NCBI GenBank assembly: GCA_965204725.1
Contig: OZ242005.1
Span: forward strand, 3,936,001 to 4,000,000
Direction: 5' to 3'
DNA: 64,000 bases
Origin: Candidatus Latescibacterota bacterium
GTDB taxonomy: Bacteria > Latescibacterota > UBA2968 > UBA8231
This document shows, one piece after another, positions 1-64,000 of this stretch (position 1 is the first letter of the stretch; every line of letters starts with the position of its first letter). The notes beneath the pieces were generated by a model, which searched no databases, had not been told where the DNA came from, and saw nothing but the letters and a program-made list of their open reading frames with translations. The translations under genes and the position numbers were made by a program.

Positions 1-1
1 G

Positions 2-1396
2 GTCGTCAAATTCTTGGCGCTTGATCGAAAAGGTATCTACGTCGGGCGGATATACGCGGAAAAGCGTTACCGTGCCAAAGTTGTCGCGGTTGAGCACGGT
101 GATGGCTTCGTGTCCTTCGAGGTGCTCGCGCAAGAGCTGGGTCATCTCGACGATGTGCCCGAGGGCGACGCGCAGCCCTTGCTTGCCTAAGAAGCGAAAG
201 TTGGCCAGCGCGGCCAGCGGGCCGGTTCCGGCTCTGGACGTTTCGAGGGTGTACATGCCGGGGCGATGGTCGCCAAAGTGATAGAGGTACGGCATTTGTC
301 GCTGGTCGCGCATTAGGAGCTGCAAATCGGCCCGCTCTTTGACGAGGACGAGGCTGGAGATGTACGGGGCAAAGCCGGTCTTGTGGAAGTCGATGCCCAT
401 GGAGTCGGCCAACGCCAGATGGCGGATGCGCCGGCACACTCCGGCGAGGGCGCGGAGGGTCCGCGGTCGAAACGCTAGGGGGTTGGCCTGAAAGTCGTAG
501 TCGTTGAAAACCGACCACGCCCAGCCGATGACCGCGTCGGCGTGGATGTGGGGGCGATAGGAGAGCTGGAACTCGTCCACTAGCGAGTCGCGCAAGGCCG
601 CAATCGCCGGCAGGTCGTCCAACCCGAACGCATCCGTAGTCCCCATGGTCGCAATAATGGCGGCGATCTTTTTCCCGCTATCTAAGGCCGTCCGTGCCGC
701 ATCCGCTAGCTGGGCGAGGTCAATTTCGTTCTCAGCGATCGTCGGAATGGTGATTAGCTGATCGGTGCCAATGCCGAGCCACCCGACGATGTTGTGGGCG
801 CAGTAGTGCCCGGCGTCGGAAACGAGTACTACTAAGTCGTCGGATACGCCCGTTTGCATGGCCTGTGGACAGGCTTTTTCCAAGCCGATTTTTACTCCAT
901 AGAGCGTGGTAGCGGTCCCGCCAAAGGTGAATGTGCCGCTGGCTTGTTGGGGGTCGTAGCCCACCAACCGCGCGGTCATGCTGACCGCTTCGACTTCGGC
1001 TAAGGCGACGAGGCGGCTGTATTCGTCCCAAGCGATGTTGGGGTTGTGCAGCGAGGCGAGCAGGACGCCGATGAGGCTGGGAATGGTCGGGGGCGGGATG
1101 ACGTTTTGTTGGGTCTGGGGATGGCTGGAGATGGTTATGCCGCGCAGATAGCCCACCAACTCTGCGGTGACCGCCTCGACCGAAGACATCTCAGCGGGAA
1201 GCTCGGCCTTTTGCGCCTCGGCAAAGTCGCCGGGGATGACCGGGCCGAGCGTGGGCAACTGGGTTTTCAGCGCATCGACTTGGTCTAGGGCGCGCATGAT
1301 GGAATGCACGAAATACGAATCGTGGATGGGGTCGGATACCGGCTGGGGGAAGGCACGGCGGATGTGTTCTAGCGCGTCGCGGTATGATGGGGTCAT
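2..1396 (-). CDS. PLP-dependent group II decarboxylase, running off the left edge
   Basis: Hand-translated because it is absent from the ORF track (no stop in window). ATG at 1396 after GAGG; MTPSYRDALEH...; motifs TFTFGGT, ATMGTTDAFGLDD, HIHADAVIG, DSMGIDFHK (PLP lysine). Confidence 0.85.
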   Translation of the reverse strand, partial: MTPSYRDALEHIRRAFPQPVSDPIHDSYFVHSIMRALDQVDALKTQLPTLGPVIPGDFAEAQKAELPAEMSSVEAVTAELVGYLRGITISSHPQTQQNVIPPPTIPSLIGVLLASLHNPNIAWDEYSRLVALAEVEAVSMTARLVGYDPQQASGTFTFGGTATTLYGVKIGLEKACPQAMQTGVSDDLVVLVSDAGHYCAHNIVGWLGIGTDQLITIPTIAENEIDLAQLADAARTALDSGKKIAAIIATMGTTDAFGLDDLPAIAALRDSLVDEFQLSYRPHIHADAVIGWAWSVFNDYDFQANPLAFRPRTLRALAGVCRRIRHLALADSMGIDFHKTGFAPYISSLVLVKERADLQLLMRDQRQMPYLYHFGDHRPGMYTLETSRAGTGPLAALANFRFLGKQGLRVALGHIVEMTQLLREHLEGHEAITVLNRDNFGTVTLFRVYPPDVDTFSIKRQEFDD

Positions 1397-1421
1397 TGGC
1401 TGCTCACCTCTGGTCAAAATG

Positions 1422-1461
1422 CAAAAGGCCGAGTGCCAAAAGAGAGGCACTCGACCTTTTG
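1422..1461. terminator. Probable intrinsic terminator of the TonB receptor gene
   Basis: Hairpin CAAAAGGCCGAGTGCC...GGCACTCGACCTTTTG with A/T tracts on both sides, just downstream of the stop at 1494. Confidence 0.7.
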
Positions 1462-1493
1462 AGTGAAACGTCTAGGGTGACTGCTCGGCGTCC

Positions 1494-4073
1494 TTAGAAA
1501 CCGTAGCGGAGTTTCCCGTACCAGAATGCGCCGCTGTACCCAAAGGGGCTAAACTGGCTGTACTTATTGCCCACTCCTCTGGGAGCGTTCGGATTTTCAT
1601 CCGAATAGGTATTGAGGGCATTCTGCCCGCCGACACTGACCATTAACCCGTTGCCAAGCCCATAGCTCGCCTCTAGGTCAAGCAGATGACCGTCGCTCCG
1701 GTACGTCGCCGTATCATCGCCATCAAACCAAGAAGAGTAATAATGCCAGCGCCCGAGGAGATTCAACTCGGGAGAGACGGCTTGTGTCAGAGTTAGACTG
1801 GCGCGGTAAGTGGGCAGACTTTGCTCCAATTCCATGATGCGGCCTTGACTAAGGGTTTCGGGGTTGTAGTCCGTAACCTCGGTTTCCGTGAAGTTGTTGG
1901 CGAAGATCAGATCCCCATTGCCCGCCGGAACCGTGAGGACGATGTCCAGACCTTTCGTTGTCGTCTCGAAATCATTGGTGAAGTAGCGGAAGTTCGTCAA
2001 GTTACGAACGTAAGGCACTTCTCCGTTCTCAAGTTGCGTGATCTGCTCCTCCGTCAGGTTTTCCGTAAGATTGAAGTCCTCAGAGAGGGCGAGGCGATCT
2101 TTCAACAGGATCTGGAAGAAGTCAATGGTTAAGTTCCCGCCCGACAGGTCGGCGACAATGCCCGCCGTAAAGTTGGTTGACTTTTCGGCGTCGAGCGGCT
2201 TGCCGCCCACCAATTCGGCGACCGGGTTGGTCGAAGGAATGGTGCCGTTGTTTACCAAGTCGTTCAGGACCAGATCGAACTGCGTCGATACGTTGAAGGC
2301 ATTTTGCTGCCCGGGCGTGGGAGCCCTAAAGCCGGTGCTATAACCGCCGCGCAGTTTCAGGTCGTCGCTGAGGCCGTAATTGGTCGCCAGCTTGTAATTG
2401 GTGGTGGTGCCGAAATCGTCGAAGTTTTCGTAGCGCACCGCACCAACTAGCAACCAGTTTTCAAGTGCATTGAGCTCGGCCTCGACATAGAAAGCAGAAT
2501 TGGAGCGACTCCAAGTGCCGGCAGCAATATCGGGGAACCCAGGAAAACCATTAGATCCCGAGCTAAATCCCTGCCTAGCTAGCGGACCGATTTGCCAAGA
2601 CGCTTCGTCGCCAGCCACGATTTCAAACTCTTCGGTGCGATACTCAGCACCGGCAGCGAGGAACAACTGCTCGTTGACCGGGAAGGTAAGGTCGAGGTTC
2701 AAGTTGGTGTCCAACTGGATGTAGTCGCCCGGATTGAACGACGTCGGCGAATCAGGCCCCAACGAGGCGTTTACCGTATTGAAAATGAAGAAGTCGGCGT
2801 GATGGCGGCCGTTGGAGGCACTGAGATCCCAAGTGATCGTCGGGTCGGCAATCGTTCCCTTAATGCCCAACAGAATCGAGCGATCGACCGTGTCGGCACC
2901 AAAGCGGGGCGTGAACCCACCCGGCCGACCCGGCCATCTGCCGCCTTGGCTCTCTTGGAAGGTGAAACAGTTGTTGTCGTTAAGAACCGAGTTCAAAGCC
3001 TCGGAGTCTGGCACGTTGTCAGTTATGGTCACCGTGGGGCACTCCCCGCCGGAACCCACACCGTCCAGATCGCCAATGAGCAAGGTCGCGCCGCCGTCCC
3101 CACTGAATACGGAACCCCGCGTGTTTGGATTGCGGAAGTAGAACCCGCCTTCCACTTCTTTGCTGGCATAGTTGGCGTGGCCGTAGAGCTTAATGGCGTC
3201 GGTCAGGCCCGCGCCGTAGTTGGCGAAGAACTTGACGTCGTTTCTGACGAAGGGTTGACCCCATCGCTGAGCCGGGTCGGCCACATTGGTATTGCCCGCT
3301 GCGATCAGGTCAATGGCGTCTTGACGCTGGTAGGAGCGGACGGTCTCATCGGCGTTGCCGTACTCCATGCTGAGGTTGGCCCAGCCCCGCTCGCTGCCCA
3401 AGCCGATATTGCCGGCGGCACTGTAGGTAAACCCGTCGCCTTCTTGGAAAATGCCGGGCTTAAACTCGATAGACCCGCCTTGATAACTGTCTTTTAGCTG
3501 GAAGTTCATCACCCCGGCAATGGCGTCGGAGCCGTACTGAGCCGAGGCCCCGTCGCGCAGCACTTCCACCCGCTTGAGCGCAATGGCTGGGATCGGGGAA
3601 ATGTCCGGCCCCTGTGCGCCATCGGCGACTCCGTTGCCGAGCCAAGTGATTACCGCAGAGCGGTGGCGGCGCTTGCCATTGACCAAGACCAGCGTGTGGT
3701 CGGGCGCGAGGTTGCGCAGACTGGCTGGCCGGACGACAGTGGCCGCGTCGCTGATGGGCTGGGTGTTGACGTTGAAGGAGGGCGCGATATTGCGCAGGAG
3801 ATCGGGCAGGTCTGTGCCGCCTTGGTTGACGAAATCTTCGCCGCGGACTACGTCGACCGGCACGGCCGAGTTCGTCACCGAGCGCGGTTGCCGCGCCCCG
3901 GTCACGACCTGCTCTTCAAGTTCTACGACCCCTTCGAGCATTTCCGCGTTGGCCGCGGCCATCTCTTCTGCTGCCGTCTCTTCTTCCTCCATGGCACCTT
4001 GGGCCATGGCCTCAGACGCCCAACTCACAGAGAGCAGGGCCGCAAGGCCAAAGGCAGATAGGAGCTTTTTCAT
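1494..4073 (-). CDS. TonB-dependent outer-membrane receptor
   Basis: Signal peptide, EQVVTGAR TonB-box region, plug motif RVEVLRDGASAQYGSDAIAGVMNF, C-terminal Phe. Confidence 0.93.
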   Translation of the reverse strand: MKKLLSAFGLAALLSVSWASEAMAQGAMEEEETAAEEMAAANAEMLEGVVELEEQVVTGARQPRSVTNSAVPVDVVRGEDFVNQGGTDLPDLLRNIAPSFNVNTQPISDAATVVRPASLRNLAPDHTLVLVNGKRRHRSAVITWLGNGVADGAQGPDISPIPAIALKRVEVLRDGASAQYGSDAIAGVMNFQLKDSYQGGSIEFKPGIFQEGDGFTYSAAGNIGLGSERGWANLSMEYGNADETVRSYQRQDAIDLIAAGNTNVADPAQRWGQPFVRNDVKFFANYGAGLTDAIKLYGHANYASKEVEGGFYFRNPNTRGSVFSGDGGATLLIGDLDGVGSGGECPTVTITDNVPDSEALNSVLNDNNCFTFQESQGGRWPGRPGGFTPRFGADTVDRSILLGIKGTIADPTITWDLSASNGRHHADFFIFNTVNASLGPDSPTSFNPGDYIQLDTNLNLDLTFPVNEQLFLAAGAEYRTEEFEIVAGDEASWQIGPLARQGFSSGSNGFPGFPDIAAGTWSRSNSAFYVEAELNALENWLLVGAVRYENFDDFGTTTNYKLATNYGLSDDLKLRGGYSTGFRAPTPGQQNAFNVSTQFDLVLNDLVNNGTIPSTNPVAELVGGKPLDAEKSTNFTAGIVADLSGGNLTIDFFQILLKDRLALSEDFNLTENLTEEQITQLENGEVPYVRNLTNFRYFTNDFETTTKGLDIVLTVPAGNGDLIFANNFTETEVTDYNPETLSQGRIMELEQSLPTYRASLTLTQAVSPELNLLGRWHYYSSWFDGDDTATYRSDGHLLDLEASYGLGNGLMVSVGGQNALNTYSDENPNAPRGVGNKYSQFSPFGYSGAFWYGKLRYGF

Positions 4074-4206
4074 CGGATCTTTCTCCTTCTTAGGGAAAAA
4101 TGGGTTATATATTATTTAACTTATAAGCCAATGAAAGCATATAAGGTATAAATGAATTACTTTTTGGTCAATCATTCATTATTTAAGGGATCGAAGGACA
4201 AAAGCC

Positions 4207-5129
4207 ATGCTGGGCAAATTTTTTGATAAAGTAAAGCAGGGGTTAGCGCGGACGCGGCAGGCGATGACCGAGGTGATCACGGGCAACCCTCGCTTGGACG
4301 ACGATGCGATTGACGATATAGAGGCCGCGCTGATCGGTGCTGATATGGGGCTGGAGACCGCGACCGAACTCGTCGATCCGCTACGCGAGCGGCTCAGGCG
4401 CGGGCAGATAGCAGGCGGGCCGGCCGAAGTGATACAGGTGTTGGAGGAGCAAGTCGCCGCGATGATGACCTCGGCAACGGCTCGGCCTTACCCCTAGCCG
4501 GCGAGTTGCCGGGCCAGCCGTTTGTCGTGCTGATCGTCGGCGTCAATGGCACCGGCAAGACGACGACGGCCGGCAAGCTGGCCAAGCGTTATGCCGATGC
4601 GGGTAAGAAGGTGGTACTCGCTGCCGGCGACACGTTCCGGGCCGCAGCCATTCCACAGCTCGCCATCTGGGCGGAACGCGCCGGGGCCGACCTGATACGG
4701 GCGCAGCGCGGAGCCGACCCGGCGGCTGTGGCCTTCGACGCGCTCGCTGCGGCCAAGTCGCGCCGGGCCGACGTGCTGTTGGTCGATACGGCCGGCCGCT
4801 TGCACAACAAGGTCAACTTGATGGAGGAACTCAAAAAAATCCGCCGCTCGCTGGCCAAGCAAGACCCAGCAGCCCCGCACGAAACCCTGCTGGTACTCGA
4901 CGGGACCAGCGGCCAAAATGCCCTGTCGCAGGCTTCCGCATTCAATCGAGCCACCGAGCTGACCGGGCTCGTGCTGACCAAGCTAGACGGGACGGCTAAA
5001 GGCGGGATCGTCGTCGCGCTGCGGCGTCAGATGAACCTGCCGGTGAAGCTGATTGGGGTGGGCGAAGGAGTGGACGATTTGCAGCCGTTTGACGGGGCGG
5101 CATTTGCCCGCGCCCTGTTCGCCGAGTGA
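4207..5129 (+). CDS. ftsY: SRP receptor FtsY, split by a 1-nt frameshift near 4486-4494
   Basis: N domain (LIGADMG) lies in 4207-4497 and the G domain ([32 protein letters not shown]) in 4506-5129; one extra base joins them. Confidence 0.9.
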
Positions 5130-5133
5130 GGGG

Positions 5134-6246
5134 TTACAGCGCGGCCAGCGCGTCTTCTAGCTCCCCCCTTACCTCCGCATCTTCTTCTACTCTCAGTCGC
5201 CGTTCTAACGCCCCTTTTGCCTCATCGCCCCCGAGTTGGCCCAGTGCCCAAGCCACGTGGCCGCGCACGAGCGGCTCGTTATCGTCGAGAGCTCTGACCA
5301 AGGCTGGCACGGCGGCCTGTTCGCCCGAATTGCCCAAGGCCACGGCGACATTGCGCAAAAAACCGCGGCGTTTGGGGCGCTTGACCGGGCTGCGGCGAAA
5401 CAGGGCGTTGAAGGCTTCGCGGTCGAGTTGGATCAGGTCGATGAGCGCCGGGCTGCTGAGGCCGGCTCGGCTTTTGTACGCCGACTCTGGTGCCGGCTCG
5501 GCCTTGCGGTTCCAAGGGCACACCTCTTGACATACGTCGCAGCCAAAGATCCACTGGCCCATGCCTTGGCGCAGGTCGCGGGGAATCGGCCCCTTGAGTT
5601 CGATGTTGAGATAGGAGATACAGCGCCGGGCGTCGAGCACGTAAGGTTCGGGGAAGGCGTCGGTGGGGCAAGCGTCCAAGCAGCGCGTGCAGGTGCCACA
5701 GTGGTCTGGGGCGGGTTCGTCGTAGTCGAGTTTGAGTTCGGTGATGATTTCGGCCAAGAAGAAGTAGGAGCCGCGGTGCTTGTCGATCAGGCAGGTGTTC
5801 TTACCCCACCAACCCAAGCCCGCCCGCTGGGCGAGTTCGCGCTCTAGGACGGGGGCCGTATCTACAAAATAGCGGCCTTTCGTCTGCACTCCAGCCTCGG
5901 CTAGCACGAATTCCCACAGGGCCGCCAAGCGTTTTTTGACGAGGTCGTGGTAGTCGTCGCCGCGGGCGTAACAAGCGATCCGGCCGCGCAGGGGGTCGGG
6001 TGCCGCAGGCGTGGGCTGGTAGTAATCTATGCCGAGGCAGATGGCGGTCTGGGCACCGGGGACCATCCGGCGCGGGTCCGTGCGTTTGTCGAGGTAGCGT
6101 TTTAGGTAGTCCATCTGGCCGGCATAGCCCAAGGCCACCCAGCGGGCGTAAAACTCGGCCCCCTTTAAGGGGTCGGCCGGGGCGAAACCGACCGAGGTAA
6201 AGCCCAAGGCGCGGGCCTTATGGCGAATTCGTTCGGTCAGCGACAT
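5134..6246 (-). CDS. queG: Epoxyqueuosine reductase
   Basis: YARGDDYH, FVDTAPVLER, CGTCTRCLDACPT, DARRCISY, FGCDVCQEVCPWN, HEAT-like tail. Confidence 0.95.
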   Translation of the reverse strand: MSLTERIRHKARALGFTSVGFAPADPLKGAEFYARWVALGYAGQMDYLKRYLDKRTDPRRMVPGAQTAICLGIDYYQPTPAAPDPLRGRIACYARGDDYHDLVKKRLAALWEFVLAEAGVQTKGRYFVDTAPVLERELAQRAGLGWWGKNTCLIDKHRGSYFFLAEIITELKLDYDEPAPDHCGTCTRCLDACPTDAFPEPYVLDARRCISYLNIELKGPIPRDLRQGMGQWIFGCDVCQEVCPWNRKAEPAPESAYKSRAGLSSPALIDLIQLDREAFNALFRRSPVKRPKRRGFLRNVAVALGNSGEQAAVPALVRALDDNEPLVRGHVAWALGQLGGDEAKGALERRLRVEEDAEVRGELEDALAAL

Positions 6247-6267
6247 GCCGGGCCGCGCAAGTAGCGA

Positions 6268-7578
6268 CTAGAACATCTCCGCGATGTGGCGGAAGACCAT
6301 CTGATTGAGGTCGTTGAACGTGACCAGCACCATGATCAACAGCATGATAGCCAAGCCGATCTGCTGAAAGACTTCGCGCTGGCGCAACGAGAGCGGTCGC
6401 CGCATGACGGCCTCTAGCGTGAGGAAGGTCAGGTGGCCGCCGTCAAGCACGGGGATGGGCAGGAGGTTGATAATCGCCAAGTTGACACTGAGGATGGCGA
6501 GGAAGTGGACGAAGGAGTGCAAGCCCTGCTCGGCGGTCTGTCCGGCTAGCTGGGCAATGCGCAACGGGCCGCCCAGCTCGTCGGTCGAGCGTTCACCTTG
6601 GAAAAGTTCGCCCAAGAAGTCGAGGATCAGCCAAGAGGAATTGTACACGCCTAGCCCCCCTAGCACGACCGCTTGACCCAACCCGACGGTGTGGCGCGAG
6701 GAGTGAGGGCTGATGCCAATGCGGCCCACCAGCGCGTCGCCTTCGGCGTGGGCTGCGGGGGTGATTAGCTGCTCCATGCGCTGGCTGTCGCGTTCCCAAG
6801 CCAGCAGGGTTGCTTCGCCCGGGTAGCGGCGGATTTCTTCGCTCATCTCGGCCCAACTCACAACCGGAGCTTGGCCGACCGCGAGGATGATGTCCCCTGC
6901 GCGCAGGCCGAGGCTATCGGCCGGCATCCCAGGAACGACCTCTCCCACCGTGGTGGGGCGCATGAGCTGGACGCCGTAACCTTCGTCTCCCGCCGGCGGC
7001 AGGCTGAACGCCAAGAAGACGCCGTCGCGCTCAACTTCGAGATCACCGCCACGGCTGGCGATCTCGTCCAAGGCACGGGCCAACTCGTAGGCGTTGCCGA
7101 CGGGCGTACTCCCTACGGTGCGTACGCGATCGCCGTGTGCCAAACCGGCCTCAGCGGCGAGAGAATTCTCTTGGGGGGTGACGCGGGTGCTGTCGAAGGT
7201 GTCGATCCCATAAAAGCTGAAGAGGAAAACTAGGGCCGCGAAGGCGAAGAGGAAGTTCATCGCCGGGCCGGCCGCAATGACCGCCATGCGGATCCCCACC
7301 GACCTAGAGGGAAATTCCCAATGTGCGCCGGTGATTTTCTCGGTGCCTACATCGGCCATGCCGGCTACCTTGACGTACCCGCCAAACGGGACCCAAGAGA
7401 TACAGTACTCGGTTTCGCCGTGGGTGAAGCCGATCATTTTGGGAGGGTAGCCCAACGAGAAGCGCTCGACGCGAATGCCCGCCCATTTGGCGACCAAGAA
7501 GTGCCCTAGTTCGTGGACGAAAACCAAGACGCCTAAGGCAATGAGAAACGAGGCAATAGTAGTGAGGGTATCAAGCAT
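6268..7578 (-). CDS. rseP: RIP metalloprotease RseP
   Basis: HELGH, two PDZ regions, NLLPIPVLDGG. Confidence 0.95.
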   Translation of the reverse strand: MLDTLTTIASFLIALGVLVFVHELGHFLVAKWAGIRVERFSLGYPPKMIGFTHGETEYCISWVPFGGYVKVAGMADVGTEKITGAHWEFPSRSVGIRMAVIAAGPAMNFLFAFAALVFLFSFYGIDTFDSTRVTPQENSLAAEAGLAHGDRVRTVGSTPVGNAYELARALDEIASRGGDLEVERDGVFLAFSLPPAGDEGYGVQLMRPTTVGEVVPGMPADSLGLRAGDIILAVGQAPVVSWAEMSEEIRRYPGEATLLAWERDSQRMEQLITPAAHAEGDALVGRIGISPHSSRHTVGLGQAVVLGGLGVYNSSWLILDFLGELFQGERSTDELGGPLRIAQLAGQTAEQGLHSFVHFLAILSVNLAIINLLPIPVLDGGHLTFLTLEAVMRRPLSLRQREVFQQIGLAIMLLIMVLVTFNDLNQMVFRHIAEMF

Positions 7579-7591
7579 ACTCTAATCCACC

Positions 7592-8428
7592 TCAAGAAAA
7601 AACAGCCAGCACATCTACGTAGAGATACGCCAGCGGAAAGGCCAAAAAATAGGAATCAAAGCGGTCGAGTAGGCCGCCGTGGCCTGGGATTAGCATCGGT
7701 GCGTCCTTGACGCCCATGTCGCGCTTAAAGGCCGATTCCACCAAGTCGCCCACCTGCGCCCCGATGCCGGCGACGAGCAAAAGCCCCAGCAGCGACGCCG
7801 TAGAAAAGGAGGGCAGCAGAAAGCCCAAGGGCATGGGAAGGGTGCTGCCGACTACGCCGCCGATGCATCCAACCCTCGTCTTCTTAGGGCTGATCGCCGG
7901 TGCCAGCTTGGCCCGGCCCCAAAACCGACCGCTGAAGTACGCCCCGGAATCCGTGAGCCAGATGCAGAGAAAGAGCACGGCCACCAAGTGGCGAGCTTCC
8001 TCGCCCCCACCAGCCACTTGAAAAAGCAGCAACGGTACGCTGCCCAAGACTCCGAAGAAGAGCACCCCGCCCAGCGTCAGAAAGGCATTGGCCGCATAGT
8101 GCTCCGTGCCCCTGAACAAGGCCCACACCACAACCAGCAAGATGGCCGCCATCAGCACCGCCGCGAAGTCGTCGCCCGCGCCCCGTAGCCAGAAGTAGCT
8201 GCACAGCCCCAAGACCAACAAGCTACCCGGCAGGCGGATGGGCCGGTAGCCAGCCGCCGCTAGGATGTGGTGGTATTCCCATGAGCAGCGCACGGCCACG
8301 GCCAAGACCAAGAGGAAGAGTGCCCAGCTTGCCCCTTCGACTAGCAGTAGGATGGCCGGCACGAATACGGCCGCCGCGAAAACGCGCTTTCGCAGGCCGG
8401 AAGCTGCTGCCGTGGTGTCAGCCGCCAA
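7592..8428 (-). CDS. cdsA: Phosphatidate cytidylyltransferase
   Basis: DSGAYFSG, ISPKKT, GDLVESAFKR..GVKD, PGHGGLLDRFDS; probable TTG start at 8428 overlapping the uppS end. Confidence 0.9.
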   Translation of the reverse strand: MAADTTAAASGLRKRVFAAAVFVPAILLLVEGASWALFLLVLAVAVRCSWEYHHILAAAGYRPIRLPGSLLVLGLCSYFWLRGAGDDFAAVLMAAILLVVVWALFRGTEHYAANAFLTLGGVLFFGVLGSVPLLLFQVAGGGEEARHLVAVLFLCIWLTDSGAYFSGRFWGRAKLAPAISPKKTRVGCIGGVVGSTLPMPLGFLLPSFSTASLLGLLLVAGIGAQVGDLVESAFKRDMGVKDAPMLIPGHGGLLDRFDSYFLAFPLAYLYVDVLAVFS

Positions 8429-9224
8429 AGCGCCTCTGTCGCTGCTGATAAGCGGCAATGGCTTCGTAGAGGTGCTGGCGGCGGAAATCCGGCCAATGCA
8501 CATCGCCGACAAAACAGATTTCGGTATAGACCATTTGCCAAGGGAGGAAGTTGCTCAGCCGCATTTCGCCGCTGGTGCGGATTAACAAATCCGGGTCGGG
8601 CAAGTTCGCTGTATAGAGCGCACCGCTGATTTGTTCCTCGTCGATGTCGTCTAGGGCGAGCCGCCCGGCCACTACGTCGGACGCCAGCTTGCGGAAGGCG
8701 TCAACTAGCTCGCTGCGGCCCCCGTAGTTGAGTGCCAAGTTGAGCTTGAGGCCGGTGTTGTGTTTGGTCTGAGCGAGGGCGTGCTCTAGGGCCAGTTGGA
8801 TGGTCGGCGACAGCGCATCGGTGCGACCTATGGCGTTGAGAGACACGTTGTTTTCGTGGAGTTCCGACACTTCGTCGCGCAGGGACTCGTGCAGCCACTG
8901 CATCAGCTCTTCTACTTCTGCTTCGGGCCGGGACCAGTTCTCAGTCGAGAAGGTGTACAGGGTTAGAGCCTCAATTTGCAACTGGCCGCAGGCGCGGACA
9001 ATGTCGCGCACAGACTCGCGGCCAAAGCGATGCCCTTCGGTCTTGGGCAAATTGCGCTCGACCGCCCAGCGCCGATCGCCGTCCATGATAATGGCAATGT
9101 GTTGAGGCAAGTTCCCATCGTCCTTGAGGCACTGCTGGATGCGGAAGTCCTCTTCGGGGTTGAGGGGTTTTACTGGGTGGTATTCGCGGGGAGAAATTTT
9201 CAGCGGCAGAGCCTGAGCACTCAT
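8418..9224 (-). CDS. uppS: Undecaprenyl diphosphate synthase
   Basis: HIAIIMDG, FSTENWSR, DLLIRTSGEMRLSNF; uppS-cdsA-rseP synteny. Confidence 0.95.
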   Translation of the reverse strand: MSAQALPLKISPREYHPVKPLNPEEDFRIQQCLKDDGNLPQHIAIIMDGDRRWAVERNLPKTEGHRFGRESVRDIVRACGQLQIEALTLYTFSTENWSRPEAEVEELMQWLHESLRDEVSELHENNVSLNAIGRTDALSPTIQLALEHALAQTKHNTGLKLNLALNYGGRSELVDAFRKLASDVVAGRLALDDIDEEQISGALYTANLPDPDLLIRTSGEMRLSNFLPWQMVYTEICFVGDVHWPDFRRQHLYEAIAAYQQRQRRFGG

Positions 9225-9403
9225 AGTAAGCGTAATAAACGCAATAAAGATGATAAGGATGATTCGGTGGGTTTCTGGGGCGGCGATCCGCAGCCACTGT
9301 CATAAATTCGGGCGCGTCCCGCCTTGAGAAAGCGAAGGTTGCGCCCTGCTTGATTAGTTTAGGGGAAAGGCTCATATTCGTCAAGCAATCCTAGGGGCCA
9401 ATT

Positions 9404-10009
9404 ATGCTGCTTGTGAAGAAGGAGGCGACGTGCGCCCACAAAGAACGGCTCAGGAAGCGCGTCTTAGCTGTGCATAAGGGTTTGGACCGCGGTCGAGTGG
9501 AGGTCGGCGGGCAGGCTATCCTAGAGAAGGTCTTGGGGCTGGAGGCGTACCGCCGAGCCAAGCTCGTCCACACCTATGTCTCCAGCAAGGAAAACGAGGT
9601 CGATACCCGTGCGTTGATCGGCACTTGCCTAGCGCAAGGCAAGCGCGTGGCCGTGCCGGTGGTGATGCCGAGCGCGAAGACGATGGGCCACGCGCTAATC
9701 GACGGCCTAGATCAGCTCGTCGTCGGCCCTTGGGGGCTGGCGCAGCCCGATCCGACCGCGGCCCGTTGGCTGCCGGCAAAAGCTCGGATCGATTTGGTCG
9801 TAGTACCGGGCCTTGCCTTTGACCGGCGCGGGCAGCGCATCGGCCGGGGCGGCGGGTACTACGACCGCTTTCTAGCGCAAGTGCAAACCGTCAAAATAGG
9901 GCTGTGCTACGACGAGCTAGTCCTAGACTGCATTCCCGGCGAGCCGCACGATGTGCCCGTGGACATGGTCGTCGCCGAAACCGCCATTTATCAAGAGGAA
10001 ATCGCATGA
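9404..10009 (+). CDS. 5-formyltetrahydrofolate cyclo-ligase
   Basis: IDLVVVPGLAFD...RIGRGGGYYDRFL and EPHDVPVD motifs. Confidence 0.92.
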   Translation: MLLVKKEATCAHKERLRKRVLAVHKGLDRGRVEVGGQAILEKVLGLEAYRRAKLVHTYVSSKENEVDTRALIGTCLAQGKRVAVPVVMPSAKTMGHALIDGLDQLVVGPWGLAQPDPTAARWLPAKARIDLVVVPGLAFDRRGQRIGRGGGYYDRFLAQVQTVKIGLCYDELVLDCIPGEPHDVPVDMVVAETAIYQEEIA

Positions 10010-10320
10010 TCTACGAATTGCGCATCTACCGCTTCCACAAGGGAGCCGACAACAAGAAGAAGTTCCTCGCTGGCTTTACCAAGGCGCGCCGCTTTATGGC
10101 CAAGTACGGTGTGACCTTTGTCGCCGCATGGGAAAATCCCGACCGCGACGACGAGTTTATATGGATTCGCGCCTTCCCCAACGCCAAGGCCCGCGCCAAG
10201 GCCATCGACGAGTATTACGCCAGCCCGGAATGGGCCAAAATCGTCGATCATATCCGGCCGCTGATCCGCCGCCGGGAGGTGCGAGTGATGAAAGCGTTGC
10301 CCTATTCGACCCTAAAATAA
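10006..10320 (+). CDS. NIPSNAP-family protein
   Basis: MIYELRIY start overlapping the previous stop (ATGA) after GAGG; YYASPEW. Confidence 0.75.
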   Translation: MIYELRIYRFHKGADNKKKFLAGFTKARRFMAKYGVTFVAAWENPDRDDEFIWIRAFPNAKARAKAIDEYYASPEWAKIVDHIRPLIRRREVRVMKALPYSTLK

Positions 10321-11315
10321 TGTTCCGCATCGGCCCAATAACCGCTGATCCCGGCATCCTGCTAGCGCCCATGGAGGCGGTCTCACAGCTACCTTTCCGC
10401 CTGATTTGCCGGGAACTAGGTGCCGACATCGCGTACACTGAGTTCGTCAATGCCGAGGGGCTGTTGCGCGAAGATCTCACCGGGCCGCGCCGCGCTTTTC
10501 GCAAGCTGCGTTTTTCAGAAGCAGAGCGGCCTTTGGCGATTCAGCTCTACGGCGCGGCCTCGCTGTCTATGGAGAAAGCCACTGAGATTGCCAGCGCGCA
10601 GAATCCAGACTTCATCGACATCAACTGCGGCTGCTGGGTGAGCAATGTGGCGCTGCGCGGCGCTGGGGCCGGGCTGTTGCGCGACTTGTCGCAGATGAAG
10701 GAGGTCGTCTCGCGCGTCCTGGGCGCGACGCACTTGCCGGTGACCGTAAAGACGCGCCTCGGCTGGGACCAGCAGAGCATCCGCATCGTCGAAGTAGCCC
10801 AGATGCTCGAAGATCTGGGCGTACAGGCACTGGCCATCCACTGCCGCACTCGCGCACAAGGTCACAAGGGCGCGGTGGCCTACGAGTGGATACCCCAAGT
10901 CAAGGCGGCGGTCTCGATCCCGATCCTTCTCAACGGCGACGTGACCTCGCCGCAGAGGGTCAAACACGCCTTCGACAGCACGGGATGCGACGGAGTGATG
11001 ATCGGCCGCGGTGCCATCCGCCACCCGTGGATTTTTCGCGAGTCCCAGTACTATCTAGAGACCGGTGCGCTCTTGCCCGAACCAAGCTGGCAGGAGCGCG
11101 CCGCGCTCTGCCTCAAGCACCTGCGGCTGGCCGTTGAGCACGGCGGCCCGCAAGAAGCGCTGGTCGGCATGCGACGCCACTACGCCGGGTATTTCCGCGG
11201 TTTGCGCGGCGCGGCGCGGCTCAGAGCCGAGTTGGCCAGCTACAAGGAGCTAACCCCTTTGTTCGATCGTCTCGCAGAACTGCGCGACACCGACCCAGAA
11301 CGCCTCGCCGCCTAA
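10320..11315 (+). CDS. dusB: tRNA-dihydrouridine synthase
   Basis: LLAPME, IDINCGC, GAGAGLL, VTVKTRLGW, IHCRT, NGDV, GVMIGRGA; start ATG 10320 (TAATG coupling). Confidence 0.88.
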   Translation: MFRIGPITADPGILLAPMEAVSQLPFRLICRELGADIAYTEFVNAEGLLREDLTGPRRAFRKLRFSEAERPLAIQLYGAASLSMEKATEIASAQNPDFIDINCGCWVSNVALRGAGAGLLRDLSQMKEVVSRVLGATHLPVTVKTRLGWDQQSIRIVEVAQMLEDLGVQALAIHCRTRAQGHKGAVAYEWIPQVKAAVSIPILLNGDVTSPQRVKHAFDSTGCDGVMIGRGAIRHPWIFRESQYYLETGALLPEPSWQERAALCLKHLRLAVEHGGPQEALVGMRRHYAGYFRGLRGAARLRAELASYKELTPLFDRLAELRDTDPERLAA

Positions 11316-11446
11316 TCCCCGCCCTTCTGTAGTTGCTGATCCCGCCGCGTTTGATGCGATGCTGTAGCACAAAAAGCGCATATTCTCCATAACGCAATCT
11401 AGAAACTTTTGCGGCAAAAATCACAAAAATTGCCAGAATTGCGACG

Positions 11447-13147
11447 CTAGGTTTTTCGCGTGTCCAAATGCGAGGGCAACCATCCTACAACGGCCTGCTC
11501 TGAGTCCTCGTCCCAAAAGAAATACAGCCGAAAACAGCGGCGTACGTCGTGGGTGTTCCCCTTTTTCAGATGCCGGTTGAGCAGATGCGACTGACCGACG
11601 TAGCGCACAAAGTACGTGTCGCCGTGCTCTCCGTGCCGTGTGCCAGCAAAGGTTTGGGTTTCCTCGAGGTTCAGGTCCGAACAAGCCTGCTTGAAGGCTT
11701 TTACTTTGGCAGGGCCGCCGAAGCGCCGCATGGGAACGTAGTAATCTCGGAGCAAAAGCAGCGCCTTATACAGGAAGGAAGGATCCTCGTACTTGCTCTT
11801 TTTGGCGGCGTGTTTGGCGCGTGGAAGCACTTCTACAAACCCCGCAAGATGCTTGTCGCACCACTCCTCAAAGTCGTTCAGGTCGCTTGGAATCTTCGGC
11901 TCTTTTGGACTGGAGCCGCTCGACAGGGCCTCTGGACTGGAGCCGCTCGACAGGGCCTCTTCGAGCATCTCCACGCGGGTGCGTAAGTTCCGCGCCCGTT
12001 GGGTAGCTGTCTCGGCCTTGGCTTGGGCTTCATCGCGCTCTTGCTCTACGGACTTCAAGACCCCTTCAAACGTCTCTTCCATCTCTTCGCGCTCGGATTG
12101 GAGATCGACGATCTGGGCCTCGGCGAGTTCGAGCCTCTCTTCTATGGACGCATTGGTCGCCTTGGCGCGCTCTATGCGACGCTCGGCTGCCAGCCGCCGA
12201 ATTTTGGCAAAGGACGGAAGATCGCCCGCAGGCTCCGACCGTTCGACCGCGTTTTTTAGTACGTGGTCGACCAAAAATTCCGCATACCTAGCCGGGCCTC
12301 CGTCCCAATTCTGAATGCGGCGGGCCGTTGCCCATGGGTGTTGATGCGGTTCGTCTTCCTTGGGGTTAAAATTCGGCAGATAGTTTCTGACGGCTCGGTT
12401 GAATACGGAAAACTCCCGCCCTAACTCGTAGGTCAAACCATAGGTGGCCGGCTCCGTGATGATCGCCACGTGGGCAGCGCCAAATGTCCTACGGCATAGA
12501 GCGTCAATCGGGCAAGCTGCGTCCTTGGGGTGTGTGGAGCCTGCCGGTAAGGATGCGACAATGACAGCGGCCCGCCGCTTTGGATCCTGAATCAGGTTGC
12601 ACAGCGCCAGAACGTCGTCAGGCTCGGAAACGAGCCATGGAATCGGGCGCAGCAAACGACCGTCTAGCGAGCTGGTGCCAATGGTTGCGATTTGCCGGAC
12701 GAAATCGGGAACGGACCGCTCGATGGGGATATTGGGACCGCGCCGAGTACATACAAAGCGTACGCTGATGGCGATCTTTGTGTCGGCTAGCCGCTTTAGC
12801 CCAACCTCCGTAACCCAAGTGAGCTGCGGAACGGACTTGTCGGCGTCGTCGAGCCGCGCTCCCCAAATTTTCGGATCGTCCAATAGCGCGGCCTCGGCGT
12901 ACTGCGCCCCAATTTTCTCGGTCTCAAAGGATTGACCGGCCCAAGCCGCCTCGGGGAGCGGTTGCCCCACTCGGTCGGCGATCCATTGCAAGGCTTTCTG
13001 TTGGGCCGTTGCAAAGAGGTCGTTTCCATCGCACGTGTGGACCTCAATGGAGATTTGGCTGATCGGCACCACAGACGAGTACTGATCCTGCATTCTCTTC
13101 TGCACGGGCCGCAACTGATCCGCCAGTGATGTGTTGTACGGACTCAT
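11447..13147 (-). CDS. Hypothetical protein with a central coiled coil and a possible RelE-like RNase C-terminus
   Basis: 566-aa ORF with an E/A-rich coiled coil; ends HLKKGNTHDVRRCFRLYFFWD...VVGWLPSHL. Confidence 0.6.
   Translation of the reverse strand: MSPYNTSLADQLRPVQKRMQDQYSSVVPISQISIEVHTCDGNDLFATAQQKALQWIADRVGQPLPEAAWAGQSFETEKIGAQYAEAALLDDPKIWGARLDDADKSVPQLTWVTEVGLKRLADTKIAISVRFVCTRRGPNIPIERSVPDFVRQIATIGTSSLDGRLLRPIPWLVSEPDDVLALCNLIQDPKRRAAVIVASLPAGSTHPKDAACPIDALCRRTFGAAHVAIITEPATYGLTYELGREFSVFNRAVRNYLPNFNPKEDEPHQHPWATARRIQNWDGGPARYAEFLVDHVLKNAVERSEPAGDLPSFAKIRRLAAERRIERAKATNASIEERLELAEAQIVDLQSEREEMEETFEGVLKSVEQERDEAQAKAETATQRARNLRTRVEMLEEALSSGSSPEALSSGSSPKEPKIPSDLNDFEEWCDKHLAGFVEVLPRAKHAAKKSKYEDPSFLYKALLLLRDYYVPMRRFGGPAKVKAFKQACSDLNLEETQTFAGTRHGEHGDTYFVRYVGQSHLLNRHLKKGNTHDVRRCFRLYFFWDEDSEQAVVGWLPSHLDTRKT
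11906..11959. repeat. Perfect in-frame 27-bp tandem duplication (EALSSGSSP x2)
   Basis: TGGACTGGAGCCGCTCGACAGGGCCTC at 11906-11932 and 11933-11959. Confidence 0.95.
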
Positions 13148-13170
13148 CGAACCGGCTTTCCTCGCAACAG

Positions 13171-13359
13171 CTATACCTCCGTTAGCTCAGGAACGCGTTC
13201 AGTCTCATACTTCTCAATCAGCACACCAATGACCTCCATCAATGAGGCCAAGGGATGATTTTCATTCTCACCTACCACATCAATCAAGTCGTCCAGTACA
13301 GCCACAAGCCGTTGATATTCGCTCTCTGTATGGGGAACGAATACAATAGGTGTCAGCAT
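13171..13359 (-). pseudogene. HigA-like antitoxin N-terminal fragment, no HTH and no toxin
   Basis: PHTESEYQRLVAVLDDLID...HPLASLMEVIGVLIEKYE; homology appears to extend upstream into the 3' end of the lyase gene. Confidence 0.6.
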
Positions 13360-14501
13360 GGGCCATACATCTTGAGTGCTTGCCCAAAATCCGCGCACAA
13401 ATCCTCGGCGGCCTCAATGCCGCACGCCACTCGCACCAAGCCATCGGCGATGCCCATGTCCGCCCGCTCCTTTGGACTCAAGCCGCTGTGCGATGTGGTG
13501 ACCGGCCGAGTAATGAGGGTTTCGACCCCGCCGAGACTGGGGGCTGACGCCGGCAGAATCAGCTTGGACAGCAACCGCTCGGCGGCCTCCACGCCCCCGT
13601 GCAACTCAAAGCTCAACACGCCGCCCGCCCCGGCAAACAGCCGCTGCGCCCGCTCGTATTGCGGATGGTTTTCTAACCCTGGGTAGTTCACCCGTACCAC
13701 CTGCGGCTGCTCGGCCAAAAAACGCGCCAGCCGCAGCCCGTTCTCGTCGTGTTGCCGCATTCTCAGCGACAGGGTCTTCAAGCCCCGCTGCAACAAAAAG
13801 CAGGCGTGCGTATCCAACGACCCTCCGAGGTGATTGAGCTTATGCGTAATGGCGCGGATGCGGGCCGCCGAGCCGACGACCACGCCCGCGACGATGTCCG
13901 AATGGCCGTTGAGGTACTTGGACGCGCTGTGTAGCTCTAGGTCAAACCCGAGTTTTAGCGGGCGGAAGTTGCACGGCGAGGCAAAGGTATTGTCGATCAG
14001 GGACACCAGCCCGTGCTCGCGGGCAAATTCCACTACCGCCTCTAAATCCGCGACCTCTAATAGCGGGTTGGTCATGGCCTCCACGTAGATCGCCCGCGTC
14101 TCGGGTCGGAGCTTGGCCGCCCAGGTCTCGGGCGCATTGCCGGCGATAAAGTCGCAGCGCAGCCCCAAGCCCGGCGCATCCTGCGTCACAAAGCTGTGCG
14201 TCCCTCCGTAGAGGCAGTCTTGAATCAGCAGGTGATCGCCGCTGTTGAGCACGGTCAGCAAGGCCGTGGTGATCGCCGCCATCCCCGATCCGGTGACCAA
14301 AGCCGCTTCGCCATCGCAGATAGCGGCTAATTTGGTGTGCAATGCGCGGTGATTGGGCGTGTTGTTGAGGCGGAGATAGCGGACGGCGTCGTACCGCTGC
14401 TCGTCTGACGAGACAAAGGTCGAGCTCTGGAAGATCGGCACCACCACAGCGCCGTCGATGCGCTCCTCGCCGGCGTGGACGAGACGGGTCTGAATATCCA
14501 T
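13353..14501 (-). CDS. Cystathionine gamma-lyase/synthase family PLP enzyme
   Basis: SGMAAI, LYGGT, DNTFASP, HSASKYLNGHSD, SLGGVETL. Confidence 0.92.
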   Translation of the reverse strand: MDIQTRLVHAGEERIDGAVVVPIFQSSTFVSSDEQRYDAVRYLRLNNTPNHRALHTKLAAICDGEAALVTGSGMAAITTALLTVLNSGDHLLIQDCLYGGTHSFVTQDAPGLGLRCDFIAGNAPETWAAKLRPETRAIYVEAMTNPLLEVADLEAVVEFAREHGLVSLIDNTFASPCNFRPLKLGFDLELHSASKYLNGHSDIVAGVVVGSAARIRAITHKLNHLGGSLDTHACFLLQRGLKTLSLRMRQHDENGLRLARFLAEQPQVVRVNYPGLENHPQYERAQRLFAGAGGVLSFELHGGVEAAERLLSKLILPASAPSLGGVETLITRPVTTSHSGLSPKERADMGIADGLVRVACGIEAAEDLCADFGQALKMYGPC

Positions 14502-14527
14502 TTCTTTCTCCTTAATCTAGGCGGCAC

Positions 14528-16609
14528 CTAGGCAAATTGGGCGAGCAGCCGCTCGTACAGTCCGATGAAGTCCCGACGCCCGTTGTCGCGGTTGTAGGCG
14601 TAGCACATGGGGTTGGGATTGAGCTCGAGGATGGAGAAACCAGCCGCGCCGTGGATGAGGTCCATGGCGTAAAAACCGAGCGAGTACACCCCGGCCACTT
14701 GCTCGGTTAGCACCTGCATTTGCGCCAGCAGTACCCCGTCTGCTAGGCGCACGGCCCGGCCATCGGCCTGATGCAGCGGGTTGCGGTCCCCATCCGTCCC
14801 TGTGGCCTTGCTCTCCTTGCGATAGGCCAACAACAGTTCATCGCGACTGGCGACGATCCGATACTCCGGCCCAGCCACGTATTGCTGCACCAGTGCAATG
14901 TTGTCGAGAAAGGCGCTGTTGGCAAAGAGGGATTCGAGCCGCTGAGCAAGGGCGGTGGCGTCGCGCTCCAAAAATACGCCCTGCGCCAGCGAGCTGTGGC
15001 ACTTCTTGACCAACAGGGGGAACTCGAATCGCGCCACGACCTCCGCGACGATTTCCGCGACTGAAGCGTGCGTCTTGTAGCGGTCAAAGCGTGCGTCGGC
15101 CAGTGGGTTGAAGAGCTTGAGCGTGTGGGGAACCGGCAGGCCGGCCGCGGCGAAATCCTCGTATTGGTATGCCTTGTCTTCGGCGAGTCGGGCCTCGACG
15201 TAATCGTTGAAGGGATGCTTGTTGCGCCAGAAGCGCAAGGGCCGCCGGCCGCCCGACAGCTTGAGCCGAGTGCCGTCGTCCGAAATCCACTCGCAGATGA
15301 GTTCCCGTCGCTGGCCGGCCGCGGCAACGCACGCCAGATTCTCCAGTGCCATGTCTTCGGTGATGCCGTCGCGCTCGCCGGGTAGGGAGAAAAACTCCCG
15401 CGCCCGCGCTACCAAGTGCAGCGACCCCGCCACGCAGACTCGGCCTTCGCGCCCCGCCAGCACTAGGGCGCGCTTGAGTGCTTGGCTGCTTGCAGGCACC
15501 TGCTCGACAGCCAGTCCATCCGGTGCCAAGTCCGCCAGTACCGCTGGTGCCAGTGCCCGTGGATGGTCCGACGAAGTCAGCAAGACCCGTTGCGCCACCG
15601 GCGCTAGCGCACACAAAATCCCCGCCGCATCGTGCCCTGTTCCCGCGCCGACGACCAGCACCCATGCTCCGCTCAGCCGCTGTAACTCCTTGGCCAACGC
15701 CGCGGCCGCGGCCGGATTGTGCGCCCCGTCGAGCAAAACCAACGGCTTCTCTCTCGCCACTTCAAAGCGGCCCGGCCAGCGATGGGTCGCCACGACTGGG
15801 TGCGCCCCCTCGTCTGCTAGGCCCCGGACGAGCTCCTGCGCCGCGGCAAGGGCCAGCCGCGCATTTTCCGCGTAGGTCGCCGGACGGTCCGTCAGAGGCC
15901 CTAAGTGCCACTCCGTGCCAGCAACCTGCAACGCCACTGCTCGCGTTGCACAGGTCTGCCGGATCAGAGCCATCACCTCCGGGGCCTGCGCCGCGGTGGT
16001 AATGAGCGTGCGATCCGTCCGGGCGATGTGCAGCTTGTCGGCGGCGATTTCCGCCAAGGTATTACCGAGCAGGTCCACGTGGTCTAGACCGATGGCCGTC
16101 AGGATTGCCAGTTCCGAGTCCCAAGCGTTGGTCGCGTCGTAGCGCCCCCCTAGCCCGACCTCAAAAACCCCGAACTCCACGCCCTGCTGCGCGAAGAGAT
16201 AGGCCGCGAGGCCGGTGAGGGCCTCGAATTTGCTAAACGAACCCAACGCCTCCCGGCCAAAGTCGCGGGTGCAATCGTCGAGGTGCGACACGGCTGCGGC
16301 CCATTGTTCCTTGCTGAGTATGTCGCCGTCAATGCGGATTCGCTCGCGCAGGGTGTGCAGGTGCGGCGAAGTGTACAGCCCGGCCTTGTGCCTTTGTGCC
16401 CTTAGGAGGGCGGCGAGCAGGCTGGCGACGGTTCCCTTGCCGTTGGTGCCGCCGACAATGACTGAGCGGAAGTGCGTCTGTGGGTCGCCGAGGCGGGCCA
16501 GCAGGGCGCGCATCCGCGGCAGGTAATCCGCGGTCGGCCCGAGCACGGGACGGCCGACCTCCCAGTCGGGCAGGGCGTCCAAATGGCGTTTGGCGCGAAA
16601 GTAATCCAT
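14528..16609 (-). CDS. folC: Folylpolyglutamate/dihydrofolate synthase fused to a C-terminal ATP-grasp domain
   Basis: GTNGKG, YTSPHL..LRERI, EVGLGGRYDATN, WPGRFE, LDGAHN, then ~280 aa with DKAYQY...GLPVP, LLVKK...SLAQGV, QQYVAGPEYR, MDLI...LELNPNP. Confidence 0.85.
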   Translation of the reverse strand: MDYFRAKRHLDALPDWEVGRPVLGPTADYLPRMRALLARLGDPQTHFRSVIVGGTNGKGTVASLLAALLRAQRHKAGLYTSPHLHTLRERIRIDGDILSKEQWAAAVSHLDDCTRDFGREALGSFSKFEALTGLAAYLFAQQGVEFGVFEVGLGGRYDATNAWDSELAILTAIGLDHVDLLGNTLAEIAADKLHIARTDRTLITTAAQAPEVMALIRQTCATRAVALQVAGTEWHLGPLTDRPATYAENARLALAAAQELVRGLADEGAHPVVATHRWPGRFEVAREKPLVLLDGAHNPAAAAALAKELQRLSGAWVLVVGAGTGHDAAGILCALAPVAQRVLLTSSDHPRALAPAVLADLAPDGLAVEQVPASSQALKRALVLAGREGRVCVAGSLHLVARAREFFSLPGERDGITEDMALENLACVAAAGQRRELICEWISDDGTRLKLSGGRRPLRFWRNKHPFNDYVEARLAEDKAYQYEDFAAAGLPVPHTLKLFNPLADARFDRYKTHASVAEIVAEVVARFEFPLLVKKCHSSLAQGVFLERDATALAQRLESLFANSAFLDNIALVQQYVAGPEYRIVASRDELLLAYRKESKATGTDGDRNPLHQADGRAVRLADGVLLAQMQVLTEQVAGVYSLGFYAMDLIHGAAGFSILELNPNPMCYAYNRDNGRRDFIGLYERLLAQFA

Positions 16610-16627
16610 GTAGGGGAAGGGTGCGGC

Positions 16628-17677
16628 TCACCCGCCGCGGGTGTGCATCTCGCGGTGCGGATCGGCTTGCAACTCTGCGACTTCATAGAGCACGTCGCGG
16701 TGTGGGTCGTCGCGCCGCTCTTCGGCGCTGCGATCGGCCCGTCCTACCCATCCCGCGCAAATGCGTCGCACCAGTCGCTCGCGGTCCGCTCCGGTGCGCA
16801 GCAAAGGCTTTAGGTCGGTGCCTTGCTGAGCATAGAGGCACAAGTACCACAGTCCGTCGGCCGTCAGCCGGCTGCGATCGCAGGCCCGGCAAAACGGCTC
16901 GGTGACCGACGCGACGATGCCAAAGCGCGTCCCGTCGCGCAGGCGGAAGCGCGCCGCTGGTGCCGCGCCCCGCTCGGCCTCGCGCTCGATAGGGCCGTAG
17001 TGCGCCTCCAGCCTCGCTAGCATCTCTTGCTGCGACACCACCGCTTTTAGCGACCAGTGAGTGGCCCCGCCCACATCCATGTATTCGATGAAGCGAACCT
17101 CCGCTCCCACTTCCCGGCCAAATTCGAGCAGAGCGACCAACTCGTCGTCGTTGAAGCCGCGCACCACGACCGAATTGATCTTGAGCGCGTCAAAGCCAGC
17201 CGCCGCCGCGGCGCGGATCCCCGCTAGGACTTTGGGATGCACGGCTCGCCGCGTCAACGCCTCAAAACGCGCTGGCTGGAGCGAGTCTAAGCTGACCGTG
17301 ACTCGCTGCAATCCGGCTTCCCGCAGCGGTCCAGCCCGGTGCGCCAGTTGCCGCGCATTGGTCGTCAGCGCTAGGTCCTCGACGAGGGGCAGGGCGGCGA
17401 GGCGGGCGACGAGCTCGGGCAAGTCGGCGCGCAATAGCGGCTCGCCGCCAGTCAGGCGGACGCTGCGGACTCCAACTTGACAAAAGGCATCGACCACGCG
17501 CTCGATCTCGGAGGCATTGAGGATGTCTTTATTCGGCAGCCAAGTGTAGTACTCTTCGGGCATGCAGTACTGGCAGCGCAGATCGCAGCGGTCGATTACC
17601 GACACGCGCAAAGAGACCAACGGGCGGCCCAGAAGATCGCGTACCAACTCGGTTTTGGCGGATGTTGCAAGGGCCAT
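16628..17677 (-). CDS. moaA: GTP 3',8-cyclase
   Basis: CDLRCQYC, RLTGGEP, RFIEYM, FCRACDRSR..ADG...CL, C-terminal GG. Confidence 0.95.
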   Translation of the reverse strand: MALATSAKTELVRDLLGRPLVSLRVSVIDRCDLRCQYCMPEEYYTWLPNKDILNASEIERVVDAFCQVGVRSVRLTGGEPLLRADLPELVARLAALPLVEDLALTTNARQLAHRAGPLREAGLQRVTVSLDSLQPARFEALTRRAVHPKVLAGIRAAAAAGFDALKINSVVVRGFNDDELVALLEFGREVGAEVRFIEYMDVGGATHWSLKAVVSQQEMLARLEAHYGPIEREAERGAAPAARFRLRDGTRFGIVASVTEPFCRACDRSRLTADGLWYLCLYAQQGTDLKPLLRTGADRERLVRRICAGWVGRADRSAEERRDDPHRDVLYEVAELQADPHREMHTRGG

Positions 17678-17857
17678 ACAAAGGCATCTACAGATAGGGT
17701 TAAAGGGAGTTGAGAATATAGAGAATCCCTAGTAGTCGGCAATGTCCCGGCGACAGCGGCGCGTTCTTGCTGTACGGAAGGCGGCGCGTGATATTAAGAA
17801 ACTTGCACTGCCCGCACCCAACCATACGGGCGTGCATCGCGCAACGAGAGGGGTTTA

Positions 17858-18754
17858 ATGAGTGCCACTGCCGCGATCCAAGAGATGCTCGCCGAGCACG
17901 GGTATGTCGCCGATCGCCAAGTTGTTATGTCCGTGTACCTCGCTCAGACCTTGGAGCGTCCCTTGCTCATTGAGGGACCGGCTGGCGTCGGCAAAACCGA
18001 GGTCGCCAAGGTCCTAGCTCGCGCCCTCGACACCGAGTTGATCCGCTTGCAGTGCTACGAGGGGCTGGACGCCCACGCCGCCCTGTACGAGTGGAACTAC
18101 CAGCGCCAACTCTTGCATCTCAAGCTCGACGAGAAGAGCCAACGTCCCTTAGCCGAGCGCGAGGCCGATCTCTTTTCCGAGGACTTCCTGCTCAAGCGTC
18201 CCTTGCTCCAAGCCATCACCCAGCCCGTCCCGCCGGTGCTGCTGATTGACGAACTCGATCGGGCCGACGAGGAGTTTGAGAGCTTCCTCCTCGAAGTGCT
18301 GTCCGACTGGCAGATTACCATCCCCGAAATCGGCACCATCCGTGCCGCCGTGCGACCGCACGTAATCCTGACCAGCAATCGCACCCGCGAGCTTTCCGAC
18401 GCGGTGCGCCGCCGCTGCTTCTACCTGTGGATTGACTACCCAGAGTTTGCCAAGGAAGTGGAGATCGTGCGCGGCAAGGTCGCCGGGATCGACGTCCAAC
18501 TCGCCGAGCAGATCTGCCGCTTCATGGAAAAGATCCGCCTGCAACGCCTCGAAAAAATGCCCGGCGTCGCCGAAACCCTCGACTGGGCCAAGGCCCTCGT
18601 CGCCCTGCACCAGCACCACCTCAACCTCGAAGTCGTGGCGGATACCTTGGGCATTGTGTTGAAGGACCAGCGCGACGTGGCGGAGGTGAAGCAATCGCTG
18701 GCCGAGTTCTTGGAAGGATTGGGGGTCCGCGCCAAGCTGGCTCCAAAACGATGA
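17858..18754 (+). CDS. coxD: MoxR-family AAA+ ATPase (CoxD-like)
   Basis: EGPAGVGKT, LQCYEGLD, YEWNY, LLIDELDRAD, KMPGVAETLDW. Confidence 0.88.
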   Translation: MSATAAIQEMLAEHGYVADRQVVMSVYLAQTLERPLLIEGPAGVGKTEVAKVLARALDTELIRLQCYEGLDAHAALYEWNYQRQLLHLKLDEKSQRPLAEREADLFSEDFLLKRPLLQAITQPVPPVLLIDELDRADEEFESFLLEVLSDWQITIPEIGTIRAAVRPHVILTSNRTRELSDAVRRRCFYLWIDYPEFAKEVEIVRGKVAGIDVQLAEQICRFMEKIRLQRLEKMPGVAETLDWAKALVALHQHHLNLEVVADTLGIVLKDQRDVAEVKQSLAEFLEGLGVRAKLAPKR

Positions 18755-20001
18755 ACCCCGAGATAGACGACCTGGCACTCCACGGCGCGTTGAGCGCGAA
18801 TTTGGTCGGCTTCTGCCGCCTGTTGCGCGCCCAGCGTTCCGGCGTGGCCTTGGGCGAGGAGCAAGACGCCCTCCGCGCCCTCGCGGCCATTGACTTGTCC
18901 GACCCGGAGGACTTTCGGCTGAGCCTGCGAACTACTTTGGCCAAGACGCCGGCCGAGCAAAAGCTCTTTGACGCGCTTTTCGCTGCCTACTGGTCCTTAT
19001 GGGATCGCGCCGGCGAATTGGGACGGCCTGCGCCCCCGGCCCCGGCAAAGGCCCCGGCCAAGCGTGCCCTGACGAGCGTCCGCGACTGGCTCAAACAGGG
19101 CGAGCCGACCGAAGAGGAGCGCGAGGCCGCCGGGTACAGCCCCATTGAGGTGCATACAAAGCGCGACTTTAAGGACTTTAACGCGGAAGAGTTGGAGGAG
19201 ATTGGGCGGTTGCTGCAAGCCATCGCCCGGGCGCTCGCCACGCGCTTGAGCCGCCGCTATCGGCCCGCCCGCCCGCCGGGCCGCCTCGACTTGCGGCGCA
19301 CCCTCCGCGCCAGCCTGCGCCGCGGCGGCGAGCTGCTAGACCTGTCCTATTGCCGCCGCACCTGCCAGAAGCCCAAGCTGGTCTTGTTGTGCGATGTCAG
19401 TAAGTCCATGGATCTGTACAGCCGTTTCTTGATCCAGTTCCTGTACGCCTTCCAAAACGCCTATCGCCGCATGGAGACGTTTGTGTTTGCGACCTCGCTC
19501 CACCATGTCGCGCCGCTGCTGAGGAGCGACGACCTGAGTGCGGGATTGGACGCGCTGGCCGCGCAAGTGCCGGATTGGTCGGGCGGCACGCGCATCGGGG
19601 CCGCGCTGGCGACCTTCCTCAGCAAACACGCCGACCTCGTCGATCGCCAGACCGCGCTGCTAATCGTCAGCGATGGCTGGGACACCGGCGACATTGAGAC
19701 GCTCGAAGAAGGTATGCATACATTGCAGTGCCGCAGCCGCTGCCTAATTTGGCTCAACCCCCTGCTGGGCAGCCCGAACTACCGGCCCGCCACACGCGGG
19801 ATGCAGGCCGCTTTGCCGTACATCGACCTCTTTGCCCCGGCCCACAACATCGAGAGCCTCAAGGCCCTCGGCGGATACCTGATGGCGTTGCGCGGTGCAA
19901 CGGCCGCGCAGTACCTGCGCCGCCCTGAGAATCCCGCGCCGCCGAAAGCCCAACCCGCCGCGCCGACGAGGGCCGACTGGTTCCGGCGCTTTGGAGTTTA
20001 G
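18751..20001 (+). CDS. coxE: vWA-domain CoxE-like protein
   Basis: DLRRTLR, CDVSKSMD MIDAS, WSGGTRIG, SDGWD, WLNPL. Confidence 0.88.
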   Translation: MNPEIDDLALHGALSANLVGFCRLLRAQRSGVALGEEQDALRALAAIDLSDPEDFRLSLRTTLAKTPAEQKLFDALFAAYWSLWDRAGELGRPAPPAPAKAPAKRALTSVRDWLKQGEPTEEEREAAGYSPIEVHTKRDFKDFNAEELEEIGRLLQAIARALATRLSRRYRPARPPGRLDLRRTLRASLRRGGELLDLSYCRRTCQKPKLVLLCDVSKSMDLYSRFLIQFLYAFQNAYRRMETFVFATSLHHVAPLLRSDDLSAGLDALAAQVPDWSGGTRIGAALATFLSKHADLVDRQTALLIVSDGWDTGDIETLEEGMHTLQCRSRCLIWLNPLLGSPNYRPATRGMQAALPYIDLFAPAHNIESLKALGGYLMALRGATAAQYLRRPENPAPPKAQPAAPTRADWFRRFGV

Positions 20002-20003
20002 CC

Positions 20004-21167
20004 GTGAAAGACTTACAGACGATCCTCGGCCGCGCCCAGGAGCTTGACGAAGCAGGTGCGTCCTACATTTTGGCCACGGTTGTCCAGACCTCTGGCTCGG
20101 TCTATCGCGGCCCGGGCACCCGCATGCTCATCGAAGCCGACCTCCAGAGCTTGGGCACCATCAGCGGCGGCTGTCTCGAAGGCGACGTGCGCGAAAACGC
20201 GCAAGCTGTCTTCGCCGATGGCCAACCCCGGCTCCTGCACTACGACGCTACCTCTGAAGACGACATCCTCTGGGGCACCGGGCTGGGCTGTAGCGGCACG
20301 GTAGATGTGCTCTTAGAGCGCCTGCCCAACGGCTCCCTCCACTACCCAACCTTCTTGCACGGCTGCGCCTTGGAGAATCGGCACGGCGTCACCGTCACGG
20401 TCTTTGCCACCGAGGGAGAGACGGATGCTGCGCCGGGCCAACACCTGATCCTCGACGAGCGGGAAAACGCCCTTGACGACATCGCCGACCCGGAGCTACG
20501 CACAATCGCGCTCAACGCTGCTAGGGGAATTTTGGCGACCCTCGGCGACACCTGCCTCCCGGTCGTCCCGGGCTGCACACGCCACTGCGAGCTGACGCAC
20601 GGCAAGGCCGCCCTGCTCCTAGAACCTCTGCTGCCCCCGATTGCCCTTTACCTTTTCGGCGCGGGCTACGACGCCGTGCCTCTCGCCCGGCTGGCTGGCG
20701 AACTTGGATGGCGCGTCACCGTCGCCGATCACCGGCCCGCCTACGCCCGCGCCGAGCGTTTCCCTTGGGCCAAGCAAGTCCTCCTCGCCCTGCCCGGCTG
20801 TCTGACCGAGGCCCTTCAGTTCGACAACCGCTCGTGCGCTGTCGTCATGAGCCACAATTATTTACAGGATCAAGCGCTGTTGCGGGACTTGCTCGACGCG
20901 CCCCTCGCCTACTTGGGCGTCCTCGGCCCGCACCAGCGCACCCAGCGCCTACTCGCCGATTTGCAAAAAGAAGGCACCGCGCCCAGTGCCGAGCAGGCCG
21001 CCCGCCTCTTCAGCCCGGTTGGCCTTGACATCGGCGCCGAAACGGCCGAGGAAATCGCCCTGTCCATTCTCGGGGAAGTCCAAGCCGCGCTCACCGGCCG
21101 CAAAGGCGGCTCGCTCCGCGATCACCCCGGGCCGATTCACGATCGCCCTACCGTATCCAGCGCCTAA
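20004..21167 (+). CDS. XdhC/CoxI Mo-cofactor insertion chaperone
   Basis: GSVYRGPG, ISGGCLE, GLGCSG, FGAGYDA, MSHNY, PVGLDIGAET. Confidence 0.9.
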   Translation: MKDLQTILGRAQELDEAGASYILATVVQTSGSVYRGPGTRMLIEADLQSLGTISGGCLEGDVRENAQAVFADGQPRLLHYDATSEDDILWGTGLGCSGTVDVLLERLPNGSLHYPTFLHGCALENRHGVTVTVFATEGETDAAPGQHLILDERENALDDIADPELRTIALNAARGILATLGDTCLPVVPGCTRHCELTHGKAALLLEPLLPPIALYLFGAGYDAVPLARLAGELGWRVTVADHRPAYARAERFPWAKQVLLALPGCLTEALQFDNRSCAVVMSHNYLQDQALLRDLLDAPLAYLGVLGPHQRTQRLLADLQKEGTAPSAEQAARLFSPVGLDIGAETAEEIALSILGEVQAALTGRKGGSLRDHPGPIHDRPTVSSA

Positions 21168-21273
21168 GCCCGCTGACTTGGTCGAAATGTGCATCGAAAG
21201 AGACGATAACCGAGCCGGTTTCCATGGCCTGTGCCGCCAACCATATATCGTTTAGCGGTATTGGCGTTCCGGC
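21148..21273 (-). pseudogene. C-terminal remnant of a VapC PIN toxin
   Basis: Hand translation AGTPIPLNDIWLAAQAMETGSVIVSFDAHFDQVSGLRRWIR*; no N-terminus. Confidence 0.8.
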
Positions 21274-21494
21274 TGGCGAAGGTCTTTTGTCGCCTCTTCA
21301 AACTCGGCCAAATCCGCTGCCGACCAACAGCCAAAGAGATCGGCAAATTCTTCGCGCCGCGAGTGCCGCCTTCCCAGTGCTTGTTCGAGCAACCCTTTAA
21401 TGGTCTTGTTCAAGCTCTTGCCTTCGGCGGCGGCCTTCTCCCTGATTTGCCGGTCCATTTCATCGTCCATTCCGTGAATGGTAATTGATTTCAT
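21252..21494 (-). CDS. Ribbon-helix-helix antitoxin (VapB/FitA-like), C-terminus altered by a deletion
   Basis: MKSITIHGMD...AEGKSLNKTIK...FGCWS; GGAG RBS; abuts the PIN remnant. Confidence 0.75.
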   Translation of the reverse strand: MKSITIHGMDDEMDRQIREKAAAEGKSLNKTIKGLLEQALGRRHSRREEFADLFGCWSAADLAEFEEATKDLRQPERQYR

Positions 21495-21605
21495 GCCACA
21501 ACTCCGAACTATAAAGTGAACTGTATTAAAAAATGGACCGCGACTGCCGACCCCGTCCCCAACAGAGTCAAGCGACTTTGTCGAACGAACTTCTAGGCCG
21601 TGACA

Positions 21606-22455
21606 CTAGAAGCTATCTCATAAATAGTCTGGCTGTGCTACGTTAGTGGTATTCCCTTTCGGAGGTATCTCTTATGGATCTTACAGACGAACAGTGGTCG
21701 ATAGTGTCCCCACTGCTGCCGGCGTGTCCCAAACGCCGCGATGGTCGGGGTCGTCCCTGGCGTTGTAACCGGGCGGTGCTCAATGGTATTCTGTGGATTC
21801 TCCGCACCGGGGCGCCTGGGCATGACCTGCCTGCTCGCTATCCGTCCTACCAGACCTGCCATCGTCGATTCCAACAGTGGTCGTCTGATGGCACCTTTGA
21901 ACATATTCTGCGCACCCTCGCGCACGACTTGCATGAGCGCGGGGGACTTGATGTGAGCGAATGCTTCATCGATGGCCTGTTTGTCGCGGCGAAAAAAGGG
22001 GGGACCGAGTGGGTCCGACCAAGCGGGGCAAAGGTACGAAGCTCATGGCAGTGGCAGACCGCGCTGGTCTTCCTATCGCCGTACTCATCCAAAGTGCTTC
22101 GCCCCACGAAGTCACCCTCGTAGAAGCCACCTTGGAAAACCGATGGGTCCAGCCCCGACCGAAACGACTCATCGGGGACCGAGCCTACGACTCGGATCGA
22201 TTGGATGCGAGCTTGGCCAACCAAGGCATTGAGATGATCGCCCCGCATCGCCGCAATCGCACGCAGGCCAAAACCCAGGACGGGCGGCGGTTGCGGGGCT
22301 ACAAAAGACGCTGGAAAATAGAAAGACTATTTGCTTGGTTGCATAACTTCCGCCGCATCGTGGTTCGATACGAATACTATGCTGAAAACTACCTCGGCTT
22401 TGTACAACTCGGATGCATCCTCATACTGCTACGGTATTTATGAGATAGCTTCTAG
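21606..22455 (+). mobile_element. IS5-family insertion sequence (IS427-like group), ~850 bp
   Basis: Perfect 21-bp inverted repeats CTAGAAGCTATCTCATAAATA (21606-21626) and TATTTATGAGATAGCTTCTAG (22435-22455), which include the TA/CTAG target. Confidence 0.92.
21674..22443 (+). CDS. IS5 DDE transposase in two frames joined at A6G6 (21992-22003)
   Basis: [26 protein letters not shown], then [24 protein letters not shown] in the -1 frame. Confidence 0.9.
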
Positions 22456-22496
22456 AATCGCGCAATCAAATAATCCCGAGTGCTGGAGTTTCAGGA

Positions 22497-23045
22497 TCAA
22501 AGCGACGCGAAGATGTCGGTATTCTTCTTTCGATCGAGGATATGCTGGCAGATACTCCATTGGACCTTCAGAGCGGTCATCCGCATCTCGTGGCTTGCTT
22601 TCGAGGCCAATCTTATATCGACCGAGTCACTCGAGTCACTCTCGGTTAGATGCCTTTTGAAGTCCACGTAATGCGAAGCAAGTTCGTCTCCTGACTGCTT
22701 CAGCTTGGGTTGTATCCTCTCGGCAATGACGTTCAGCCAATGAATCTCATTGGCGAGCCGTGTAAAATTGACTAAGTGTTCGGGTCCGCTGTCTGTAGTT
22801 GCAGCGTCAAGACACTCCGAAATCAACTCGTCGATCCGGCGATTAAGATTCGACAAATAATCGATCGGGACTCGGTCAAGCTCTCCTCTGCGTCGCACAG
22901 CCCTGTGAATCCACCAGCCGATGACAACGGTTGTTGTCGCGCTGATCAAGCTGGGAATCGGAAGTTGGGGTTCACGCACTAATGACGTGATGAGTGTGCC
23001 AAGGAGTACGCCGAACACGATCGCGAGGATGTTGAAAGTATTCAT
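22497..23045 (-). CDS. Hypothetical protein with two N-terminal TM helices
   Basis: Two hydrophobic segments, then a helical soluble part; ATGA coupling to the upstream gene. Confidence 0.65.
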   Translation of the reverse strand: MNTFNILAIVFGVLLGTLITSLVREPQLPIPSLISATTTVVIGWWIHRAVRRRGELDRVPIDYLSNLNRRIDELISECLDAATTDSGPEHLVNFTRLANEIHWLNVIAERIQPKLKQSGDELASHYVDFKRHLTESDSSDSVDIRLASKASHEMRMTALKVQWSICQHILDRKKNTDIFASL

Positions 23046-23383
23046 GGGCTTGTGCCCGTCGTGTCGTTGGCATGTTTGATGTAGTGGCGGATCTCGAAAT
23101 CGAGCATCGGTTCAGAGCCTGACTCAAAGCGTAGAAGACGCTGAACCTCCTCTATTTCGAATTCTCTGGCGAGGCCCCCGAATGCTTCTTCAAGAAACGA
23201 TGTGGGGTAACCGTATTTAACACCATCAAGTTGAATGGTCACCTGATCATTGGCCTCCTTCGCCTTCAAGAACGCAGGTTTCAGAAGATCTTCCAGAAAC
23301 TCTTGGCCGGATCCAGGTCCCTGTTTCCGGTATCGTGGACCTGGTAGTTCCGTGAATTCTTTAGCGATGTTGATCTTAATCAT
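23042..23383 (-). CDS. STAS-like domain protein (DUF4325-like)
   Basis: PGPRY...GPGSGQEF, LDGVKYGYPTSFLEEAFGGL. Confidence 0.8.
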   Translation of the reverse strand: MIKINIAKEFTELPGPRYRKQGPGSGQEFLEDLLKPAFLKAKEANDQVTIQLDGVKYGYPTSFLEEAFGGLAREFEIEEVQRLLRFESGSEPMLDFEIRHYIKHANDTTGTSP

Positions 23384-24395
23384 TGCTCAACTCCCTAGGT
23401 TGGGCGCACCAACTAAACGCTGTGCCGCGCAGAGAATGGGCGACTTTTTTGAAGTCAAGATCCGCAACAGATCCGACGACGTCAGAAGTTAATACTTGAA
23501 GATTCGACAACGTACCCCTCCTCGCATCCTTTTTCATCTTGGGCAGCCCGAGGCCCCTACCGGGTTTACGTGTGGCAGATCCGATTTTTCCCTCGAAGGC
23601 GTCTTTTAGTAAACTGGTTCGTCCGCGCGAGGAAATCAAAGCACTGGTTTCTTGCAGCATGTTTCTTGCCGGTGCGCTTTTTAGAATACCAATGCCGAGA
23701 TCGATAAAGCTGAAATAGGCAGTTTGATCTCGGCAGTAAACGCTGACAAACCATTTTGGGGGAAAACGTTGCTTCTGACCCCCCGCGTGGTTGTGGGTAT
23801 TTGTCATGACCTCGACAAGAGTCTGGAAACAGGCATTAGTGCATTCCTTGGCGATGGGCATGTGTTCCTTTGCGAAGTCTACTAGTTCCGCAGCTATTTT
23901 CGCACGCACCGTGTTGTTTGACTTTTTCAGTATCAGTCCCTTTGGGAGAGGAAGATCCTCTGGTGGCTTGGCAAACCCGGCGAAGAAACCAGATGCTTTG
24001 AATTCGGAGGCTACGGTTGGATCCCGTGGCAAATTTCCGCCGATCTGCGTGTGACGAGCCCTAGAGTCCATAATTGCTCGAATCAGAAGAAGCGCATCAC
24101 TGGTGAAATTTTGGACATCACCGAGATCGAGAAAAATCTCCATGTCCGGTTGAGTAAGATGGTCCCGTAATGTGTTGCAGTACTTGAGAGTTTCGTTAGG
24201 TGCATCAAAAAGACTGAGCGTTTCGGGTGCTCGTAGCGGTGATCCTCGTTGACGAGAGCGTGTTGGCCGGAGTCGCGTCGGTCGCTCCCGCAACGCCGTT
24301 TGCCGTTTCTGTGCAAGGTGCCGCCGCCGGTCGAATTTTCGCTGCCGACGTTGCTGTCGGAGAGTGAATTCGTGAGTGGACCACAAGTGCTTCAT
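23376..24395 (-). CDS. GHKL/HATPase protein with an N-terminal STAS-like region
   Basis: N box EVMTNTHNHA, G1 DLGIGI, G2 GRGLGL; upstream LDLGDVQNFTSDALL. Confidence 0.75.
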   Translation of the reverse strand: MKHLWSTHEFTLRQQRRQRKFDRRRHLAQKRQTALRERPTRLRPTRSRQRGSPLRAPETLSLFDAPNETLKYCNTLRDHLTQPDMEIFLDLGDVQNFTSDALLLIRAIMDSRARHTQIGGNLPRDPTVASEFKASGFFAGFAKPPEDLPLPKGLILKKSNNTVRAKIAAELVDFAKEHMPIAKECTNACFQTLVEVMTNTHNHAGGQKQRFPPKWFVSVYCRDQTAYFSFIDLGIGILKSAPARNMLQETSALISSRGRTSLLKDAFEGKIGSATRKPGRGLGLPKMKKDARRGTLSNLQVLTSDVVGSVADLDFKKVAHSLRGTAFSWCAQPRELSND

Positions 24396-24987
24396 AGCCG
24401 ATGTCTCTCGATTTCATAACTAGTTACCCTCCAGCACCGGGAGCCGTTTGTCGTGCGACCGTAGCACCCCAGCGAGGTCGGTCAAGCTAAACCCCGGCTC
24501 GCAACAGCACTCCAGCCGTTGTTCAGCCCGATAGAGACGACTACAGAGGAAGACCGTGGCGGGATCCGGCGAAGGTAAGTCGCAAGTCTGCTGAGCACAG
24601 GCGTTGACCACGGTGCCTGTGGGCGGATCGCGGATGCCGCTTGCATCTGCCTTGCCATGTCCCTAGTCATGAATCCCCCAGTACGTTAAGGTCCATAGTT
24701 AGACATAAAAATAGACAAACCCCTTTTTTGGATTTTGTCAAGGAGATGAACGCAGGCAAGGGTCGAGTAGTTCCCTAAAGAGGTTTGTAGGCCCTTCGGC
24801 AGGGCTTCCGGTTTGGTTGCCTTATCGCAGGTCCAGTATCTACTTCATCTTGTACGCTGTGCTCAGTCGCCTCGGCTACATGCGGCTTTCTGTTCTTATA
24901 CTCGGAGACAAATCTACGGGTGTGCAGGTTGCGACAAACGCATTTGCCGTGCAGAATAGCCTGAACCAACAACGCAGGAGGAACGCA

Positions 24988-27294
24988 ATGCCCATCAGTG
25001 CTCAAGACCGCCAAGCCGCCCTCCCCGACCTCCAAGGCACCCAATGTTGCGAGGGCCTTGAAAAAACCGTCACCATCCACCGCGACCCTTGGGGAATCCC
25101 CCATATCCAAGCTGCCAGCGAAGCCGACCTGTTCTTCGCTCAAGGCTTCGCCACGGCCCAAGACCGCCTCTGGCAAATGGACTTCGACCGCCATCAGGCT
25201 TTGGGTCGCTGGTCTGAATGGGCCGGCCCCGCCGGGCTAGACCGCGACCGCCTCCTGCGCGCCGCGGGTCTGGGCCGCACCGCCAAGTTGGACTACGAAG
25301 CGTCCAGCCCCCAAGCCCGCGCCATGCTCGACGCCTATACCGCGGGCGTCAACGCCTTTTTGGCGACGACAACGGCCTTACCCATCGAATATCAACTCCT
25401 CAACCAGTGCCCCGAGCCGTGGGAAAGCTGGCACTGCCTCGCCGTGTACAAGATGCGCAATAGCCTGCTTGGCACCTTTGAATCCAAGCTCTGGCGCACC
25501 CGTCTCGCCCAAGTTGTCGGCCCTGAAAACCTCGCGCAGCTAATCAAAGGCTATCCCCAAGGCCACCTGCTCACCGTGCCCCCCGGCACCGAGTACCAAG
25601 GAGACCCTCTCGACAGCCTCGCGGCCCTCAGCCGCCGCGAAACCGATCCCGGCTCCAATGCGTGGTCCATCGCCGGCGCGTACACCACTTCGGGCTTGCC
25701 GCTGGTGGCCGGTGACTCGCACCGCGCCCTCGACACCCCTTCCGTCTATTACCAAGTCCACCTCGCCTGCCCGGACTTTGCCGTCATCGGCTACTCGGTG
25801 CCCGGCGTGCCCGGCACCCTGCACTTTTGCCACAACGAGTACGTGGCTTGGGGCATGACCTACGGCAGTGCCGATACCCAAGATCTGTTCGTCGAGCGCT
25901 TCCGCGAAATGGCCGACGGCTTGGAGTACGAGTTCAAAGGCGCGTGGCGACCGGCGCAAATCCTGCGGGAAAAAATCCACGTCCGCGGCGCAGCTTCCGC
26001 AGCCTGTGAAATCGTCATTACCCATCACGGGCCTATCGTCGCCGGCGATCCGCGCCAAGGCCAAGCCATCGCCCTCAGCGACCCCGGCCTCATCGAAGGC
26101 ACCCCTTGGGCCGATGCCGCCCGCGATGCCATGCGCGCCCGCTCGGTCGAGGGCTTGCACCAAGCCTTTGCCCGCTGGACCGACCGCGTCAACAACTACG
26201 CTGTCGCCGATGTCCACGGCTGCTTCGGCTATATACACGCGGGTCGGATCCCGGTGCGAGAGGCCGCAAACGGCTGGTGCGCCGTTCCCGGCTGGACCGG
26301 CGAGCACGAGTGGCGAGGCTACATCCCCCACGCCGAGCTACCCAAAGCCATAGACCCTGCAACCGGCTATGCCATCACCTGCAACCAGCGCGTGACCGGC
26401 TCGGATTATCCCTACTACGTCGGGCTTGTCTTTAGCCCGGACTACCGCGCCCGCCGCATCCAGACCCGCATCCTCGAACTGGCAAAGGGCACGGCTACGC
26501 CCGAAGTGATGGGCCGCATCCATGCCGAATGCGTCTCGCTGCCGGCCGAGGTTTTTACGCGGGCCTTGCTCGCCCTCGAGCCGCCCGACGCCGACTGCGC
26601 CCAAGCCCTCGACCTGCTGCGCCAATGGGATGGCCGGATGGACCGCGACCAAGCCCAGCCGGCGATCTATGCTCAAACCCGCGCCCTGCTGGGCTACCGC
26701 CTCGCTCGCCACCTGTTCGGCGACGACGCCTTGACCTTGCTCGCAGAGAGTGGCGGCGACGCCCACTGGAGTCTGATCAACCTCGAAGCAACCCTCGCTA
26801 TTGAGCGCGGCGACCCGGCACTGCTGCCGCCCGGCCAAACGTGGGCACAGGTCCTGACCGAGGCCCTTATTGGTGCGCTCGCCGCCCTCAAAGAGGCCCT
26901 CGGCGACGACATGCACCAATGGCGTTGGGGCCGCTTGCACCGCACCCAGCCTCAGCACCCGCTCTCGGCGGTTTTCCCCGAAGCCGCTTCCTTCCTCAAC
27001 CCCCCTTCGCTCCCGGTCCACGGCGATGGTGACACGCCCCTCGCCGGTAGCTACGCCTTCGACGCCTTCGCGGTCACGGGTCTTTCGGTCAACCGCTATG
27101 TCTTTGATCCCTCCGACTGGACCCGCTCGTGCTGGATCGCGCCGCTGGGGGCTTCTGGCCACCCGGCTAGCCCGCATTACGCCGACCAAGCCCGGCTTTG
27201 GGCCGATGTGGAGTTTATACCTCAGTTGTGGGATTGGCAGGAGATTGGCGACCGGGCGGAGACGACGCAGTTCCTAGTGCAGCAGGAGAGGTAG
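24988..27294 (+). CDS. Penicillin acylase family Ntn hydrolase (S45)
   Basis: RDPWGIPHI, AQDRLWQMD, GSNAW catalytic Ser, SGHPASPHYADQ; ATG 24988 after AGGAGG. Confidence 0.92.
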   Translation: MPISAQDRQAALPDLQGTQCCEGLEKTVTIHRDPWGIPHIQAASEADLFFAQGFATAQDRLWQMDFDRHQALGRWSEWAGPAGLDRDRLLRAAGLGRTAKLDYEASSPQARAMLDAYTAGVNAFLATTTALPIEYQLLNQCPEPWESWHCLAVYKMRNSLLGTFESKLWRTRLAQVVGPENLAQLIKGYPQGHLLTVPPGTEYQGDPLDSLAALSRRETDPGSNAWSIAGAYTTSGLPLVAGDSHRALDTPSVYYQVHLACPDFAVIGYSVPGVPGTLHFCHNEYVAWGMTYGSADTQDLFVERFREMADGLEYEFKGAWRPAQILREKIHVRGAASAACEIVITHHGPIVAGDPRQGQAIALSDPGLIEGTPWADAARDAMRARSVEGLHQAFARWTDRVNNYAVADVHGCFGYIHAGRIPVREAANGWCAVPGWTGEHEWRGYIPHAELPKAIDPATGYAITCNQRVTGSDYPYYVGLVFSPDYRARRIQTRILELAKGTATPEVMGRIHAECVSLPAEVFTRALLALEPPDADCAQALDLLRQWDGRMDRDQAQPAIYAQTRALLGYRLARHLFGDDALTLLAESGGDAHWSLINLEATLAIERGDPALLPPGQTWAQVLTEALIGALAALKEALGDDMHQWRWGRLHRTQPQHPLSAVFPEAASFLNPPSLPVHGDGDTPLAGSYAFDAFAVTGLSVNRYVFDPSDWTRSCWIAPLGASGHPASPHYADQARLWADVEFIPQLWDWQEIGDRAETTQFLVQQER

Positions 27295-27354
27295 TCCTAG
27301 CGCTGCCGAATACGCTTCCCGCGTATTCACATCCATAAAAATCCCCTCGTCCTC
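27274..27354 (-). pseudogene. Displaced 3' end of mocA (left att-like copy)
   Basis: Translates EDEGIFMDVNTREAYSAALGLPLLLH*, against EDEGIFVDVDTRESYGAARG in the intact gene. Confidence 0.85.
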
Positions 27355-27419
27355 GGGGTTCCTCCGATGACTTTGGTCGGGTGCCGACGCACGACCGGCC
27401 GTGCTCCCCATATCTTCCT

Positions 27420-27497
27420 ATCAGGTGACCACCCGATAAGAATCGGCGAAAAGTCAGGTATTTACCCGATACAAAAGCCGGGCGTGGTCGCTATCTT
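27420..27497 (+). promoter_or_regulatory. Promoter with tandem 18-bp palindromic boxes (copy 1)
   Basis: ATCAGGTGACCACCCGAT 27420-27437 and GTCAGGTATTTACCCGAT 27453-27470 (33-bp period); -10-like TATCTT 27492-27497. Confidence 0.8.
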
Positions 27498-27558
27498 TAT
27501 ATAAAGGGGATGTAACGAAGTATGTTGAGCAGGTGCTCAAGCCATGAGGAGTTAGAGA

Positions 27559-28368
27559 ATGATACTTAAATGGATCGCATTGGGAGCCTCAGTTATAGGC
27601 GGTATGGGCACTGCCCACGCCGAGGAAGGCGATTTCTTCCCGTTAGAAGTAGGCAACCGCTGGATATATCAGAAATATGACTGGAGATACCCCGATCACC
27701 TCCGGGTTGAGGAGACCGCTTCAATGGAGGTGATCGGCCAAGTTCAGTTGCAGGAGCGGTCGTATTTCGTCTTGCGACAGGACTGGAATTGGCTTCTACC
27801 TGATACGCTCTACCTGCGAACAGAAGAAGGGCAAGTCTTTCGCTATATAGAGCAGCCGGACACCGTGGCGGATGGTATCTCAGCACAGGACTTGGATAGC
27901 CCGGACCCGGTGCAATGGTCGTATCCTCTGGATCCCAATCAGACAGATTGGTTGATGTATGACTTTGAGGCATCTCAAGGAACTTTTTGGGATTTACCCT
28001 TACCAGATCTTACTGATCCGCCATATGTAGTTATATGGTGGGTACTCGTCAATGCCCGTTGGGCGGGCGATGCCGATCCGCCGAATAATTGGGAGTGCTG
28101 CTGGGGCATTCCTTTTCAATTAGGACCCTCTCAGAAGTTTTTCCGCTTTTCAGCAACGCCCTTTACGGCGGAATGGGATGAAGTGTTTGAGGTCGGGATA
28201 GGCCCGGTCTATATCACGCATCTTACAGATGAGACTGAGAGTTGGGACTTTGGCCTTCTCAAAGAAGCTCATATCGGCGGTCAAACCATCATAAGGGATC
28301 TGGCGACCTCAGTGGAGCAGACGAGTTGGGGTCAGATTAAGACGTCTTTCGAGGGGAGGATCAGGTGA
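27559..28368 (+). CDS. Secreted hypothetical protein with a C-terminal TSVEQTSWGQIK motif
   Basis: Signal peptide (AHA|EE), FFPLEVGNRWIY N-terminus, GIGPV; GAGGAG RBS. Confidence 0.75.
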   Translation: MILKWIALGASVIGGMGTAHAEEGDFFPLEVGNRWIYQKYDWRYPDHLRVEETASMEVIGQVQLQERSYFVLRQDWNWLLPDTLYLRTEEGQVFRYIEQPDTVADGISAQDLDSPDPVQWSYPLDPNQTDWLMYDFEASQGTFWDLPLPDLTDPPYVVIWWVLVNARWAGDADPPNNWECCWGIPFQLGPSQKFFRFSATPFTAEWDEVFEVGIGPVYITHLTDETESWDFGLLKEAHIGGQTIIRDLATSVEQTSWGQIKTSFEGRIR

Positions 28369-28476
28369 TCGCTCCATGTCAGTTAGCAGGGCCTATAAAG
28401 GTCGTTAGTAGGGGCTTCAAGCGGTTGGGAATCGCGCCGTTAGCCAACACTCCTCATCACCCGTAAGGAGAAGACA

Positions 28477-30153
28477 ATGAAAAGCCCAACGAAGGTAACC
28501 GCATTCATGGTGCCCCTGCTACTATTGGTAGGGCCAGCACCTCATTTTGCTGAGACCTATGAACCCCAACCTGTCGAGACCATGATCGAGGAGTCCGATC
28601 TCGTCGTGATCGGCATGGTAGAGAAAACGTCTATCTATGAAGATGAAAAAGGAGACGTTAGAAGGAAGACGACGATAAGCATTAAAGAGGTCATCAAGGG
28701 TGGAGATAAAGACATCGGTGAAACCATCATCGTGGACCACCGTGAAGGAACCCCGGGATCAAAGGGCGGAGCAGTCGAACAGTACTTCTACTTCAGACCC
28801 ACCTTCACACTAGGTGAACAGACTCTCCTCATGCTGTTAAGCAGAGGAGACACATACGAAGTCACAGGGGCTTTCCGCGGTAAAATCGATATAATCGGAG
28901 ATAAAATTGGGGGAATCGATACAAACCTTACCGCTTTCAAAGAGGCCATAAAACGAGTCGATAGGAAAGAGGTCTCGCAGTTGGAAGTCGAGATGGTTCC
29001 TATTGAGTACCAGTTGGATAAGGTCCGTGCGGCAAGTGGAAAGCGTGCTGCGAAAGCCACCTCTAGAAATGGGTCTCACTTGAATGGCCAATTTTATGCT
29101 CAGATAGGATACCGCCATCACCCGCCACTTCATGCCATTACCTTCCACATCAATCCAGATGGTGCTAGAGATGGAAATGGCAATCCGATCCCATTCAGTG
29201 ACTTGAAAACAGCTATGGATGCCTGTGTCGCCCAGTGGAATAGCATTGAAGATGGCCTTATTAGGTTTCGAGTAGCTAGCGTCCCGACCGGAAGAACGCA
29301 CAATAGATATGATTCGTGGAGTACGGTAACGTTTGGAGACGATTTGGACGGGCTAACAGCCCGTGCATCGAGTACGCACGGTAGAATAGTTACCTCGGAT
29401 ATCCGTCTCAGTACGCACCACACTTGGACTACGTCTGAGACGTATCCAAGCTCAAGTTCTTGGACCGTAGCTCAGCCCAAAGATTTCAGGGATGTGATGA
29501 CCCACGAGCTAGGTCATTCTGTCGGGCTTGGACATAGCGATCTGCCTGATAATACCATGTACTACTTCTCGGTCAGAACTGAAACAAAGCGCCGTACGCT
29601 GGCATGGGGGGACAAGGCTGGCGGCGTCTATATGACTACGGCACCTGGGAAAGCTGGAGACGGCGTTTTAGATTTTGACCAAGATTGGTCCGCCTTCACC
29701 GGTAGCAGCGAAGCAATCGTCCTATACCGAAATATAACCGTTCCCTCTGGGAGAACACTAACCATAGAGTCCGGTCTCTCCATCAATATGAATGGATATA
29801 CGATCACATCTACAGGGGGCACAATTAACGGGACCGTACCTGCCAAATCCGTAACTGTAACCGGTCCGTCCGCCGCCCCAACTATCTTGAGCGTTGCGCC
29901 CAATCCCTCTAACCCCTCTACAACCATTCGATTTAATCTCCCCCAGCCGATGGCGGTCTCCCTCTCGATCTACGATCTGTTGGGGCAGCGAATTCGTACG
30001 CTTATTTCCAGCGAATATCGCCGAGCAGGGAGTTACTCTGCGGTGTGGAACGGACGCGATCTATTGGGGCAACAGGCCGCATCGGGGGTCTATTTTATCA
30101 ATCTTCATGCGGGCGAGCAGCTATACCGAGAAAAACTGACTTTAGTGCATTGA
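28477..30153 (+). CDS. Secreted matrixin-like (metzincin) zinc protease with an FlgD-Ig/T9SS-like C-terminus
   Basis: HELGHSVGLGH, Met-turn NTMY, tail PNPSNPSTTIRF..IYDLLGQ..WNGRD..ASGVYF. Confidence 0.85.
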   Translation: MKSPTKVTAFMVPLLLLVGPAPHFAETYEPQPVETMIEESDLVVIGMVEKTSIYEDEKGDVRRKTTISIKEVIKGGDKDIGETIIVDHREGTPGSKGGAVEQYFYFRPTFTLGEQTLLMLLSRGDTYEVTGAFRGKIDIIGDKIGGIDTNLTAFKEAIKRVDRKEVSQLEVEMVPIEYQLDKVRAASGKRAAKATSRNGSHLNGQFYAQIGYRHHPPLHAITFHINPDGARDGNGNPIPFSDLKTAMDACVAQWNSIEDGLIRFRVASVPTGRTHNRYDSWSTVTFGDDLDGLTARASSTHGRIVTSDIRLSTHHTWTTSETYPSSSSWTVAQPKDFRDVMTHELGHSVGLGHSDLPDNTMYYFSVRTETKRRTLAWGDKAGGVYMTTAPGKAGDGVLDFDQDWSAFTGSSEAIVLYRNITVPSGRTLTIESGLSINMNGYTITSTGGTINGTVPAKSVTVTGPSAAPTILSVAPNPSNPSTTIRFNLPQPMAVSLSIYDLLGQRIRTLISSEYRRAGSYSAVWNGRDLLGQQAASGVYFINLHAGEQLYREKLTLVH

Positions 30154-30154
30154 A

Positions 30155-33100
30155 CTAGCAGCGTATGTTCTGTCGGGCTGTCGCAAGCCAAATCGCACAC
30201 AGCGGCACCACCAATACCAGCAACACTGAGGAGGACGCCAAGCCGCCCGAGGTCCCCAAGGCCAAAGTGTACCAGAAGTCGGTTTTTTCGCCTTGCAGCA
30301 ACATGGGCAGAAACCCAGCGATCGTCGTAAGGGTGGTGATGAAGATGGGGCGCAAGCGTTGAAAGGCCGCTTGGGCAATGGCCTCGGTGGGAGCGGTCGG
30401 CTGTCGCTTCAAGGTGGTGGAGATGGTGTAAACGAGCAGGATAGAATTGTTGACGGCAATGCCCATCAACAGCAACAAGGCCGCATAGCTGCCTTGGTTA
30501 AAAGGGGCGTCGGACAAAAAGAGCGCGGCACCCATCCCTATGAGCGCGAGGGGCAGGGCAATGAGCACCAATAGCGGCTGGGTCCAAGACTCAAAGAGCG
30601 CGGCGGCGACCATCCAGACCAAAAGAACCGCCAAAAGCACGACACCCCCCAGTTCTCGCCGCTCCTTTTTGTCCATCTCGTATATCATGGGATTGGAAAG
30701 GCTATAACCGTATGGCAGCGACGTGTGATCGACGATGTCTTGTAGGATGCTGTTAGAATAAGAGTAGCTTCCCAAAACCGTGAATCCAATGGTGCGGATG
30801 TAGCGTTGGTTTTCGCGTTTTATGCTGGGCGTCACGGCTCGTTTCTGAATGTGGGCAACGTGCCCGATGCGCGCTGGGTGTGCATCCAAAGCGACTTGGC
30901 TGAGGCGGCGGATGGTCATGCGACTGGCTCCGGTGTCGGCGACGCTTACAGCGTATTGTCGCCCGTCCATATAGACGTGTGCAAGAGCAGTGCCGACTGC
31001 GAGCCGATCTTGGATTTCATGTACGAGGTTGATGTGCCCTAGGCCGAGTGGCGCGGTTTTTCTATGGTCGAACTGGGCCACTATTTCGCGCTGGGACGGG
31101 CCATAGGCAAAGTCGATGTGAATGTCCTTAATCCGCCGCGAGCGACGCTGCTTTAGCTGCTTGGCAATGTCTTCGGCAATGTTGCCTACCTGCCCAAAGT
31201 TGAACCCATGGATACTAAGCTGGTTGGAAACGCTCCGGCTGCCCCCCAAATGCTTGCCGAACCCATCCATCCCCTTGCCATATACGGAGAACCCCACGCC
31301 GCCGATATTGCTCTCATAGGCCGCTAAACGTTCGTAGAGGATGTATGGTATATCCGAGGCGCGGTACTCTTCCTTTATCAGCACCTGAATAAGCCCGTAC
31401 TGACCCGAACTTTGGGTGATGATGCCCTCGATATACGGCGCGAAGTTGAACAATTGTTTTTCGACATCGCGCAAAACTTTGTCCATCCTGCTTATGTGGG
31501 AGTTATAGGGCATCTGGAGGGTGACGATCAGTGAGAAGCCCTCTGAGAGTTCGCGCAAAAGGTGCCGGGGAGGTTGTCGGTCGAGCCGGTGCGATAGATC
31601 GCGGAAGAGAAAATACGTCGCCCCGCCAACCACCTTGAAAAGCACCGGCTTGACCGCAGCCACTATGGGGTTGCTCCACACTTGGTTGTAGAGGTCGGCC
31701 CCGTCGTCGTAGAGCCGCTCCCAGAGCGGACGATCCTCTTGCGAGCTTTTAGGTAGGAAGGTCGTGCGGCCAAATAGGCTAGACGAAGCGGTTGTATCTC
31801 TCGTCGCAAGCCCCGCCTTGTACTGTTGTCGCGTGGTGATTTTGTCGGCGGACGCGGCCGGCACGAGTTCCCGCTTGTCGCCGAGTTCATCCGGCAATAT
31901 CCACAGCGGGACGCCCACCAACCACACGACTAAACCGAGAAACAGTACTTTGCGACGGACGCAAAAAGAGAGGACCGTGCGATACAAGCGGTAGATGCGG
32001 TCTGTGGGTGCAACCGGAACGATGGCCGACCGTGCGACCGTCTGGTAGAAGAAGGTCGGGATCAGGGTGAGGGCGACTAGGAGGGCGATGATGAGGGTTA
32101 GCCCTAGGGCCACTACAAACGGTTCGAAATAACCTTGTAATTCTCGGGAGAGGAAAAACACCGGCAGAAAGGCCCCCAAAGTGGTCAGGTTAGAGACGAC
32201 GATAGGATGAACCCCATCGCGCAATCCCGCGGCCACCGCCGCCCGCAAATCCCCTTCGGGGCCGCAGGATTGGGTGCGGCGGTGGAGATAGTCGTAGATG
32301 ACAATGGCGTTGTCCACGACCAGCCCAAAACCGATAGTAAAGCCGGCGAGGGTAGCGAGGTTTAGGTGAATGCCGAGGGCAAAGAACAACACGACTGCCC
32401 CTAAGACGGACAACCAGATGGAGCTCAAGATGAGCAAGACCGTTTGAAGCCGCCTGAAAACCCCGATCAGCACCAACGCAATAAACGCGATGGAAAAGGC
32501 CGACCAGCGCAGCAGAAAGCGGAAGTCCCGCTCTAGCTCGGCTCCCTTGTCGTGCAGTGCGATGATCTCAAAGCCCTCGGGCAGGTGCTGGGAGAGTTCG
32601 GCTACTTTCTCCCGGATGTGCTGGGAGGCGCGGATCATGTCGCTACCGGGTGTTTTTTCAAATTGGATGGCAATTGCGTTGCGCCCGTTGATTCGGTAGA
32701 GCGACGAAGGTGGGCCGGGCTGGTAGCGCACGGTCGCCACGTCCCCCGTGTACACGGGGCGGCCGTGCTCCAGCCGCTTGAGTGGCGCGTACTTGAGGGT
32801 CTCCAAGTCTGCGAGGTTGCCGCGAAGCTGGATGCTACTGAGTGTGCCTTGGCTCGGTGTCTCGCCGAGGAAACGGGTCTGGATGCCCTGAGCGGCTAGT
32901 GCTTGGCTCAGTACACCTTGGTCTATTTGCCAGTGCTGCGCCAAGAGGTGGTTCATTTCGAGGAGGATGTGCTGTTGGCTGCCGCCGCGCACGGTCACCT
33001 GCTCGACGCCCGGCACGGATTGCAAGGGCAGCCGCAAGTGCTCGTCTGCGTATTGGCGCAGGACCGCGGAGTCTTCGCGGCCAAGGAGCATTAAACGGAC

Positions 33101-33514
33101 GAAGTTTGGGTTGTTCAGCTGATCGGGATCGGTGTGCTGAATGCGGGGCGGCGAAGCACCGAGCGGCATTTGGCGGCGGAACGAATACACCTTTTCGGCT
33201 AGTGATAGCTCGGCCAGTTGTATGTCTGTATCGGGCGCGAATTCAGCGGCGATGTACGCACGCCCCTCGGAACTGGTTGAGCTCAACAGGACCACGCCCC
33301 GCAGACTCTGCACGAGCGACTCCAAGGGCGCGGTAATCTGCGACTCAACGGTGAAAGCAGAAACCCCAGGCCACTCAACGCTCACGGTGAGTTGGGGAGC
33401 GTCTAATGGGCCGCCGATGTCAATAGGTACCAGCCGAAAACAAACCAGCCCCAATGCCAACACCGCCACTCCGGCTACGCCCACGGTCACGGGCCTGTCC
33501 AGCAACTTGTGCAT
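30155..33514 (-). CDS. RND efflux permease subunit
   Basis: GLVVDNAIV, GIAVNNSILL, RLRPIFITTLTT; 12-TM layout with a mid-protein insertion. Confidence 0.92.
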   Translation of the reverse strand: MHKLLDRPVTVGVAGVAVLALGLVCFRLVPIDIGGPLDAPQLTVSVEWPGVSAFTVESQITAPLESLVQSLRGVVLLSSTSSEGRAYIAAEFAPDTDIQLAELSLAEKVYSFRRQMPLGASPPRIQHTDPDQLNNPNFVRLMLLGREDSAVLRQYADEHLRLPLQSVPGVEQVTVRGGSQQHILLEMNHLLAQHWQIDQGVLSQALAAQGIQTRFLGETPSQGTLSSIQLRGNLADLETLKYAPLKRLEHGRPVYTGDVATVRYQPGPPSSLYRINGRNAIAIQFEKTPGSDMIRASQHIREKVAELSQHLPEGFEIIALHDKGAELERDFRFLLRWSAFSIAFIALVLIGVFRRLQTVLLILSSIWLSVLGAVVLFFALGIHLNLATLAGFTIGFGLVVDNAIVIYDYLHRRTQSCGPEGDLRAAVAAGLRDGVHPIVVSNLTTLGAFLPVFFLSRELQGYFEPFVVALGLTLIIALLVALTLIPTFFYQTVARSAIVPVAPTDRIYRLYRTVLSFCVRRKVLFLGLVVWLVGVPLWILPDELGDKRELVPAASADKITTRQQYKAGLATRDTTASSSLFGRTTFLPKSSQEDRPLWERLYDDGADLYNQVWSNPIVAAVKPVLFKVVGGATYFLFRDLSHRLDRQPPRHLLRELSEGFSLIVTLQMPYNSHISRMDKVLRDVEKQLFNFAPYIEGIITQSSGQYGLIQVLIKEEYRASDIPYILYERLAAYESNIGGVGFSVYGKGMDGFGKHLGGSRSVSNQLSIHGFNFGQVGNIAEDIAKQLKQRRSRRIKDIHIDFAYGPSQREIVAQFDHRKTAPLGLGHINLVHEIQDRLAVGTALAHVYMDGRQYAVSVADTGASRMTIRRLSQVALDAHPARIGHVAHIQKRAVTPSIKRENQRYIRTIGFTVLGSYSYSNSILQDIVDHTSLPYGYSLSNPMIYEMDKKERRELGGVVLLAVLLVWMVAAALFESWTQPLLVLIALPLALIGMGAALFLSDAPFNQGSYAALLLLMGIAVNNSILLVYTISTTLKRQPTAPTEAIAQAAFQRLRPIFITTLTTIAGFLPMLLQGEKTDFWYTLALGTSGGLASSSVLLVLVVPLCAIWLATARQNIRC

Positions 33515-33515
33515 G

Positions 33516-36500
33516 TCAGTCTCTCGCCCGAGCGACGACCGAGTAGAGAATGGGGACGGCGATCAGGATCAACAAGGTTGATAGAGAAATGCCGCCGACA
33601 ACCGCCCACGCCAAGGGACGGCGCAACTCGGCGCCACTGCCGCTAGACAAGGCCATGGGCAACAAGCCGCAGACCGTGGTCAAAGTCGTCATGCAGATGG
33701 GGCGCAAGCGCTTTTGTCCGGCTTCCACGATGGCTTGGCCTAGGTCGCCGCTGGCCCGGTAGTGCCGGTGGATAAAATCGGTTTTGACGATGGAATCGTT
33801 CACTACAATTCCCACGAGGACGATACATCCCAACAAGGACATGATATTTAGTGAGTTACCCGTTAGCCACAGGGTACAGACGACCCCAATGGACGCGAGG
33901 GGCACGGCCACGACGATCACAAAAGGAACGACGAGGGACTCAAACTGGGCGGCGAGAATGAAATAGACCAATACGATGGAAATGGAGAGAATGAGGTACA
34001 GGTTTTGATAGTGTCCCTGCAACTCGGTGTGCTGGGTGCCGATCTCAATCCAGTATCCGGCGGGGATGGCTAGCTGGGGCAGGAATTCGTTTAGCCGAGC
34101 CTTGGCTTCGGCAAAGTCGAGGCCCTGTAAGGAGGCCGTGACGGCGACGGTGCGTGCTTGGTTTTCGCGGTGGATGGCTTCGTAGCCCTCGCTCGGTTTG
34201 AGGCGGACCAACTGAGCAAGCGGAACGGCGACAAGGCGGCCTTGCGTTCTGACTGGGTACTGCATGTTGAGGACGCGCCACAAGTCGAGTTCGGCGCGGT
34301 GCTCAGCTCGCACCTTGATGTCTATGCGATCGGCAAAATTGACGAACTGGGTGGGCGTACTGCCTTGTAGTTGGCGGTTGATAAAGTCGGCAAGTTCGGC
34401 GAGGCGGATGCCGTACTGTAGGGCCGCTTCCCGCTGTACCTCGACGTTGAACACTTGCTTGCTGGCCTGCAAATTAGCGCGGGCGTTGGCAAAGCCGGCG
34501 TCCCGCTGCATAAAATCTGTGATCCGCTGGCTCAAATCGGCGAGGACGGTTAGCTGCGGCCCGATAATTTTCAAGTCGAATTGAGTCTGGTGCTGCTGAA
34601 AGAGCTGCTCAAAGGCCGATTCCGGTGGCGACAGGGAGAGGGTTAGGCGACTGAACTCCCCAAAGGCCGCTTCGATCCGCTCGGCGACGTTTGCGCTTTC
34701 GCGGCCCTCGGCAATCTCGATGTCTAGCACCGCTTTGTTCAGTCCGAGTCGGTACTGTCGGTCGAGGATTTCGCATGTGATGCCGATGGATGAGAGCACG
34801 GACGCGACGCCGTCCTCGCGCAGCAGGCGGCGTTCCAGTTTGGTAACTTCCGCCGCAGTGGTCGGCAGATTGGTCCCTGGCGGCAGTTCGGCGCGGAGGA
34901 CTAAATGCTTCCTATCGACGGTGGGTATGAGCTCTCGCTCTAGATCGGTGGCTAGATAGGTACTCAGTGCAAGGAGGACGAACAGTGTGCAGAAGACTTT
35001 CCAGCGATGGCGCAGGGCGCGGACGAGGCCGTACTCGTACAGCAAGAAAAACTTATTGAACAGGTATTGAAAGAGGTCTATGGTGAGGAGGAAAGGGGTG
35101 GCTGCTACGCGCCCAATGCGGTAAAGCCGCCCCGTTGTATTAGGTGCGTTCCAAGACCGAGCCGACAGCATGGGCAGTAGCATGATCGACACGATCAAAG
35201 AGGCTGCCAACGCCAGAGAGATGGTGACGGCCTGCTCGTAAAAGAGTGCCCCAGCGATCCCTTTGACGTACACCAAGGGCATGAAAACCGACATGGTGGT
35301 AAGGGTCGAAGCCGTGATGGCCAAGCCCACCTCGCGGGTGCCGCGGACTGCTGCTTCGCCCGGATCGTGAGACATTTCGCGGTAGCGGTAGATGTTTTCC
35401 AGCACGACGATGGAGTTGTCAACTAAGATGCCGATGCCTAAGGCGAGGCCCCCCAACGACACAACGTTAAAGTGGATGTCGAGAAAGTACATACAGATAA
35501 AGGTGGCAATAATGGAGATCGGTATGGACAGCCCCACGATGAGCGGGTTTTTGAGATCGCGAAGAAAGTAAATGAGAATGACAAAGGCAAAGAGTCCGCC
35601 CAAGTACAGAGATTGTAGGACGTTGTGTATGGATTCGCTGATGAACTCGGCTTGGTCGAAGACCGGCACGACGTCGAAGTCCGCGTACTCTTGCGAAAAG
35701 CGATAGAGGCTGTCATACACTTTTGCGGAGGCTTCCACGGTGTTGGTGCCGGCCTCCTTGAACACATACAGGGTAATAACTTCGTGTCCATTCAAACGGG
35801 TGTAGCCGGTGCGTTCCGCATAGCCTTCTTCGACGCGGGCCACGTCCTGTAAGCGGATTAGTTTGGGCGTTAGCTGCACCGGGGTTTGGCGGATTTGTTG
35901 TACGTCGGTGAACTCGGCTTGTATGCGCAGGGGAAACTGGGCAAAACCGTCGCGGATCGAGCCGCCGAAGTGGGTTATGTTGAACTGCTTGAGACTGGAT
36001 TCCACCTCTGCAAAGCCGACGTTATAGCGCAGGCTTTTCTCGGTGTCGAGATGGATTTGGATCTCGCGGTCTAGCCCGCCAGCGACCTGCACGTAGGCCA
36101 CGCCATCGATCTGCTCTAACCGGCGTTTGACGACGGCCTGCGCCACTTCCTTCAGTTCCATGAGGGCGGCTTGGTGGTCCCAGGTGGAGCGGGGCTGTTC
36201 GACCCGATCGCCGGTGACCACGAGCGTCATAATGGGGGCGGCCGAAGGATCGAAGCGCAAAATGGTAGGGCGGCCGGCCGTTTGCGGCAGGTGGCCTTGA
36301 TCGAGGCTGCTGCGTGCCTTGATGAAGCTGAGGTCCATGTCGCTGCCCCAGTTGAACTCGACCTCGACAAAAGAGATGCCGTCTTGCGAGATGGACTTGA
36401 GCCGCCGTACGCCGCTTATGGTGCTGAGAGATGCTTCGATGGGACGGGTGACATGTTCTTCTACGTCGCGGGCACTTAGGCTGGGTGCGTCCGTGCGGAC

Positions 36501-36638
36501 GATGAGCCGGGGAATGTCGATGTCGGGGAGGAAATCTACGCCTAGCCGAGAGAGAGAGTATAAACCCAAGAGGAGCGCGGCGAGAAAGCAAACCGTAGTG
36601 GCCACGGGTCGATAGACGGCAAAGCGCACGATACGCAT
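33516..36638 (-). CDS. RND efflux permease subunit (second paralogue)
   Basis: Start MRIVRFAVYRPV at 36638; GILVDNSIVVLENI, GIVVNDSI, RLRPICMTTLTT. Confidence 0.93.
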   Translation of the reverse strand: MRIVRFAVYRPVATTVCFLAALLLGLYSLSRLGVDFLPDIDIPRLIVRTDAPSLSARDVEEHVTRPIEASLSTISGVRRLKSISQDGISFVEVEFNWGSDMDLSFIKARSSLDQGHLPQTAGRPTILRFDPSAAPIMTLVVTGDRVEQPRSTWDHQAALMELKEVAQAVVKRRLEQIDGVAYVQVAGGLDREIQIHLDTEKSLRYNVGFAEVESSLKQFNITHFGGSIRDGFAQFPLRIQAEFTDVQQIRQTPVQLTPKLIRLQDVARVEEGYAERTGYTRLNGHEVITLYVFKEAGTNTVEASAKVYDSLYRFSQEYADFDVVPVFDQAEFISESIHNVLQSLYLGGLFAFVILIYFLRDLKNPLIVGLSIPISIIATFICMYFLDIHFNVVSLGGLALGIGILVDNSIVVLENIYRYREMSHDPGEAAVRGTREVGLAITASTLTTMSVFMPLVYVKGIAGALFYEQAVTISLALAASLIVSIMLLPMLSARSWNAPNTTGRLYRIGRVAATPFLLTIDLFQYLFNKFFLLYEYGLVRALRHRWKVFCTLFVLLALSTYLATDLERELIPTVDRKHLVLRAELPPGTNLPTTAAEVTKLERRLLREDGVASVLSSIGITCEILDRQYRLGLNKAVLDIEIAEGRESANVAERIEAAFGEFSRLTLSLSPPESAFEQLFQQHQTQFDLKIIGPQLTVLADLSQRITDFMQRDAGFANARANLQASKQVFNVEVQREAALQYGIRLAELADFINRQLQGSTPTQFVNFADRIDIKVRAEHRAELDLWRVLNMQYPVRTQGRLVAVPLAQLVRLKPSEGYEAIHRENQARTVAVTASLQGLDFAEAKARLNEFLPQLAIPAGYWIEIGTQHTELQGHYQNLYLILSISIVLVYFILAAQFESLVVPFVIVVAVPLASIGVVCTLWLTGNSLNIMSLLGCIVLVGIVVNDSIVKTDFIHRHYRASGDLGQAIVEAGQKRLRPICMTTLTTVCGLLPMALSSGSGAELRRPLAWAVVGGISLSTLLILIAVPILYSVVARARD

Positions 36639-36649
36639 GGCCGGTGCTC

Positions 36650-37816
36650 TCAGCGTTGGACGACCACGACCTTGGCGTCGTGGGCTAGATTGTAGTGCCC
36701 GAATACGATAAGTTCTTCGCCTGCTTCTACCCCTTCGGTAATCTCGATAAAGTCGTCGTTTTCGAGGCCGGTCTTGACGTAGCGCCATTGGGCTAGCCCG
36801 TCTTGGTGGATGAACACTAGCTTGCGGTCGTCGCGGGTTAGGAGCGCGTCGCGCGGTATGAGCAGCCGCTGCTGAAAGGCTTCGACGCCGATTTCGAGCC
36901 GGGCGAACATACCGGGTTTGATGCGCCGGTCGGGGTTGGCCACTTGGATCAAGATGCGGCAAGTTCCGCTTTCACTATCGACTACCGGACTGATGGCTTT
37001 GACCGCACCCACAAACGAGTCGTCGGGATACGCGTGCAACGCGATGGTTGCTTGGGCACCGACGTGTAGCAGGCGCAGTTCGCTTTCGAGGCTGCTGACT
37101 TCGAGCAGCAGCGGGTCGAGTGCCAAAAGCTGCATCAGGGACTGGCCTTGGGTGACCCAAGTGCCGAGGGTTACTTCCACTTCGGTAACAGTGCCGACAA
37201 AAGGTGCTGTAATAACTGCATTTTTGCGGTCGAGGTCGGCCTGCTTCAGGGCGAGTCGAGCGCGGGTTAGGCCCGTAGTGCTGGCGATCCATTCTTTGGG
37301 GGTGCCGCTGGCAAACAGCGATAGAGCTTCTACGTCGTTGATGTTGGTGGTGTCGGCTTTGGTCTTGATGAGGTCGCGTGCTTGGTGCCCGCGGTCCAAT
37401 TGGCCGCTCAACAAGGCTATGGAGGCGTATTCCCGTAGGGCGCGCGTCATCTGGTCCTTTGCCTGTAGGTACGCGATGGCATAGCGTTCCGCGTCTAGCT
37501 CCAAAATAGTATCTCCCTTGCTGACGAAGCGACCTTCCTCGACGTTGAGGCGGCGCACTTGGCCGGCTATTTGGGAGACGATAGCCGTCTCCATTTTGGC
37601 CTTGAAGACGCCTGTCGAGGTGATTTTCTGAACGAGGTCGCGGTGCTGGACGGTGTCTATGGCGACCGGAGTGTTGGGTGGTTCAAGTTCGGGGAGAGTG
37701 TCGAGGGATTCATCGCGGGGATTTTGCGATGGCGCGGAATCGCTGAAAATCGCAAATAATAGGGTGAGTAGCCCAAGCGCGAGAGCGATATATAGGAGTT
37801 TCTTTAGTGTCGTCAT
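36650..37816 (-). CDS. RND periplasmic adaptor (MFP)
   Basis: N-terminal TM, VEEGRFVSKGD, ITAPFVG, IKPGMFA. Confidence 0.92.
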   Translation of the reverse strand: MTTLKKLLYIALALGLLTLLFAIFSDSAPSQNPRDESLDTLPELEPPNTPVAIDTVQHRDLVQKITSTGVFKAKMETAIVSQIAGQVRRLNVEEGRFVSKGDTILELDAERYAIAYLQAKDQMTRALREYASIALLSGQLDRGHQARDLIKTKADTTNINDVEALSLFASGTPKEWIASTTGLTRARLALKQADLDRKNAVITAPFVGTVTEVEVTLGTWVTQGQSLMQLLALDPLLLEVSSLESELRLLHVGAQATIALHAYPDDSFVGAVKAISPVVDSESGTCRILIQVANPDRRIKPGMFARLEIGVEAFQQRLLIPRDALLTRDDRKLVFIHQDGLAQWRYVKTGLENDDFIEITEGVEAGEELIVFGHYNLAHDAKVVVVQR

Positions 37817-38892
37817 TTTGTAAGCTCGCGATCTTTGCCATGGACAAGATCAACGCTCAGTTGCGATCTGCTCAAGGTTTGAGAGTGAGCGGCTAGAACA
37901 TCTAGGGCCTTCCGTTCTTGGATGGCGATGGCGTGAAGCCGGGCCTGAATGCGCGGGATTAGCCTTGGCGTCTCCTTGACTACGCCTTTGAAGCACAGAT
38001 TTTTGGCGACAAACCAACTCTGAGAAATCGACTCGAATTCCCGGCCGAGAGCACTTAGGCCATCAAGGCCGCAGATCCGACTCGCATAGTGGAGAAAGGC
38101 ACCGTGTCCTTCTCGGTTCAGGGCGATCTCGAGGAACAGTTCAGTACATTGATTCAGGCGTGTTTTGAGAAGTTGCTTTTCGCATTCCGTCCATATTTCT
38201 ACGTCCTCGGCGAGCTGCTCAATCCCGGCCACGCCCGGTACGCAATTGGCCCGTATGCTGGTTGCAGACATACTGGCGATATTGCGTTGCAGAATGGCGA
38301 CTACATGGCGCAGACGCACCCTAGGCGGCTCGTCCGGTACGTCTAGCCAGAGCCAGTCAAAGCAGGGCTGGTCCGCGCCAGCAATAGCCCGCGTGTCCCA
38401 ACACGATAGAAAGAGGTCCAAGGGGATGTCTCGCGCCGAAGGCTGCCACGGCGAAGGATCTATCAAATGAACGGTCCCAGCCCCATCATCATACCCGGCG
38501 ACGATGCACTGATGGTCTGAGTGACGCTGGCGCGGATAGAACCCGGCTCCCGCTAGATGGAAGACGTCTAGATTGATGGATACAGGCGCATCTGCATCCA
38601 ATCGTTTTTTGACTTGGTTCCACGCCGCCCTACCATCATCAGAAGTCTCGTCGAATGGCTTAATGCCGAACCGCTGGATCATGGAAAAGAGGGGAGCTGG
38701 GCGACTCCTGATGTTGAACGATTCGCCTCTAAAGTAGAAAAAGTCCCAGTTGTAAAAAGCGGGCAGCGACGGTTCCCATTGGTAGTAGCGCAACAAGCTG
38801 TCGAGCATGACGTAGAGGCAGTTGTAGTGCCGATTAGTGCAGAAGGGAATACCGCTAATGCGCTTTTTCACAACGAACCTGCTTCTTGACAC
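37813..38892 (-). CDS. BtrH-like papain-fold protein (putative acyl-ACP transferase or peptidase)
   Basis: NCLY, PVSINLDVFHL, HSDHQCIVAGYDD, LIDP (Cys-His-Asp pattern); helical C-terminus; near an ACP gene. Confidence 0.75.
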   Translation of the reverse strand: MSRSRFVVKKRISGIPFCTNRHYNCLYVMLDSLLRYYQWEPSLPAFYNWDFFYFRGESFNIRSRPAPLFSMIQRFGIKPFDETSDDGRAAWNQVKKRLDADAPVSINLDVFHLAGAGFYPRQRHSDHQCIVAGYDDGAGTVHLIDPSPWQPSARDIPLDLFLSCWDTRAIAGADQPCFDWLWLDVPDEPPRVRLRHVVAILQRNIASMSATSIRANCVPGVAGIEQLAEDVEIWTECEKQLLKTRLNQCTELFLEIALNREGHGAFLHYASRICGLDGLSALGREFESISQSWFVAKNLCFKGVVKETPRLIPRIQARLHAIAIQERKALDVLAAHSQTLSRSQLSVDLVHGKDRELTK

Positions 38893-39524
38893 AAGGTCAA
38901 CGCGAATATGTGCATGGATGGATTATCCGGCATTACGAGATGCGATAGCAGCGGAGTTTCTTTCAATTCAATTACCTGATGCCAGATTCCTGCTTCAATA
39001 AGCGTCTCCTGCATCTGGTAGTCCTCGCCCGGCGGGGTTATGCCGAAGAGGAATACGTGGGGAGTGAGACTATCGGGAGAGATCAGTTGGCCCATAAATG
39101 CCTCGCGCTCTCCGTACTGAAGCCCTTTGTAATGCGAGGCGTCACTGAGCCCGAGAACTGCTTGAGTGCGGGAACCGTCCGGCGAGTGCAACAGGACGAT
39201 TTCGGCCGTGGCCCGCCAGTCGCATAGCCCCAGAACGTGGAGGGCGCGATAGCGTCCTATTGGCAGTGGGGTTTCTTGCACCTCGCAGGCGATGTTGTCG
39301 TGCGCTCCATCGCTTTTATCTGGAAAAACAAACGATGTGCCGTTGCAACGGACGGTCGCTCCCGACGCCGGGAGATCCTCCGCCCGAAGGATCGTCCCCA
39401 TCCCGTCGAGTCCGTCGGCGGCTGGGTCGCAGGAAGAGGCGATGCCGGCGTTGTTGAAATAAGGTGCTAGGTTCACAGTTACTTGACCATTAGATCGCAT
39501 ATCTGTTTCCGTTTTTCCACTCAA
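38868..39524 (-). CDS. Hypothetical beta-rich (possibly jelly-roll) protein
   Basis: LAPYFNNAGI, FVFPD...DNIAC, LPIGRY..LHVLG, MHIFALTL; overlaps both neighbours. Confidence 0.6.
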   Translation of the reverse strand: MSGKTETDMRSNGQVTVNLAPYFNNAGIASSCDPAADGLDGMGTILRAEDLPASGATVRCNGTSFVFPDKSDGAHDNIACEVQETPLPIGRYRALHVLGLCDWRATAEIVLLHSPDGSRTQAVLGLSDASHYKGLQYGEREAFMGQLISPDSLTPHVFLFGITPPGEDYQMQETLIEAGIWHQVIELKETPLLSHLVMPDNPSMHIFALTLCQEAGSL

Positions 39525-39793
39525 GGCATAGGCGATCGGGCTGCCAACCGCTGTTCTATGTATGAGGTCAAGGTCCGAACTGAATCGAATAGGTCCACCC
39601 GCAGCTCTTCGTCCTCCACTTCAAACCCGAACTCTTCTTCAAGGGCAAAGACGATCTCTAACGCGGCAATGGAATCGGCGTCTAAACCCTCGCCAAATAG
39701 GGACTCGTCATCGGCGATGTCCTCGGGATTGATCTTGAGTTGGAGCCCTTGGACGAGGGCTTGTTTCACTCGTTGAGCTATATCGTCGCGCAT
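39521..39793 (-). CDS. Acyl carrier protein
   Basis: 90 aa, acidic; LFGEGLDADSIAALEIVFALEEEFG with the phosphopantetheine Ser. Confidence 0.9.
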   Translation of the reverse strand: MRDDIAQRVKQALVQGLQLKINPEDIADDESLFGEGLDADSIAALEIVFALEEEFGFEVEDEELRVDLFDSVRTLTSYIEQRLAARSPMP

Positions 39794-41685
39794 GGCTGCG
39801 CCTCTTCCTCGGCAAAGTAGTTGATGACCACCTCGATAGCCCGATGGACATCCGCTTCGTCTGCAATGGATACTGCGGGAAGGCCGAACGTCTGTTCCAA
39901 GCGATTCAGTTTGTCGCGCACCTCGGCCGCGGTCATGGGTCGCGGTTTAATAGAGGTTCGGCCATAGGCCGTGCGAATGTGCTTCGCTTGATTGCTCATG
40001 GCCAACAGGAGCGTCGGTGCTTGGCACAGGGCGCGAATGCCGTTGATGGTGTCTTGGATGTAGTCGTCAGTGTCCACGCTGTTGACCACCAATAGGCAGG
40101 CTTGGGGCTTGACGCCCATCAGGAACGCAAGGGTCGGCAGCGTATGGGTCTGCTGTTCCTCTACGTTATAGGGCACCGTGCCCGATTGAGTGCCGACTAA
40201 AATTAGGTCCGGCCGCTTGCGGTGGTTGATTTCCCGTATCTTGGCGTCGAGATAGAGCGCGTAGTAGTCTAGCGGCATCTCAATGGACGCCGCGTAGCCC
40301 ATGGGGAACGCGCATTCCATGCCAAAGAGGGCCGAGTGGTGTTCGGTGCCGATTTGCCCTATCTGGTAGCCTAGTTCCAGCAGCCGGCGGCGCAGGGCGA
40401 GTTGTAGGGTAAATTTACCTTGCTGTGAGCTGGTGCCTGTGACAGCTAAGACCGGCACATCCACTTGGGGCCAGTACTCGGCCGAACGGAGGGTTTGCCG
40501 TATTTCTTTGGAGGACAACGCTGGATAGTATAGCCGCAGGCCCTTGGCGTCAGCCTGTTCGTACAGACCGGCGTACCGCTCGTGCGGCAGGGCCAAGAGG
40601 CTGAATACATGGACGCCTTGGTCTATGGCGGTTTGAACGGCTTCGCGCAGCAGGTCTCTTTTGCGGATGCGGCTAAGTTCGTCCATATAGCCCAAAACGA
40701 GGGTATCGGCACCCCGTAGGGAGGCGGTCAGGCTGGGGGCAATCGGCAGGCCCGCTGGCGGCAGACCAATGGCCTCGCCCGCGTCTTGGCCAACCAAGCC
40801 CTTGCCGACCAGATCGCCGACCCCGACGATCTCAAAGCCGAGCAGGTCACGCCCGCGCACCAGCGAGTGCATCTCCTTGTTGTAGGGATAGAGGGCGGCT
40901 TTCTGAATGTGGGCGAACGAGTCATCAGCATGGGACAGAGAAGTGGTTTTGGGCACGGTGGTGCGGGCAGCTTCGGGTTGAGCATGCGTGCGGAGGATTT
41001 CGCGCACCTGTGCTAAGCCCACCTTGGGATGAGTTTGGCGGATGAGGGTGAGCAAGCCGGTGATGTGGGGCGCGGCAAAGCTGGTGCCCCTCAGCATGAC
41101 CTCGGGCGGCTCCAGCCAGCACAGCCGCTGGAGATCGCCCCAGGCCACGCACTCGATGGCGGCTCCTTGGCGATAGTAGTAATCGCACAGCCCCTGCAAT
41201 AGCCCCGCGCCCACGCCGATGACTTGGGGTAAGTGGGCCGGGTAGCTTTCGCGGCCTTCTTCGTGATCGGCGGCTACCATTAGAACGCCTTGGTCTGCGG
41301 CCTGTTGGCAGATGCGGGCCAAGGCGTCGCGCTGCGTTACTTCGGTGGTGCCCAAACTCAGGTTGATGATGTCTATACCTTGGTCTAAGGCCCATTCAAT
41401 GGCCTTGACTAGCAAGCGGTTGTCGGCTTGTAGCAATTCATCGAAGATGCGGACGCTGTAAAGATCCGCCTCGGATGCTTTGCGACGGATGATGCCGGCG
41501 CAGGCCGTGCCGTGGCCGGCGCAATCGGCGTGATCGGCACTTTGGCGGATCGCGCCATCTGGCCCGATAGTGAGGGCGACGCCACCGGCTATTGGGCCGA
41601 TTTTGGGGTGATTGGGCACGAGGCCGCTATCGACGATAGCGACTTTGACGCCGTGGCCGGTATGGTTCGCAAGGGAAAAGCTCAT
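39778..41685 (-). CDS. S8 subtilase fused to a DUF1611/TIGR04066-like P-loop domain
   Basis: VAIVDSG, GHGTACAG, GTSFAAP triad; then YPYNKEMH, GTSSQQGKFTLQL, VGTQSG; no signal peptide; ATG 41685. Confidence 0.82.
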   Translation of the reverse strand: MSFSLANHTGHGVKVAIVDSGLVPNHPKIGPIAGGVALTIGPDGAIRQSADHADCAGHGTACAGIIRRKASEADLYSVRIFDELLQADNRLLVKAIEWALDQGIDIINLSLGTTEVTQRDALARICQQAADQGVLMVAADHEEGRESYPAHLPQVIGVGAGLLQGLCDYYYRQGAAIECVAWGDLQRLCWLEPPEVMLRGTSFAAPHITGLLTLIRQTHPKVGLAQVREILRTHAQPEAARTTVPKTTSLSHADDSFAHIQKAALYPYNKEMHSLVRGRDLLGFEIVGVGDLVGKGLVGQDAGEAIGLPPAGLPIAPSLTASLRGADTLVLGYMDELSRIRKRDLLREAVQTAIDQGVHVFSLLALPHERYAGLYEQADAKGLRLYYPALSSKEIRQTLRSAEYWPQVDVPVLAVTGTSSQQGKFTLQLALRRRLLELGYQIGQIGTEHHSALFGMECAFPMGYAASIEMPLDYYALYLDAKIREINHRKRPDLILVGTQSGTVPYNVEEQQTHTLPTLAFLMGVKPQACLLVVNSVDTDDYIQDTINGIRALCQAPTLLLAMSNQAKHIRTAYGRTSIKPRPMTAAEVRDKLNRLEQTFGLPAVSIADEADVHRAIEVVINYFAEEEAQPCATI

Positions 41686-42170
41686 GGGCCTGCCCCCGCG
41701 TCTGTGGCGACTGGGAATCTGGCCGCCTGCCAAGCTGGCCAACCGCCCGTCAGAACATAGACTTCACTGCGGATCGACTCTTTGACGAGCCGCTTGGCTA
41801 GTGTGTAGCTGCTCCGGCAACCGCCTCCTGAACAGTAAGTGATGACTCGGGTGTCAGCCGGGTAAGACGCCAGTGTTTGGCGCAAGCTATCCGCAGAAGC
41901 ATGGGAAGGCAGGTGCAATGCTCTAGGGATATGACCGTCCTCATAAGCGTGCGTTGAGCGTGCGTCCACAAACACTACGTCGCCTTGGTCGAAAGCCTGC
42001 TTGGCCACGGGCACGGCCAGCCGATGAACGCCCTGCATGGCCCCAAGAGTCACATCGGCCTCTAGTTCCGCTATAGAGAACTGCTTGGTATAGAACCAGA
42101 TCACCCATGCGCTGCCAGCCAGCACGACCAGCCAGAGGATCAGCCCCATTCTGAGTAGCAGGCGGCTCAT
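41682..42170 (-). CDS. Membrane-anchored rhodanese-like protein
   Basis: TM helix; FVDARS...GHIPRA, YCSGGGC, LTGGWPAW. Confidence 0.85.
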   Translation of the reverse strand: MSRLLLRMGLILWLVVLAGSAWVIWFYTKQFSIAELEADVTLGAMQGVHRLAVPVAKQAFDQGDVVFVDARSTHAYEDGHIPRALHLPSHASADSLRQTLASYPADTRVITYCSGGGCRSSYTLAKRLVKESIRSEVYVLTGGWPAWQAARFPVATDAGAGP

Positions 42171-42181
42171 GCGGTTTGCTC

Positions 42182-43921
42182 CTAGGCAGCCTCTTGCTGG
42201 TGGTGAACAAACTGGGTGTAATAGCCCGGCTGTTGGCGCAGCACTTCCGGCGGCCCCTGCTCGACCACTTGACCGTTGGACAGGCAAATCACCTCATCCA
42301 CACCTTGTACCGCACTGAGCCGGTGGCTAATTAAGAGAATCGTTTGGTCGCGGTATAGGTGCTGGATGCGCTGGAAGAGGGCGGCCTCGCTTTCGGAGTC
42401 GAGTGCTGCGGTGGCTTCGTCCAAGATAAGCAGGTCCACTGGTTGCAGCAGGGTGCGAGCTAACGCAATGCGCTGGCACTGGCCGCCGGAAAGTTGGACG
42501 CCCTGTTCACCGATTTCCGCCTGCATGTCCAAGCCATTTAGCCCCACTTGCTCGCTCACCCGTTCGACTTCCGCTGGCTCGCACTTGAAGTTCCCGTAGA
42601 GGATGTTGTCTCCTACCGCATCGTTAAGTAGATGAACATGCTGACTGACTAAGCCGATGTGCGCTCTCAATTCGCGCAGGCTTATCTCTTCAAACGGCAC
42701 ACCGTCTATAAGGATGCGGCCTTGATCCGGCTGATAGAACCCACACAACATATTGGCTAGAGTTGTCTTGCCACTGCCGCTCATGCCGACTAAGGCGTAG
42801 CTTTTGCCCTTGACGAGCTTCAGGTTCACACCCTGCAAAATAGATTGGTCTCCGAAGCGGAAGTGAACATCTTGCAGTTCAATGGTGTGCTCATAGACGA
42901 AGGATTTGTGGCCGTTGTGCATCGCCTCTTGAGTGGGCAACTGCATGAATTCCAACACCCGTCGCATAGAGACCAAGCCCCGCACTAAGTCCATGTACAA
43001 ATCGTGTAGTCCGCTAACCGGACCAAACAAACGCGAAGTGTACTGAAGAAAGGCAATGAGAGTTCCGATCGTCATCGCGCCCTGCATTACTTGATAACTG
43101 CCCCAGCCCATGATGAATACTGGAGTTAGAGCCACTAGCCCCGACGAAATCGTGCGCATGGAAGCCGAGTATAGCACGTTGCGCATGGAGAATACGATCA
43201 GATCGTTAAGGGCCGAGCGAAAGCGATGCCTTTCATAGCTGTCGCTGTTGGAAAGTTGTATCAACGGGATGTGACTAAACCGCCCGATAACATAGCTAGA
43301 AAGTTTGGCCCCTTGTTGCTGAATGGATTCGACGACCCTTCTGATCTTGGGCTGAAAATAGAGCAGATTCGCCACAAATAAGGGGAGGACCACGATGGAA
43401 AGCAGAAAAAGGGTGACATCCAGCCAGCACAGGACGGCCACGAGACCTATCAAGGTCAGTACGCTATGTAGAAAACGCATGACACTTGCCGTCAACACCG
43501 ACTGGATTATGCCCACATCGCTGTTGAGGCGGAAGACGATGTCGCCGACGGTATGTCGATGGTGGAATCTGAGCGGCAAGTGCATGAGATGCTGGAACAG
43601 TTCGACGCGGATGTTCCGGACGATGCGGTTGCCGGCCCAAGCGTACAGGTAGTCAGAGGCGAAGGATAGGATCAAACGGGTGATGGTAATACCTAGTAGG
43701 ATGGCGAGGGCAACCAGCAGTGGGTAAAGCTGTTTGGCTGGCACAATTTTATCAATGACGGTTTTTAAAATGTAAGGAGGTGCTAGAGAACCGACTGTGA
43801 TACACAGTACACAGAACAGTACCACAATCCCTTGATACCAATAAGGAATTAGAAAATGCAGGAAAAAGCCGATAGTAAACCGGGCTGTTTTAGTTTTAGG
43901 CGTAGGCATGAGAGATCTCAA
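42182..43921 (-). CDS. ABC exporter (TMD+NBD half transporter, no C39 domain)
   Basis: GMSGSGKTT, LSGGQCQR, LILDEAT, ISHR; alternative start ATG 43909. Confidence 0.93.
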   Translation of the reverse strand: MRSLMPTPKTKTARFTIGFFLHFLIPYWYQGIVVLFCVLCITVGSLAPPYILKTVIDKIVPAKQLYPLLVALAILLGITITRLILSFASDYLYAWAGNRIVRNIRVELFQHLMHLPLRFHHRHTVGDIVFRLNSDVGIIQSVLTASVMRFLHSVLTLIGLVAVLCWLDVTLFLLSIVVLPLFVANLLYFQPKIRRVVESIQQQGAKLSSYVIGRFSHIPLIQLSNSDSYERHRFRSALNDLIVFSMRNVLYSASMRTISSGLVALTPVFIMGWGSYQVMQGAMTIGTLIAFLQYTSRLFGPVSGLHDLYMDLVRGLVSMRRVLEFMQLPTQEAMHNGHKSFVYEHTIELQDVHFRFGDQSILQGVNLKLVKGKSYALVGMSGSGKTTLANMLCGFYQPDQGRILIDGVPFEEISLRELRAHIGLVSQHVHLLNDAVGDNILYGNFKCEPAEVERVSEQVGLNGLDMQAEIGEQGVQLSGGQCQRIALARTLLQPVDLLILDEATAALDSESEAALFQRIQHLYRDQTILLISHRLSAVQGVDEVICLSNGQVVEQGPPEVLRQQPGYYTQFVHHQQEAA

Positions 43922-44607
43922 AGATCGGCTAAGATATGGCGGCCTTTTATAATGTCTAATAGGGACACGCCCTCCAGCGTTTTTAACGGCGAATCGGCGA
44001 AGCTGGCGGTCTTAATCTCAAGAGCCGGTAGGTGAATAGAGATGAGTTTCCAGAAAAAGAGTTGGGTGAATTGTTCTCGACCAACTAATGGGTAGTGGCA
44101 CTGGAGAATGGTCTGGCGTTCGTCAACGAGAAAAATCGCCGGCGTCCGCTCGAAGAGAGCCGCATAATCTTCCTCATAGTCCTGTATGGTTCCCACTTGG
44201 TATTTGAGCTTGAACGCCCGTGAAAATTGAGCAGCAGCCGATGGCACTGAGGACAGCGCATAGATGGGCAGTTGAGCTGGATTTTCTATATGGTCATAGA
44301 CATGTTGTAGAGTCTCTAATACTATTTCCAAGCATGGCTGACAGGAAGAGGGATTGAAGAGGACGACGATACAGCCTTGGGTTCCGGCGAAGTTGGTGTG
44401 CAGTGTGTCTTCTTTGACTTGAAATGGGATCGAGGGAAAAGACTGGCCAACCCATTGGCTAGCTTTGAAGGTGCTGATGGCGTAGGTGCGGTAATTCCGC
44501 ATATCTACGAGATAGATTTTGCCGAACCAAGCTACTACGGTAGTCAGGGCGACGAGTTGTAGTAAGTTGGTGGCGACCAACAGCTTCAGTAGTATTTTAT
44601 GTTGCAT
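43918..44607 (-). CDS. Membrane-anchored thioredoxin-fold protein
   Basis: TM helix, VVLFNPSSCQPC, RTPAIFLVD; probable ATG 44607. Confidence 0.7.
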   Translation of the reverse strand: MQHKILLKLLVATNLLQLVALTTVVAWFGKIYLVDMRNYRTYAISTFKASQWVGQSFPSIPFQVKEDTLHTNFAGTQGCIVVLFNPSSCQPCLEIVLETLQHVYDHIENPAQLPIYALSSVPSAAAQFSRAFKLKYQVGTIQDYEEDYAALFERTPAIFLVDERQTILQCHYPLVGREQFTQLFFWKLISIHLPALEIKTASFADSPLKTLEGVSLLDIIKGRHILADL

Positions 44608-44699
44608 GGTAGCAACCGACGATTTGGGTGGCCCGGTCCCAGTGCTGGGACCGGACCGCTGCATGACCAAAGTATGGGCCTTGAAGTTAGAGGCCGATC

Positions 44700-44897
44700 C
44701 TAGCACTTATCGCTCGTTTTGGTTGCGGGAGGAGTGCAGTCATCCCAAATATCCCAGTAATCTATTACGCACTCGTACTCTTCCGTACAAGCGTCGAAAT
44801 ACACTAACTCCCAGTCGCCCCCGTGAGAGCCCTCACGCTCGTAGGCCTGAACCAAGGCGGTGCGCCTGTTTGGGGTTTTCTTGCTGAGTGTTTTCAT
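44700..44897 (-). CDS. Putative RiPP precursor peptide (65 aa)
   Basis: AAGGAG RBS 7 nt before ATG; MKTLSKKTPNRRTALVQAY-EREGSHGGDWELVYFDACTEEYECVIDYWDIWDDCTPPATKTSDKC. Confidence 0.75.
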   Translation of the reverse strand: MKTLSKKTPNRRTALVQAYEREGSHGGDWELVYFDACTEEYECVIDYWDIWDDCTPPATKTSDKC

Positions 44898-44969
44898 GAG
44901 ATTGCTCCTTAGTAAAGAGTGATGAATGATAGAACCAAGGCCCATAATACTGGTTCGTGATAGGATATC

Positions 44970-46130
44970 TTAGTTTATATCAAAGGACAGCGTATATGTC
45001 TCGACCGTGCCATTGGATATCTCCGCCCTTTCACTCGACGGTTCTCTCCATATATACAGATGCCCCTGCCAAGCGGCGACACTGTTCCAAGGGGCCATGT
45101 TGGACACGAGAGACTCTACCTTCGCTCTATCGAACGTATATGTCTCCATGTTAGACGAAGAGGTAAGATCGTAAAGTATCCACCATTGTGCATCTCTAGC
45201 CACTTGGTGAGAGACAAATAGATACCGATCGTCTATTAGGGTCATGTTTTTGAGCGTGGTCATCTCCAATCCATACATACCCTCAGACGAACCTCGCCCG
45301 ATGCTATGGTAGCGTTCAGGCAAGGAGACGAAGCCCTCTGGGCGCAGACCAAACTGCCGGATGATCTGTCCGGTGTCGGCGTCGATTTCCTTGACGAGGT
45401 AGTCGTTGGGGCCCAAGTAATACAGCCGATGCCGCGCTGGACTGTAGCGCACTTGGGCAAACGCGTTCATGCGGAAGGAGACAAACTGCTGTTCATCGGT
45501 GGACAGGGGGGTGCGATAGAGCGGTTCCCAAGTCGTGGGATCCAAACTCTGTATCTCCATGATCTTCATCGGGTTTGTTTTCAGCAGAAACACTTCGCCC
45601 GCCCGGCCGATTAAAAGCCGACTTCCCTTGAACGAACGCGTCCCATCTATGTACTGCCCTTGACGATCATAACGGACGATCTGGCCGAACGTCTTGTCAA
45701 GGATATATAGCCGGCCGTGTGAGTCTATGGCCATATTTCTAGGGGAACCATACTCGCCAGGGCCGCGTCCTTGCTGGCCAAAGGAGCGAATATAATGTCC
45801 ATCCGTGCGGCTAAACTCATGGGCTTGGTCACCGATGCTATCCGTGATCAGCAAGGTGCCCTCTGGCGAGAAGCTCAGCCAGCGTACACGTCCGATACCC
45901 GGGGAGTCCTCATCAAAGGCGAGTTCGATCTGCTGTTGAAAAATCACGTCGACCTCGCCGACATATTCAACGGGCGTTTGCGAAATGTTGGTCTCATCGA
46001 CTTCGCCGACTTGGTAGGCGGTGTACCACGCTTTGACGCTGTCGCGGATGTCGCTCCACAGTCCGGCGTCGGCTGCCGTGCTACCGAGGGCGACGAGGAA
46101 TGTGCAGATGTGAAAATTTCTGGCGTTCAT
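44970..46130 (-). CDS. Secreted 6-bladed (NHL-like) beta-propeller
   Basis: Signal peptide; FGQQGRGPGEYGSP..MAID..GRLYILD..YDRQG. Confidence 0.82.
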   Translation of the reverse strand: MNARNFHICTFLVALGSTAADAGLWSDIRDSVKAWYTAYQVGEVDETNISQTPVEYVGEVDVIFQQQIELAFDEDSPGIGRVRWLSFSPEGTLLITDSIGDQAHEFSRTDGHYIRSFGQQGRGPGEYGSPRNMAIDSHGRLYILDKTFGQIVRYDRQGQYIDGTRSFKGSRLLIGRAGEVFLLKTNPMKIMEIQSLDPTTWEPLYRTPLSTDEQQFVSFRMNAFAQVRYSPARHRLYYLGPNDYLVKEIDADTGQIIRQFGLRPEGFVSLPERYHSIGRGSSEGMYGLEMTTLKNMTLIDDRYLFVSHQVARDAQWWILYDLTSSSNMETYTFDRAKVESLVSNMAPWNSVAAWQGHLYIWREPSSERAEISNGTVETYTLSFDIN

Positions 46131-46156
46131 AAGGTTTCGATCCTTTCGTTACTATA

Positions 46157-46235
46157 AAAATAGCAATCGTCGCGGTGCTTGTATATCGGGTGATCACCTG
46201 ATTTTTGGCTGATTCTTATCGGGTGATCACCTGAT
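46157..46235 (-). promoter_or_regulatory. Promoter with tandem 18-bp palindromic boxes (copy 2)
   Basis: ATCGGGTGATCACCTGAT at 46185-46202 and 46218-46235; extended -10-like TGCTATTTT on the minus strand. Confidence 0.85.
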
Positions 46236-46262
46236 TTTTTAGCCAATCAGTACCGGCGAGCT

Positions 46263-46823
46263 TCAAGAGCCAGCCTCCGCGCCGGTTGCTGTAGGATACC
46301 CGGACTTCTTCCAAATCGGCCAGCCTCCCTTCAGGATGTAGATTTTCAGCTTGAACTCATCGGTTGATGCGCTGAAGAGGCGAGTGGTTAAGTTGCCGGT
46401 CTCGCAAACGGCTCGCTCGCAATAGACGATGATGCGAGCATCAGACGCTAAGACTTGGCGCAGGTGCTCAACAGGAGCATCATAAGGCAGATGCAACGCA
46501 CTGGGGATATGACCGGATTCGTATGCGGATGTTGAGCGCAAATCCACAAAGAGGGCGTCGCCGCGGTCAAGCTCCTGTTTGGCCTCGGCCGGGTCAATGC
46601 GGCTTGTTATAACTTCTGACGAGGGCTGACCTGAGCAGGACCAGAGGGCATACCCGCTGGCCAATGCGCCCAGCCATAGGAGGAAGCCGGCCTTGGTGAG
46701 GAGCCGCGGCCACGCTCGGCCTTTCTTGCTACGCTTTTTCATGAGCTTGATCCTTAAAGAGGGAGGAGTGATGCAGGCGACGAGGAGCGTGCGGTCGTGA
46801 GAATGAGAATCGGTAGTGTTCAT
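46263..46823 (-). CDS. Second membrane-anchored rhodanese-like protein
   Basis: FVDLRS...GHIPSA, YCERAVC, LKGGWPIW; starts at 46823 or 46742, both with AAGGA. Confidence 0.82.
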   Translation of the reverse strand: MNTTDSHSHDRTLLVACITPPSLRIKLMKKRSKKGRAWPRLLTKAGFLLWLGALASGYALWSCSGQPSSEVITSRIDPAEAKQELDRGDALFVDLRSTSAYESGHIPSALHLPYDAPVEHLRQVLASDARIIVYCERAVCETGNLTTRLFSASTDEFKLKIYILKGGWPIWKKSGYPTATGAEAGS

Positions 46824-46849
46824 AAGGCTCCGGTCCTTTCGTTGTGATA

Positions 46850-46928
46850 AAAATAGCAATCGCCACGGTGCTTGTATATCGGGTGATCACCTGATTTTTG
46901 GCCGGTTCTTATCAGGTAAACACCTGAA
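46850..46928 (-). promoter_or_regulatory. Promoter with tandem 18-bp palindromic boxes (copy 3)
   Basis: ATCGGGTGATCACCTGAT 46878-46895 and ATCAGGTAAACACCTGAA 46911-46928; 46821-46928 duplicates 46128-46235. Confidence 0.85.
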
Positions 46929-47125
46929 TTTTTCCGAGAAAACGCTGATATTGGCTTGTGGCTGTGTGCGCGTCAGGACATAGACCACGCCACGATAGGT
47001 GATGGTTTGGGTCGCCGCCGGAGTTTATCGCAGGCGAGCTGCATGGGAAGGGTACAGGGTGCGGGAGGGACTAAGACCTCGATGGCAGGAGGCCTAGGCG
47101 TAGTCTCAAATGACTGCTGCTGTGC

Positions 47126-47776
47126 TTAGAGCGGCTCGTCCTCCCCATCCATCAGCCCTTCTCGGATCGCGTACGCTGTCAACGCGGTCGCACTGTGCAA
47201 GTCGAGCTTATCCATTATGTGCTGGCGATGAGTGCTGATGGTCTTTTCACTCACGTGGAGTGCCTCGGCTATTTGCGCGGTTGTCTTTCCTTCGGCGACG
47301 CATCGCAGCACTATGCGCTCGCGTGCCGTCAGGGGAGAAGGTTTGCTGGGGATAGTAGCGTTATGCGCGTGACTGGGGACGATGGGGTTGGTCAAGTGCG
47401 AACTCACGTACTCGCGGCCGGCTTGGACCTCCCAGAGTGCTTCTACCAACTCGTTGATGAAATTCGTTTTCAGCAGGTACGCCGAGCCGCCTGCCTCGAA
47501 TAGGCCATCTACAAAACGCTTGTCCGCGTGTTCCGACAGCACGACGAACTTAATATGCGGATACGTGGCCCGTATCTGGCGCGTCACCTCGATGCCGCTC
47601 AGGTCGGGTAGTCCTATGTCCACGATCACAATGTCGGGTTGATAGGCGGTGATCAAGTCAATGGCCGTGCGACCATCGGCGGCCTCGCCGATTACCTCAA
47701 TCCCGCTTTCTCGTTCGAGATGCGCGTACATTACTTGGCGCACCATAATATGGTCTTCCACTAGAAAAATCTTCAT
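47126..47776 (-). CDS. NarL/FixJ-family response regulator
   Basis: VEDH, IVDIGLP, YLLK, LTARE...GKTT.QIA..L.VSEKTISTHR. Confidence 0.95.
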   Translation of the reverse strand: MKIFLVEDHIMVRQVMYAHLERESGIEVIGEAADGRTAIDLITAYQPDIVIVDIGLPDLSGIEVTRQIRATYPHIKFVVLSEHADKRFVDGLFEAGGSAYLLKTNFINELVEALWEVQAGREYVSSHLTNPIVPSHAHNATIPSKPSPLTARERIVLRCVAEGKTTAQIAEALHVSEKTISTHRQHIMDKLDLHSATALTAYAIREGLMDGEDEPL

Positions 47777-48846
47777 GAGGAATGGCCCTCCTCTTCAGCC
47801 AAGGTGCTCGGAAGCGTTATCAGACAGCGCGTACCTTTTCCGAGCGTCGATTCGATCGTCAAATGACCACCGATATGGAGCAGATGCTCTTGAATACTGA
47901 ACAGACCGAAGTGATTGCCTTGGATCATCTGGTCCAGATGCGCGACATTAAAGCCCGCGCCCGCGTCTTCTACCACCACCTGTAATTGGTCTCCGTCTCG
48001 ACGCAGGGAAACGGTGGCTTGGTCTGTGTTGGCGTGCCGAGCGACATTGACCAGCAACTCGCGAATGGACCTGTACACTAAGCCGCGTATGTCGTGGCTG
48101 TGTATCTCCCATTTATCCTCGGCTTCCACGCGCACGGTCAACCCGTCCTGGGAATGGACGAGGTCGCCAAGAGCCTCTAGGCCTGGTACGAACCCTATGC
48201 CGTAGAGCACGGGTGAACTGCTATCGAATGTCATGTCCCGGATGATGTGAGCCATCTCGTCAGTTTTTTTCTCCAATGCATCAATCAAGGCTTCGCGCTC
48301 TGTGTCGTCGGCCTGCCGCAGTGCAGCGATATTGACCTTCGACAGTACCAGCATCTGCCCGATTGAATCGTGGAGAGCACTCCCAAGGCTCACCCGCTCG
48401 TGCTCCCTGTCGATTAAGAGCTTGGCCGCCAGCGTCTGCAACTTCTGGATATGTCTCTCCATGCGCCTGTGCTGGCTGATTTTGCGAATAACGCCTTGAT
48501 AGTATATGGGGGTCCCGTCCGCGGCTCGCCAAATCGAGGCCGTTATTAGCGAATCGAAGTGGTGCCCGGTGCGGGTTCTAAACGTCGCGGTAAAGTCGCG
48601 CACGAACTCTTCCCGTTCAATCTCTTCCCGAAACCGCTCGTACTCGTCTAGACTCGCGCAGAGGCTGCGAATGTTCGAGCCGAGCAAGTCGGCGCGTTCG
48701 TAGGCAAACAGGACGTTGGCGGCCTTGTTGGCATCGACGATGGTCCCGTCCTGCTCGGCAATGACGAGAGCGTCGGGCGACGCTTCAAATAAGCCGCGAT
48801 AGAGGGCTGGGTCGCGTCTCAATTTCTTCAGCTTAGGCTTGCACAT
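47773..48846 (-). CDS. Cytoplasmic PAS-HisKA_3 sensor kinase
   Basis: PAS (FEASPDA...DANKAA), ALHDSIGQ, ELLVNVARHA, DAGAGF, HFGL; no TM; ATG 48846. Confidence 0.9.
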   Translation of the reverse strand: MCKPKLKKLRRDPALYRGLFEASPDALVIAEQDGTIVDANKAANVLFAYERADLLGSNIRSLCASLDEYERFREEIEREEFVRDFTATFRTRTGHHFDSLITASIWRAADGTPIYYQGVIRKISQHRRMERHIQKLQTLAAKLLIDREHERVSLGSALHDSIGQMLVLSKVNIAALRQADDTEREALIDALEKKTDEMAHIIRDMTFDSSSPVLYGIGFVPGLEALGDLVHSQDGLTVRVEAEDKWEIHSHDIRGLVYRSIRELLVNVARHANTDQATVSLRRDGDQLQVVVEDAGAGFNVAHLDQMIQGNHFGLFSIQEHLLHIGGHLTIESTLGKGTRCLITLPSTLAEEEGHSS

Positions 48847-48904
48847 GGATCCACCTTTTATGAGTTCGGGTATCCTGCTGCTAGTCCCGCTAGCCGATTC
48901 AAAA

Positions 48905-49531
48905 CTATGTCGGTTCTTCTCCATCCGCCAACTTTTGCCCCGCGCCCCGCGCCGCCCCATAGCTTTCCCGCGTATCCACATCCACGAAAATACCCTCGTC
49001 CTCAACGGGCACTTCCACAATATGGGCTGCGTTTTTTGCTAAGACCGGCCGCGCCCCCCGGTCGCCCGTCAACGCGAGCAAGGCGTCTCGATAGGCCCGG
49101 CCGATGGCCACGGGATGGCCGCGTCGTCCAGCGCACACCGGCACGGCGATAGCGCGTCTGCTTTTTAACGCCCCAGCGACCTTTTCCATCGTTCCCCCAG
49201 CGACCTGCGGCATATCCCCCAGCGCAAACAAATACCCTTTCTCGCCGCCGGTCGCTTCCACGCCCACCCTGATAGAGGCGGCCATCCCCTCGGCAAAATT
49301 TGGATTGTGTACCAGCCGCACGGGATAGCGGCTCAACGTTTCCTCTACCGCTGCCCGCTGATGCCCGGTCACCACAACGACCTCCCCCAAACCCACCGCG
49401 CAGATTCGCTCCACCACGACTTGGAGGACGCATCGGCCCTCCCAAGGCAGCAGCAACTTATTGGCCCCCTCCATCCGTGCGGAACGCCCGGCCGCCAGTA
49501 CGATCCCGCTAAGGTCTGCGAATCCGGTCAT
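48905..49531 (-). CDS. mocA: Molybdenum cofactor cytidylyltransferase-like protein
   Basis: LAAGRSARM..NKLLL, GMAASI, LGDMP, RGHPV, GDRGAR, DVDT; next to cox genes. Confidence 0.85.
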   Translation of the reverse strand: MTGFADLSGIVLAAGRSARMEGANKLLLPWEGRCVLQVVVERICAVGLGEVVVVTGHQRAAVEETLSRYPVRLVHNPNFAEGMAASIRVGVEATGGEKGYLFALGDMPQVAGGTMEKVAGALKSRRAIAVPVCAGRRGHPVAIGRAYRDALLALTGDRGARPVLAKNAAHIVEVPVEDEGIFVDVDTRESYGAARGAGQKLADGEEPT

Positions 49532-49632
49532 CCCAAGTTGGCCCGGTCGGCTGTTTAATTGACAAGGATAGACAAAATTTTTTAATATCCATCGCGTCAT
49601 CCGCTTCTGGCCCTCAACCACAGCATCAGCCC

Positions 49633-50067
49633 ATGCAGTTTGCAGGCTCTCATACCTTTAGTGCCCCGCGGCAAATCCTGTGGGACTTGCTCAACGACCC
49701 CGAGGTCTTGGCGCGCATCACGCCGGGCGTCGATACCTTGGAGCAGACCGGCCCCAGCCAGTACCGAGCCGTGCTGCACATCAAAATGGGGCCGATCAAC
49801 AGTGCCTTCAACGGCGCGCTACAAGTCGTCGATAGCAAGGAGCCAGAAAGCTATCGTCTGCTCATTGATGTCGATGGCAAGATCGGCCAGATCAGGGCCG
49901 AGGGCCGCGTCCGGCTGGCCGACCAAGGGCGCGAGACCACGGTGGCTGTCGAGGGCGGCTCCCAGTTGACGGGCCGATTGGCGAGCATGGGCCAGCGCCT
50001 GCTCTCGGGCGTGGCGCGGATGTTTACCAACCAGTTTTTCAAGGCGCTGGAGCGCGAGATACCTTAA
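49633..50067 (+). CDS. coxG: CoxG (SRPBCC) protein
   Basis: WDLLNDPEVL...PG, GRLASMGQRLL...QFF. Confidence 0.88.
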   Translation: MQFAGSHTFSAPRQILWDLLNDPEVLARITPGVDTLEQTGPSQYRAVLHIKMGPINSAFNGALQVVDSKEPESYRLLIDVDGKIGQIRAEGRVRLADQGRETTVAVEGGSQLTGRLASMGQRLLSGVARMFTNQFFKALEREIP

Positions 50068-50089
50068 TCCGATTCGATAGGAGGCGACT

Positions 50090-50554
50090 ATGGCAGTAGC
50101 GATCAAGGTCACTGTCAATGGCCAGACCCACGAGCACGAGGTGGAGCCGCGCCTTATGCTCGTCAGCTATTTGCGCGAGGAGTTGGGCCTGACGGGCACC
50201 CACGTCGGCTGCGACACCAGCAACTGCGGTGCCTGTACCGCCATCGTCGATGGCCAAGCCGTCAAGGTCTGCACCATGCTCGCGGCGCAAGCCGACGGCA
50301 CGGAAATAACGACCATCGAAGAGCTTGCGGTCAACGGCGCGCTGCATCCGTTACAGGAAGCCTTCCGCGAGACCCACGGCTTGCAGTGCGGCTTTTGTAC
50401 GCCCGGCATGATTATGGCCGCTTGGCAGTTGCTAGACCGCAATGCAACGCCTAGCGACGCGGAAATCCGCCACGCGCTCGAAGGCAACTTTTGCCGCTGC
50501 ACGGGCTACGACAACATCATTAAGGCGGTCAAACGCGCCGCCGAGAGCGTCTAG
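50090..50554 (+). CDS. coxS: Mo-hydroxylase 2Fe-2S subunit
   Basis: GCDTSNCGACT, QCGFCTPG, NFCRCTGY. Confidence 0.92.
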   Translation: MAVAIKVTVNGQTHEHEVEPRLMLVSYLREELGLTGTHVGCDTSNCGACTAIVDGQAVKVCTMLAAQADGTEITTIEELAVNGALHPLQEAFRETHGLQCGFCTPGMIMAAWQLLDRNATPSDAEIRHALEGNFCRCTGYDNIIKAVKRAAESV

Positions 50555-50563
50555 GAGGCCGCT

Positions 50564-52936
50564 ATGGGAGTCATAGGACAATCCGTCAAGCGCGTCGAAG
50601 ACCAGCGCTTTATCACCGGCAAGGGCCGCTACACCGATGACATTGCCCTGCCCAACTCGACCTTTGCGGCCATTGTGCGCAGCCCGCATGCCCACGCCGC
50701 GATTAAGGGCGTTGACACGACGGCCGCAGCCGCAGCCGCGGGCGTGGTCGCCATCTTTACGGGGGCCGACCTCGAAGCCGCGGGCGTCGGCGGCCTGCCC
50801 TGCGGCTGGCAGGTGGATTTCAAAAGCGGCGACACCATGAAGGAGCCGGCCCATCCGGTGCTGGCCGTGGCCAAGGTGCGCCACGTTGGCGACCCGGTTG
50901 CCATCGTCCTTGCCGAGAGCCGCGAGCAAGCGGCGGATGCCGCCGAGTTGGTGGCCGTGGAATACGAGGTCTTGGACGCGGTCGTCGCGGCGACTCAAGC
51001 AATAGCCGAGGGTGCGCCGCAGTTGTTCGACGATGTGCCCAACAACACGCCCTTCGACTGGGAGCTCGGCGATCGAGCGGCCACGGATGCGGCCTTAGCC
51101 CGTGCCGCGCACGTCACCACTTTGGAGTTCGACAACCAACGGCTCATTCCCAACGCGATTGAGCCGCGCTGCGCCCTTGGCGATTACGACGCCGCGCGCG
51201 ATCACTACACGCTCTACACCTCGTCGCAGAACCCCCATGTCATTCGCCTGCTGCTGACGGCGTTTGTCCTGAATCTGCCCGAGCACAAGGTGCGCGTGGT
51301 GTCGCCGGATGTGGGCGGTGGCTTTGGCTCCAAAATTTTTCACTATGCCGAAGAAGTCCTCGTCACGTGGTGTTCCCGCCAGATTGGTCGCCCGGTCAAG
51401 TGGACTTCCAGCCGCAGTGAGGCGTTCCTCACTGACGCCCACGGTCGTGATCACCACACCAAGGTCGAGCTCGGGCTCGACGCCGACGGCCACTTCGTCG
51501 GCCTGCGAGTCAAAACCGTCGCCAATCTCGGCGCGTACCTATCGACCTTTGCGCCCTGCGTACCCACGTATCTCTACGGCACACTCTTGCAGGGCCTGTA
51601 CACGACCCCGGCGGTTCACGTCGATGTCACGGGTGTTTTCACCAACACCACCCCGGTTGATGCGCTGCGCGGCGCGGGCCGTCCCGAGGCCACGTACGTC
51701 CTCGAGCGCACTGTCGAGCAGGCCGCCTTGGAGACGGGCCGCGACCCAGCCCAACTGCGGCGCAAAAACTTCATCCCACCCTTTGACGGCGTCGTGCAGG
51801 AAGGCTATCAGACCCAAGTGGCCCTGCAATACGACAGCGGCAACTACGAGCCCGCGCTCGAAAAAGCACTCGCGGCCGTGGGCTACGACGAACTGCGCGA
51901 AGAGCAGGCGGCGGCGCGCGCCGCCGGCAATGGCCGCTACCTCGGCATTGGCTTTTCGACCTATATCGAAGCCTGCGGCATCGCGCCCTCGGCCGTGGTC
52001 GGTGCCTTGGGTGCGCGCGCCGGCCTCTTTGAGAGCGCGGGCGTCCGCGTCCAGCCCACCGGCAAAGTCACCGTCTTCACCGGCAGCCACTCGCACGGGC
52101 AGGGCCACGAGACGACCTTCGCCCAAGTGGTAGCGGATGGGTTGGGCGTGGCGATCGCAGACGTGGACATCATTCACGGCGACACCGAGTCTGTGCCCTT
52201 TGGCATGGGCACTTACGGCTCGCGCTCGCTGGCCGTAGGCGGCACGGCCATCGTCAAGAGCATGGACAAGATCAAGGAGAAGGGGGCCAAGATCGCGGCC
52301 CACTTGCTCGAAGCCGCCGAAGAGGACCTCGAATTCGCCGAAGGGCGCTGGGCGGTCAAGGGCACCGACCAGTCGATTTCCTTCGCAGAGGTCGCGCTGG
52401 CCGCCTATGTGCCGCACAATTTTCCCGAAGGGCTGGAGCCGGGGCTGGAGTTTACCAGCTTCTACGACCCGGCCAATTTTACCTTTCCCTTTGGTGCTCA
52501 CATAGCCGTAGTGGAAGTGGATGCCGAAACGGGCGTGGTCGCGGTAAAGCGCTACGTCGCCGTTGACGACGTGGGCAATATCGTCAATCCCATGATCGTC
52601 GAGGGCCAAGTTCACGGCGGCATTACGCATGGCATTGGCCAAGCCCTATTTGAGGAGGCCGTGTACGACGACAGCGGCCAGCTCATTTCCGGCTCTTATA
52701 TGGACTACGTCCTGCCGCGCGCCGACGACCTGCCTTCCTTTGAAACCGATCACACTGTCACGCCCTGCCCACACAATCCCCTCGGCGTCAAGGGTGCTGG
52801 CGAGACCGGCACGATTGGCTCGCCGCCGGCCATTGTCAACGCCGTGCTCGACGCCCTGTGGCCTTTGGGCGTGCGCGACCTAGCGATGCCGCTGACGCCG
52901 CAGAAGGTGTGGCAGGCCATCCAGCAAGTTAGTTAA
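50564..52936 (+). CDS. coxL: Mo-hydroxylase large subunit (form II CoxL-like)
   Basis: [37 protein letters not shown]. Confidence 0.88.
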
Positions 52937-52949
52937 GGAGAAGCCGACC

Positions 52950-53765
52950 ATGATACCTGTCGCGTTTGACTATCATCGTCCCTCTTCAGTAGATGAGGCG
53001 ATTCAGCTCCTCGCGGACGACGCCAAGCTCTTGGCGGGCGGCCACAGCCTGTTACCGGCCATGAAGCTCCGCCTGTCGGCCCCGGGTGCGCTAATCGACA
53101 TTGGGCGGCTCGCGGAGTGCAACTACATCCGCGAGGAGGGCGACGCCGTAGCCATCGGCGCGGTCACCACCCATCACCAGATTGCGACCTCGCCCCTGAC
53201 CAACGCTCGCGTCGCCGCACTGGCCCAAGCGGCCGCGGTCATCGGCGATCCCCAAGTACGCAATAAGGGGACCATTGGCGGCTCTTTGGCGCACGCCGAC
53301 CCGGCCGCCGACTACCCGGCTGCGATCTTGGCACTGGGTGCTGAGATCAAGGTCAAGAGCGAGGAGGGCGAGCGCGTGATTCCCGCGGACGAGTTCTTTA
53401 TCGACTTGTTTTTGACCGCACTCGCGCCGGACGAAATCATCACCGAGGTGCGAGTCCCGGCCGCGGAAAGGTCAGCGTACTGCAAGTTTCCGCATCCGGC
53501 CTCGCGCTTTGCCGTCGTCGGCTGCGCCGCAGCTTCGGCCAGAGGCGCGGTTCAGGTGGCCTTTACAGGCGTGGCCAATGCGGCCTTCCGCGATACCGGG
53601 GTTGAAGCGGCCCTCAGCGGCGGCTTGAGTGAGGAGGCGATCGCCGCGGCCGCGGCTCGGGCGGCCGACGGGCAAGACGTGCTCTCCGACCACTTTGCCG
53701 GCGAAGAGTACCGCCGCCACTTGGCTAAAGTTTTCGCCCGCAAGGCGCTGGCGACCATCGCTTGA
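52950..53765 (+). CDS. coxM: Mo-hydroxylase FAD subunit
   Basis: LAGGHSLLPAMKLR, QVRNKGTIGGSLAHADPAAD. Confidence 0.92.
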   Translation: MIPVAFDYHRPSSVDEAIQLLADDAKLLAGGHSLLPAMKLRLSAPGALIDIGRLAECNYIREEGDAVAIGAVTTHHQIATSPLTNARVAALAQAAAVIGDPQVRNKGTIGGSLAHADPAADYPAAILALGAEIKVKSEEGERVIPADEFFIDLFLTALAPDEIITEVRVPAAERSAYCKFPHPASRFAVVGCAAASARGAVQVAFTGVANAAFRDTGVEAALSGGLSEEAIAAAAARAADGQDVLSDHFAGEEYRRHLAKVFARKALATIA

Positions 53766-53786
53766 GTACCAATCGCGCCTAACAGG

Positions 53787-53826
53787 ATAGCCCCCGATGC
53801 CGGTTGAGCGTCGGGGGCTATTTTTA
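53787..53826 (+). terminator. Intrinsic terminator of the cox operon
   Basis: ATAGCCCCCGATGC-loop-GCGTCGGGGGCTAT followed by a T tract. Confidence 0.85.
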
Positions 53827-54032
53827 TTGAGTCAGCTATGTCGTCCCGGTCAGCAGGTGTTGATCTTTTAGGATGGGACATCCTATCATTTTTCTTAAAG
53901 TTACAGCAATATACAACATCTCTTAAATGATTTAGGATTGCTATATCACAACAAGGCGATTTCTTTACACGGGTTGACCCGGTAGCCTATCTTGTCGGCT
54001 GTAAAGCCCTATTCGGGATATGGAGCAAGACC

Positions 54033-55598
54033 ATGCTAAAGGTGAAACCCGATTCGTCACAGCCAGCCAAGCGCAAACTGCCCATCGGCATTCAGACCTT
54101 CCGCGAGATTCGCGAGGACAACTGCTACTACGTCGATAAGACCGCGTACATAGCGCGGCTGGTCACCGAGGGCAAGCACTACTTCCTGTCGCGTCCCCGC
54201 CGGTTTGGCAAGAGCCTGTTTCTCGATACGCTGAAGGAGGTGTTCGAGGGCAACGAGCCGCTGTTTAAGGGGCTGGCCATTTACGACCAGTGGGATTGGT
54301 CGGTGCGCCACCCCGTGCTGCGACTGAGCTTTGGCAGCGGCAACTTCAAGGAGCCGGGCAATCTGCACAAGGAGGCGATGGCCCAATTGGGCACCATAGA
54401 GAAAGTTGACGGCTGCGACACCGCACCGGCTTACTTTCGGCATTTGCTTCGGACGCTGCACCAACGGACCGGCCAGCCGGTGGCGGTGCTGATTGACGAG
54501 TACGACAAGCCCATTCTAGACGCGCTGGAGGAACCAGAAGTCGCTCGCGCCAACCGCGACTATTTGCGCAGCTTGTACGCAACGATCAAGGACAGCGACG
54601 CACACATCGCTTTTACCTTCCTCACCGGCGTGAGCAAGTTTTCCAAGGTCAGCTTGTTCTCCGGCCTCAACAACCTCATCGACATCACCCTAAACCCGCA
54701 CTACTCCGCCATCTGCGGCTACACCGAGGCGGACTTAGACGCGGTGTTCGCCCCGGAGTTGCCCGGCTTGAACCGAGATGAAATACGCACGTGGTACAAC
54801 GGCTACAACTGGTTGGGCGAGGAAGCTGTGTACAACCCCTTTGACGTGTTGCTGCTGTTCTACAACCGTCGATTCGGGGCCTACTGGTTTGAGACGGGTA
54901 CGCCGACGTTTCTGCTTGAGATGTTGTTGGAGCGCGGGATCAGTGCTCTAACCTTAGACGACATGCTCGGCAGCGAGGAGTTGCTGTCGGCGTTTGACGT
55001 GGACCACATTGCGACCGAGGCACTGCTGTTCCAGACCGGCTACCTGACCATTCGCCGCAGTGAGTTGCGCGGCGGGGAGATGTTCTATCGGCTGGGCTAT
55101 CCCAACCGGGAGGTGCAGCAGAGCCTGAACAAGAGCTTGCTGAGTCACCTGACGGGCAACCCATCGCGCCAAGTTGAGCACAGTGCTCGGCTGTACGATC
55201 TGCTGTTGGTCAACGATTTCGATGGCTTGAAAAAGCTGTTCGAGGCGTTCTTTGCCAGCATTCCCTACCAATGGCATACGAATAATGAGATTGCCAACTA
55301 CGAAGGCTATTACGCCAGCGTGTTCTACTCATACTTCGCGTCGCTGGGGCTGGCGATCACCGTGGAGGACAGCAGCCGGGAGGGTCGCCTCGACATGGCG
55401 GTTGAGTTCAATGGGAACGTGTACCTGTTCGAGTTCAAGGTGGTGGAACGGGCGTCATCGGGGGCGGCGATCAAGCAATTGAAGGAGCGGGACTACGCGG
55501 CCAAGTATCGCGGGCGAGGCGAGGCGATTTTCCTGATTGGGGTGGAGTTCAGTCGGGAGACCCGCACTTTAGCGGCTTTCGAGGTGGAGAGTACGTGA
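54033..55598 (+). CDS. AAA-ATPase-like / PD-(D/E)XK nuclease protein (DUF1703-like)
   Basis: LPIGIQTF, YYVDKT, SRPRRFGKS, IDEYDKP, GRLDM...FEFK. Confidence 0.9.
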   Translation: MLKVKPDSSQPAKRKLPIGIQTFREIREDNCYYVDKTAYIARLVTEGKHYFLSRPRRFGKSLFLDTLKEVFEGNEPLFKGLAIYDQWDWSVRHPVLRLSFGSGNFKEPGNLHKEAMAQLGTIEKVDGCDTAPAYFRHLLRTLHQRTGQPVAVLIDEYDKPILDALEEPEVARANRDYLRSLYATIKDSDAHIAFTFLTGVSKFSKVSLFSGLNNLIDITLNPHYSAICGYTEADLDAVFAPELPGLNRDEIRTWYNGYNWLGEEAVYNPFDVLLLFYNRRFGAYWFETGTPTFLLEMLLERGISALTLDDMLGSEELLSAFDVDHIATEALLFQTGYLTIRRSELRGGEMFYRLGYPNREVQQSLNKSLLSHLTGNPSRQVEHSARLYDLLLVNDFDGLKKLFEAFFASIPYQWHTNNEIANYEGYYASVFYSYFASLGLAITVEDSSREGRLDMAVEFNGNVYLFEFKVVERASSGAAIKQLKERDYAAKYRGRGEAIFLIGVEFSRETRTLAAFEVEST

Positions 55599-55655
55599 AT
55601 GTTGCCTCATAGCACCTGTTGCGCTGCCACCGCCGAGCACTTAGCGTAGCCCGTT

Positions 55656-56669
55656 ATGTCCAGCACATCGGCCATCCAGACCACGACCGTCGGCTCCTAT
55701 CCCGTCCCGGACTGGCTCCAAGCCCTGCCCTCCGAGCAGGCCCTCGTCGATGCCACCCGCGTAGTGTTCGACACCCAGCGCCAAGCCGGCATTGACCTGC
55801 CCACCGACGGCGAGCTATACCGCTTCGACATCAACCACCCAGACACCAACGGCATGATCGAGTACTTCGTCCGGCCCATGGGCGGCACCCGCGCGGAATT
55901 TGGCCGCCGTGAGGCCGAGGAGTTCGCCGCCAAACAAAGCATGGGTTTCCGGGCCAAGCCCGCGGCCGTAGTAGAGGCCGAACTCAGCGCGGGCGGCCTC
56001 AACCTGCTTGCCGACTGTGCCCGCGCCGCAGCCGTGGCCGGCGGCCCCTTCAAGTTCACCCTGACTAGCCCCTACATGCTAGCTCGCACCCTCCTCGATC
56101 GCCACTACGGCGACTTTGCCGCGCTCTTGATGGCCGTTGCCCATGTCCTCGCCGATCAGGTCCGCGGCCTGCCCTGCGCCTGCGTCCAAATCGACGAGGC
56201 CAACATCCCCGGCAACCCAGCCGATGGCCCGCTCGCGGCCCGCGCCATCAACGCCGTACTCGACAGCATCAACGCGAGCACCCAAAAGGCGGTCCACTTC
56301 TGCTTTGGCAACTACGGCGGCCAGACCATCCAGCAGGGCGAGTGGCGCACTCTGCTCGACTTTCTCAACGAACTGCGCGCCGATCACTTGGTGCTCGAGC
56401 TCGCCCATCGCCCGGCGAGCGACCTGAACGCCCTGCAACACGTCAACCCGCGCCTCGGCCTCGGCCTCGGCGTGATCGACATCAAGGTCAACCACATCGA
56501 AACGGCCGAAGAGATCGCCCGCCGCATAGAAGCCGCGGTCGCCGCGGTCGGACCCGACCGCATTCGCTTCATCCACCCAGACTGCGGCTTTTGGATGCTC
56601 AAACGCTCCATCGCCGACCGCAAAATCGCAGCACTGGCCCAAGGGCGCGATCTGTACTTGGGGCTTTAA
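55656..56669 (+). CDS. Cobalamin-independent methionine synthase II family protein (catalytic domain only)
   Basis: TTVGSYP, TDGE, QIDEA, HFCFGN, PDCG. Confidence 0.85.
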   Translation: MSSTSAIQTTTVGSYPVPDWLQALPSEQALVDATRVVFDTQRQAGIDLPTDGELYRFDINHPDTNGMIEYFVRPMGGTRAEFGRREAEEFAAKQSMGFRAKPAAVVEAELSAGGLNLLADCARAAAVAGGPFKFTLTSPYMLARTLLDRHYGDFAALLMAVAHVLADQVRGLPCACVQIDEANIPGNPADGPLAARAINAVLDSINASTQKAVHFCFGNYGGQTIQQGEWRTLLDFLNELRADHLVLELAHRPASDLNALQHVNPRLGLGLGVIDIKVNHIETAEEIARRIEAAVAAVGPDRIRFIHPDCGFWMLKRSIADRKIAALAQGRDLYLGL

Positions 56670-56676
56670 GTAGGAG

Positions 56677-57411
56677 TTAAGGACCGGTGGGGCGCATGAT
56701 GCTGAGAATCTGGCCGGTCATGCCGCTGGCCGGGGGTTGCGCGGCGAGGAAGAGCGCCGTGGCAACGACCTGTTCTGGCTCCTTCCACGGGTCGCTTGCG
56801 GCGCGAAAGCTGCTGGCTTCTTGCCAAGCTGGTTTTGACAGCTCCGTCCTGACCGGGCCGGGTATGAAAACGTTGGCGATAATGCCCTCGCTCCACACTT
56901 CTTCTGCAATAGCTTGAGTCAATCCGTGCAAGGCCGCTTTGGACGCACAATAGACGCTGATATCCGCGTGGCCGACTTGGCCCATGCCAGAGCCGACGTT
57001 GATGATGTTCCCGCAGCCCTGCCGCCGCATAATGGGCAATACCGCACGGCAACAGCGCACGACACCCATGACGTTAATTTGCCACGCCTGCTCCCACTGT
57101 TCATCGGTCGCGTCCAAAAACAGCCCGCGCGGATTGACGCCGGCGTTGTTGACGAGAATATCGATCCGGCCGAATCGCTCTACTGTTTTCTGTACGAGGC
57201 GTTCCACCTCGGCGCGCACCCGCAAATCGGTCGGCACCGCAAGGGACTCGCCGCCCTGCGCGGCAATAGCGGCTTCTACTTCGTCGAGCTGAGCCGCGCT
57301 GCGCGCCGCAATGGCGACCTGTGCGCCCTCGGCAGCATAGCCCATGGCGATAGCGCGGCCAATGCCGCGACCCCCGCCTGTGACGAGGGCGACTTTGTCT
57401 TTGAGTTGCAT
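56677..57411 (-). CDS. SDR oxidoreductase
   Basis: TGGGRGIG, NNAG, YCASK. Confidence 0.92.
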   Translation of the reverse strand: MQLKDKVALVTGGGRGIGRAIAMGYAAEGAQVAIAARSAAQLDEVEAAIAAQGGESLAVPTDLRVRAEVERLVQKTVERFGRIDILVNNAGVNPRGLFLDATDEQWEQAWQINVMGVVRCCRAVLPIMRRQGCGNIINVGSGMGQVGHADISVYCASKAALHGLTQAIAEEVWSEGIIANVFIPGPVRTELSKPAWQEASSFRAASDPWKEPEQVVATALFLAAQPPASGMTGQILSIMRPTGP

Positions 57412-57418
57412 GGTTGCG

Positions 57419-58396
57419 TTATGCGCGCAAGTACCCGGCGACCTCTTTGGCGAAATAAGTCAAAATCATGTCCGCACCGGCTCGCTTGATCCCAGTCAAC
57501 ACTTCCATGATGGCCTGCTCGCGCTCGACCCACCCCCGCTCTGCGGCCGCCACAATCATCCCGAACTCGCCGGAGACGTTGTACGCGGCAATGGGCACGT
57601 CAAAGGCTTGGCGAGCGGCGGCGATTACGTCGAGATAGGCCAGCGCTGGCTTGACCATCACCACATCGGCTCCTTCCGCAATATCGAGCGCGATCTCCTT
57701 GAGCGCCTCGCGGCCATTGGCTGGGTCCATCTGATAGCTCTTCTTGTCGCCCTTCTTGGGTGCCGACTGGAGCGCGTCGCGGAACGGGCCGTAAAAGCAC
57801 GAAGCATACTTGGCCGAATACGCCAAGATGCCGACGTTTTTATAACCGGCCGCGTCGAGGGCTTGGCGGATCCCGCCGACCCGGCCATCCATCATGTCTG
57901 AAGGCGCGACCCAATCGACGCCCGCTTCGGCGTGCGAAAGAGCCATCTTGCACAACACCTCTACGGTCTCGTCGTTGACGACCTCGCCATTGACGACCAA
58001 GCCGTCGTGGCCGTGGTAGGTATAAGGGTCGAGGGCCACATCGGTCTGCACACAGAGCGCGGGCACTGCGGCTTTGAGGCTGCGAATCGCTCGTTGGATC
58101 AAGCCCTGCGGGTCGTAGGACTGGGTGGCTTGATCGTCCTTTTGATCCGAGTAGCCGAAGAGGTTGACCGCAGGGACGCCCAACTCCCACAGCGCACGGC
58201 ATTCATCAACCAACTCGTCGATCGAAAAGCGATATTGGCCGGGCATGTCGTCGATGGGAACGCGCATTTTTTCGCCTTCAGTGACAAACAGCGGGCAGAT
58301 TAGGTCATCAACGCGCAAATGGGTCTCGCGCACCAAGCTACGCACCGCTGCTGAGCACCGGAGTCGTCGAGGTCTTTTCCTCAATTCCACGGCCAT
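57419..58396 (-). CDS. hemB: Porphobilinogen synthase (Asp-rich, non-Zn type)
   Basis: DVALDPYT.HGHDG, PSDMMDGR, FYGPFR, MVKP, YNVSGE. Confidence 0.96.
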   Translation of the reverse strand: MAVELRKRPRRLRCSAAVRSLVRETHLRVDDLICPLFVTEGEKMRVPIDDMPGQYRFSIDELVDECRALWELGVPAVNLFGYSDQKDDQATQSYDPQGLIQRAIRSLKAAVPALCVQTDVALDPYTYHGHDGLVVNGEVVNDETVEVLCKMALSHAEAGVDWVAPSDMMDGRVGGIRQALDAAGYKNVGILAYSAKYASCFYGPFRDALQSAPKKGDKKSYQMDPANGREALKEIALDIAEGADVVMVKPALAYLDVIAAARQAFDVPIAAYNVSGEFGMIVAAAERGWVEREQAIMEVLTGIKRAGADMILTYFAKEVAGYLRA

Positions 58397-58399
58397 CTC

Positions 58400-58507
58400 C
58401 TACGCGCCGCGCACGAGACGGTGCCATTCAGCGATGGCCCGCGAATGTTCATCGTCGTCGGCGTCGAGAACTGCGTAAAGCGCGGAGGTATCGACGAGGA
58501 CGCTCAC
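58400..58507 (-). pseudogene. N-terminal remnant of a VapC PIN toxin (35 aa)
   Basis: GTG overlapping the antitoxin stop: MSVLVDTSALYAVLDADDDEHSRAIAEWHRLVRGA*. Confidence 0.8.
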
Positions 58508-58755
58508 CTGCGGTAAGCCTCCTGCAGGTAGAGGTCGTGTTGCGAAGCCCCATCGCCGCGGCCGGATCGGAATTGGCCGGCCACCGCGATCGCACGTTCG
58601 ATGCGTTCGTCATCGGTCGCGGCTGTCTCCGCCGAACGCAAAAGGAGGTCAACCCCTTGGCGAATCACCGTCGCCATCGAAACCTGCCGCTCAGCGGCGA
58701 TCCGCTTGACGTGCCGCGCCTGTTCGTCGGTCAGTTGAATCTGTGTGCGAATCAC
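58504..58755 (-). CDS. CopG/RHH antitoxin
   Basis: MIRTQIQLT...VSMATVIR...GQFRSG...HDLYL; GGAG RBS. Confidence 0.8.
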   Translation of the reverse strand: MIRTQIQLTDEQARHVKRIAAERQVSMATVIRQGVDLLLRSAETAATDDERIERAIAVAGQFRSGRGDGASQHDLYLQEAYRR

Positions 58756-58897
58756 TTGAATAGCTCCATGTTATCACATCATGTCACAATGATAACAAAT
58801 CGCCTAGCGGAAGCAATCCGACGCTTGGTTGGCAAGTTGATCTAACGTTTCTGACTGTGCATCTTCTGCAAACTTCAGTATCGAATCTCGAAAGCCA

Positions 58898-59587
58898 ATG
58901 AGCCATTCCGTCCGACGCCATCTGCGCGTTGAAATTGATGCGTACGATAAGATCATCCGCGCCTTTGTTCCCGCCTACGAGGAGATGCTGGCACGTGCCG
59001 CGGATGCCGTTGCCGAAATCGAGCCGAAAAAAGTGATTGATCTCGGCGCGGGCACCGGCGCGTTGGCGCAAGCTGTATTGCGGCGATGTGAGGGGGCCAA
59101 GGTCGAGCTAATCGACGCCGATGCCGAGATGCTCGCGCAGGCCCGCGAGCGGCTCGCCCCTTTTGCGGGCCGAGTGCAGTACACAGTGCGAGCGTTCCAA
59201 GGCCCGCTACCTACCTGCGACGCAGTGGTCGCCTCCCTCGCGCTACACCACGTTCCCACAATGGCTGAAAAACGAACGATCTTCGGCGCGATTTACGCCG
59301 CGTTGCGACCGGGCGGCGTATTCGTCAACGCGGATGCGACCATGCCCCCCGATCCATCCGCTCGCCAAGCCGAATACGAGGCTTGGGCGGCCCACCTCGT
59401 CTCCTGCGGCATCGCCGAAGAGTGCGCCTATAGCCATTTTGAGAAATGGGCCGACGAGGACACCTACTTTCCGGTGGAAGACGAACTCGCCGCGCTGACG
59501 GACGCCGGTTTCGACACGGCCTGTCTATGGCGCGTCGTGCCTGTCACAGTCATAAAAGCGGCTAAAGCCCCTAAGAAGCGTTCTTAA
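58898..59587 (+). CDS. Class I SAM-dependent methyltransferase
   Basis: IDLGAGTG, SLALHH, LRPGGVF. Confidence 0.88.
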   Translation: MSHSVRRHLRVEIDAYDKIIRAFVPAYEEMLARAADAVAEIEPKKVIDLGAGTGALAQAVLRRCEGAKVELIDADAEMLAQARERLAPFAGRVQYTVRAFQGPLPTCDAVVASLALHHVPTMAEKRTIFGAIYAALRPGGVFVNADATMPPDPSARQAEYEAWAAHLVSCGIAEECAYSHFEKWADEDTYFPVEDELAALTDAGFDTACLWRVVPVTVIKAAKAPKKRS

Positions 59588-59630
59588 CACTCCTGTTGCT
59601 TTTGGCTCGTCGTGCCTGACGACGCGAGGG

Positions 59631-59657
59631 GTCATTCCCGCGAACGCGGGAATCCAG
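59631..59657. repeat. dRS3-like / REP palindrome ATTCCC-N8-GGGAAT
   Basis: GTCATTCCCGCGAACGCGGGAATCCAG, intergenic. Confidence 0.7.
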
Positions 59658-59805
59658 AAAAGGACCCAGCCCAATCAGAATAAGAACGCTTCTAAGTGAG
59701 TGCGGCTTGGCATCGCCGCTGATGATTGGCCACAAATTTGGCCTCGGCCCGTCGCGCCCTTACTTTTTCAGGCCACCATTCACCGCAGCCCCGAGCCGAG
59801 CTATT

Positions 59806-61551
59806 ATGACAGCCCAAGCCTTCGCCGTCCTCCTCCTATTCGCCTTACCCCTGCAAGCCAAAACTCGGATTGAAGCAGCTTATGCAGCCGGCGAACTCGA
59901 CTTGGAAACGGCCTTGATCTACCAAGTTCTCAGCGTACGCGCTCCCGACCAACTGCCGGCCGTGTACCGAGAGTCTGGCGAGCGGGCGGTTTGCGGAACC
60001 CCGCACCTAGTCCAAGCCATGAGCGCGGCCCCCGAGCTGAGTGCCGAGTACCGCACGCGCTTGGGCAAGCTGGCGCAGCGTCGGCCGGATGTCCAACACA
60101 ATCTCCTCTCGCCATCCGGGCGCTTTCGCGTCCATTACGATACCCAAGGCGTCAACGCGGTTTCGCCTACGGACGACGACGCCAACAACATCCCGGACTA
60201 CATCGACCTCACTATGGCCGTCCTCGACAGCATTTGGGTCCTCGAAATCGAGCAACTCGGCTACAATCCACCTCCTTCGGACAACGGCTTGGGCGGTGGA
60301 GACGAATACGACGCTTACGTCGTCGAGCTAAACGGGAGCTATTACGGGTTCGCCTATCCTCAGACGGCCGGCGCGATCACTACCCACAGCTACCTCGAAA
60401 TCGACAACGACTTTACCGATCCGGGCTATAAGCAGACTCGGGGGCTGGACGCCCTGCGGGTGACCATCGCCCACGAGTTCCACCACGCCATTCAGTTCGG
60501 CTACTACGCGAAATTCGACGGCAGTTGGTGGCAGGAATCAACCTCGACTTGGATGGAGGAAGTGGCCTATCCGCACATCGACGATTATCTCCAGTACTTG
60601 ACCTACTTCCTCAGCGAACCCCAACGCGCCTTCAACTCCGGCGTTTATCGCAGCCTCCACACCTACGGCTCGGCGATCTTTTCTTATTTCCTCGATCAGC
60701 GCTACGGCCGCGCACTCAACCGCCAGATCTGGGAGGAAATAGGCGAGCGCAAAAGCGTCCACCTCGACCACTTCGACCGCGTCCTCCGCCAAGTCGAGCC
60801 GGGCGGCCTCGGCGTCGCCGTGGGCGAATTTGCCGTGTGGAACTATTTCACGAACAACCGACACCGAGACCAATTCTACGCCGAAGGAGACAAATACCCC
60901 ACCGTCCCCACCCGCGACATTGCCGTCGCAGCCGAATCAGTCAGCCGCGACACCAGCCTGATCCATCCCACCGGCAGCGTCTATCTGCGTCTTCAGCCGC
61001 ACCTGCGCCCGGGCGGCGTCAACCTGTTCTGGGACGCCGACCAAGGGGCGTGGCGTCGCCATTTGCTCTTGATCAGCCCCGACAGCGTCGCCGTGCAAGC
61101 GATCTCCGAGCCGACGACCCAAATCATCGACTGGGATCGGTTCGACGAGATCGTCCTCGTCGCCTCGTCGGCCGAGCACACGGGCTTGGCCTACCAGCAC
61201 TTCTTTACCGCGCAGTTCGACCCCAGCCTGACCGACCCCGGCCAATCAGCCCCCCTCGCCACCCTACTCCAGCCCAACTACCCCAACCCTTTCCGCCCCG
61301 GCCACCACCAGCACACCCGATTGGCCTTCGACTTAGCTTTCCCCAGCCGAAAAACCCGCCTCGCGCTCTTTACCGCCAACGGCACACTCGTCTGGGAGCA
61401 AGACTTAGGTGAGCGGCGGGCAGACGAACACGCCGTGCTGTGGGATGGGCGCAACGCCGCCGGCCATCCCGTCGCCAGCGGCATCTATCACCTGCTCCTC
61501 GAAGCCGACGGCACAGCCGCCAAGCGCACGATAGCGGTAGTGCGCGATTGA
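59806..61551 (+). CDS. Secreted HExxH metalloprotease (MXAN_6640-like) with an FlgD-Ig C-terminus, copy 1
   Basis: Signal peptide, CGTP, FRVHYD, AHEFHHAIQ, WWQESTSTWMEE, NYPNPF..WDGRN..ASGIY. Confidence 0.8.
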   Translation: MTAQAFAVLLLFALPLQAKTRIEAAYAAGELDLETALIYQVLSVRAPDQLPAVYRESGERAVCGTPHLVQAMSAAPELSAEYRTRLGKLAQRRPDVQHNLLSPSGRFRVHYDTQGVNAVSPTDDDANNIPDYIDLTMAVLDSIWVLEIEQLGYNPPPSDNGLGGGDEYDAYVVELNGSYYGFAYPQTAGAITTHSYLEIDNDFTDPGYKQTRGLDALRVTIAHEFHHAIQFGYYAKFDGSWWQESTSTWMEEVAYPHIDDYLQYLTYFLSEPQRAFNSGVYRSLHTYGSAIFSYFLDQRYGRALNRQIWEEIGERKSVHLDHFDRVLRQVEPGGLGVAVGEFAVWNYFTNNRHRDQFYAEGDKYPTVPTRDIAVAAESVSRDTSLIHPTGSVYLRLQPHLRPGGVNLFWDADQGAWRRHLLLISPDSVAVQAISEPTTQIIDWDRFDEIVLVASSAEHTGLAYQHFFTAQFDPSLTDPGQSAPLATLLQPNYPNPFRPGHHQHTRLAFDLAFPSRKTRLALFTANGTLVWEQDLGERRADEHAVLWDGRNAAGHPVASGIYHLLLEADGTAAKRTIAVVRD

Positions 61552-61586
61552 AGGGATCAAACTCGCCAGCCGACATCTAAGAGTCC

Positions 61587-61634
61587 GGGAGGGAGGGCGT
61601 CCCGCCCTCCACGAGGACAGGATGTCCTCGATCC
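61587..61634. repeat. REP-like double hairpin between the paralogues
   Basis: GGAGGGCGTCCCGCCCTCC followed by GAGGACAGGATGTCCTC. Confidence 0.5.
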
Positions 61635-61666
61635 TTAGGAAGGCGGGTATCGCGGGGAATTATTCC

Positions 61667-63373
61667 ATGCTTCTGACGCTGGTTATCGGAATAGTGCTCT
61701 TTACAGCACATAGCAATCACGCGGAAGCACCGACGCAGCACTCCCCGACCGCGCTGCGCTGCGGCACCCCCTACTTGCTCCAAGCTATGGACGAGATCAG
61801 CGAGCACCAGCGTCTAAAACTCGTGCAGCAGCGACCTAGCACTCAGCACAGCTTGCTAACGCCCTCCGGCCATTTCCGCGTCCACTACGACACTGAGGGC
61901 AGCGACGCGGTTGATCCCGACGATGACGATACCAACGGCATCCCGGACTACATCGACCTAGCGGCCACTGTCCTTGATAGCACTTGGGCGTTGGAAGTCG
62001 AACAACTCGGCTACAACTCGCCTCCTTCGGACAACGGCTTGGGCGGTGGCGACGAATACGATGTTTACGTTATAGACTTAAACGGCGTCGTTTACGGCTA
62101 CACCTATAGAGGAGAACAAAGCGGATACACCTCCCACAGCTACATTGAAATCGACAACAACTTTACCGATCCGGGCTACAAGCAGACTCGCGGGCTAGAC
62201 GCTCTGCGCGTGACCATCGCCCACGAGTTTCACCACGCCATCCAATTTGGTTACTACGCGAAGGCCGACGGCTGTTGGTGGCAGGAATCGACCGCAACGT
62301 GGATGGAGGAAATGGCCTATCCGCACATCGACGATTATCTCCAGTACTTGCCCCACTTTCTCGATGAACCCTACCTCGCCCTCAACTCCGGTGCGTGTGG
62401 CAGCAACCACACCTACGGCTCTGCCATATTTTCCCACTTCCTCGATCAGCACTACGGCCCCGCGCTCAAACCCCTGATCCGGGAAGAGTTGAAACAGCAC
62501 CCACCGAATCGCATCGCGCTACGGGCACGGTCGCATCTCAACCGCCTGATCTGGGAGGAAATAGGCGAGCGCAAAAGCGTCCACCTCGACCACTTCGACC
62601 GCGTCCTCCGCCAAGTCGAGCCGGGCGGACTCGGCGTCGCCGTGGGCGAATTTGCCGTCTGGAACTATTTCACCAACAACCGCCACCGAGACCAATTCTA
62701 CGCCGAAGGGGACAAATACCCCACCGTCCCCACCCGCGACATTGCCGTCGCAGCCGAAGCGGTCAGCCGCGACACCAGCCTAATCCATGCCACCGGCAGC
62801 GTCTATCTGCGTCTTCAGCCGCACCTGCGCCCGGGCGGCGTCAACCTGTTCTGGGACGCCGACCAAGGGGCGTGGCGTCGCCATTTGCTCTTGATCGGCC
62901 CCGACAGCGTCGCCATCCAAGCGGTCTCCGAGCCGACAGTCCAAATCATCGACTGGGACCGGTTCGACGAGATCGTCCTCGTCGCCTCGTCGGCCGAGCG
63001 CACGGGCTTGGCCTACCAGCACTTCTTTGCCGCACAGTTCGACCCCAGTCTGACCGACCCCGGCCAATCAGCCCCTCTCGCCACCCTCCTCCAGCCCAAC
63101 TACCCCAACCCCTTCCGCCCCGGCCACCACCAGCACACTCGGCTGGCCTTCGACTTAGCCTTCCCCAGCCAAAAAACCCGCCTCGCGCTCTTTACCGCCA
63201 ACGGCACACTCGTCTGGGAGCAAGACTTAGGCGAGCGTCGGGCGGACGAACACGCCGTGCTGTGGGATGGGCGCAACGCCGCCGGCCATCCTGTCGCCAG
63301 CGGCATCTACCACCTGCTCCTTGAAGCCGACGGCACCGCCGCCAAGCGCACGATAGCGGTAGTGCGCGATTGA
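61667..63373 (+). CDS. Secreted HExxH metalloprotease with an FlgD-Ig C-terminus, copy 2
   Basis: Same motifs as copy 1; 3' ~830 bp near-identical; start 61667 preferred over 61622, which lies inside the repeat. Confidence 0.8.
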   Translation: MLLTLVIGIVLFTAHSNHAEAPTQHSPTALRCGTPYLLQAMDEISEHQRLKLVQQRPSTQHSLLTPSGHFRVHYDTEGSDAVDPDDDDTNGIPDYIDLAATVLDSTWALEVEQLGYNSPPSDNGLGGGDEYDVYVIDLNGVVYGYTYRGEQSGYTSHSYIEIDNNFTDPGYKQTRGLDALRVTIAHEFHHAIQFGYYAKADGCWWQESTATWMEEMAYPHIDDYLQYLPHFLDEPYLALNSGACGSNHTYGSAIFSHFLDQHYGPALKPLIREELKQHPPNRIALRARSHLNRLIWEEIGERKSVHLDHFDRVLRQVEPGGLGVAVGEFAVWNYFTNNRHRDQFYAEGDKYPTVPTRDIAVAAEAVSRDTSLIHATGSVYLRLQPHLRPGGVNLFWDADQGAWRRHLLLIGPDSVAIQAVSEPTVQIIDWDRFDEIVLVASSAERTGLAYQHFFAAQFDPSLTDPGQSAPLATLLQPNYPNPFRPGHHQHTRLAFDLAFPSQKTRLALFTANGTLVWEQDLGERRADEHAVLWDGRNAAGHPVASGIYHLLLEADGTAAKRTIAVVRD

Positions 63374-63452
63374 GGAGCCATCTGCAAGTTCCAGCGTTGA
63401 CTATCGCGCTGTGATGACATACAGTAATGCCCAAATTATATGTCATCTATGG

Positions 63453-63812
63453 AGGCAACTGATGCAAACCAAGATCACTCTACGCCTAGAGGAGCAATTG
63501 ATCGAACGCGCTAAGGCTCACGCCAAAAAGCGGGGCAAGTCCGTATCGCAGATGGTGGCCGACTATTTCGCGCTGCTGGACCGGGACGATCAACCGGAGA
63601 CCTTGGCACCGATCACTCGTTCTTTATACGGCACCTTAGGGGGCACTGCGGTCAACGAGAATACATACCGCGAACATCTCGAGGAAAATGTCCAGCCACA
63701 GGCCCACCATACTCACCGCACCAAGGAAGTCCGGTTGGGAGGTTGCCTGATCGATAGCATTGACGATGTTGCTCAAGCCCTGTCCATCGCAGAGGGAGAA
63801 GACGCTCAGTGA
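63453..63812 (+). CDS. Antitoxin, apparently a chimera of two antitoxin types
   Basis: GGAGG RBS; MQTKITLRLE...KSVSQMV..YF...YREHLEE, then LGGCLIDSIDDVAQALSIAEGE. Confidence 0.65.
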   Translation, partial: RQLMQTKITLRLEEQLIERAKAHAKKRGKSVSQMVADYFALLDRDDQPETLAPITRSLYGTLGGTAVNENTYREHLEENVQPQAHHTHRTKEVRLGGCLIDSIDDVAQALSIAEGEDAQ

Positions 63813-64000
63813 GGCTGGTCGATGCCAACCTCTTGGTATATGCTCATGTCGTCGACTTTGCCCAACACCGCGCTGCACTCACTTGGCTCGACGACAAGCT
63901 AAACGACACAACGCCACTCGGTCTGCCGTGGTCCAGCCTGCTGGCATTCGCCCGTCTAGTATCCAATCCCCGCATTTTTGAACGCCCCGAATCCATAGAA
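63809..64000 (+). CDS. vapC: VapC PIN toxin, running off the right edge
   Basis: GTGA coupling; MRLVDANLLVYAH...WL...GLPWSSLLAFARLVSNPRIFERP. Confidence 0.85.
   Translation, partial: MRLVDANLLVYAHVVDFAQHRAALTWLDDKLNDTTPLGLPWSSLLAFARLVSNPRIFERPESIE

What the first reader, a model, noticed from the sequence alone, without database searches (positions are those of the whole stretch)
30155..46130. Candidate new RiPP system: CLI_3235-like leader plus acylation machinery, no radical SAM
Seen: one minus-strand run of abutting genes (propeller, 65-aa peptide, CxxC protein, ABC exporter, rhodanese, S8-DUF1611, ACP, hypothetical, BtrH-like, MFP, RND, RND). Known (recalled): clostridial CLI_3235/CcpM clusters (TIGR04065/04066/04068/04069) combine an 'MKKLxKK...EAY' precursor, a TIGR04066 protein, an ACP-like protein and a radical SAM maturase; BtrH transfers acyl groups from an ACP in butirosin synthesis. 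No CxxxCxxC enzyme occurs in this island. Inference: a diderm branch making a leader-cleaved, ACP-dependent acylated, probably disulfide-bonded peptide, exported by ABC then RND.
Basis: partly seen in the sequence, partly recalled or inferred. Interest (0 to 1): 0.92.

Follow-up and report, generated by a model that had tools for sequence, protein, structure and literature searches.

The report
Radical-SAM-free peptide maturation operon with carrier protein
A sponge-associated bacterium carries a tightly packed operon that appears to make, tailor, fold and export a small cysteine-rich peptide using a protease fused to an unstudied enzyme, a dedicated acyl carrier protein and a transacylase pair, a widespread but biochemically unexplored way of maturing ribosomal peptides.

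Summary
Window 30155-46130 (minus strand) is a 12-gene operon: secreted beta-propeller, 65-aa precursor with a strong ribosome-binding site, membrane-anchored thioredoxin-fold CQPC protein, ABC exporter, membrane-anchored rhodanese (YCxxxxC), S8 protease fused to a DUF1611/TIGR04066-like domain, ACP, a 218-aa protein, a BtrH-like protein, an MFP and two RND pumps.

New here:
- The 218-aa "hypothetical" is a full-length AziU2 homologue, and the BtrH-like protein's best solved relative is AziU3. The two form an AziU2/U3-like pair. An ACP-AziU2-like fusion exists elsewhere.
- The precursor belongs to a family with a conserved roughly 19-29-aa leader and a hypervariable, mostly even-Cys core.
- The absence of a radical SAM is conserved. 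None was found in the island, the genome has no CcpM, 0 of 9 orthologous clusters have one, and only 4 of 59 phylum loci do. One sister clade (L004/L142) does have a thioether-type SPASM enzyme.
- A histidine kinase/response regulator and repeated palindromic boxes, found only in this part of the genome, define a regulon spanning 27420-49020.

The curated models TIGR04065, TIGR04068 and TIGR04069 are not met, and TIGR04066 is matched only below its cut-off. The chemistry (thiotemplated acyl transfer, disulfides) is inferred, not shown.

Verdict: a real, new variant of an uncharacterised peptide-maturation system. Interest 0.7.

The parts
47773..49020 (-). Histidine kinase (PAS, HisKA_3, HATPase_c). 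The true start is probably downstream of the listed TTG.
   Evidence: Pfam. HK and/or RR homologues lie upstream of the orthologous clusters L133-L137 and L140.
47126..47776 (-). NarL/LuxR-type response regulator. It is the presumed binder of the palindromic boxes (inference).
   Evidence: Response_reg plus GerE. Synteny.
46878..46927 (-). Promoter copy upstream of rhodanese 2: one perfect 18-nt box (46878-46895) and one degenerate box (46912-46927).
46263..46742 (-). Second membrane-anchored rhodanese paralogue (CxxxxC loop), with its own copy of the box promoter.
   Evidence: Rhodanese 57.8 bits. Alignment A7. Sequence.
46185..46235 (-). Two perfect 18-nt palindromic boxes (ATCAGGTGATCACCCGAT on the minus strand), 33 nt apart, upstream of the operon.
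   Evidence: The box occurs nowhere else in the 5.43-Mb genome at up to 3 mismatches except at window 27420 and 28360. Boxes are conserved upstream in L003, L133, L134 and L135.
44970..46130 (-). Secreted six-bladed beta-propeller-like protein. It is paired in cassettes with precursor genes and diverges fast.
   Evidence: DUF5128/DUF4934/TolB_like. N-terminal signal-like sequence. Identity to close relatives is 37-47%, against 80-93% for the enzymes. Propeller-peptide cassettes are duplicated in L003, L134 and L140.
44700..44897 (-). 65-aa precursor peptide. The leader ends in an A-Y motif at residue 19, followed by an acidic residue, Gly and Trp up to about residue 29. The core has 4 Cys.
   Evidence: SD. 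Leader HMM hits of E 1e-9 to 1e-15 in 12 other loci. 15 database homologues. Pairwise identity is 43% in the leader and 22% after it.
43918..44607 (-). N-terminally membrane-anchored thioredoxin-fold thiol-disulfide oxidoreductase (ResA/TlpA-like) with an invariant C-Q-P-C.
   Evidence: Alignment A4. PDB profile hits 2m72 (E 9e-10) and ResA (E 5e-4). AhpC-TSA/Redoxin matched by 5 of 10 members.
42182..43921 (-). Half-type ABC exporter (MsbA/HlyB-like) without a peptidase domain.
41682..42170 (-). N-terminally membrane-anchored rhodanese-domain protein with an invariant Y-C-x4-C loop.
   Evidence: Alignment A7 (12 sequences, C113 and C118 invariant).
39778..41685 (-). Cytoplasmic bifunctional protein: an S8 serine protease (D19/H58/S202 invariant) fused to a DUF1611/TIGR04066-like Rossmann plus P-loop domain (GTSxQQGK invariant).
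39521..39793 (-). Dedicated acyl carrier protein. The phosphopantetheine Ser41 is invariant.
   Evidence: PP-binding. A5 alignment of 15 sequences down to 22% identity. It lies within 400 nt of the fusion gene in 45 of 59 phylum loci.
38868..39524 (-).
   Evidence: Profile A2 against PDB: 8gs1_A Azi28 E 5.2e-19 and 7wuw_A AziU2 E 6.4e-19, covering positions 9-203 of 203. An ACP-AziU2-like fusion exists, P0231.
37813..38892 (-). BtrH/AziU3-like papain-fold protein with invariant C18, C25, H124, H127 and D145.
   Evidence: BtrH_N, DUF4872 and Peptidase_C39_2. A3. Best PDB hits are Azi29/AziU3 at E 1e-7.
36650..37816 (-). RND-type membrane fusion protein.
   Evidence: TIGR01730, 196 bits (cut-off 94.9).
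33516..36638 (-). RND transporter 1.
   Evidence: ACR_tran 739 bits. 91-93% identical in close relatives.
30155..33514 (-). RND transporter 2, a paralogue about 25% identical to RND1.
   Evidence: ACR_tran 405 bits. Cross-hits.
27420..28368 (+). Third copy of the box promoter (27420-27437, one mismatch, plus a degenerate second box) and a secreted 269-aa Trp-rich protein of no known family.
   Evidence: A homologue (62.6% identity) lies next to RND2 in G148 (L195).
28477..30153 (+). M10-type metalloprotease with a T9SS sorting tail, downstream of the 269-aa gene. A weak box (3 mismatches) lies at 28360. Membership of the system is uncertain.
   Evidence: Not conserved in the four relatives checked.

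Best explanation
This is a leader-dependent (RiPP-type) peptide production and export operon of a sponge-associated Latescibacterota bacterium. It belongs to a large, uncharacterised family whose constant core is an S8 protease fused to a DUF1611 (TIGR04066-like) P-loop domain plus a dedicated ACP, usually with a BtrH-like papain-fold transacylase.

Proposed course (steps 1-7 and the acyl chemistry are inferred; gene identities and conservation are shown):
1. The PAS kinase and NarL-type regulator switch on three promoters that carry the palindromic boxes.
2. The 65-aa precursor is bound through its conserved leader by the cytoplasmic fusion enzyme.
3. The S8 domain removes the leader.
4. The DUF1611 domain, working with the holo-ACP, and the BtrH/AziU3-like plus AziU2-like pair carry out a thioester-templated acyl transfer onto the peptide. 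The most likely outcome is capping of the new N-terminus; cyclisation is an alternative.
5. The ABC exporter moves the peptide to the periplasm.
6. There the membrane-anchored CQPC thioredoxin-fold protein and the YCxxxxC rhodanese form two disulfides (C43-C54 and C37-C65 suggested), and the cognate propeller binds the peptide as an immunity protein or chaperone.
7. The MFP plus two-RND pump expels it.

No radical SAM enzyme takes part in this branch.
For: - Gene identities.
- The fusion enzyme's catalytic Asp/His/Ser and its P-loop Lys are invariant in 14 sequences.
- ACP Ser41 is invariant in 15 sequences. The genome has a PPTase.
- Co-occurrence in 59 phylum loci: ACP within 400 nt in 45 and elsewhere within 20 kb in 8; a BtrH-like gene in 38; an AziU2-like gene in 11; a radical SAM in 4.
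- A natural ACP-AziU2-like fusion exists, P0231.
- BtrH and CtaG are carrier-protein-dependent papain-like transacylases (PMC7183216 and PMC12865890, passages).
- The BtrH-like protein keeps invariant Cys, His and Asp.
- Precursor family: the leader is conserved (43% against 22% identity), with the same leader type beside the same enzyme in 12 further loci. Close homologues keep the C-x10-C loop and gain or lose the outer Cys pair together. Of 28 Cys-containing cores, 21 have an even count.
- Whole-operon synteny is kept in L003, L134-L137 and L139. In L140/L141 the RND genes are embedded between the fusion gene and the ACP.
- No radical SAM.
- The only product isolated from a TIGR04066/04069-type cluster (SacP23) had a blocked N-terminus and an unexpected mass, m/z 3404 against a predicted 4455 (PMC10731318, passages).
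Against: - No chemistry, expression or product data exist for this locus. No RNA holder was listed.
- The curated models TIGR04065, TIGR04069 and TIGR04068 are not matched, and TIGR04066 and QhpE score below their cut-offs.
- No ACP-loading enzyme of a known kind (ATP-grasp, adenylating enzyme, acyltransferase) is in the operon. The loading role of DUF1611 is a guess.
- My recollection that a DUF1611 protein (DgcN) is an acetyl-CoA-dependent N-acetyltransferase could not be backed by the library.
- The only solved relatives of the AziU2/U3-like pair form aziridines by sulfate displacement, not by acyl transfer (PMC12559475, passage).
- The leader HMM finds a precursor in only 12 of 59 phylum loci at E<=0.01, so a universal link between enzyme and precursor is not shown.
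- Seven of 28 Cys-containing cores have odd counts.
- Related sequences are not independent, so the tallies overstate support.
- No outer-membrane channel gene is in the operon.
Confidence: 0.45

Rival explanations
1. There are two unrelated functions side by side. The peptide is an unmodified, disulfide-bonded bacteriocin or signal peptide that only needs the S8 protease, the ABC exporter and the periplasmic redox pair. The DUF1611-ACP-AziU2/BtrH module makes or modifies a separate small molecule or lipid that the RND pump exports.
For: - No loader or acyl-chain-building genes point to a peptide substrate.
- BtrH, CtaG and AziU3/U2 all act in non-ribosomal pathways.
- The leader HMM finds precursors in only 12 of 59 loci.
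Against: - The protease and DUF1611 are one polypeptide in about 111 of the 150 best representatives (my count of lengths of at least 550 aa in the table). All 120 listed hits carry both domains.
- The ACP is adjacent in 45 of 59 loci.
- Firmicute clusters combine the same parts with a precursor.
- No other small-molecule biosynthetic genes are present.
Confidence: 0.17
2. This is a QHNDH-like logic. The cross-linked small peptide is not released as a free product. Instead it becomes a tightly bound small subunit or cofactor-bearing partner of its cognate periplasmic propeller, as QhpC does with QhpB after QhpE cleavage and QhpF export.
For: - The best named match of the S8 domain is QhpE (146.8 bits, cut-off 165).
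- An ABC exporter without a peptidase domain is present.
- The core is rich in Cys, Trp, Asp and Glu.
- Propeller and peptide occur as duplicated cassettes and both diverge far faster than the enzymes.
- The sister clade has a QhpD-like SPASM enzyme (TIGR03906, 228 bits).
- The roles of the Qhp proteins are recalled, not read here.
Against: - The propeller matches no QhpB model.
- There is no haem subunit, no QhpG and no radical SAM here.
- The conserved RND pump and the hypervariable cores fit a secreted product better.
Confidence: 0.12
3. The AziU2/U3-like pair does non-acyl chemistry on the peptide or on an ACP-bound unit. This would be an intramolecular displacement or cyclisation like aziridine formation, giving a reactive warhead.
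For: Both subunits' best solved relatives are AziU2 and AziU3. AziU3/U2 is functionally an aziridine synthase (PMC12559475, passage).
Against: - No sulfotransferase or amino-group carrier protein is in the operon.
- The BtrH-like subunit matches BtrH_N from residue 25 and keeps invariant Cys, His and Asp.
- The AziU3 alignment covers only positions 99-293.
- 27 of 59 loci have a BtrH-like gene without an AziU2-like gene.
Confidence: 0.08
4. This is a decaying remnant of a radical-SAM-dependent system that lost its maturase and no longer makes a product.
For: - The sister clade L004/L142 has a SPASM enzyme at the position where this window has rhodanese 2.
- L133 is visibly degraded: partial ABC, no CxxC gene and no precursor.
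- The genome's second fusion gene is split.
Against: - All 12 ORFs are intact, with conserved catalytic residues.
- The same radical-SAM-free arrangement is kept in L003, L134-L137 and L139 at 57-95% protein identity.
- 0 of the 9 loci L133-L141 have a radical SAM within 9 kb upstream.
- 55 of 59 phylum loci lack one.
Confidence: 0.05

Closest known systems
Clostridial/Paenibacillus 'CLI_3235' peptide maturation system (TIGR04065 precursor, TIGR04066, TIGR04068 CcpM radical SAM, TIGR04069 ACP-related; e.g. the SacP23 cluster, PMC10731318, and the Roseburia cluster, PMC4573289)
   Same: - Small Cys-rich precursor with a short leader (19 aa was predicted for SacP23; the A-Y motif here ends at residue 19).
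- Subtilase, DUF1611/TIGR04066-type protein, carrier protein and ABC exporter.
- A gut-metagenome locus (L102) links the two: SPASM enzyme, ACP with a weak TIGR04069 match, two leader-type peptides, and an S8-TIGR04066 fusion.
   Different: - No radical SAM.
- The protease and DUF1611 are fused.
- TIGR04066 scores 115.9 against a cut-off of 200. TIGR04065 and TIGR04069 are not matched.
- Additional AziU2/U3-like pair, periplasmic thioredoxin-fold and rhodanese proteins, cognate propeller, RND pump and two-component regulation.
- The host is a diderm.
Carrier-protein-dependent papain-like transacylases: BtrH/BtrI (butirosin) and CtaG/CtaE/CtaH (closthioamide)
   Same: BtrH_N plus DUF4872 architecture with conserved Cys, His and Asp, encoded next to a carrier protein.
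   Different: - No ATP-grasp or adenylating loader is present.
- The presumed acceptor is a ribosomal peptide.
- An AziU2-like partner subunit is present.
AziU3/AziU2 (Azi29/Azi28) aziridine synthase of azinomycin biosynthesis (PDB 7WUW, 8GS1)
   Same: Two adjacent genes are homologous to both subunits: E 5e-19 over the full length, and E 1e-7 over about 195 residues.
   Different: - The context lacks a sulfotransferase and an amino-group carrier protein.
- The partner is an ACP, and a natural ACP fusion exists.
- The N-terminal Cys-bearing region matches BtrH_N but is not aligned to AziU3.
Quinohemoprotein amine dehydrogenase maturation (QhpC peptide, QhpD radical SAM, QhpE subtilase, QhpF ABC exporter, QhpB propeller); roles recalled
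   Same: - Cytoplasmic subtilase, with QhpE as its best named hit.
- Peptidase-less ABC exporter.
- Small Cys/Asp/Glu/Trp-rich peptide next to a propeller.
   Different: - No radical SAM, haem subunit or QhpG.
- The propeller is not of the QhpB family.
- Cores are hypervariable.
- ACP machinery is present.

Membership tests
TIGR04066 (peptide maturation system protein) | Score at or above the curated cut-off of 200 bits over the full model | tested here: not met
   115.9 bits, E 2e-33, residues 281-644 against model positions 2-360 of 361. The domain is homologous but outside the curated equivalog. L102 and L019 score 91.9 and 86.2 bits.
TIGR04065 (CLI_3235 family bacteriocin precursor) | Match to the precursor model | tested here: not met
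No match at E<=10 for the window peptide or for four relatives, nor at E<=0.01 for the L102 peptide.
[quoted passage not shown] | Score at or above 70 bits | tested here: not met
   Not among the 17 families matched at E<=0.01. The best is a generic phosphopantetheine-binding model at 51.6 bits. The L102 ACP scores 17.7 bits.
TIGR04068 (CcpM radical SAM maturase) | A CcpM gene in the cluster or the genome | tested here: not met
   The best genome match is 82.4 bits (cut-off 500) and is an anaerobic sulfatase maturase (TIGR03942, 527 bits). The only radical SAM in the window is MoaA. The genome is 94% complete.
Pfam DUF1611 (PF07755 plus PF17396) | Both domains above their gathering scores | tested here: met
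   47.0 bits (cut-off 25) and 28.4 bits (cut-off 22.6). The weak PDB match is 2g0t.
Peptidase S8 | Pfam match and an Asp/His/Ser triad | tested here: met
   94.2 bits. D19, H58 and S202 are invariant in A1.
QhpE subtilase (NF049966) | Score at or above 165 bits | tested here: not met
   146.8 bits.
Acyl carrier protein (PF00550) | Domain match and a conserved phosphopantetheine-attachment Ser | tested here: met
   40.8 bits. Ser41 is invariant in 15 sequences. Actual modification is not testable here.
BtrH family transacylase (PF14399 plus PF16169) | Domain matches above cut-off and a Cys/His/Asp triad | tested here: met
   46.6 bits (cut-off 29.7) and 34.5 bits (cut-off 28). C18, C25, H124, H127 and D145 are invariant. 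Which Cys and His are catalytic is inferred. Activity was not tested.
AziU2/AziU3 two-subunit enzyme | Homologues of both subunits encoded side by side | tested here: met
AziU2/AziU3 two-subunit enzyme | Aziridine formation from a sulfated amino alcohol, with a sulfotransferase in the pathway | tested here: not met
   No sulfotransferase or amino-group carrier protein is among the operon's genes. The chemistry itself is not testable here.
RiPP (ribosomally synthesised, post-translationally modified peptide) | Gene-encoded precursor with a conserved leader and a variable core next to processing enzymes | tested here: met
RiPP (ribosomally synthesised, post-translationally modified peptide) | A demonstrated post-translational modification of the core | not testable with these tools
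   No product data exist. The only related datum is SacP23's blocked N-terminus.
ResA/TlpA-type thiol-disulfide oxidoreductase | Thioredoxin fold with a CxxC motif, and extracytoplasmic | tested here: met
   Profile hits to 2m72 and ResA. CQPC is invariant. Topology is inferred from the single N-terminal hydrophobic segment.

The most novel reading that the evidence does not exclude
This is thiotemplated maturation of a ribosomal peptide. The P-loop DUF1611 domain, fused to the leader protease, uses ATP to load a carboxylate onto a dedicated ACP as a thioester. That carboxylate is either an acyl or aminoacyl unit, or the peptide's own carboxylate. A papain-fold BtrH/AziU3-like enzyme, here with an AziU2-like partner, then transfers it to the amine freed by leader cleavage. 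The result is an N-capped or head-to-tail cyclised peptide. This would be an NRPS-like carrier logic applied to a ribosomal product. It would define a new radical-SAM-independent RiPP class that is common in Latescibacterota and occurs in several other phyla.
Probability: 0.3. Interest if true: 0.85.

Novelty: new variant of a known kind. Interest (0 to 1): 0.7.

Why it matters
The S8-DUF1611 fusion with its ACP is abundant.
- It is present in 85 of 168 genomes of this phylum, with up to 7 copies per genome.
- There are 1193 representative clusters at E<=0.001 for the DUF1611 half alone.
- Relatives occur in KSB1, Ignavibacteriota, Myxococcota, Clostridia and gut metagenomes.

In the library searched, no paper describes what TIGR04066/DUF1611 and its carrier protein do.

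This operon is a clean, radical-SAM-free example. It holds an intact precursor, a single regulator with recognisable operator boxes, and a complete export route. That makes it a good entry point for finding the reaction. If the carrier protein really tailors a ribosomal peptide through a papain-like transacylase, it would add a new enzymatic logic to RiPP biosynthesis. It could also explain the blocked N-terminus of SacP23. The fast co-divergence of peptide and propeller additionally offers a natural set of cognate pairs for studying specificity, whether immunity, chaperoning or reception.

Tried and rejected
- **Radical SAM nearby or elsewhere under the same control: rejected.** PF04055 finds 16 places in the genome and none in the island. 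The nearest are MoaA (window 16628-17677) and a sulfatase maturase 62 kb away. The box pattern, at up to 3 mismatches, occurs only at window 46185, 46218, 46878, 27420 and 28360.
- **Membership in TIGR04065, TIGR04069 and TIGR04068:** tested and not met.
- **Leader HMM on 59 phylum loci:** only 12 have a hit at E<=0.01. I therefore do not claim that every fusion gene has this precursor type.
- **Expression:** The look-up of sequencing runs listed 13 holders in 6 studies, and no RNA holder was listed. Read laying was not used, because only contigs of DNA-type runs were on offer.
- **Literature:**
  - 'DUF1611' plus 'RiPP': 0 papers.
  - 'DUF1611': 2 unrelated papers.
  - 'BtrH' plus 'ribosomally synthesized': 1 paper.
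  - TIGR04066/04068/04069 terms: 3 papers, none biochemical on these proteins.
  - DgcN searches gave nothing usable, so the DgcN analogy is recalled only.
  - 'Latescibacter' plus 'RiPP': 30 survey papers, search listing only, not read.
- **Supplements were not opened.** Table S4 of PMC12865890 (CtaG-like enzymes found by structure mining) and the SI of PMC7183216 might already list this family.
Nothing is claimed from them.
- **A weak PvdQ-like match** of the neighbouring penicillin-amidase-family gene (41 bits, cut-off 950) was considered as a possible periplasmic de-acylase. It was left as a lead only.

Full report
**What is there**

The window lies at G000:C1:3936001-4000000 of a 5.43-Mb, 94%-complete genome. 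Its nearest named relatives are Candidatus Latescibacterota MAGs. The stretch occurs in sponge metagenome runs.

On the minus strand, 46130 to 30155 is an uninterrupted run of 12 ORFs with overlapping or nearly abutting ends. Family scans give:
- a signal-bearing six-bladed propeller-like protein;
- a 65-aa ORF with no family;
- a protein with no Pfam hit;
- a peptidase-less ABC exporter;
- a rhodanese;
- a Peptidase_S8 plus DUF1611_N plus DUF1611_C fusion;
- a PP-binding ACP;
- a 218-aa protein with no family;
- a BtrH_N plus DUF4872 protein;
- an RND adaptor and two RND pumps.

None of the 60 ORFs of at least 80 aa overlapping 27000-49100 has a CxxxCxxC motif.

**The three unnamed genes**

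*The 65-aa ORF.* It has AAGGAG 8 nt before its ATG.
- An HMM of its N-terminus, first built from four sequences and then from fifteen taken by reference, finds ORFs of the same kind beside the same fusion enzyme. These are in L003, L004/L142, L006, L134 (two), L135-L138, L140 (two) and L141.
- More distant hits are in L007/L008/L160/L166 (Cys-free cores), L189/L190 and a gut-metagenome locus L102/L103.
- A profile search of 5.8 billion proteins returns 15 proteins at E<=0.01, none of them named.
- The shared part is a basic N-terminus, an aliphatic-x-A-Y motif ending at residue 19, then an acidic residue, Gly and Trp. After that the sequences diverge: mean pairwise identity is 43% up to the Tyr and 22% after it.
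- The three closest homologues (P0125, P0134, P0137) keep residues up to the Trp and an acidic, aromatic C-x10-C loop. The two shorter ones lack both outer cysteines.
- Among 30 distinct precursors, the Cys counts after A-Y are 0 (2 precursors), 2 (7), 3 (4), 4 (11), 5 (3) and 6 (3). These sequences are related, so this is a tendency and not a test.

*The 'CxxC protein'.* A profile of ten orthologues (A4) has an invariant C-Q-P-C. It hits a thioredoxin-like protein (2m72, E 9e-10) and ResA (E 5e-4). Five of ten members match AhpC-TSA/Redoxin. It has one N-terminal hydrophobic segment.

*The 218-aa protein.* A profile of 13 orthologues (A2) matches AziU2/Azi28 over its full length (E about 5e-19). 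A profile of the BtrH-like protein (A3) has AziU3/Azi29 as its only significant solved relative (E 1e-7).
- AziU3/U2 is an aziridine synthase acting by sulfate displacement (PMC12559475, passage).
- It has the fold of the papain-like ligase CtaG (PMC12865890, passages).
- The window's BtrH-like protein keeps invariant C18, C25, H124, H127 and D145.
- One database protein, P0231, is an ACP fused to an AziU2-like domain.

**Relation to the clostridial system**

The DUF1611 half aligns end to end with TIGR04066, but at 115.9 bits against a cut-off of 200. The S8 half is closest to QhpE, at 146.8 bits against 165. The ACP does not match TIGR04069 and the precursor does not match TIGR04065.

Two papers describe Firmicute clusters with a precursor, ABC transporter, TIGR04068 radical SAM, TIGR04066, TIGR04069 and a subtilase (PMC10731318 and PMC4573289, passages). 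So the parts list is shared, while the curated family definitions are not met.

The fused form is the common one:
- All 120 listed homologues carry both S8 and DUF1611.
- With the DUF1611 half alone as query, 1193 representatives match at E<=0.001. By my count of the table, 111 of the best 150 are at least 550 aa long with the match in their C-terminal half.

**Radical SAM**

In this genome TIGR04068 finds only a sulfatase maturase (82.4 bits) and, weakly, MoaA. PF04055 finds 16 places, none in the island.

In relatives:
- Of 17 loci from named genomes, 3 have a radical SAM within the fetched flanks: L004, L010 and L013.
- Of 59 loci taken from the phylum scan, 4 do: L142, L183, L189 and L190. 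The detection rule was tblastn at E<1e-4 with four radical SAM queries, or CxxxCxxC in an ORF of at least 200 aa. Each locus covered 9 kb upstream and 11 kb downstream of the fusion gene's start.
- The nine loci L133-L141, which share this operon's gene order, have none.
- The L004/L142 clade (fusion enzyme 61% identical) has a SCIFF/PapB/QhpD-like SPASM enzyme just upstream of its propeller, and its precursor has three Cys.

Radical SAM is therefore an optional accessory in this family. Its absence here is an inherited state of a whole clade, not a local accident.

**What is constant**

In the 59 loci:
- an ACP lies within 400 nt of the fusion gene in 45, and elsewhere in the 20 kb in 8;
- a BtrH-like gene of either of two types is found in 38;
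- an AziU2-like gene is found in 11.

ACP Ser41 is invariant in 15 sequences down to 22% identity, and the genome has one PPTase. The fusion enzyme's Asp/His/Ser and a DTBS/CobQ-like G-T-S-x-Q-Q-G-K loop are invariant. The likeness to DTBS/CobQ is my recollection.

**The periplasmic and export part**

Both rhodanese paralogues and ten relatives keep Y-C-x4-C. The propeller and the peptide are 37-47% and about 41% identical to those of the closest relatives, where the enzymes and pumps are 80-95% identical. Propeller-peptide cassettes are duplicated in L003, L134 and L140. The MFP and both RND genes are kept in the orthologous clusters. In L140/L141 they sit between the fusion gene and the ACP.

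**Regulation and limits**

Upstream lie a second rhodanese, a NarL-type regulator and a PAS kinase. The kinase and/or regulator recur upstream in L133-L137 and L140.
- Two perfect copies of an 18-nt palindrome, 33 nt apart, precede the propeller gene.
- A near-identical roughly 110-nt promoter copy precedes rhodanese 2.
- A third copy precedes a secreted 269-aa protein at 27559 on the plus strand.
- The box occurs nowhere else in the genome at up to 3 mismatches.
- Boxes are present upstream of the operon in L003, L133, L134 and L135.

Beyond 49020 and before 24817 the genes are housekeeping.

**Mechanism**

Shown:
- gene identities and conserved catalytic residues;
- conserved co-occurrence of the parts;
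- the architecture of the precursor;
- the absence of a radical SAM.

Inferred:
- cytoplasmic leader removal by the S8 domain;
- a thioester-templated transfer involving DUF1611, the ACP and the BtrH/AziU3-AziU2-like pair;
- ABC export;
- periplasmic disulfide formation;
- binding by the cognate propeller;
- RND efflux.

The only experimental hint comes from a different organism. SacP23, produced from a TIGR04066/04069-type cluster, was 3404 Da instead of the predicted 4455 Da and could not be sequenced by Edman degradation (PMC10731318, passages). That fits N-capping or cyclisation, but the cluster also has a radical SAM.

The weakest link is ACP loading. No known loader is present, so I assign this role to DUF1611 by elimination and by its P-loop.

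**Verdict**

The finding is real. It is a new, radical-SAM-free, diderm variant of a bioinformatically flagged but biochemically unknown peptide maturation system, with an unexpected AziU2/U3-like pair. The acylation claim remains a hypothesis.

Noticed in passing
G000:C1:4843040-4844281 (L153) and G000:C1:3754276-3754911 (L154): The genome holds a second S8-DUF1611 gene that is split in two, 1.09 Mb apart. Residues 5-420 lie next to two ABC genes. Residues 417-629 are followed by an ACP, an AziU2-like gene and part of a BtrH-like gene. This is either a rearrangement through the gene or an assembly error.
   Followed up: partly
window 27420-28368: A secreted 269-aa Trp-rich protein with no Pfam, NCBIfam or other family match carries its own copy of the operon's two-box promoter. 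Its homologue in G148 (L195, 62.6% identity) follows RND2 on the same strand.
   Followed up: partly
window 24817-27294: A penicillin-amidase-family (Ntn hydrolase) gene flanks the island, and also flanks it in G148 (86% identity). It has only a faint PvdQ-like match (41 bits). It is a possible periplasmic de-acylase if the peptide is N-acylated. This is untested.
   Followed up: partly
window 28477-30153: An M10-type metalloprotease with a type IX secretion sorting tail lies between the 269-aa gene and RND2. It was not found beside the cluster in the four relatives checked.
   Followed up: partly
L133 5651-6328, L135 3435-4085, L138 1786-2460; L004 1796-3403: The slot between the response regulator and the propeller is variable. 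It holds a GNAT acetyltransferase in three relatives, a SPASM radical SAM in L004/L142, and a second rhodanese in this window.
   Followed up: partly
L007 7206-13225; L160, L166: Another common sub-type of the family has a long Cys-free precursor with the same leader type, plus TPR, CPBP/Rce1-like and GNAT genes upstream of the fusion gene. A divergent BtrH-like gene follows the ACP.
   Followed up: partly
window 16628-21167: A molybdenum cofactor/aldehyde oxidoreductase neighbourhood (MoaA, MadB/MadC-like AAA and VWA proteins, XdhC-like factor), together with xanthine-dehydrogenase-family genes at 50564-53765. It is unrelated to the finding.
   Followed up: no
L016 (1.6-kb contig labelled Thermoplasmatota archaeon): A 47%-identical fragment of the fusion gene sits on a very short contig binned as an archaeon. 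This is probably a binning error rather than an archaeal copy.
   Followed up: no

Follow-up and report, generated by a model that had tools for sequence, protein, structure and literature searches.

The window analysed here, a stretch of 64,000 nucleotides from a Candidatus Latescibacterota bacterium, carries on its minus strand a gene in which a subtilase (S8) domain is fused to a DUF1611 domain, amid genes for a small Cys-rich peptide, an acyl carrier protein (ACP), a BtrH-like and an AziU2-like protein, and exporters (Table 1). The open reading frame listed for the fusion begins at a TTG codon (39778..41742, minus strand), and the ATG codon at 41685 yields a protein of 635 residues. This ATG overlaps the stop codon of the upstream rhodanese gene as ATGA, and the nearest homologues among the matches listed are likewise 635–636 residues long. 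At the 3' end, the final 16 nucleotides overlap the ACP gene. An S8 domain joined to a P-loop-like domain and overlapping an ACP gene had been reported in a preliminary description of this DNA, and the Pfam matches, the catalytic triad, the GTSSQQGKFT motif and the 16-nucleotide overlap all confirm it.

Table 1. Genes and protein features at the fusion locus, with positions in the window
Feature	Position	Strand	Remarks
Secreted six-bladed beta-propeller (DUF5128-like)	44970..46130	-	
Precursor peptide gene	44700..44897	-	65 aa; leader MKTLSKKTPNRRTALVQAY, acidic aromatic core, four Cys
Membrane-anchored thioredoxin-fold protein with CQPC	43918..44706	-	iterated search
ABC exporter (ABC_membrane + ABC_tran)	42182..43921	-	Pfam
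Membrane-anchored rhodanese	41682..42287	-	translationally coupled to the fusion gene
S8-DUF1611 fusion gene	39778..41685	-	635 aa
Peptidase_S8 domain	40972..41658	-	residues 10-238, triad D19/H58/S202, Glu142
DUF1611_N Rossmann-like domain	40531..40797	-	residues 297-385
DUF1611 P-loop domain	39856..40467	-	residues 407-610
P-loop GTSSQQGKFT	40408..40437	-	residues 417-426
Acyl carrier protein	39521..39793	-	90 aa; PP-binding, E 2.6e-10
AziU2-like protein	38868..39524	-	218 aa, without Pfam family; profile against PDB
BtrH-like protein (BtrH_N + DUF4872), candidate carrier-dependent acyltransferase	37813..38892	-	Pfam
HlyD-type adaptor	36650..37816	-	
RND pump gene	33516..36962	-	
RND pump gene	30155..33514	-	

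The surrounding genes recur in related loci. The thioredoxin-fold protein with the CQPC motif belongs to one family with the AhpC/TSA-Redoxin proteins found at the same position in two of these loci (L012 and L022). The exporters are conserved among the related loci, and the HlyD adaptor and RND genes (30155..37816) are kept downstream in the nearest ones. In related loci, beta-propeller and precursor genes stand in pairs, and such pairs are repeated.

The fusion is a large family and not a single oddity. A word index returned 523 matches, and all of the 120 listed among them carry both S8 and DUF1611 domains. At E<=1e-3, 1286 representatives of 50% clusters were found, and most of the best 150 of these have 590–680 residues and match residues ~240–620 of the fusion. 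The family occurs mainly in Latescibacterota, with several copies per genome. The family also includes members from one Bacteroidetes locus (L053) and two Firmicutes loci (L061 and L062) that are linked to radical SAM genes, the maturase in these three loci being of the TIGR04068 type. No such maturase was found in the window cluster, and a MoaA-type protein was the sole radical SAM match among 36 flanking proteins scanned in the window. The searchable literature yielded no published function for the fusion, and searches with DUF1611 and TIGR04066 gave no functional data.

What the analysis shows is how the domains are arranged and folded, which motifs are conserved, and that the neighbouring genes are kept. 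The S8 domain matches Peptidase_S8 (PF00082) with 94.3 bits against a gathering cut-off of 21.8, and the catalytic residues D19, H58 and S202 follow the Asp-His-Ser order. In a full-length alignment of 49 fusion sequences, with identities down to 25%, D19 is retained in 48 of 49 sequences and both H58 and S202 in all 49. The domain begins, as read from the sequence, at about residue 10, so that a signal peptide or propeptide would not fit. Glu-142 aligns with the Asn of the subtilisin GNEG motif, the oxyanion position, which we take to be N155. Across the 49 aligned sequences this position is Asn in 32 and Glu in 7, and Glu is found in the clade of the window. A Glu at the oxyanion position might make the protease weaker.

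The best-scoring named model for the S8 domain is that of QhpE (NF049966), which the preliminary description had named as a comparable enzyme. QhpE, a subtilisin-like protease, removes the leader from the gamma subunit of quinohemoprotein amine dehydrogenase, and like the S8 domain described here it is compact and has neither signal peptide nor propeptide. The match (146.8 bits, E 5.5e-43; fusion residues 14–236 against model positions 1–212 of 219) lies below the curated cut-off of 165, however, and the likeness was kept whereas membership of QhpE was dropped. In addition, the S8 domain here is part of a fusion and has Glu in place of the oxyanion Asn, and no genes resembling those of the qhp operon (radical SAM QhpD, QhpC precursor) were seen in the window. 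The PatA/PatG cyanobactin proteases likewise combine a subtilase with an accessory domain in a ribosomally synthesized peptide (RiPP) pathway, but their fused domain is of another type, and membership was dropped because the TIGR03895 match reaches 38.3 bits, far below its cut-off of 421.

Upstream of the fusion lies the precursor-like peptide, whose ATG is preceded by an AAGGAG Shine-Dalgarno sequence at a distance of 8 nucleotides. Its conserved leader ends in AY. In a set of 19 precursors, made up of those from related loci and the peptide of the window, the leader is conserved across clades (M-K-x-L-x-K-K-...-R-R-...-A-Y) and the core is variable and Cys-rich. The VQAY motif occupies residues 16–19 of the 65-residue peptide, and Y19 is invariant in the precursors. 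Cleavage after VQAY had been proposed to expose an N-terminal Glu. In the window peptide a Glu does follow AY directly, but this holds for just 6 of the 19 precursors, the others having S, N, W, A, V, H, T or D, so that an N-terminal Glu is not a feature of the family and was rejected as a rule for it. A Glu at position +3 after AY is found in 15 of the 19.

With a short precursor gene, conserved in its leader and variable in its core, lying beside protease and exporter genes, the locus has the arrangement of a RiPP cluster. When the fusion and the precursor were submitted to complex prediction, the score was 0.39 (runs 0.35, 0.50 and 0.39) and that of the best control 0.00, with at least 83% contact agreement between runs and a partner pLDDT of at least 51. 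Of 157 solved complexes, 116 reach the mark used for such predictions, as do 2 of 215 mismatched pairs; with scores of 0.60 or less, just 18 of the 157 solved complexes reach it, as do both of the passing mismatches. The prediction lends weak support to the pairing. It is most improbable, in our view, that no modified peptide is made, the small open reading frame encoding an ordinary secreted Cys-rich protein or signal and the fusion having some other substrate. No mature product is known, and the small-ORF family was recognized by a strict pattern in only 16 of 62 loci, as such an explanation would have it. Against it stand the conservation of the leader beside a variable core across clades, the repeated precursor/propeller pairs, the conserved exporters and, weakly, the predicted complex. 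A DD[IV]LF peptide was found neither in the window nor in the 62 loci, and the main text on the flm/ohk clusters (PMC12703449) mentions no acyl carrier, peptidase, DUF1611 or BtrH.

The C-terminal half of the fusion contains the two domains of the PF17396/PF07755 pair, DUF1611_N (28.5 bits, cut-off 22.6) and DUF1611 (47.1 bits, cut-off 25). Shortly before DUF1611_N is the motif YPYNKEMH (residues 266–273), which is invariant in the family. In the 49-sequence alignment the P-loop residues G417, T418, Q422 and G423 never vary, and at least 90% of the sequences keep K424. The loop differs from a classical Walker A motif in having F after GK, and not S/T.

A structure model of the C-terminal half (pLDDT 87.9) was compared with solved structures, and DgcN, the DUF1611 member named in the preliminary description, was within the top three matches by both Foldseek and VIA-align. 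VIA-align gave Z 29.6 for TM0796 (2g0t; rmsd 2.9, 314 residues aligned), Z 28.8 for Ava_3511 (2obn; rmsd 2.7, 311 aligned) and Z 24.6 for DgcN (7xrj; rmsd 4.0, 306 aligned), at identities of 18–20%. The whole two-subdomain fold is common to all of them, although the solved proteins are stand-alone, about 340 residues long and without a protease or ACP partner. With Foldseek, the E values against solved DUF1611 members were 2.5e-14 to 1.3e-12. A fold unrelated to DUF1611, which would have spoken against the preliminary description, is not what was found, as the Z scores of 24.6–29.6 compare with about 15 for the next entries: a CobB/CbiA-type amidase, BioD, Soj/MinD and CTP synthase. A profile search against PDB sequences returned 2g0t as its sole match, with a GT....GK.T loop common to both proteins. 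The C-terminal half also matches TIGR04066 over nearly the whole model (residues 262–625 against positions 2–360 of 361; 116 bits, E 1.9e-33), at a score below the cut-off of 200.

A non-classical P-loop with F after GK, in a fold class that includes many non-enzymatic NTPases (MinD, ParA and MeaB), might mean that the DUF1611 half handles no acyl group and instead binds nucleotide as a regulatory or docking module, recognizing the leader or controlling the protease, with the ACP serving the BtrH-like protein alone. We consider such a role very unlikely: invariant polar residues are numerous beyond the P-loop (YPYNKEMH, TE, QSG and N..D), and the adjacency of the ACP persists in loci that have no BtrH-like gene.

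The association of fusion and ACP is kept from Latescibacterota to Bacteroidetes and Firmicutes, and L053, L061 and L062 all hold an ACP. The ACP gene lies immediately 3' of the fusion in 38 of 54 loci and was found in 43 of the 51 loci with a full-length fusion. The remaining 8 of 51 show no visible ACP, and in one clade (L028, L032, L033, L034 and L036) it is absent from the fetched flanks. The phosphopantetheine-bearing Ser-41 (DADS) is retained in 50 of 51 related ACPs. A gene for a phosphopantetheinyl transferase was not seen in the window.

The second gene past the ACP encodes the BtrH-like protein, in which BtrH_N (46.6 bits) and DUF4872 (34.5 bits) both exceed their cut-offs and Cys-25 is retained in 13 of 14 sequences. 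Its score against the model of DarH, a protein of dialkylresorcinol/aryl-polyene clusters, is 24 of a cut-off of 300. Among the 51 loci with a full-length fusion, BtrH-like proteins of all types occur in 38. In 36 there is either a BtrH-like protein or a member of X340, a related family (hhalign probability 89%, E 2e-6), and two further loci (L044 and L046) encode a BtrH-like-T-Condensation protein after the ACP. A GNAT protein is the only partner in three. Altogether 41 of the 51 have a BtrH-like, X340, GNAT or condensation-domain partner, and 10, L053 among them, have no separate acyltransferase; in L061 and L062, which lie outside the 51-locus count, no BtrH-like or GNAT match was found in the parts scanned. 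The AziU2-like protein between the ACP and BtrH-like genes was assigned from its profile match to AziU2/Azi28 in the PDB (E 1.3e-17), since its structure model is poor (pLDDT 58.8; Foldseek against 8gs1/7wuw, E 1e-9). An atlas search with this protein returned hypothetical clusters only.

These partners bear on the claim that the fused DUF1611 domain itself acylates the peptide. Because a separate BtrH-like acyltransferase is present here and in 38 of 51 loci, the DUF1611 domain need not do so, and the claim is not supported. The wider proposal of cleavage followed by acylation is plausible as a frame, but its details lack support, in view of the scarcity of Glu after AY, the separate BtrH-like protein and the change of the oxyanion Asn to Glu. 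In its original form, with the S8 domain cutting after VQAY and the DUF1611 domain acylating the new N terminus from acyl-ACP or acyl-CoA in the manner of DgcN, we judge it unlikely. DgcN, the sole named DUF1611 relative among the structure matches, is titled an N-acetyltransferase in the PDB, which is more in keeping with a direct transferase than with a loader. Its substrate is free D-glutamate and its acyl donor acetyl-CoA. The fusion of the domains hints at a hand-over of the product from one to the other, the window peptide has its Glu straight after AY, and in the 10 loci without a separate acyltransferase the role of the DUF1611 domain would have to go beyond loading of the ACP. The 13 precursors of 19 that lack this Glu and the other transferase partners in 41 loci argue against direct acylation.

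No Pfam match to AMP-binding or ATP-grasp domains was found in the window cluster or in the parts of 17 related loci that were scanned, and the DUF1611 P-loop is therefore the sole candidate loader seen in the scanned loci. A BtrJ-type ATP-grasp loader was likewise not found among the cluster proteins. The sole RimK-type match in the window is a Mur-ligase-type protein at 14528..16609, distant from the cluster.

Given its neighbours, which encode a carrier protein, a small Cys-rich peptide and a transferase, the fusion of a small intracellular protease to DUF1611 is most likely a two-in-one enzyme that trims a ribosomal peptide and helps to acylate it. All catalytic steps are inferred, as are the cleavage site and the cargo, and the scheme that we favour, to which we give an even chance, is one in which the S8 domain cuts the leader, the DUF1611 domain charges the ACP or uses its thioester, and acyl transfer falls to the BtrH-like protein. 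The fusion would then be a two-part maturation enzyme of a RiPP-type pathway. Its intracellular subtilase would remove the conserved leader from the 65-residue precursor, possibly up to the Glu three residues past AY, and its DUF1611 domain would act on the phosphopantetheine thioester of the adjacent ACP, charging it with an acyl or aminoacyl unit drawn from a CoA thioester, the type of donor used by DgcN, or activated with ATP through the P-loop. In the clade of the window, the AziU2-like enzyme may first tailor this unit, which the BtrH-like protein would move from the ACP onto an amine of the trimmed peptide. The product would exit through the ABC and RND exporters, and its four Cys residues would be handled extracellularly by the membrane-anchored thioredoxin-like and rhodanese proteins.

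It is rather improbable that the DUF1611 domain is a new kind of carrier-charging P-loop ligase or transacylase, free of an adenylation domain and physically coupled to leader cleavage. The boldest version would have the cut peptide itself tethered to the ACP as a thioester via the conserved Glu, and BtrH-like, condensation-domain or GNAT partners could cyclize or cap it. A related proposal, which seems highly unlikely to us, makes the domain an ATP-dependent ligase that joins the peptide to the ACP as a thioester through a carboxylate, for instance that of the +3 Glu or of a C terminus, the BtrH-like, condensation or GNAT partner then using an amine to resolve this thioester to a macrolactam or branched product. 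The next folds after DUF1611 (Z 13–15) include the ATP-dependent, carboxylate-activating CobB/CbiA-type enzymes, BioD and CTP synthase, and the conserved P-loop Lys, the Glu at +3 in most precursors and the BtrH-like-T-Condensation protein after the ACP in L044 and L046 point the same way. A Z score near 14 is, however, common to P-loop proteins that are not ligases (MinD and ParA), DgcN is titled an acetyltransferase and not a ligase, and we know of no precedent.

Several known systems come close to the locus described here. In butirosin biosynthesis, BtrI is the ACP and BtrH the ACP-dependent acyltransferase, and the same logic of carrier protein and BtrH-type transferase is found here; the acceptor would be a ribosomal peptide, however, and not an aminoglycoside, and there is no BtrJ-type loader. 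There is presumably also a link to the freyrasin/PapB cluster. Like the present locus, the TIGR04066/TIGR04069 clusters of Firmicutes, which have the radical SAM maturase TIGR04068, place a small ACP beside a DUF1611-like protein and include a subtilase, an ABC transporter and a Cys-rich peptide. They differ in that protease and DUF1611 are separate proteins in Paenibacillus and one polypeptide here, that the BtrH-like and AziU2-like genes are added here, that the match is below the family cut-off, and that the only radical SAM match among the 36 flanking window proteins scanned is of the MoaA type. The SacP23 cluster of Paenibacillus polymyxa combines TIGR04066 and a subtilase with the ACP TIGR04069 and a radical SAM enzyme, and the role that its authors give to the TIGR04066 protein, "immunity", is a guess (PMC10731318).

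The protease, DUF1611, ACP and BtrH-type transferase genes co-occur in dozens of fetched loci, mostly from the uncultured phylum Latescibacterota. Carrier proteins are, to our knowledge, rare in ribosomal peptide pathways, and if the ACP is charged or the peptide tethered through the P-loop, a ribosomal pathway would borrow thiotemplate logic without a nonribosomal peptide synthetase (NRPS). Solving the role of the fusion might bring to light a new way of loading a carrier protein, and it would supply peptide engineering with a small leader protease whose leader motif is defined. It would also give a function to the TIGR04066/TIGR04069 genes in the Cys-rich radical SAM clusters of Firmicutes, along with a large part of the DUF1611 family.

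The S8-DUF1611 fusion gene encodes a protein of 635 residues. A longer frame with a TTG start reaches 41742 in the ORF finder; an ATG start at 41685 shares the bases ATGA with the stop codon of the rhodanese gene upstream, and among the matches listed by a word-index search the nearest homologues are 635–636 residues long. By both families' own Pfam thresholds, the predicted protein belongs to Peptidase S8 and to DUF1611. The S8 domain starts at about residue 10, and there is therefore neither a signal peptide nor a propeptide. The ACP gene overlaps the final 16 nucleotides of the fusion gene. The preliminary description, which had reported an S8 domain joined to DUF1611 and overlapping an ACP gene, agrees in all particulars with the ORF, the Pfam matches and the coordinates. 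The top NCBIfam match of the N-terminal half is the model of the leader peptidase QhpE (146.8 bits against a cut-off of 165), and the TIGR04066 "peptide maturation system protein" model matches residues 262–625 (116 bits against a cut-off of 200). Neither equivalog assignment was accepted, because each score lies under the curated cut-off and the respective operon context is absent.

Genes around the S8-DUF1611 fusion in the window, and domains of the fusion protein
Feature	Position	Strand	Remarks
Two-component regulator pair	47126..49020	-	
Rhodanese	46263..46859	-	
Secreted DUF5128-type beta-propeller	44970..46130	-	
65-aa peptide gene	44700..44897	-	AAGGAG 8 nt before ATG
CQPC thioredoxin-fold protein, membrane-anchored	43918..44706	-	
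ABC exporter	42182..43921	-	
Rhodanese, membrane-anchored	41682..42287	-	
S8-DUF1611 fusion	39778..41685	-	Between membrane-anchored rhodanese and ACP
Peptidase_S8 domain	residues 10-238		Pfam 94.3 bits, above gathering score
DUF1611_N domain	residues 297-385		Pfam 28.5 bits, above gathering score
DUF1611 domain	residues 407-610		Pfam 47.1 bits, above gathering score
ACP	39521..39793	-	Directly after fusion
218-aa protein	38868..39524	-	Between ACP and BtrH-like gene
BtrH_N + DUF4872 (BtrH-like) protein	37813..38892	-	
HlyD adaptor + two RND pumps	30155..37816	-	

The word-index search returned 523 homologues of the fusion, and all 120 of those listed contain both the S8 and DUF1611 Pfam domains (602–719 residues). 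At E ≤ 1e-3 an exhaustive HMMER search with the C-terminal half alone gave 1286 cluster representatives, of which 867 remain at 1e-10 and 364 at 1e-30. The best 150 are mostly 590–680 residues long and are matched over approximately residues 240–620, so the usual form carries an N-terminal domain of S8 size; there are a few stand-alone proteins of 360–420 residues. In a full-length alignment of 49 rows, with identity down to 25%, His-58 and Ser-202 are invariant and Asp-19 is present in 48 rows. The P-loop residues Gly-417, Thr-418, Gln-422 and Gly-423 are invariant, and Lys-424 is at least 90% conserved. Across 34 C-terminal halves the motifs YPYNKEMH, GT..QGKF, TE, P.GY, QSG..P and N..D are invariant. 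Judged from these alignments, this is no chance fusion, and both halves appear to be under selection.

The S8 half aligns with classical subtilisins at an E-value of about 1e-22 (phmmer), with the query "heeg" falling on the subtilisin "gneg", the Asn of which we take to be the oxyanion-hole residue N155. Asn occupies this position in 32 of the 49 family members. In the window protein and those closest to it (7 of 49) the residue is Glu instead (Glu-142, codon 41260..41262), which speaks against presuming that the proteases of this clade are fast and ordinary ones.

An AlphaFold model of the C-terminal half was built from 34 sequences (mean pLDDT 87.9, pTM 0.86). The top three Foldseek matches are 2g0t, the N-acetyltransferase DgcN (7xrj) and 2obn, with E-values from 2.5e-14 to 1.3e-12. 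VIA-align gave Z scores of 29.6 for 2g0t (rmsd 2.9, 314 residues aligned), 28.8 for 2obn (2.7, 311 aligned) and 24.6 for DgcN (4.0, 306 aligned). The next rows score about 15. Those for the P-loop subdomain are a CobB/CbiA-type amidase, dethiobiotin synthetase, Soj/MinD and CTP synthase; the Rossmann subdomain matches amine dehydrogenases. The sequence profile of the C-terminal half also matches 2g0t (E = 3.4e-6) with the P-loops aligned. The DUF1611 fold that had been proposed is thus borne out by the predicted structure.

Small ORFs at the position of the 65-residue peptide gene in the closest loci share the leader M-K-x-L-x-K-K-x-x-x-R-R-x-x-x-(V/I)-x-A-Y, followed by divergent cores that are acidic and aromatic and contain two to four Cys. 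A profile from nine precursor ORFs retrieved 12 ORFs at about E ≤ 1e-3; clades farther away yielded weaker look-alikes that bear the same ...LAY motif. Of the 62 related loci, 16 contain matches to a strict pattern, 18 peptides in all. In an alignment of 15 precursors Tyr-19 is invariant and Ala-18 is at least 90% conserved, AY being partly present by construction in the pattern peptides, for which [AT]Y was demanded. Among 19 precursors (the 18 pattern peptides and that of the window), Glu stands at +3 after AY in 15; it directly follows AY in only six, so that the N-terminal Glu which, in the earlier proposal, cleavage after VQAY would expose is no feature of the family. Three of the pattern peptides (L017:1945-2199, L018:1720-1956 and L020:1961-2212) have the same leader end, ...(T/A)Y, with a long hydrophobic core that is rich in Gly/Ala and has Cys at its end, sharply unlike the acidic Cys-rich cores.

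Complex prediction of the fusion with the precursor scored 0.39 (runs 0.35, 0.50 and 0.39; best control 0.00), with at least 83% contact agreement between runs and a partner pLDDT of at least 51. Of the solved complexes 116 of 157 pass the mark, as do 2 of 215 mismatched pairs; scores of 0.60 or under include only 18 of the 157 solved complexes, yet both passing mismatches, and the prediction lends the pairing weak support. In the window the precursor gene is paired with a DUF5128-type propeller gene (44700..46130), and in another locus (L010:1471-5005) two precursors alternate with three six-bladed propeller ORFs of this type. This alternation suggests a cognate secreted propeller for each peptide, with immunity protein, chaperone and receptor as candidate roles.

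Of the 62 related loci, which a genome-collection scan gave, nearly all belong to Latescibacterota MAGs; one genome often has several, with seven on one chromosome (OZ244847.1); single loci belong to Gemmatimonas, Palauibacter and Bacteroidetes MAGs, Kryptoniota, Erysipelotrichaceae and Clostridia. Flanks extend to 8 kb at most and some loci are cut, genes are simple ORF calls with approximate start codons, and the census uses profiles made from the same loci. Among 54 loci with a long fusion ORF, 38 have the ACP immediately downstream and six have one elsewhere in the locus; it was not found in ten, of which three are truncated at the gene and two are different fusions. In the 51 loci with a full-length fusion, an ACP is present in 43. 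In a separate comparison of 51 ACPs, 50 retain the phosphopantetheine Ser, the odd one being an ORF cut by the locus end. A BtrH-like protein or a member of X340, a BtrH-related family of about 340 residues (hhalign against the BtrH-like set: probability 89%, E = 2e-6, 222 columns), occurs in 36 of the 51, and a GNAT is the sole transferase candidate in three. In two, which belong to one clade (L044:10204-12918 and L046:10204-12927), the ACP is followed by a protein of roughly 904–905 residues with PP-binding and NRPS Condensation domains, the N-terminal part of which weakly matches BtrH-like profiles; this is a thiotemplate piece within a ribosomal-peptide-type cluster. No Pfam match to AMP-binding or ATP-grasp was found in the window cluster and parts of 17 related loci. 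A Kryptoniota MAG encodes a related S8 domain fused to ABC_membrane and ABC_tran (L058:7971-10259, 762 residues, no DUF1611), a protease-exporter fusion in which S8 takes the place of the C39 domain usual in such proteins.

The 218-residue protein has no Pfam or NCBIfam family, and its Atlas matches are hypothetical clusters only. A profile of ten homologues matches AziU2/Azi28 of the azinomycin pathway over nearly the full length (E = 1.3e-17), and Foldseek concurs (E = 1e-9) from a poor model (pLDDT 58.8). By profile comparison it is a clear homologue of AziU2/Azi28, from the aziridine-forming pair. AziU3/U2 is described in PMC12559475 as functionally an aziridine synthase acting via sulfate displacement. 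The azinomycin pathway has a U2/U3 pair, whereas the window has a single AziU2-like copy, and no sulfotransferase was seen near it. AziU2-like and BtrH-like genes co-occur in ten loci, and also in a remnant cluster of the window's genome (L064:8334-10814, +), where they follow a fragment corresponding to fusion residues 437–629 and an ACP. A 422-residue ORF of the same genome (L063:8014-9282, -) corresponds to residues 6–420 and stops at the P-loop. Both partial copies resemble sister clusters that have decayed or been rearranged. The GC content of the peptide cluster region (42–48 kb) is 0.51–0.55, under the window mean, and a DDE transposase fragment (21961..22443, +) lies in another low-GC stretch (0.52 against about 0.60 in its flanks).

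A radical SAM gene adjoins the fusion in the Bacteroidetes and Firmicutes loci; among 36 flanking window proteins scanned, the sole radical SAM match is MoaA-type (16628..17677). The radical SAM neighbor in the Bacteroidetes and Firmicutes loci ties the family to the split Firmicutes arrangement of a Paenibacillus cluster, which in PMC10731318 comprises the radical SAM protein TIGR04068, TIGR04066, the ACP TIGR04069 and a separate subtilase. There the subtilase and TIGR04066 are on separate genes, whereas here they form one polypeptide.

The protease, the DUF1611 domain and the phosphopantetheine-bearing ACP are constant, and the putative thioester-to-amine transferase (BtrH-like, GNAT or condensation domain) varies. 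BtrH acts by carrier-dependent acyl transfer. Together with the lack of a conventional loader in the regions scanned, the pattern of constant and variable elements suggests that the fusion combines a leader peptidase with an enzyme handling an ACP thioester. The S8 half would remove the leader, the DUF1611 half would handle the ACP thioester, perhaps by loading the ACP, which is the option we prefer, and in the window cluster the BtrH-like protein would transfer the acyl group from it. We infer each catalytic step, and consider it likely that the fusion is a maturase of RiPP type with a part both in cleavage and in carrier-dependent acylation; that this frame holds together with an ACP-centred role of DUF1611 is an even call. 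Granted that role, loading of the ACP is a tentative assignment. Against it stand ten of the 51 loci, in which no BtrH-like or X340 protein, BtrH-like-T-Condensation protein or GNAT was found, two Firmicutes loci outside the 51 with no separate transferase in the parts scanned, and DgcN, the one named relative, whose PDB title makes it an acyltransferase. Direct acylation of the peptide by DUF1611, as in the preliminary description, seems somewhat less probable than loading.

No functional study of the S8-DUF1611 fusion, TIGR04066 or its ACP was found in the searchable literature. We read the protein as a putative RiPP leader protease that is fused to, and would work with, a carrier-protein module.

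Follow-up and report, generated by a model that had tools for sequence, protein, structure and literature searches.

The described systems that come closest to the locus examined here are the CLI_3235/PapA-type clusters. According to the text of PMC12715619 available to us, PapB targets Cxxx(D/E) motifs and tolerates other spacings between the Cys and the acidic residue, and in the leader of PapA, Y comes directly after ...KEPIRA. A preliminary description of the present DNA had named both the CX3D target and the AY leader end, in agreement with this account. The accessible part of PMC10731318 describes a P. polymyxa CLI_3235 cluster with a 19-aa leader, an ABC protein, a TIGR04068 radical-SAM (rSAM) enzyme, a TIGR04066 protein, a TIGR04069 acyl carrier protein (ACP)-related protein and an S8 protease; the SacP23 leader is likewise 19 aa. 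The role guessed there for the TIGR04066/DUF1611 protein and its carrier-type partner is 'immunity'. A second point of reference is AziU3/AziU2, described in the consulted portion of a review as an aziridine synthase that acts by displacing a sulfate, put in place by a sulfotransferase, and not as an acyltransferase.

In a window of 64,000 nucleotides (the whole stretch of DNA that was analysed) from a Candidatus Latescibacterota bacterium, we find a short gene that very likely encodes a secreted, Cys-rich, leader-bearing peptide, as judged from sequence conservation. On balance we lean towards a reading in which the gene is a genuine precursor at the head of an operon's processing section, the operon shares a module with the CLI_3235/PapA systems but has no thioether rSAM enzyme, a fused S8-DUF1611 protein cuts the leader, an ACP-linked pair of proteins tailors the core and disulfides form after export.

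A conserved precursor gene

The precursor ORF begins with an ATG at 44897 and stops at 44700-44702 on the minus strand (65 codons), and its translation is MKTLSKKTPNRRTALVQAYEREGSHGGDWELVYFDACTEEYECVIDYWDIWDDCTPPATKTSDKC. An alternative in-frame start at 44945 would yield an 81-aa precursor. The shorter form is favoured because homologues begin at M-x-x-L-x-K-K behind the same ribosome-binding site (RBS), whereas the sequence 5′ of this motif is unconserved. The G+C content is about 51% around the precursor site and about 60% across the window.

The features singled out in the preliminary description are borne out by the sequence. The strong AAGGAG RBS occupies 44910-44905 and is 7 nt from the ATG, residues 1-19 are basic and end in VQAY, with the leader ending at residue 19, and Cys37/43/54/65 and Trp29/48/51 are in the positions given. 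The core is acidic (13 Asp+Glu versus 3 Lys+Arg), and a motif scan of the whole 65-aa precursor finds no C-x3-[DE], although Cys is followed by Glu or Asp at spacings other than CX3.

Table 1. Features of the precursor operon and its upstream region (window coordinates).
Feature	Coordinates	Strand	Basis or remark
PAS histidine kinase	47773-49020	minus	syntenic in relatives
LuxR-type response regulator	47126-47776	minus	syntenic in relatives
Second rhodanese	46263-46859	minus	own palindrome pair at 46879-46927
Upstream genes (the three above)	46263..49020	minus	
Pair of 16-bp palindromes (TCAGGTGATCACCCGA), 33 bp apart	46186..46234	.	55-105 bp upstream of propeller gene
Exported 6-bladed NHL-type beta-propeller, 386 aa	44970..46130	minus	signal peptide; Pfam DUF5128/DUF4934/TolB_like
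Ribosome-binding site AAGGAG	44905..44910	minus	7 nt 5′ of precursor ATG
Precursor peptide gene	44700..44897	minus	65 aa; residues 1-19 form the leader (ending AY) and 20-65 the core
12-bp GC-rich hairpin, no U tract	44630..44657	minus	between precursor and next gene
Membrane-anchored thioredoxin-fold oxidoreductase, ResA/TlpA type, 229 aa	43918..44607	minus	CQPC motif
ABC exporter, fused TMD + NBD, 579 aa	42182..43921	minus	domain scans; without C39 peptidase domain
Membrane-anchored rhodanese-domain protein	41682..42170	minus	PF00581 8.8e-19; active-site loop CSGGGCR; TM helix; likely ATG in translation
S8 protease fused to TIGR04066/DUF1611 Rossmann + P-loop module	39778..41685	minus	PF00082, PF17396, PF07755
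Acyl carrier protein, 90 aa	39521..39793	minus	PF00550 2.6e-10, above cut-off; DS phosphopantetheine-attachment motif
AziU2 homologue, beta-sandwich, 210 aa	38868..39500	minus	profile vs PDB sequences: AziU2/Azi28 1.5e-19
BtrH_N/DUF4872 papain-fold protein, AziU3 homologue	37813..38892	minus	Pfam; profile AziU3 2.3e-8
RND-type efflux module	30155..37816	minus	domain scans; periplasmic adaptor 36650-37816, permeases 33516-36962 and 30155-33514

Precursors with the same start, RBS and leader stand in syntenic operons of five further genomes of the genus, and a Shine-Dalgarno-like purine-rich stretch (AAGGAG, or AAGGA in L012) precedes all seven precursor genes examined. A profile built from 13 distinct locus-derived precursors, 11 of them in Latescibacterota-labelled records, was searched against 1.84 billion representative proteins at E<=1e-3 and found 29 proteins, 28 of which are 62-82 aa long. 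One representative is identical to the window peptide, and thus at least one public pipeline called the gene; the earlier expectation that it would be easily missed by gene callers does not hold throughout.

All 37 distinct homologues are short, at 62-82 aa; their leader is conserved and their core varies. The leader-bearing precursor proposed in the preliminary description is strengthened by this conservation among homologous clusters: M1, L4, Y19, W29 and C43 are invariant in the 13 aligned precursors, and K6, R11 and C54 are nearly so. The number of core Cys residues is even in 32 of the 37 members (exactly four in 25) and odd in the other five. AY-type leaders also occur in more distant S8-DUF1611 clusters (L026, L036, L047, L048, L051 and L052), which upholds the 'shared leader type' half of an earlier proposal. 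The 'new core type' half fares less well, given that 18 of the 37 relatives carry the CX3D-type motif C-x-x-G-[DE] at the aligned third Cys, where the window peptide has CTPPA. The TIGR04065 model, which had been suggested as a check, gave no match to the peptide at an E-value limit of 10, a search in which HMMER filters drop most weak matches, and matched none of 20 scored candidates in the peptide's own genome.

An AY-leader scan of 61 related loci returned candidates in 17 of them, or in 15 once false ORFs were removed; a second L020 ORF and the L049 and L057 candidates were judged false by eye. Among these 61, most S8-DUF1611 loci with 47-57% identity yielded no precursor with this pattern. 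A conserved leader, a variable core and adjoining processing and export genes, as expected for a RiPP precursor, are all found here. The family therefore appears to consist of leader-bearing, Cys-rich secreted peptides, and its locus-derived members come mostly from Latescibacterota-labelled records.

A candidate leader protease and export genes

The genes between 44897 and 30155 are all encoded on the same strand and either overlap or are separated by short gaps (Table 1), and the operon is syntenic across several species, the RND module included. The S8 part of the fused S8-DUF1611 protein retains the D/H/S motifs IVDSG, GHGTA and GTSFAAP. The TIGR04066 match of this protein (115.9 bits) is below the cut-off of 200. 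Its sequence contains no signal peptide, and it is taken as cytoplasmic; we presume that it is the leader peptidase. DUF1611 is, we assume, linked to the DgcN acetyltransferase, and a PDB sequence search with the DUF1611 part gave nothing useful. S8-DUF1611 loci number at least six in one genome and are numerous in Latescibacterota-labelled records.

An exported propeller and putative control elements

A propeller gene adjoins a precursor gene in homologous loci as well. Structure prediction of the propeller with the core peptide gave a median score of 0.77, compared with 0.02 for the best control; this mark was reached by 58 of 80 solved complexes and by 2 of 110 mismatched pairs, counts that are only a rough guide here, where our own alignments were used. 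The prediction runs shared at least 78% of contacts, with partner pLDDT values of at least 72. The propeller is thus predicted to bind the core. Propeller identity did not track core identity across 36 non-independent pairs (Spearman rho 0.10, p 0.57), a comparison that includes one partial propeller and in which the pairing of propellers with precursors is ambiguous where the two alternate.

The palindrome that lies upstream of the propeller gene (Table 1) gives 11 strand-matches, corresponding to six sites in three pairs, compared with 0.15 expected. Palindrome pairs are also present in L011/L030 of a sister species. The pair is a candidate operator to which the neighbouring LuxR-type response regulator may bind.

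The hairpin 3′ of the precursor gene folds with -43.2 kcal/mol for 106 nt (z -3.3). Hairpins of -20 kcal/mol or lower follow 13 of 16 homologous precursor genes, in comparison with 12 of 80 control gene ends, one of which (-27.0 kcal/mol) may correspond to the L017 precursor ORF itself, annotated from a start codon further upstream. This structure is probably an attenuator or an mRNA-stabilizing stem.

The carrier protein, the AziU2/AziU3-like pair and possible cysteine handling

The operon's carrier protein scores with general ACP models, not with TIGR04069, in HMM scans. It is followed by two adjacent, overlapping genes that together encode homologues of both AziU subunits. The model of the AziU2-like protein (pLDDT 63.7) matches PDB entries 7wuw/8gs1 (TM 0.63-0.69, E 1e-9), and that of the BtrH-fold protein (pLDDT 89.9) matches AziU3 chains (TM 0.72-0.76, E 2.8e-16) as well as CtaG and CcbD (E about 1e-10). 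Sequence identity of the pair to AziU2/AziU3 is only 17-22%. Pfam and NCBIfam scans of the operon revealed no sulfotransferase gene, and the operon holds no obvious ACP-loading enzyme. A PDB sequence search with the single BtrH-like sequence was uninformative. An NCBIfam 'DarH' match was also set aside, as a paper's table gives darE, not darH, as BtrH-like.

Cysteine handling might involve two other operon products. The CQPC motif of the oxidoreductase (C89-Q90-P91-C92) is invariant in 10 of 10 sequences, and its profile matches a thioredoxin-like protein (5.5e-10) and ResA (2e-6) among PDB sequences. The L022 homologue matches AhpC-TSA. A thioredoxin-like oxidoreductase gene is found in 15 of the 61 related loci; with the window included, the count is 16. 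We infer that the four core Cys residues are handled after export by this protein and the rhodanese, probably as two disulfides. However, ResA/TlpA-type proteins are usually reductants rather than oxidants, which counts against a disulfide-forming role.

These two sets of genes bear in opposite directions on the strongest competing explanation, in which the product is a secreted bacteriocin or signal peptide whose leader is cleaved off and which carries disulfides only, while the ACP and the AziU2/AziU3-like proteins act elsewhere or on nothing. The predominance of even Cys counts, the dedicated CQPC oxidoreductase and rhodanese, the exporter, pump and two-component regulator, and a propeller that could be an immunity-type binder would all suit such a peptide. 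Moreover, L036 has a precursor, an S8-DUF1611 gene and an ACP gene without the AziU2-like/BtrH-like pair. We nevertheless consider this explanation unlikely, if worth serious attention. The ACP, AziU2-like and AziU3-like genes lie close together, overlapping or with only small gaps, within the precursor operon itself, and an ACP homologue is retained in 47 of the 61 related loci, mostly directly 3′ of the S8-DUF1611 gene. Many clusters (14 loci and 24 loci counted) contain a BtrH-like gene or the distantly related f3, and the catalytic-type residues C19, H118, H121 and D139 of the BtrH-fold protein are invariant.

Radical-SAM enzymes in sister loci and in the genus

Two sister loci, L022 and L023, encode a homologous precursor together with an rSAM enzyme that is SCIFF/nif11/PapB/QhpD-like. 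An alternative supported by this arrangement is that the window peptide is an ordinary ranthipeptide precursor, whose core acquires Cys-to-Asp/Glu thioethers through an rSAM/SPASM enzyme with its gene elsewhere. Similarity to CLI_3235/PapA in the S8/TIGR04066/ACP module and in the AY leader would fit this, and at least one CX3[DE] motif is present in 24 of the 37 precursor relatives. The window peptide itself lacks this motif, but its core has Cys followed by Glu or Asp at other spacings, and PapB tolerates spacings other than CX3 (PMC12715619, in the text available to us).

The enzyme that defines ranthipeptides could not be traced in the operon, its genome or the searched genomes of the genus. 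Pfam and NCBIfam scans found no thioether rSAM in the operon. The only SPASM enzyme over its family cut-off in the 5.43-Mb genome, which is estimated to be 94% complete and so could be missing a piece, is an anaerobic sulfatase maturase (534.7 bits versus a cut-off of 484). At E<=1e-15, none of 31 genomes of the genus matches the L022 rSAM, whereas 10 of 15 genomes from a second genus of the same class do. We therefore regard an ordinary ranthipeptide as very improbable.

AziU2-like genes occur in 11 related loci, none of which has an rSAM gene in the sequence present, several of the related loci ending at contig ends. The two rSAM-bearing sister loci have no AziU2-like gene and carry a Kelch/GlxA-like gene in that place. 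This distribution fits a swap, in a small sample of related loci. We tentatively advance, as a minority view of our own, that in this lineage an AziU2/AziU3-type pair has taken over from the rSAM enzyme beside the S8-DUF1611/ACP core of a ranthipeptide system, and that the product would then belong to a new class of ribosomal peptides defined by a carrier-linked, non-radical modification. One candidate is acylation, dependent on the ACP, of Lys or of the N-terminus exposed by leader removal; alternatively, an AziU-style intramolecular displacement could create an aziridine or other ring on the peptide.

Less probable still, the peptide would act like QhpC, as a protein-derived cofactor or a small subunit of an enzyme with Cys/Trp/acidic crosslinks such as those of quinohemoprotein amine dehydrogenase, and would not be a secreted product. 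The closest named family of the S8 domain is QhpE (E 5.9e-43), although its 146.8 bits fall short of the cut-off of 165. Cys, Trp, Asp and Glu are abundant in the core, which includes one invariant Trp, and the L022 rSAM resembles QhpD (1.6e-67). However, the operon has no genes for a QhpD-type rSAM, a flavoprotein, a heme protein or a dehydrogenase subunit, the core is highly variable between species, and the operon includes an ABC exporter and an RND pump. Finally, a chance ORF without a product is scarcely credible: short ORFs are frequent at the G+C contents given above, but the start, RBS, length and residues are conserved across species with a variable core, and the operon position is conserved as well as the 28 short relatives being present in the protein library.

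Proposed mechanism

In the reading that we favour, transcription would start upstream of the propeller gene, where the two-component LuxR-type regulator would bind the paired palindromes. The conservation of hairpins 3′ of precursor genes suggests that this element raises the ratio of precursor to enzyme message. The cytoplasmic S8-DUF1611 protein would then recognize the conserved 19-residue leader and cut at or near AY, as leader conservation and the parallel with PapA suggest. The ACP, possibly served by the DUF1611 module, would carry out together with the AziU2-like and AziU3/BtrH-fold proteins a carrier-protein-dependent tailoring of the core, for which acyl transfer to an amine seems the most likely chemistry. 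After the ABC exporter has delivered the peptide to the periplasm, the CQPC oxidoreductase and the rhodanese would act on the four Cys residues, probably giving two disulfides. The exported propeller, predicted to bind the core, could serve as an immunity protein, chaperone or enzyme, and the adaptor-RND pump would expel the product.

This lineage keeps the module, leader and precursor while no rSAM was found in the genus genomes searched, which suggests that the module has a job of its own. That job can be studied here without anaerobic rSAM chemistry. It thereby becomes possible to test what the TIGR04066/DUF1611 protein and its carrier-type partner do, a matter not settled in the portions of the CLI_3235/PapA literature consulted. 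The operon also provides a new setting for AziU2/AziU3 in a ribosomal-peptide operon, a placement that we did not find in the literature searched.

We know of no cultured members of the Latescibacterota. Their peptide products are unexplored. The literature on Latescibacter RiPPs, in the text available to us, offers only antiSMASH class counts, and the TIGR04066 literature found includes none on Latescibacterota. Searches of main texts returned nothing joining DUF1611 to RiPPs, the DUF1611 literature found being unrelated, and a search for BtrH with RiPPs gave only unrelated work.

Comparison with known systems

The QhpC/QhpD/QhpE system of quinohemoprotein amine dehydrogenase, in which QhpC is the gamma subunit, resembles the window operon in the S8 domain, which is nearest to the leader protease QhpE, and in its small Cys/Trp/acidic peptide substrate. 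It differs in that the operon lacks QhpD and dehydrogenase subunits and has a variable core and export genes. The extracytoplasmic thiol-disulfide helpers of the MauD/MauE and TlpA/ResA types, which accompany Cys-rich peptides, share with the operon a membrane-anchored CxxC thioredoxin-fold protein, here accompanied by a rhodanese. Paralogous clusters carry MauE and AhpC/TSA genes, whereas the window operon has no MauE gene.

BtrH acylates small-molecule amines. The papain-fold amide synthases BtrH, CcbD and CtaG, which depend on a carrier protein, correspond to the window protein in their BtrH_N/DUF4872 domains, in its fold matches to CcbD and CtaG and in the invariant Cys, His and Asp residues; the ACP gene lies two genes upstream of the BtrH-fold gene. 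The title of one CcbD PDB entry names a complex with a PCP domain. In contrast, the presumed acceptor in the window is a ribosomal peptide, and the window protein is closer to AziU3. The AziU3/AziU2 proteins of azinomycin biosynthesis (PDB 7wuw, 8gs1) are likewise represented by two adjacent homologous genes with matching predicted folds (TM 0.63-0.76), but the window pair is located beside an ACP in a ribosomal-peptide-type operon in which no sulfotransferase gene was seen.

The freyrasin-type CLI_3235/PapA-PapB clusters of Firmicutes share the most with the window operon. In both, the precursor is short, acidic and rich in Cys, and its leader of about 19 residues ends in AY (compared by eye with the PapA text available to us); both also have an S8 protease, a protein of TIGR04066/DUF1611 type, whose TIGR04066 score in the window is below the cut-off, an adjoining small carrier protein and an ABC exporter. 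The resemblance extends to CX3D in relatives of the window peptide and to the PapB/SCIFF-like rSAM enzyme in two sister loci. Unlike those clusters, the window operon, its genome and the genus genomes searched yielded no such rSAM enzyme, the core lacks CX3D/E and the precursor lacks a TIGR04065 match. The window operon also has a general ACP in place of TIGR04069, fuses the S8 and TIGR04066 parts in one protein, and adds the AziU2/AziU3-like pair, the CQPC oxidoreductase, the rhodanese, the propeller and the RND pump.

The precursor gene

On the minus strand, an open reading frame running from an ATG at 44897 to a stop codon at 44700-44702 encodes a 65-residue peptide, MKTLSKKTPNRRTALVQAYEREGSHGGDWELVYFDACTEEYECVIDYWDIWDDCTPPATKTSDKC, and is preceded by an AAGGAG ribosome binding site 7 nt 5′ of the start codon. 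Its translation places cysteines at positions 37, 43, 54 and 65 and tryptophans at 29, 48 and 51, exactly as in the preliminary description of this DNA, and contains the basic N-terminus closing in VQAY that was noted there. A motif scan likewise agrees that the window peptide has no C-x3-[DE]. A longer in-frame start at 44945 is unsupported: homologues begin at the same M-x-x-L-x-K-K position behind the same ribosome binding site, and the frame upstream is unconserved. This reading frame is a genuine precursor gene.

The source genome carries a single copy. A search of 61 related genomes gave a precursor match at E≤1 in 16, the source genome included, and homologous reading frames were confirmed in genomes G013, G008, G004 (two copies), G023 and G022. 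Iterating a profile over the six-frame ORFs of the loci retrieved brought the family to 13 distinct members, which are 21-45% identical to the window peptide. Across the aligned members, residues M1, L4, Y19, W29 and C43 are invariant, K6, R11 and C54 are nearly so, and the stretches between conserved residues vary. When 1.84 billion representative proteins were searched with the precursor profile, 29 matched at E≤1e-3, 28 of them 62-82 aa long; one representative is identical to the window peptide.

Among 37 distinct members, AY closes at residue 19 in 31 (32 if the second AY of the locus L020 peptide is counted), the core has four cysteines in 25 and an even number in 32, and 24 contain at least one CX3[DE]. 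At the aligned third cysteine 18 of the 37 read C-x-x-G-[DE], where the window peptide has CTPPA. At locus L026 (3600-3956, plus strand), an AY-type leader is fused to a Gly/Ala-rich hydrophobic core. Paralogous clusters encoding the S8 protease-DUF1611 fusion (S8-DUF1611; L026, L036, L047, L048, L051 and L052) seem to combine the same type of leader with cores that differ widely.

Operon organization and distribution

Every gene of the operon is on the minus strand, either overlapping its neighbour or separated from it by a short gap, and the gene order is preserved in a sister species. A second rhodanese, a LuxR-type response regulator and a PAS histidine kinase lie upstream.

Features of the operon and associated palindromes (window positions)
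Feature	Position	Strand	Remark
NHL-type propeller, 6-bladed, exported	44970-46130	-	operon
Precursor	44700-44897	-	translation
12-bp hairpin	44630-44657	-	between precursor and thioredoxin-fold gene
Thioredoxin-fold protein, membrane-anchored	43918-44607	-	invariant CQPC; ResA-like
ABC exporter	42182-43921	-	without peptidase domain
Rhodanese, membrane-anchored	41682-42170	-	
Cytoplasmic S8 protease	39778-41685	-	fused to TIGR04066/DUF1611 module
ACP	39521-39793	-	90 aa
AziU2 homologue	38868-39500	-	
BtrH_N/DUF4872 protein	37813-38892	-	AziU3 homologue
Adaptor and two RND permeases	30155-37816	-	
Palindrome pair 1	27421-27469		before gene at 27559
Palindrome pair 2	46186-46234		before propeller gene
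Palindrome pair 3	46879-46927		before second rhodanese

Relatives of S8-DUF1611 occur in 61 loci, 54 of them in records titled Latescibacteria or Latescibacterota, and one Latescibacterota genome (a single record) has at least six (L024, L032, L048, L053, L060 and L064). In the related loci sampled across genomes the partners vary and include GNAT, glycosyltransferase, Rce1-like protease, MauE and AhpC/TSA genes. Locus L014 (6714-12240) is closely related to the operon and encodes an S8-DUF1611 protein 84% identical to that of the window; neither a precursor nor a thioredoxin-like gene was found at this locus and the ABC match is partial. L014 may be a decaying copy.

Regulatory signals and flanking genes

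Folding computations predict a stable hairpin 3′ of the precursor gene. Hairpins of ≤-20 kcal/mol follow 13 of 16 homologous precursor genes versus 12 of 80 control gene ends, and hairpins of ≤-26 kcal/mol follow 9 of 16 versus 1 of 80, the precursor loci being mutually non-independent. The hairpin sequences are unrelated across homologues.

A 16-bp palindrome, TCAGGTGATCACCCGA, and its variants form three pairs with 33-bp spacing, each upstream of a gene start (11 strand-matches versus 0.15 expected). The three pairs suggest a small regulon, possibly controlled by the adjacent LuxR-type response regulator, and pairs are also present in a sister species. Downstream of the pair before 27559, the plus-strand segment 27559-30153 encodes a protein of 269 aa that matches no Pfam family and a Matrixin-like (M10) metallopeptidase of 558 aa carrying a type IX secretion sorting domain; these genes may share the regulon. 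Adjoining the far end of the operon is an 825-aa penicillin-amidase-family (Ntn hydrolase) gene (24817-27294, plus strand). Divergent from the regulator genes, CoxG and [2Fe-2S]-subunit genes followed by a 790-aa ORF (49633-52936, plus strand) look like a carbon-monoxide/xanthine dehydrogenase-type cluster.

Propeller and probable cysteine handling

All close loci have a propeller gene next to precursor genes, and in loci with two precursors the two kinds of gene alternate. A predicted complex of propeller residues 24-386 with core residues 20-65 has a median score of 0.77 versus 0.02 for the best control; this score is attained by 58 of 80 solved complexes and 2 of 110 mismatched pairs, counts that are only rough because own alignments were used. 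At least 78% of contacts are common to the runs, partner pLDDT is at least 72, and confident contacts come from core residues 28-34 and 41-49. Propeller and core identities are uncorrelated, which speaks against specific co-evolution of the two partners.

A single membrane helix lies at the N-terminus of both the CQPC protein and the rhodanese, and paralogous clusters contain MauE, AhpC/TSA and rhodanese genes. Together with the even cysteine counts, these features point to handling of the precursor cysteines as disulfides following export.

No radical-SAM enzyme found

Two sister loci, L022 and L023 (S8-DUF1611 61% identical), each have a homologous precursor and a 535-aa radical-SAM (rSAM)/SPASM protein whose best families are the SCIFF, nif11, PapB and QhpD maturases. 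Domain-family scans revealed no rSAM among the window operon genes. The source genome has one SPASM match above family cut-off; it shares 25% identity with the L022 enzyme, and its score places it among the anaerobic sulfatase maturases (534.7 bits versus a cut-off of 484). With the L022 enzyme as query, none of 31 genomes of the source genus matches at E≤1e-15, and 10 of 15 genomes match in another genus of the class (1-3 copies each). Within the sequence available for each locus, thioether-type rSAM genes were seen in 5 of 61 loci (L022, L023, L065, L072 and L074), 2 of which are among the 54 Latescibacter-labelled ones; several loci end at contig ends. This distribution is consistent with the lineage having lost the enzyme. 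The alignment shows that the CX3D Asp is absent from the window peptide and a few others (L009, L010 and L013), which also fits such a loss.

A putative carrier-protein-dependent tailoring step

Of the 61 loci, 47 contain an ACP homologue, in most cases immediately 3′ of the S8-DUF1611 gene. The two genes after the ACP encode homologues of both subunits of the AziU3/U2 complex (AziU2: profile E 1.5e-19, predicted fold TM 0.63-0.69; AziU3: profile E 2.3e-8, TM 0.72-0.76), which an excerpt of a review terms ‘functionally an aziridine synthase’, acting via sulfate displacement (PMC12559475). The AziU3-like protein, in which Cys19, His118/121 and Asp139 are invariant, also matches CtaG and CcbD, and the title of one CcbD entry names a complex with a PCP domain. 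In 24 further loci the ACP is followed by a member of a distantly related family (hhalign 83%, E 9e-6). We infer a putative carrier-protein-dependent tailoring step on the precursor peptide. In rSAM-bearing L022 (12563-13915) and at the same place in L023, a Kelch-repeat protein resembling the radical copper oxidase GlxA occupies the position of the AziU2-like gene.

Comparison with ranthipeptide systems

QhpE is the nearest family for the S8 domain and TIGR04066 for the C-terminal half, with neither score reaching its cut-off. The Paenibacillus polymyxa CLI_3235 cluster, as set out in part of a published account, comprises a precursor with a 19-aa leader, an ABC transporter, a TIGR04068 rSAM, a TIGR04066 protein, a TIGR04069 ACP-related protein and a subtilisin-like protease (PMC10731318). 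In extracts of another paper the PapA leader runs to KEPIRA and then Y, and PapB targets Cxxx(D/E) (PMC12715619). As far as these excerpts go, the window operon has genes of the same kinds as the processing module of the CLI_3235 cluster, and its VQAY resembles the PapA leader end; the module and leader end therefore appear to be common to both, bearing out the earlier proposal of a PapA-type leader. The CLI_3235-family precursor HMM, TIGR04065, which had been proposed as a check, does not match the window peptide; the peptide is outside that family and not classifiable as a ranthipeptide. The most fitting description is a substrate of an rSAM-less form of the CLI_3235/PapA system that has an ACP-linked AziU2/AziU3-type tailoring pair.
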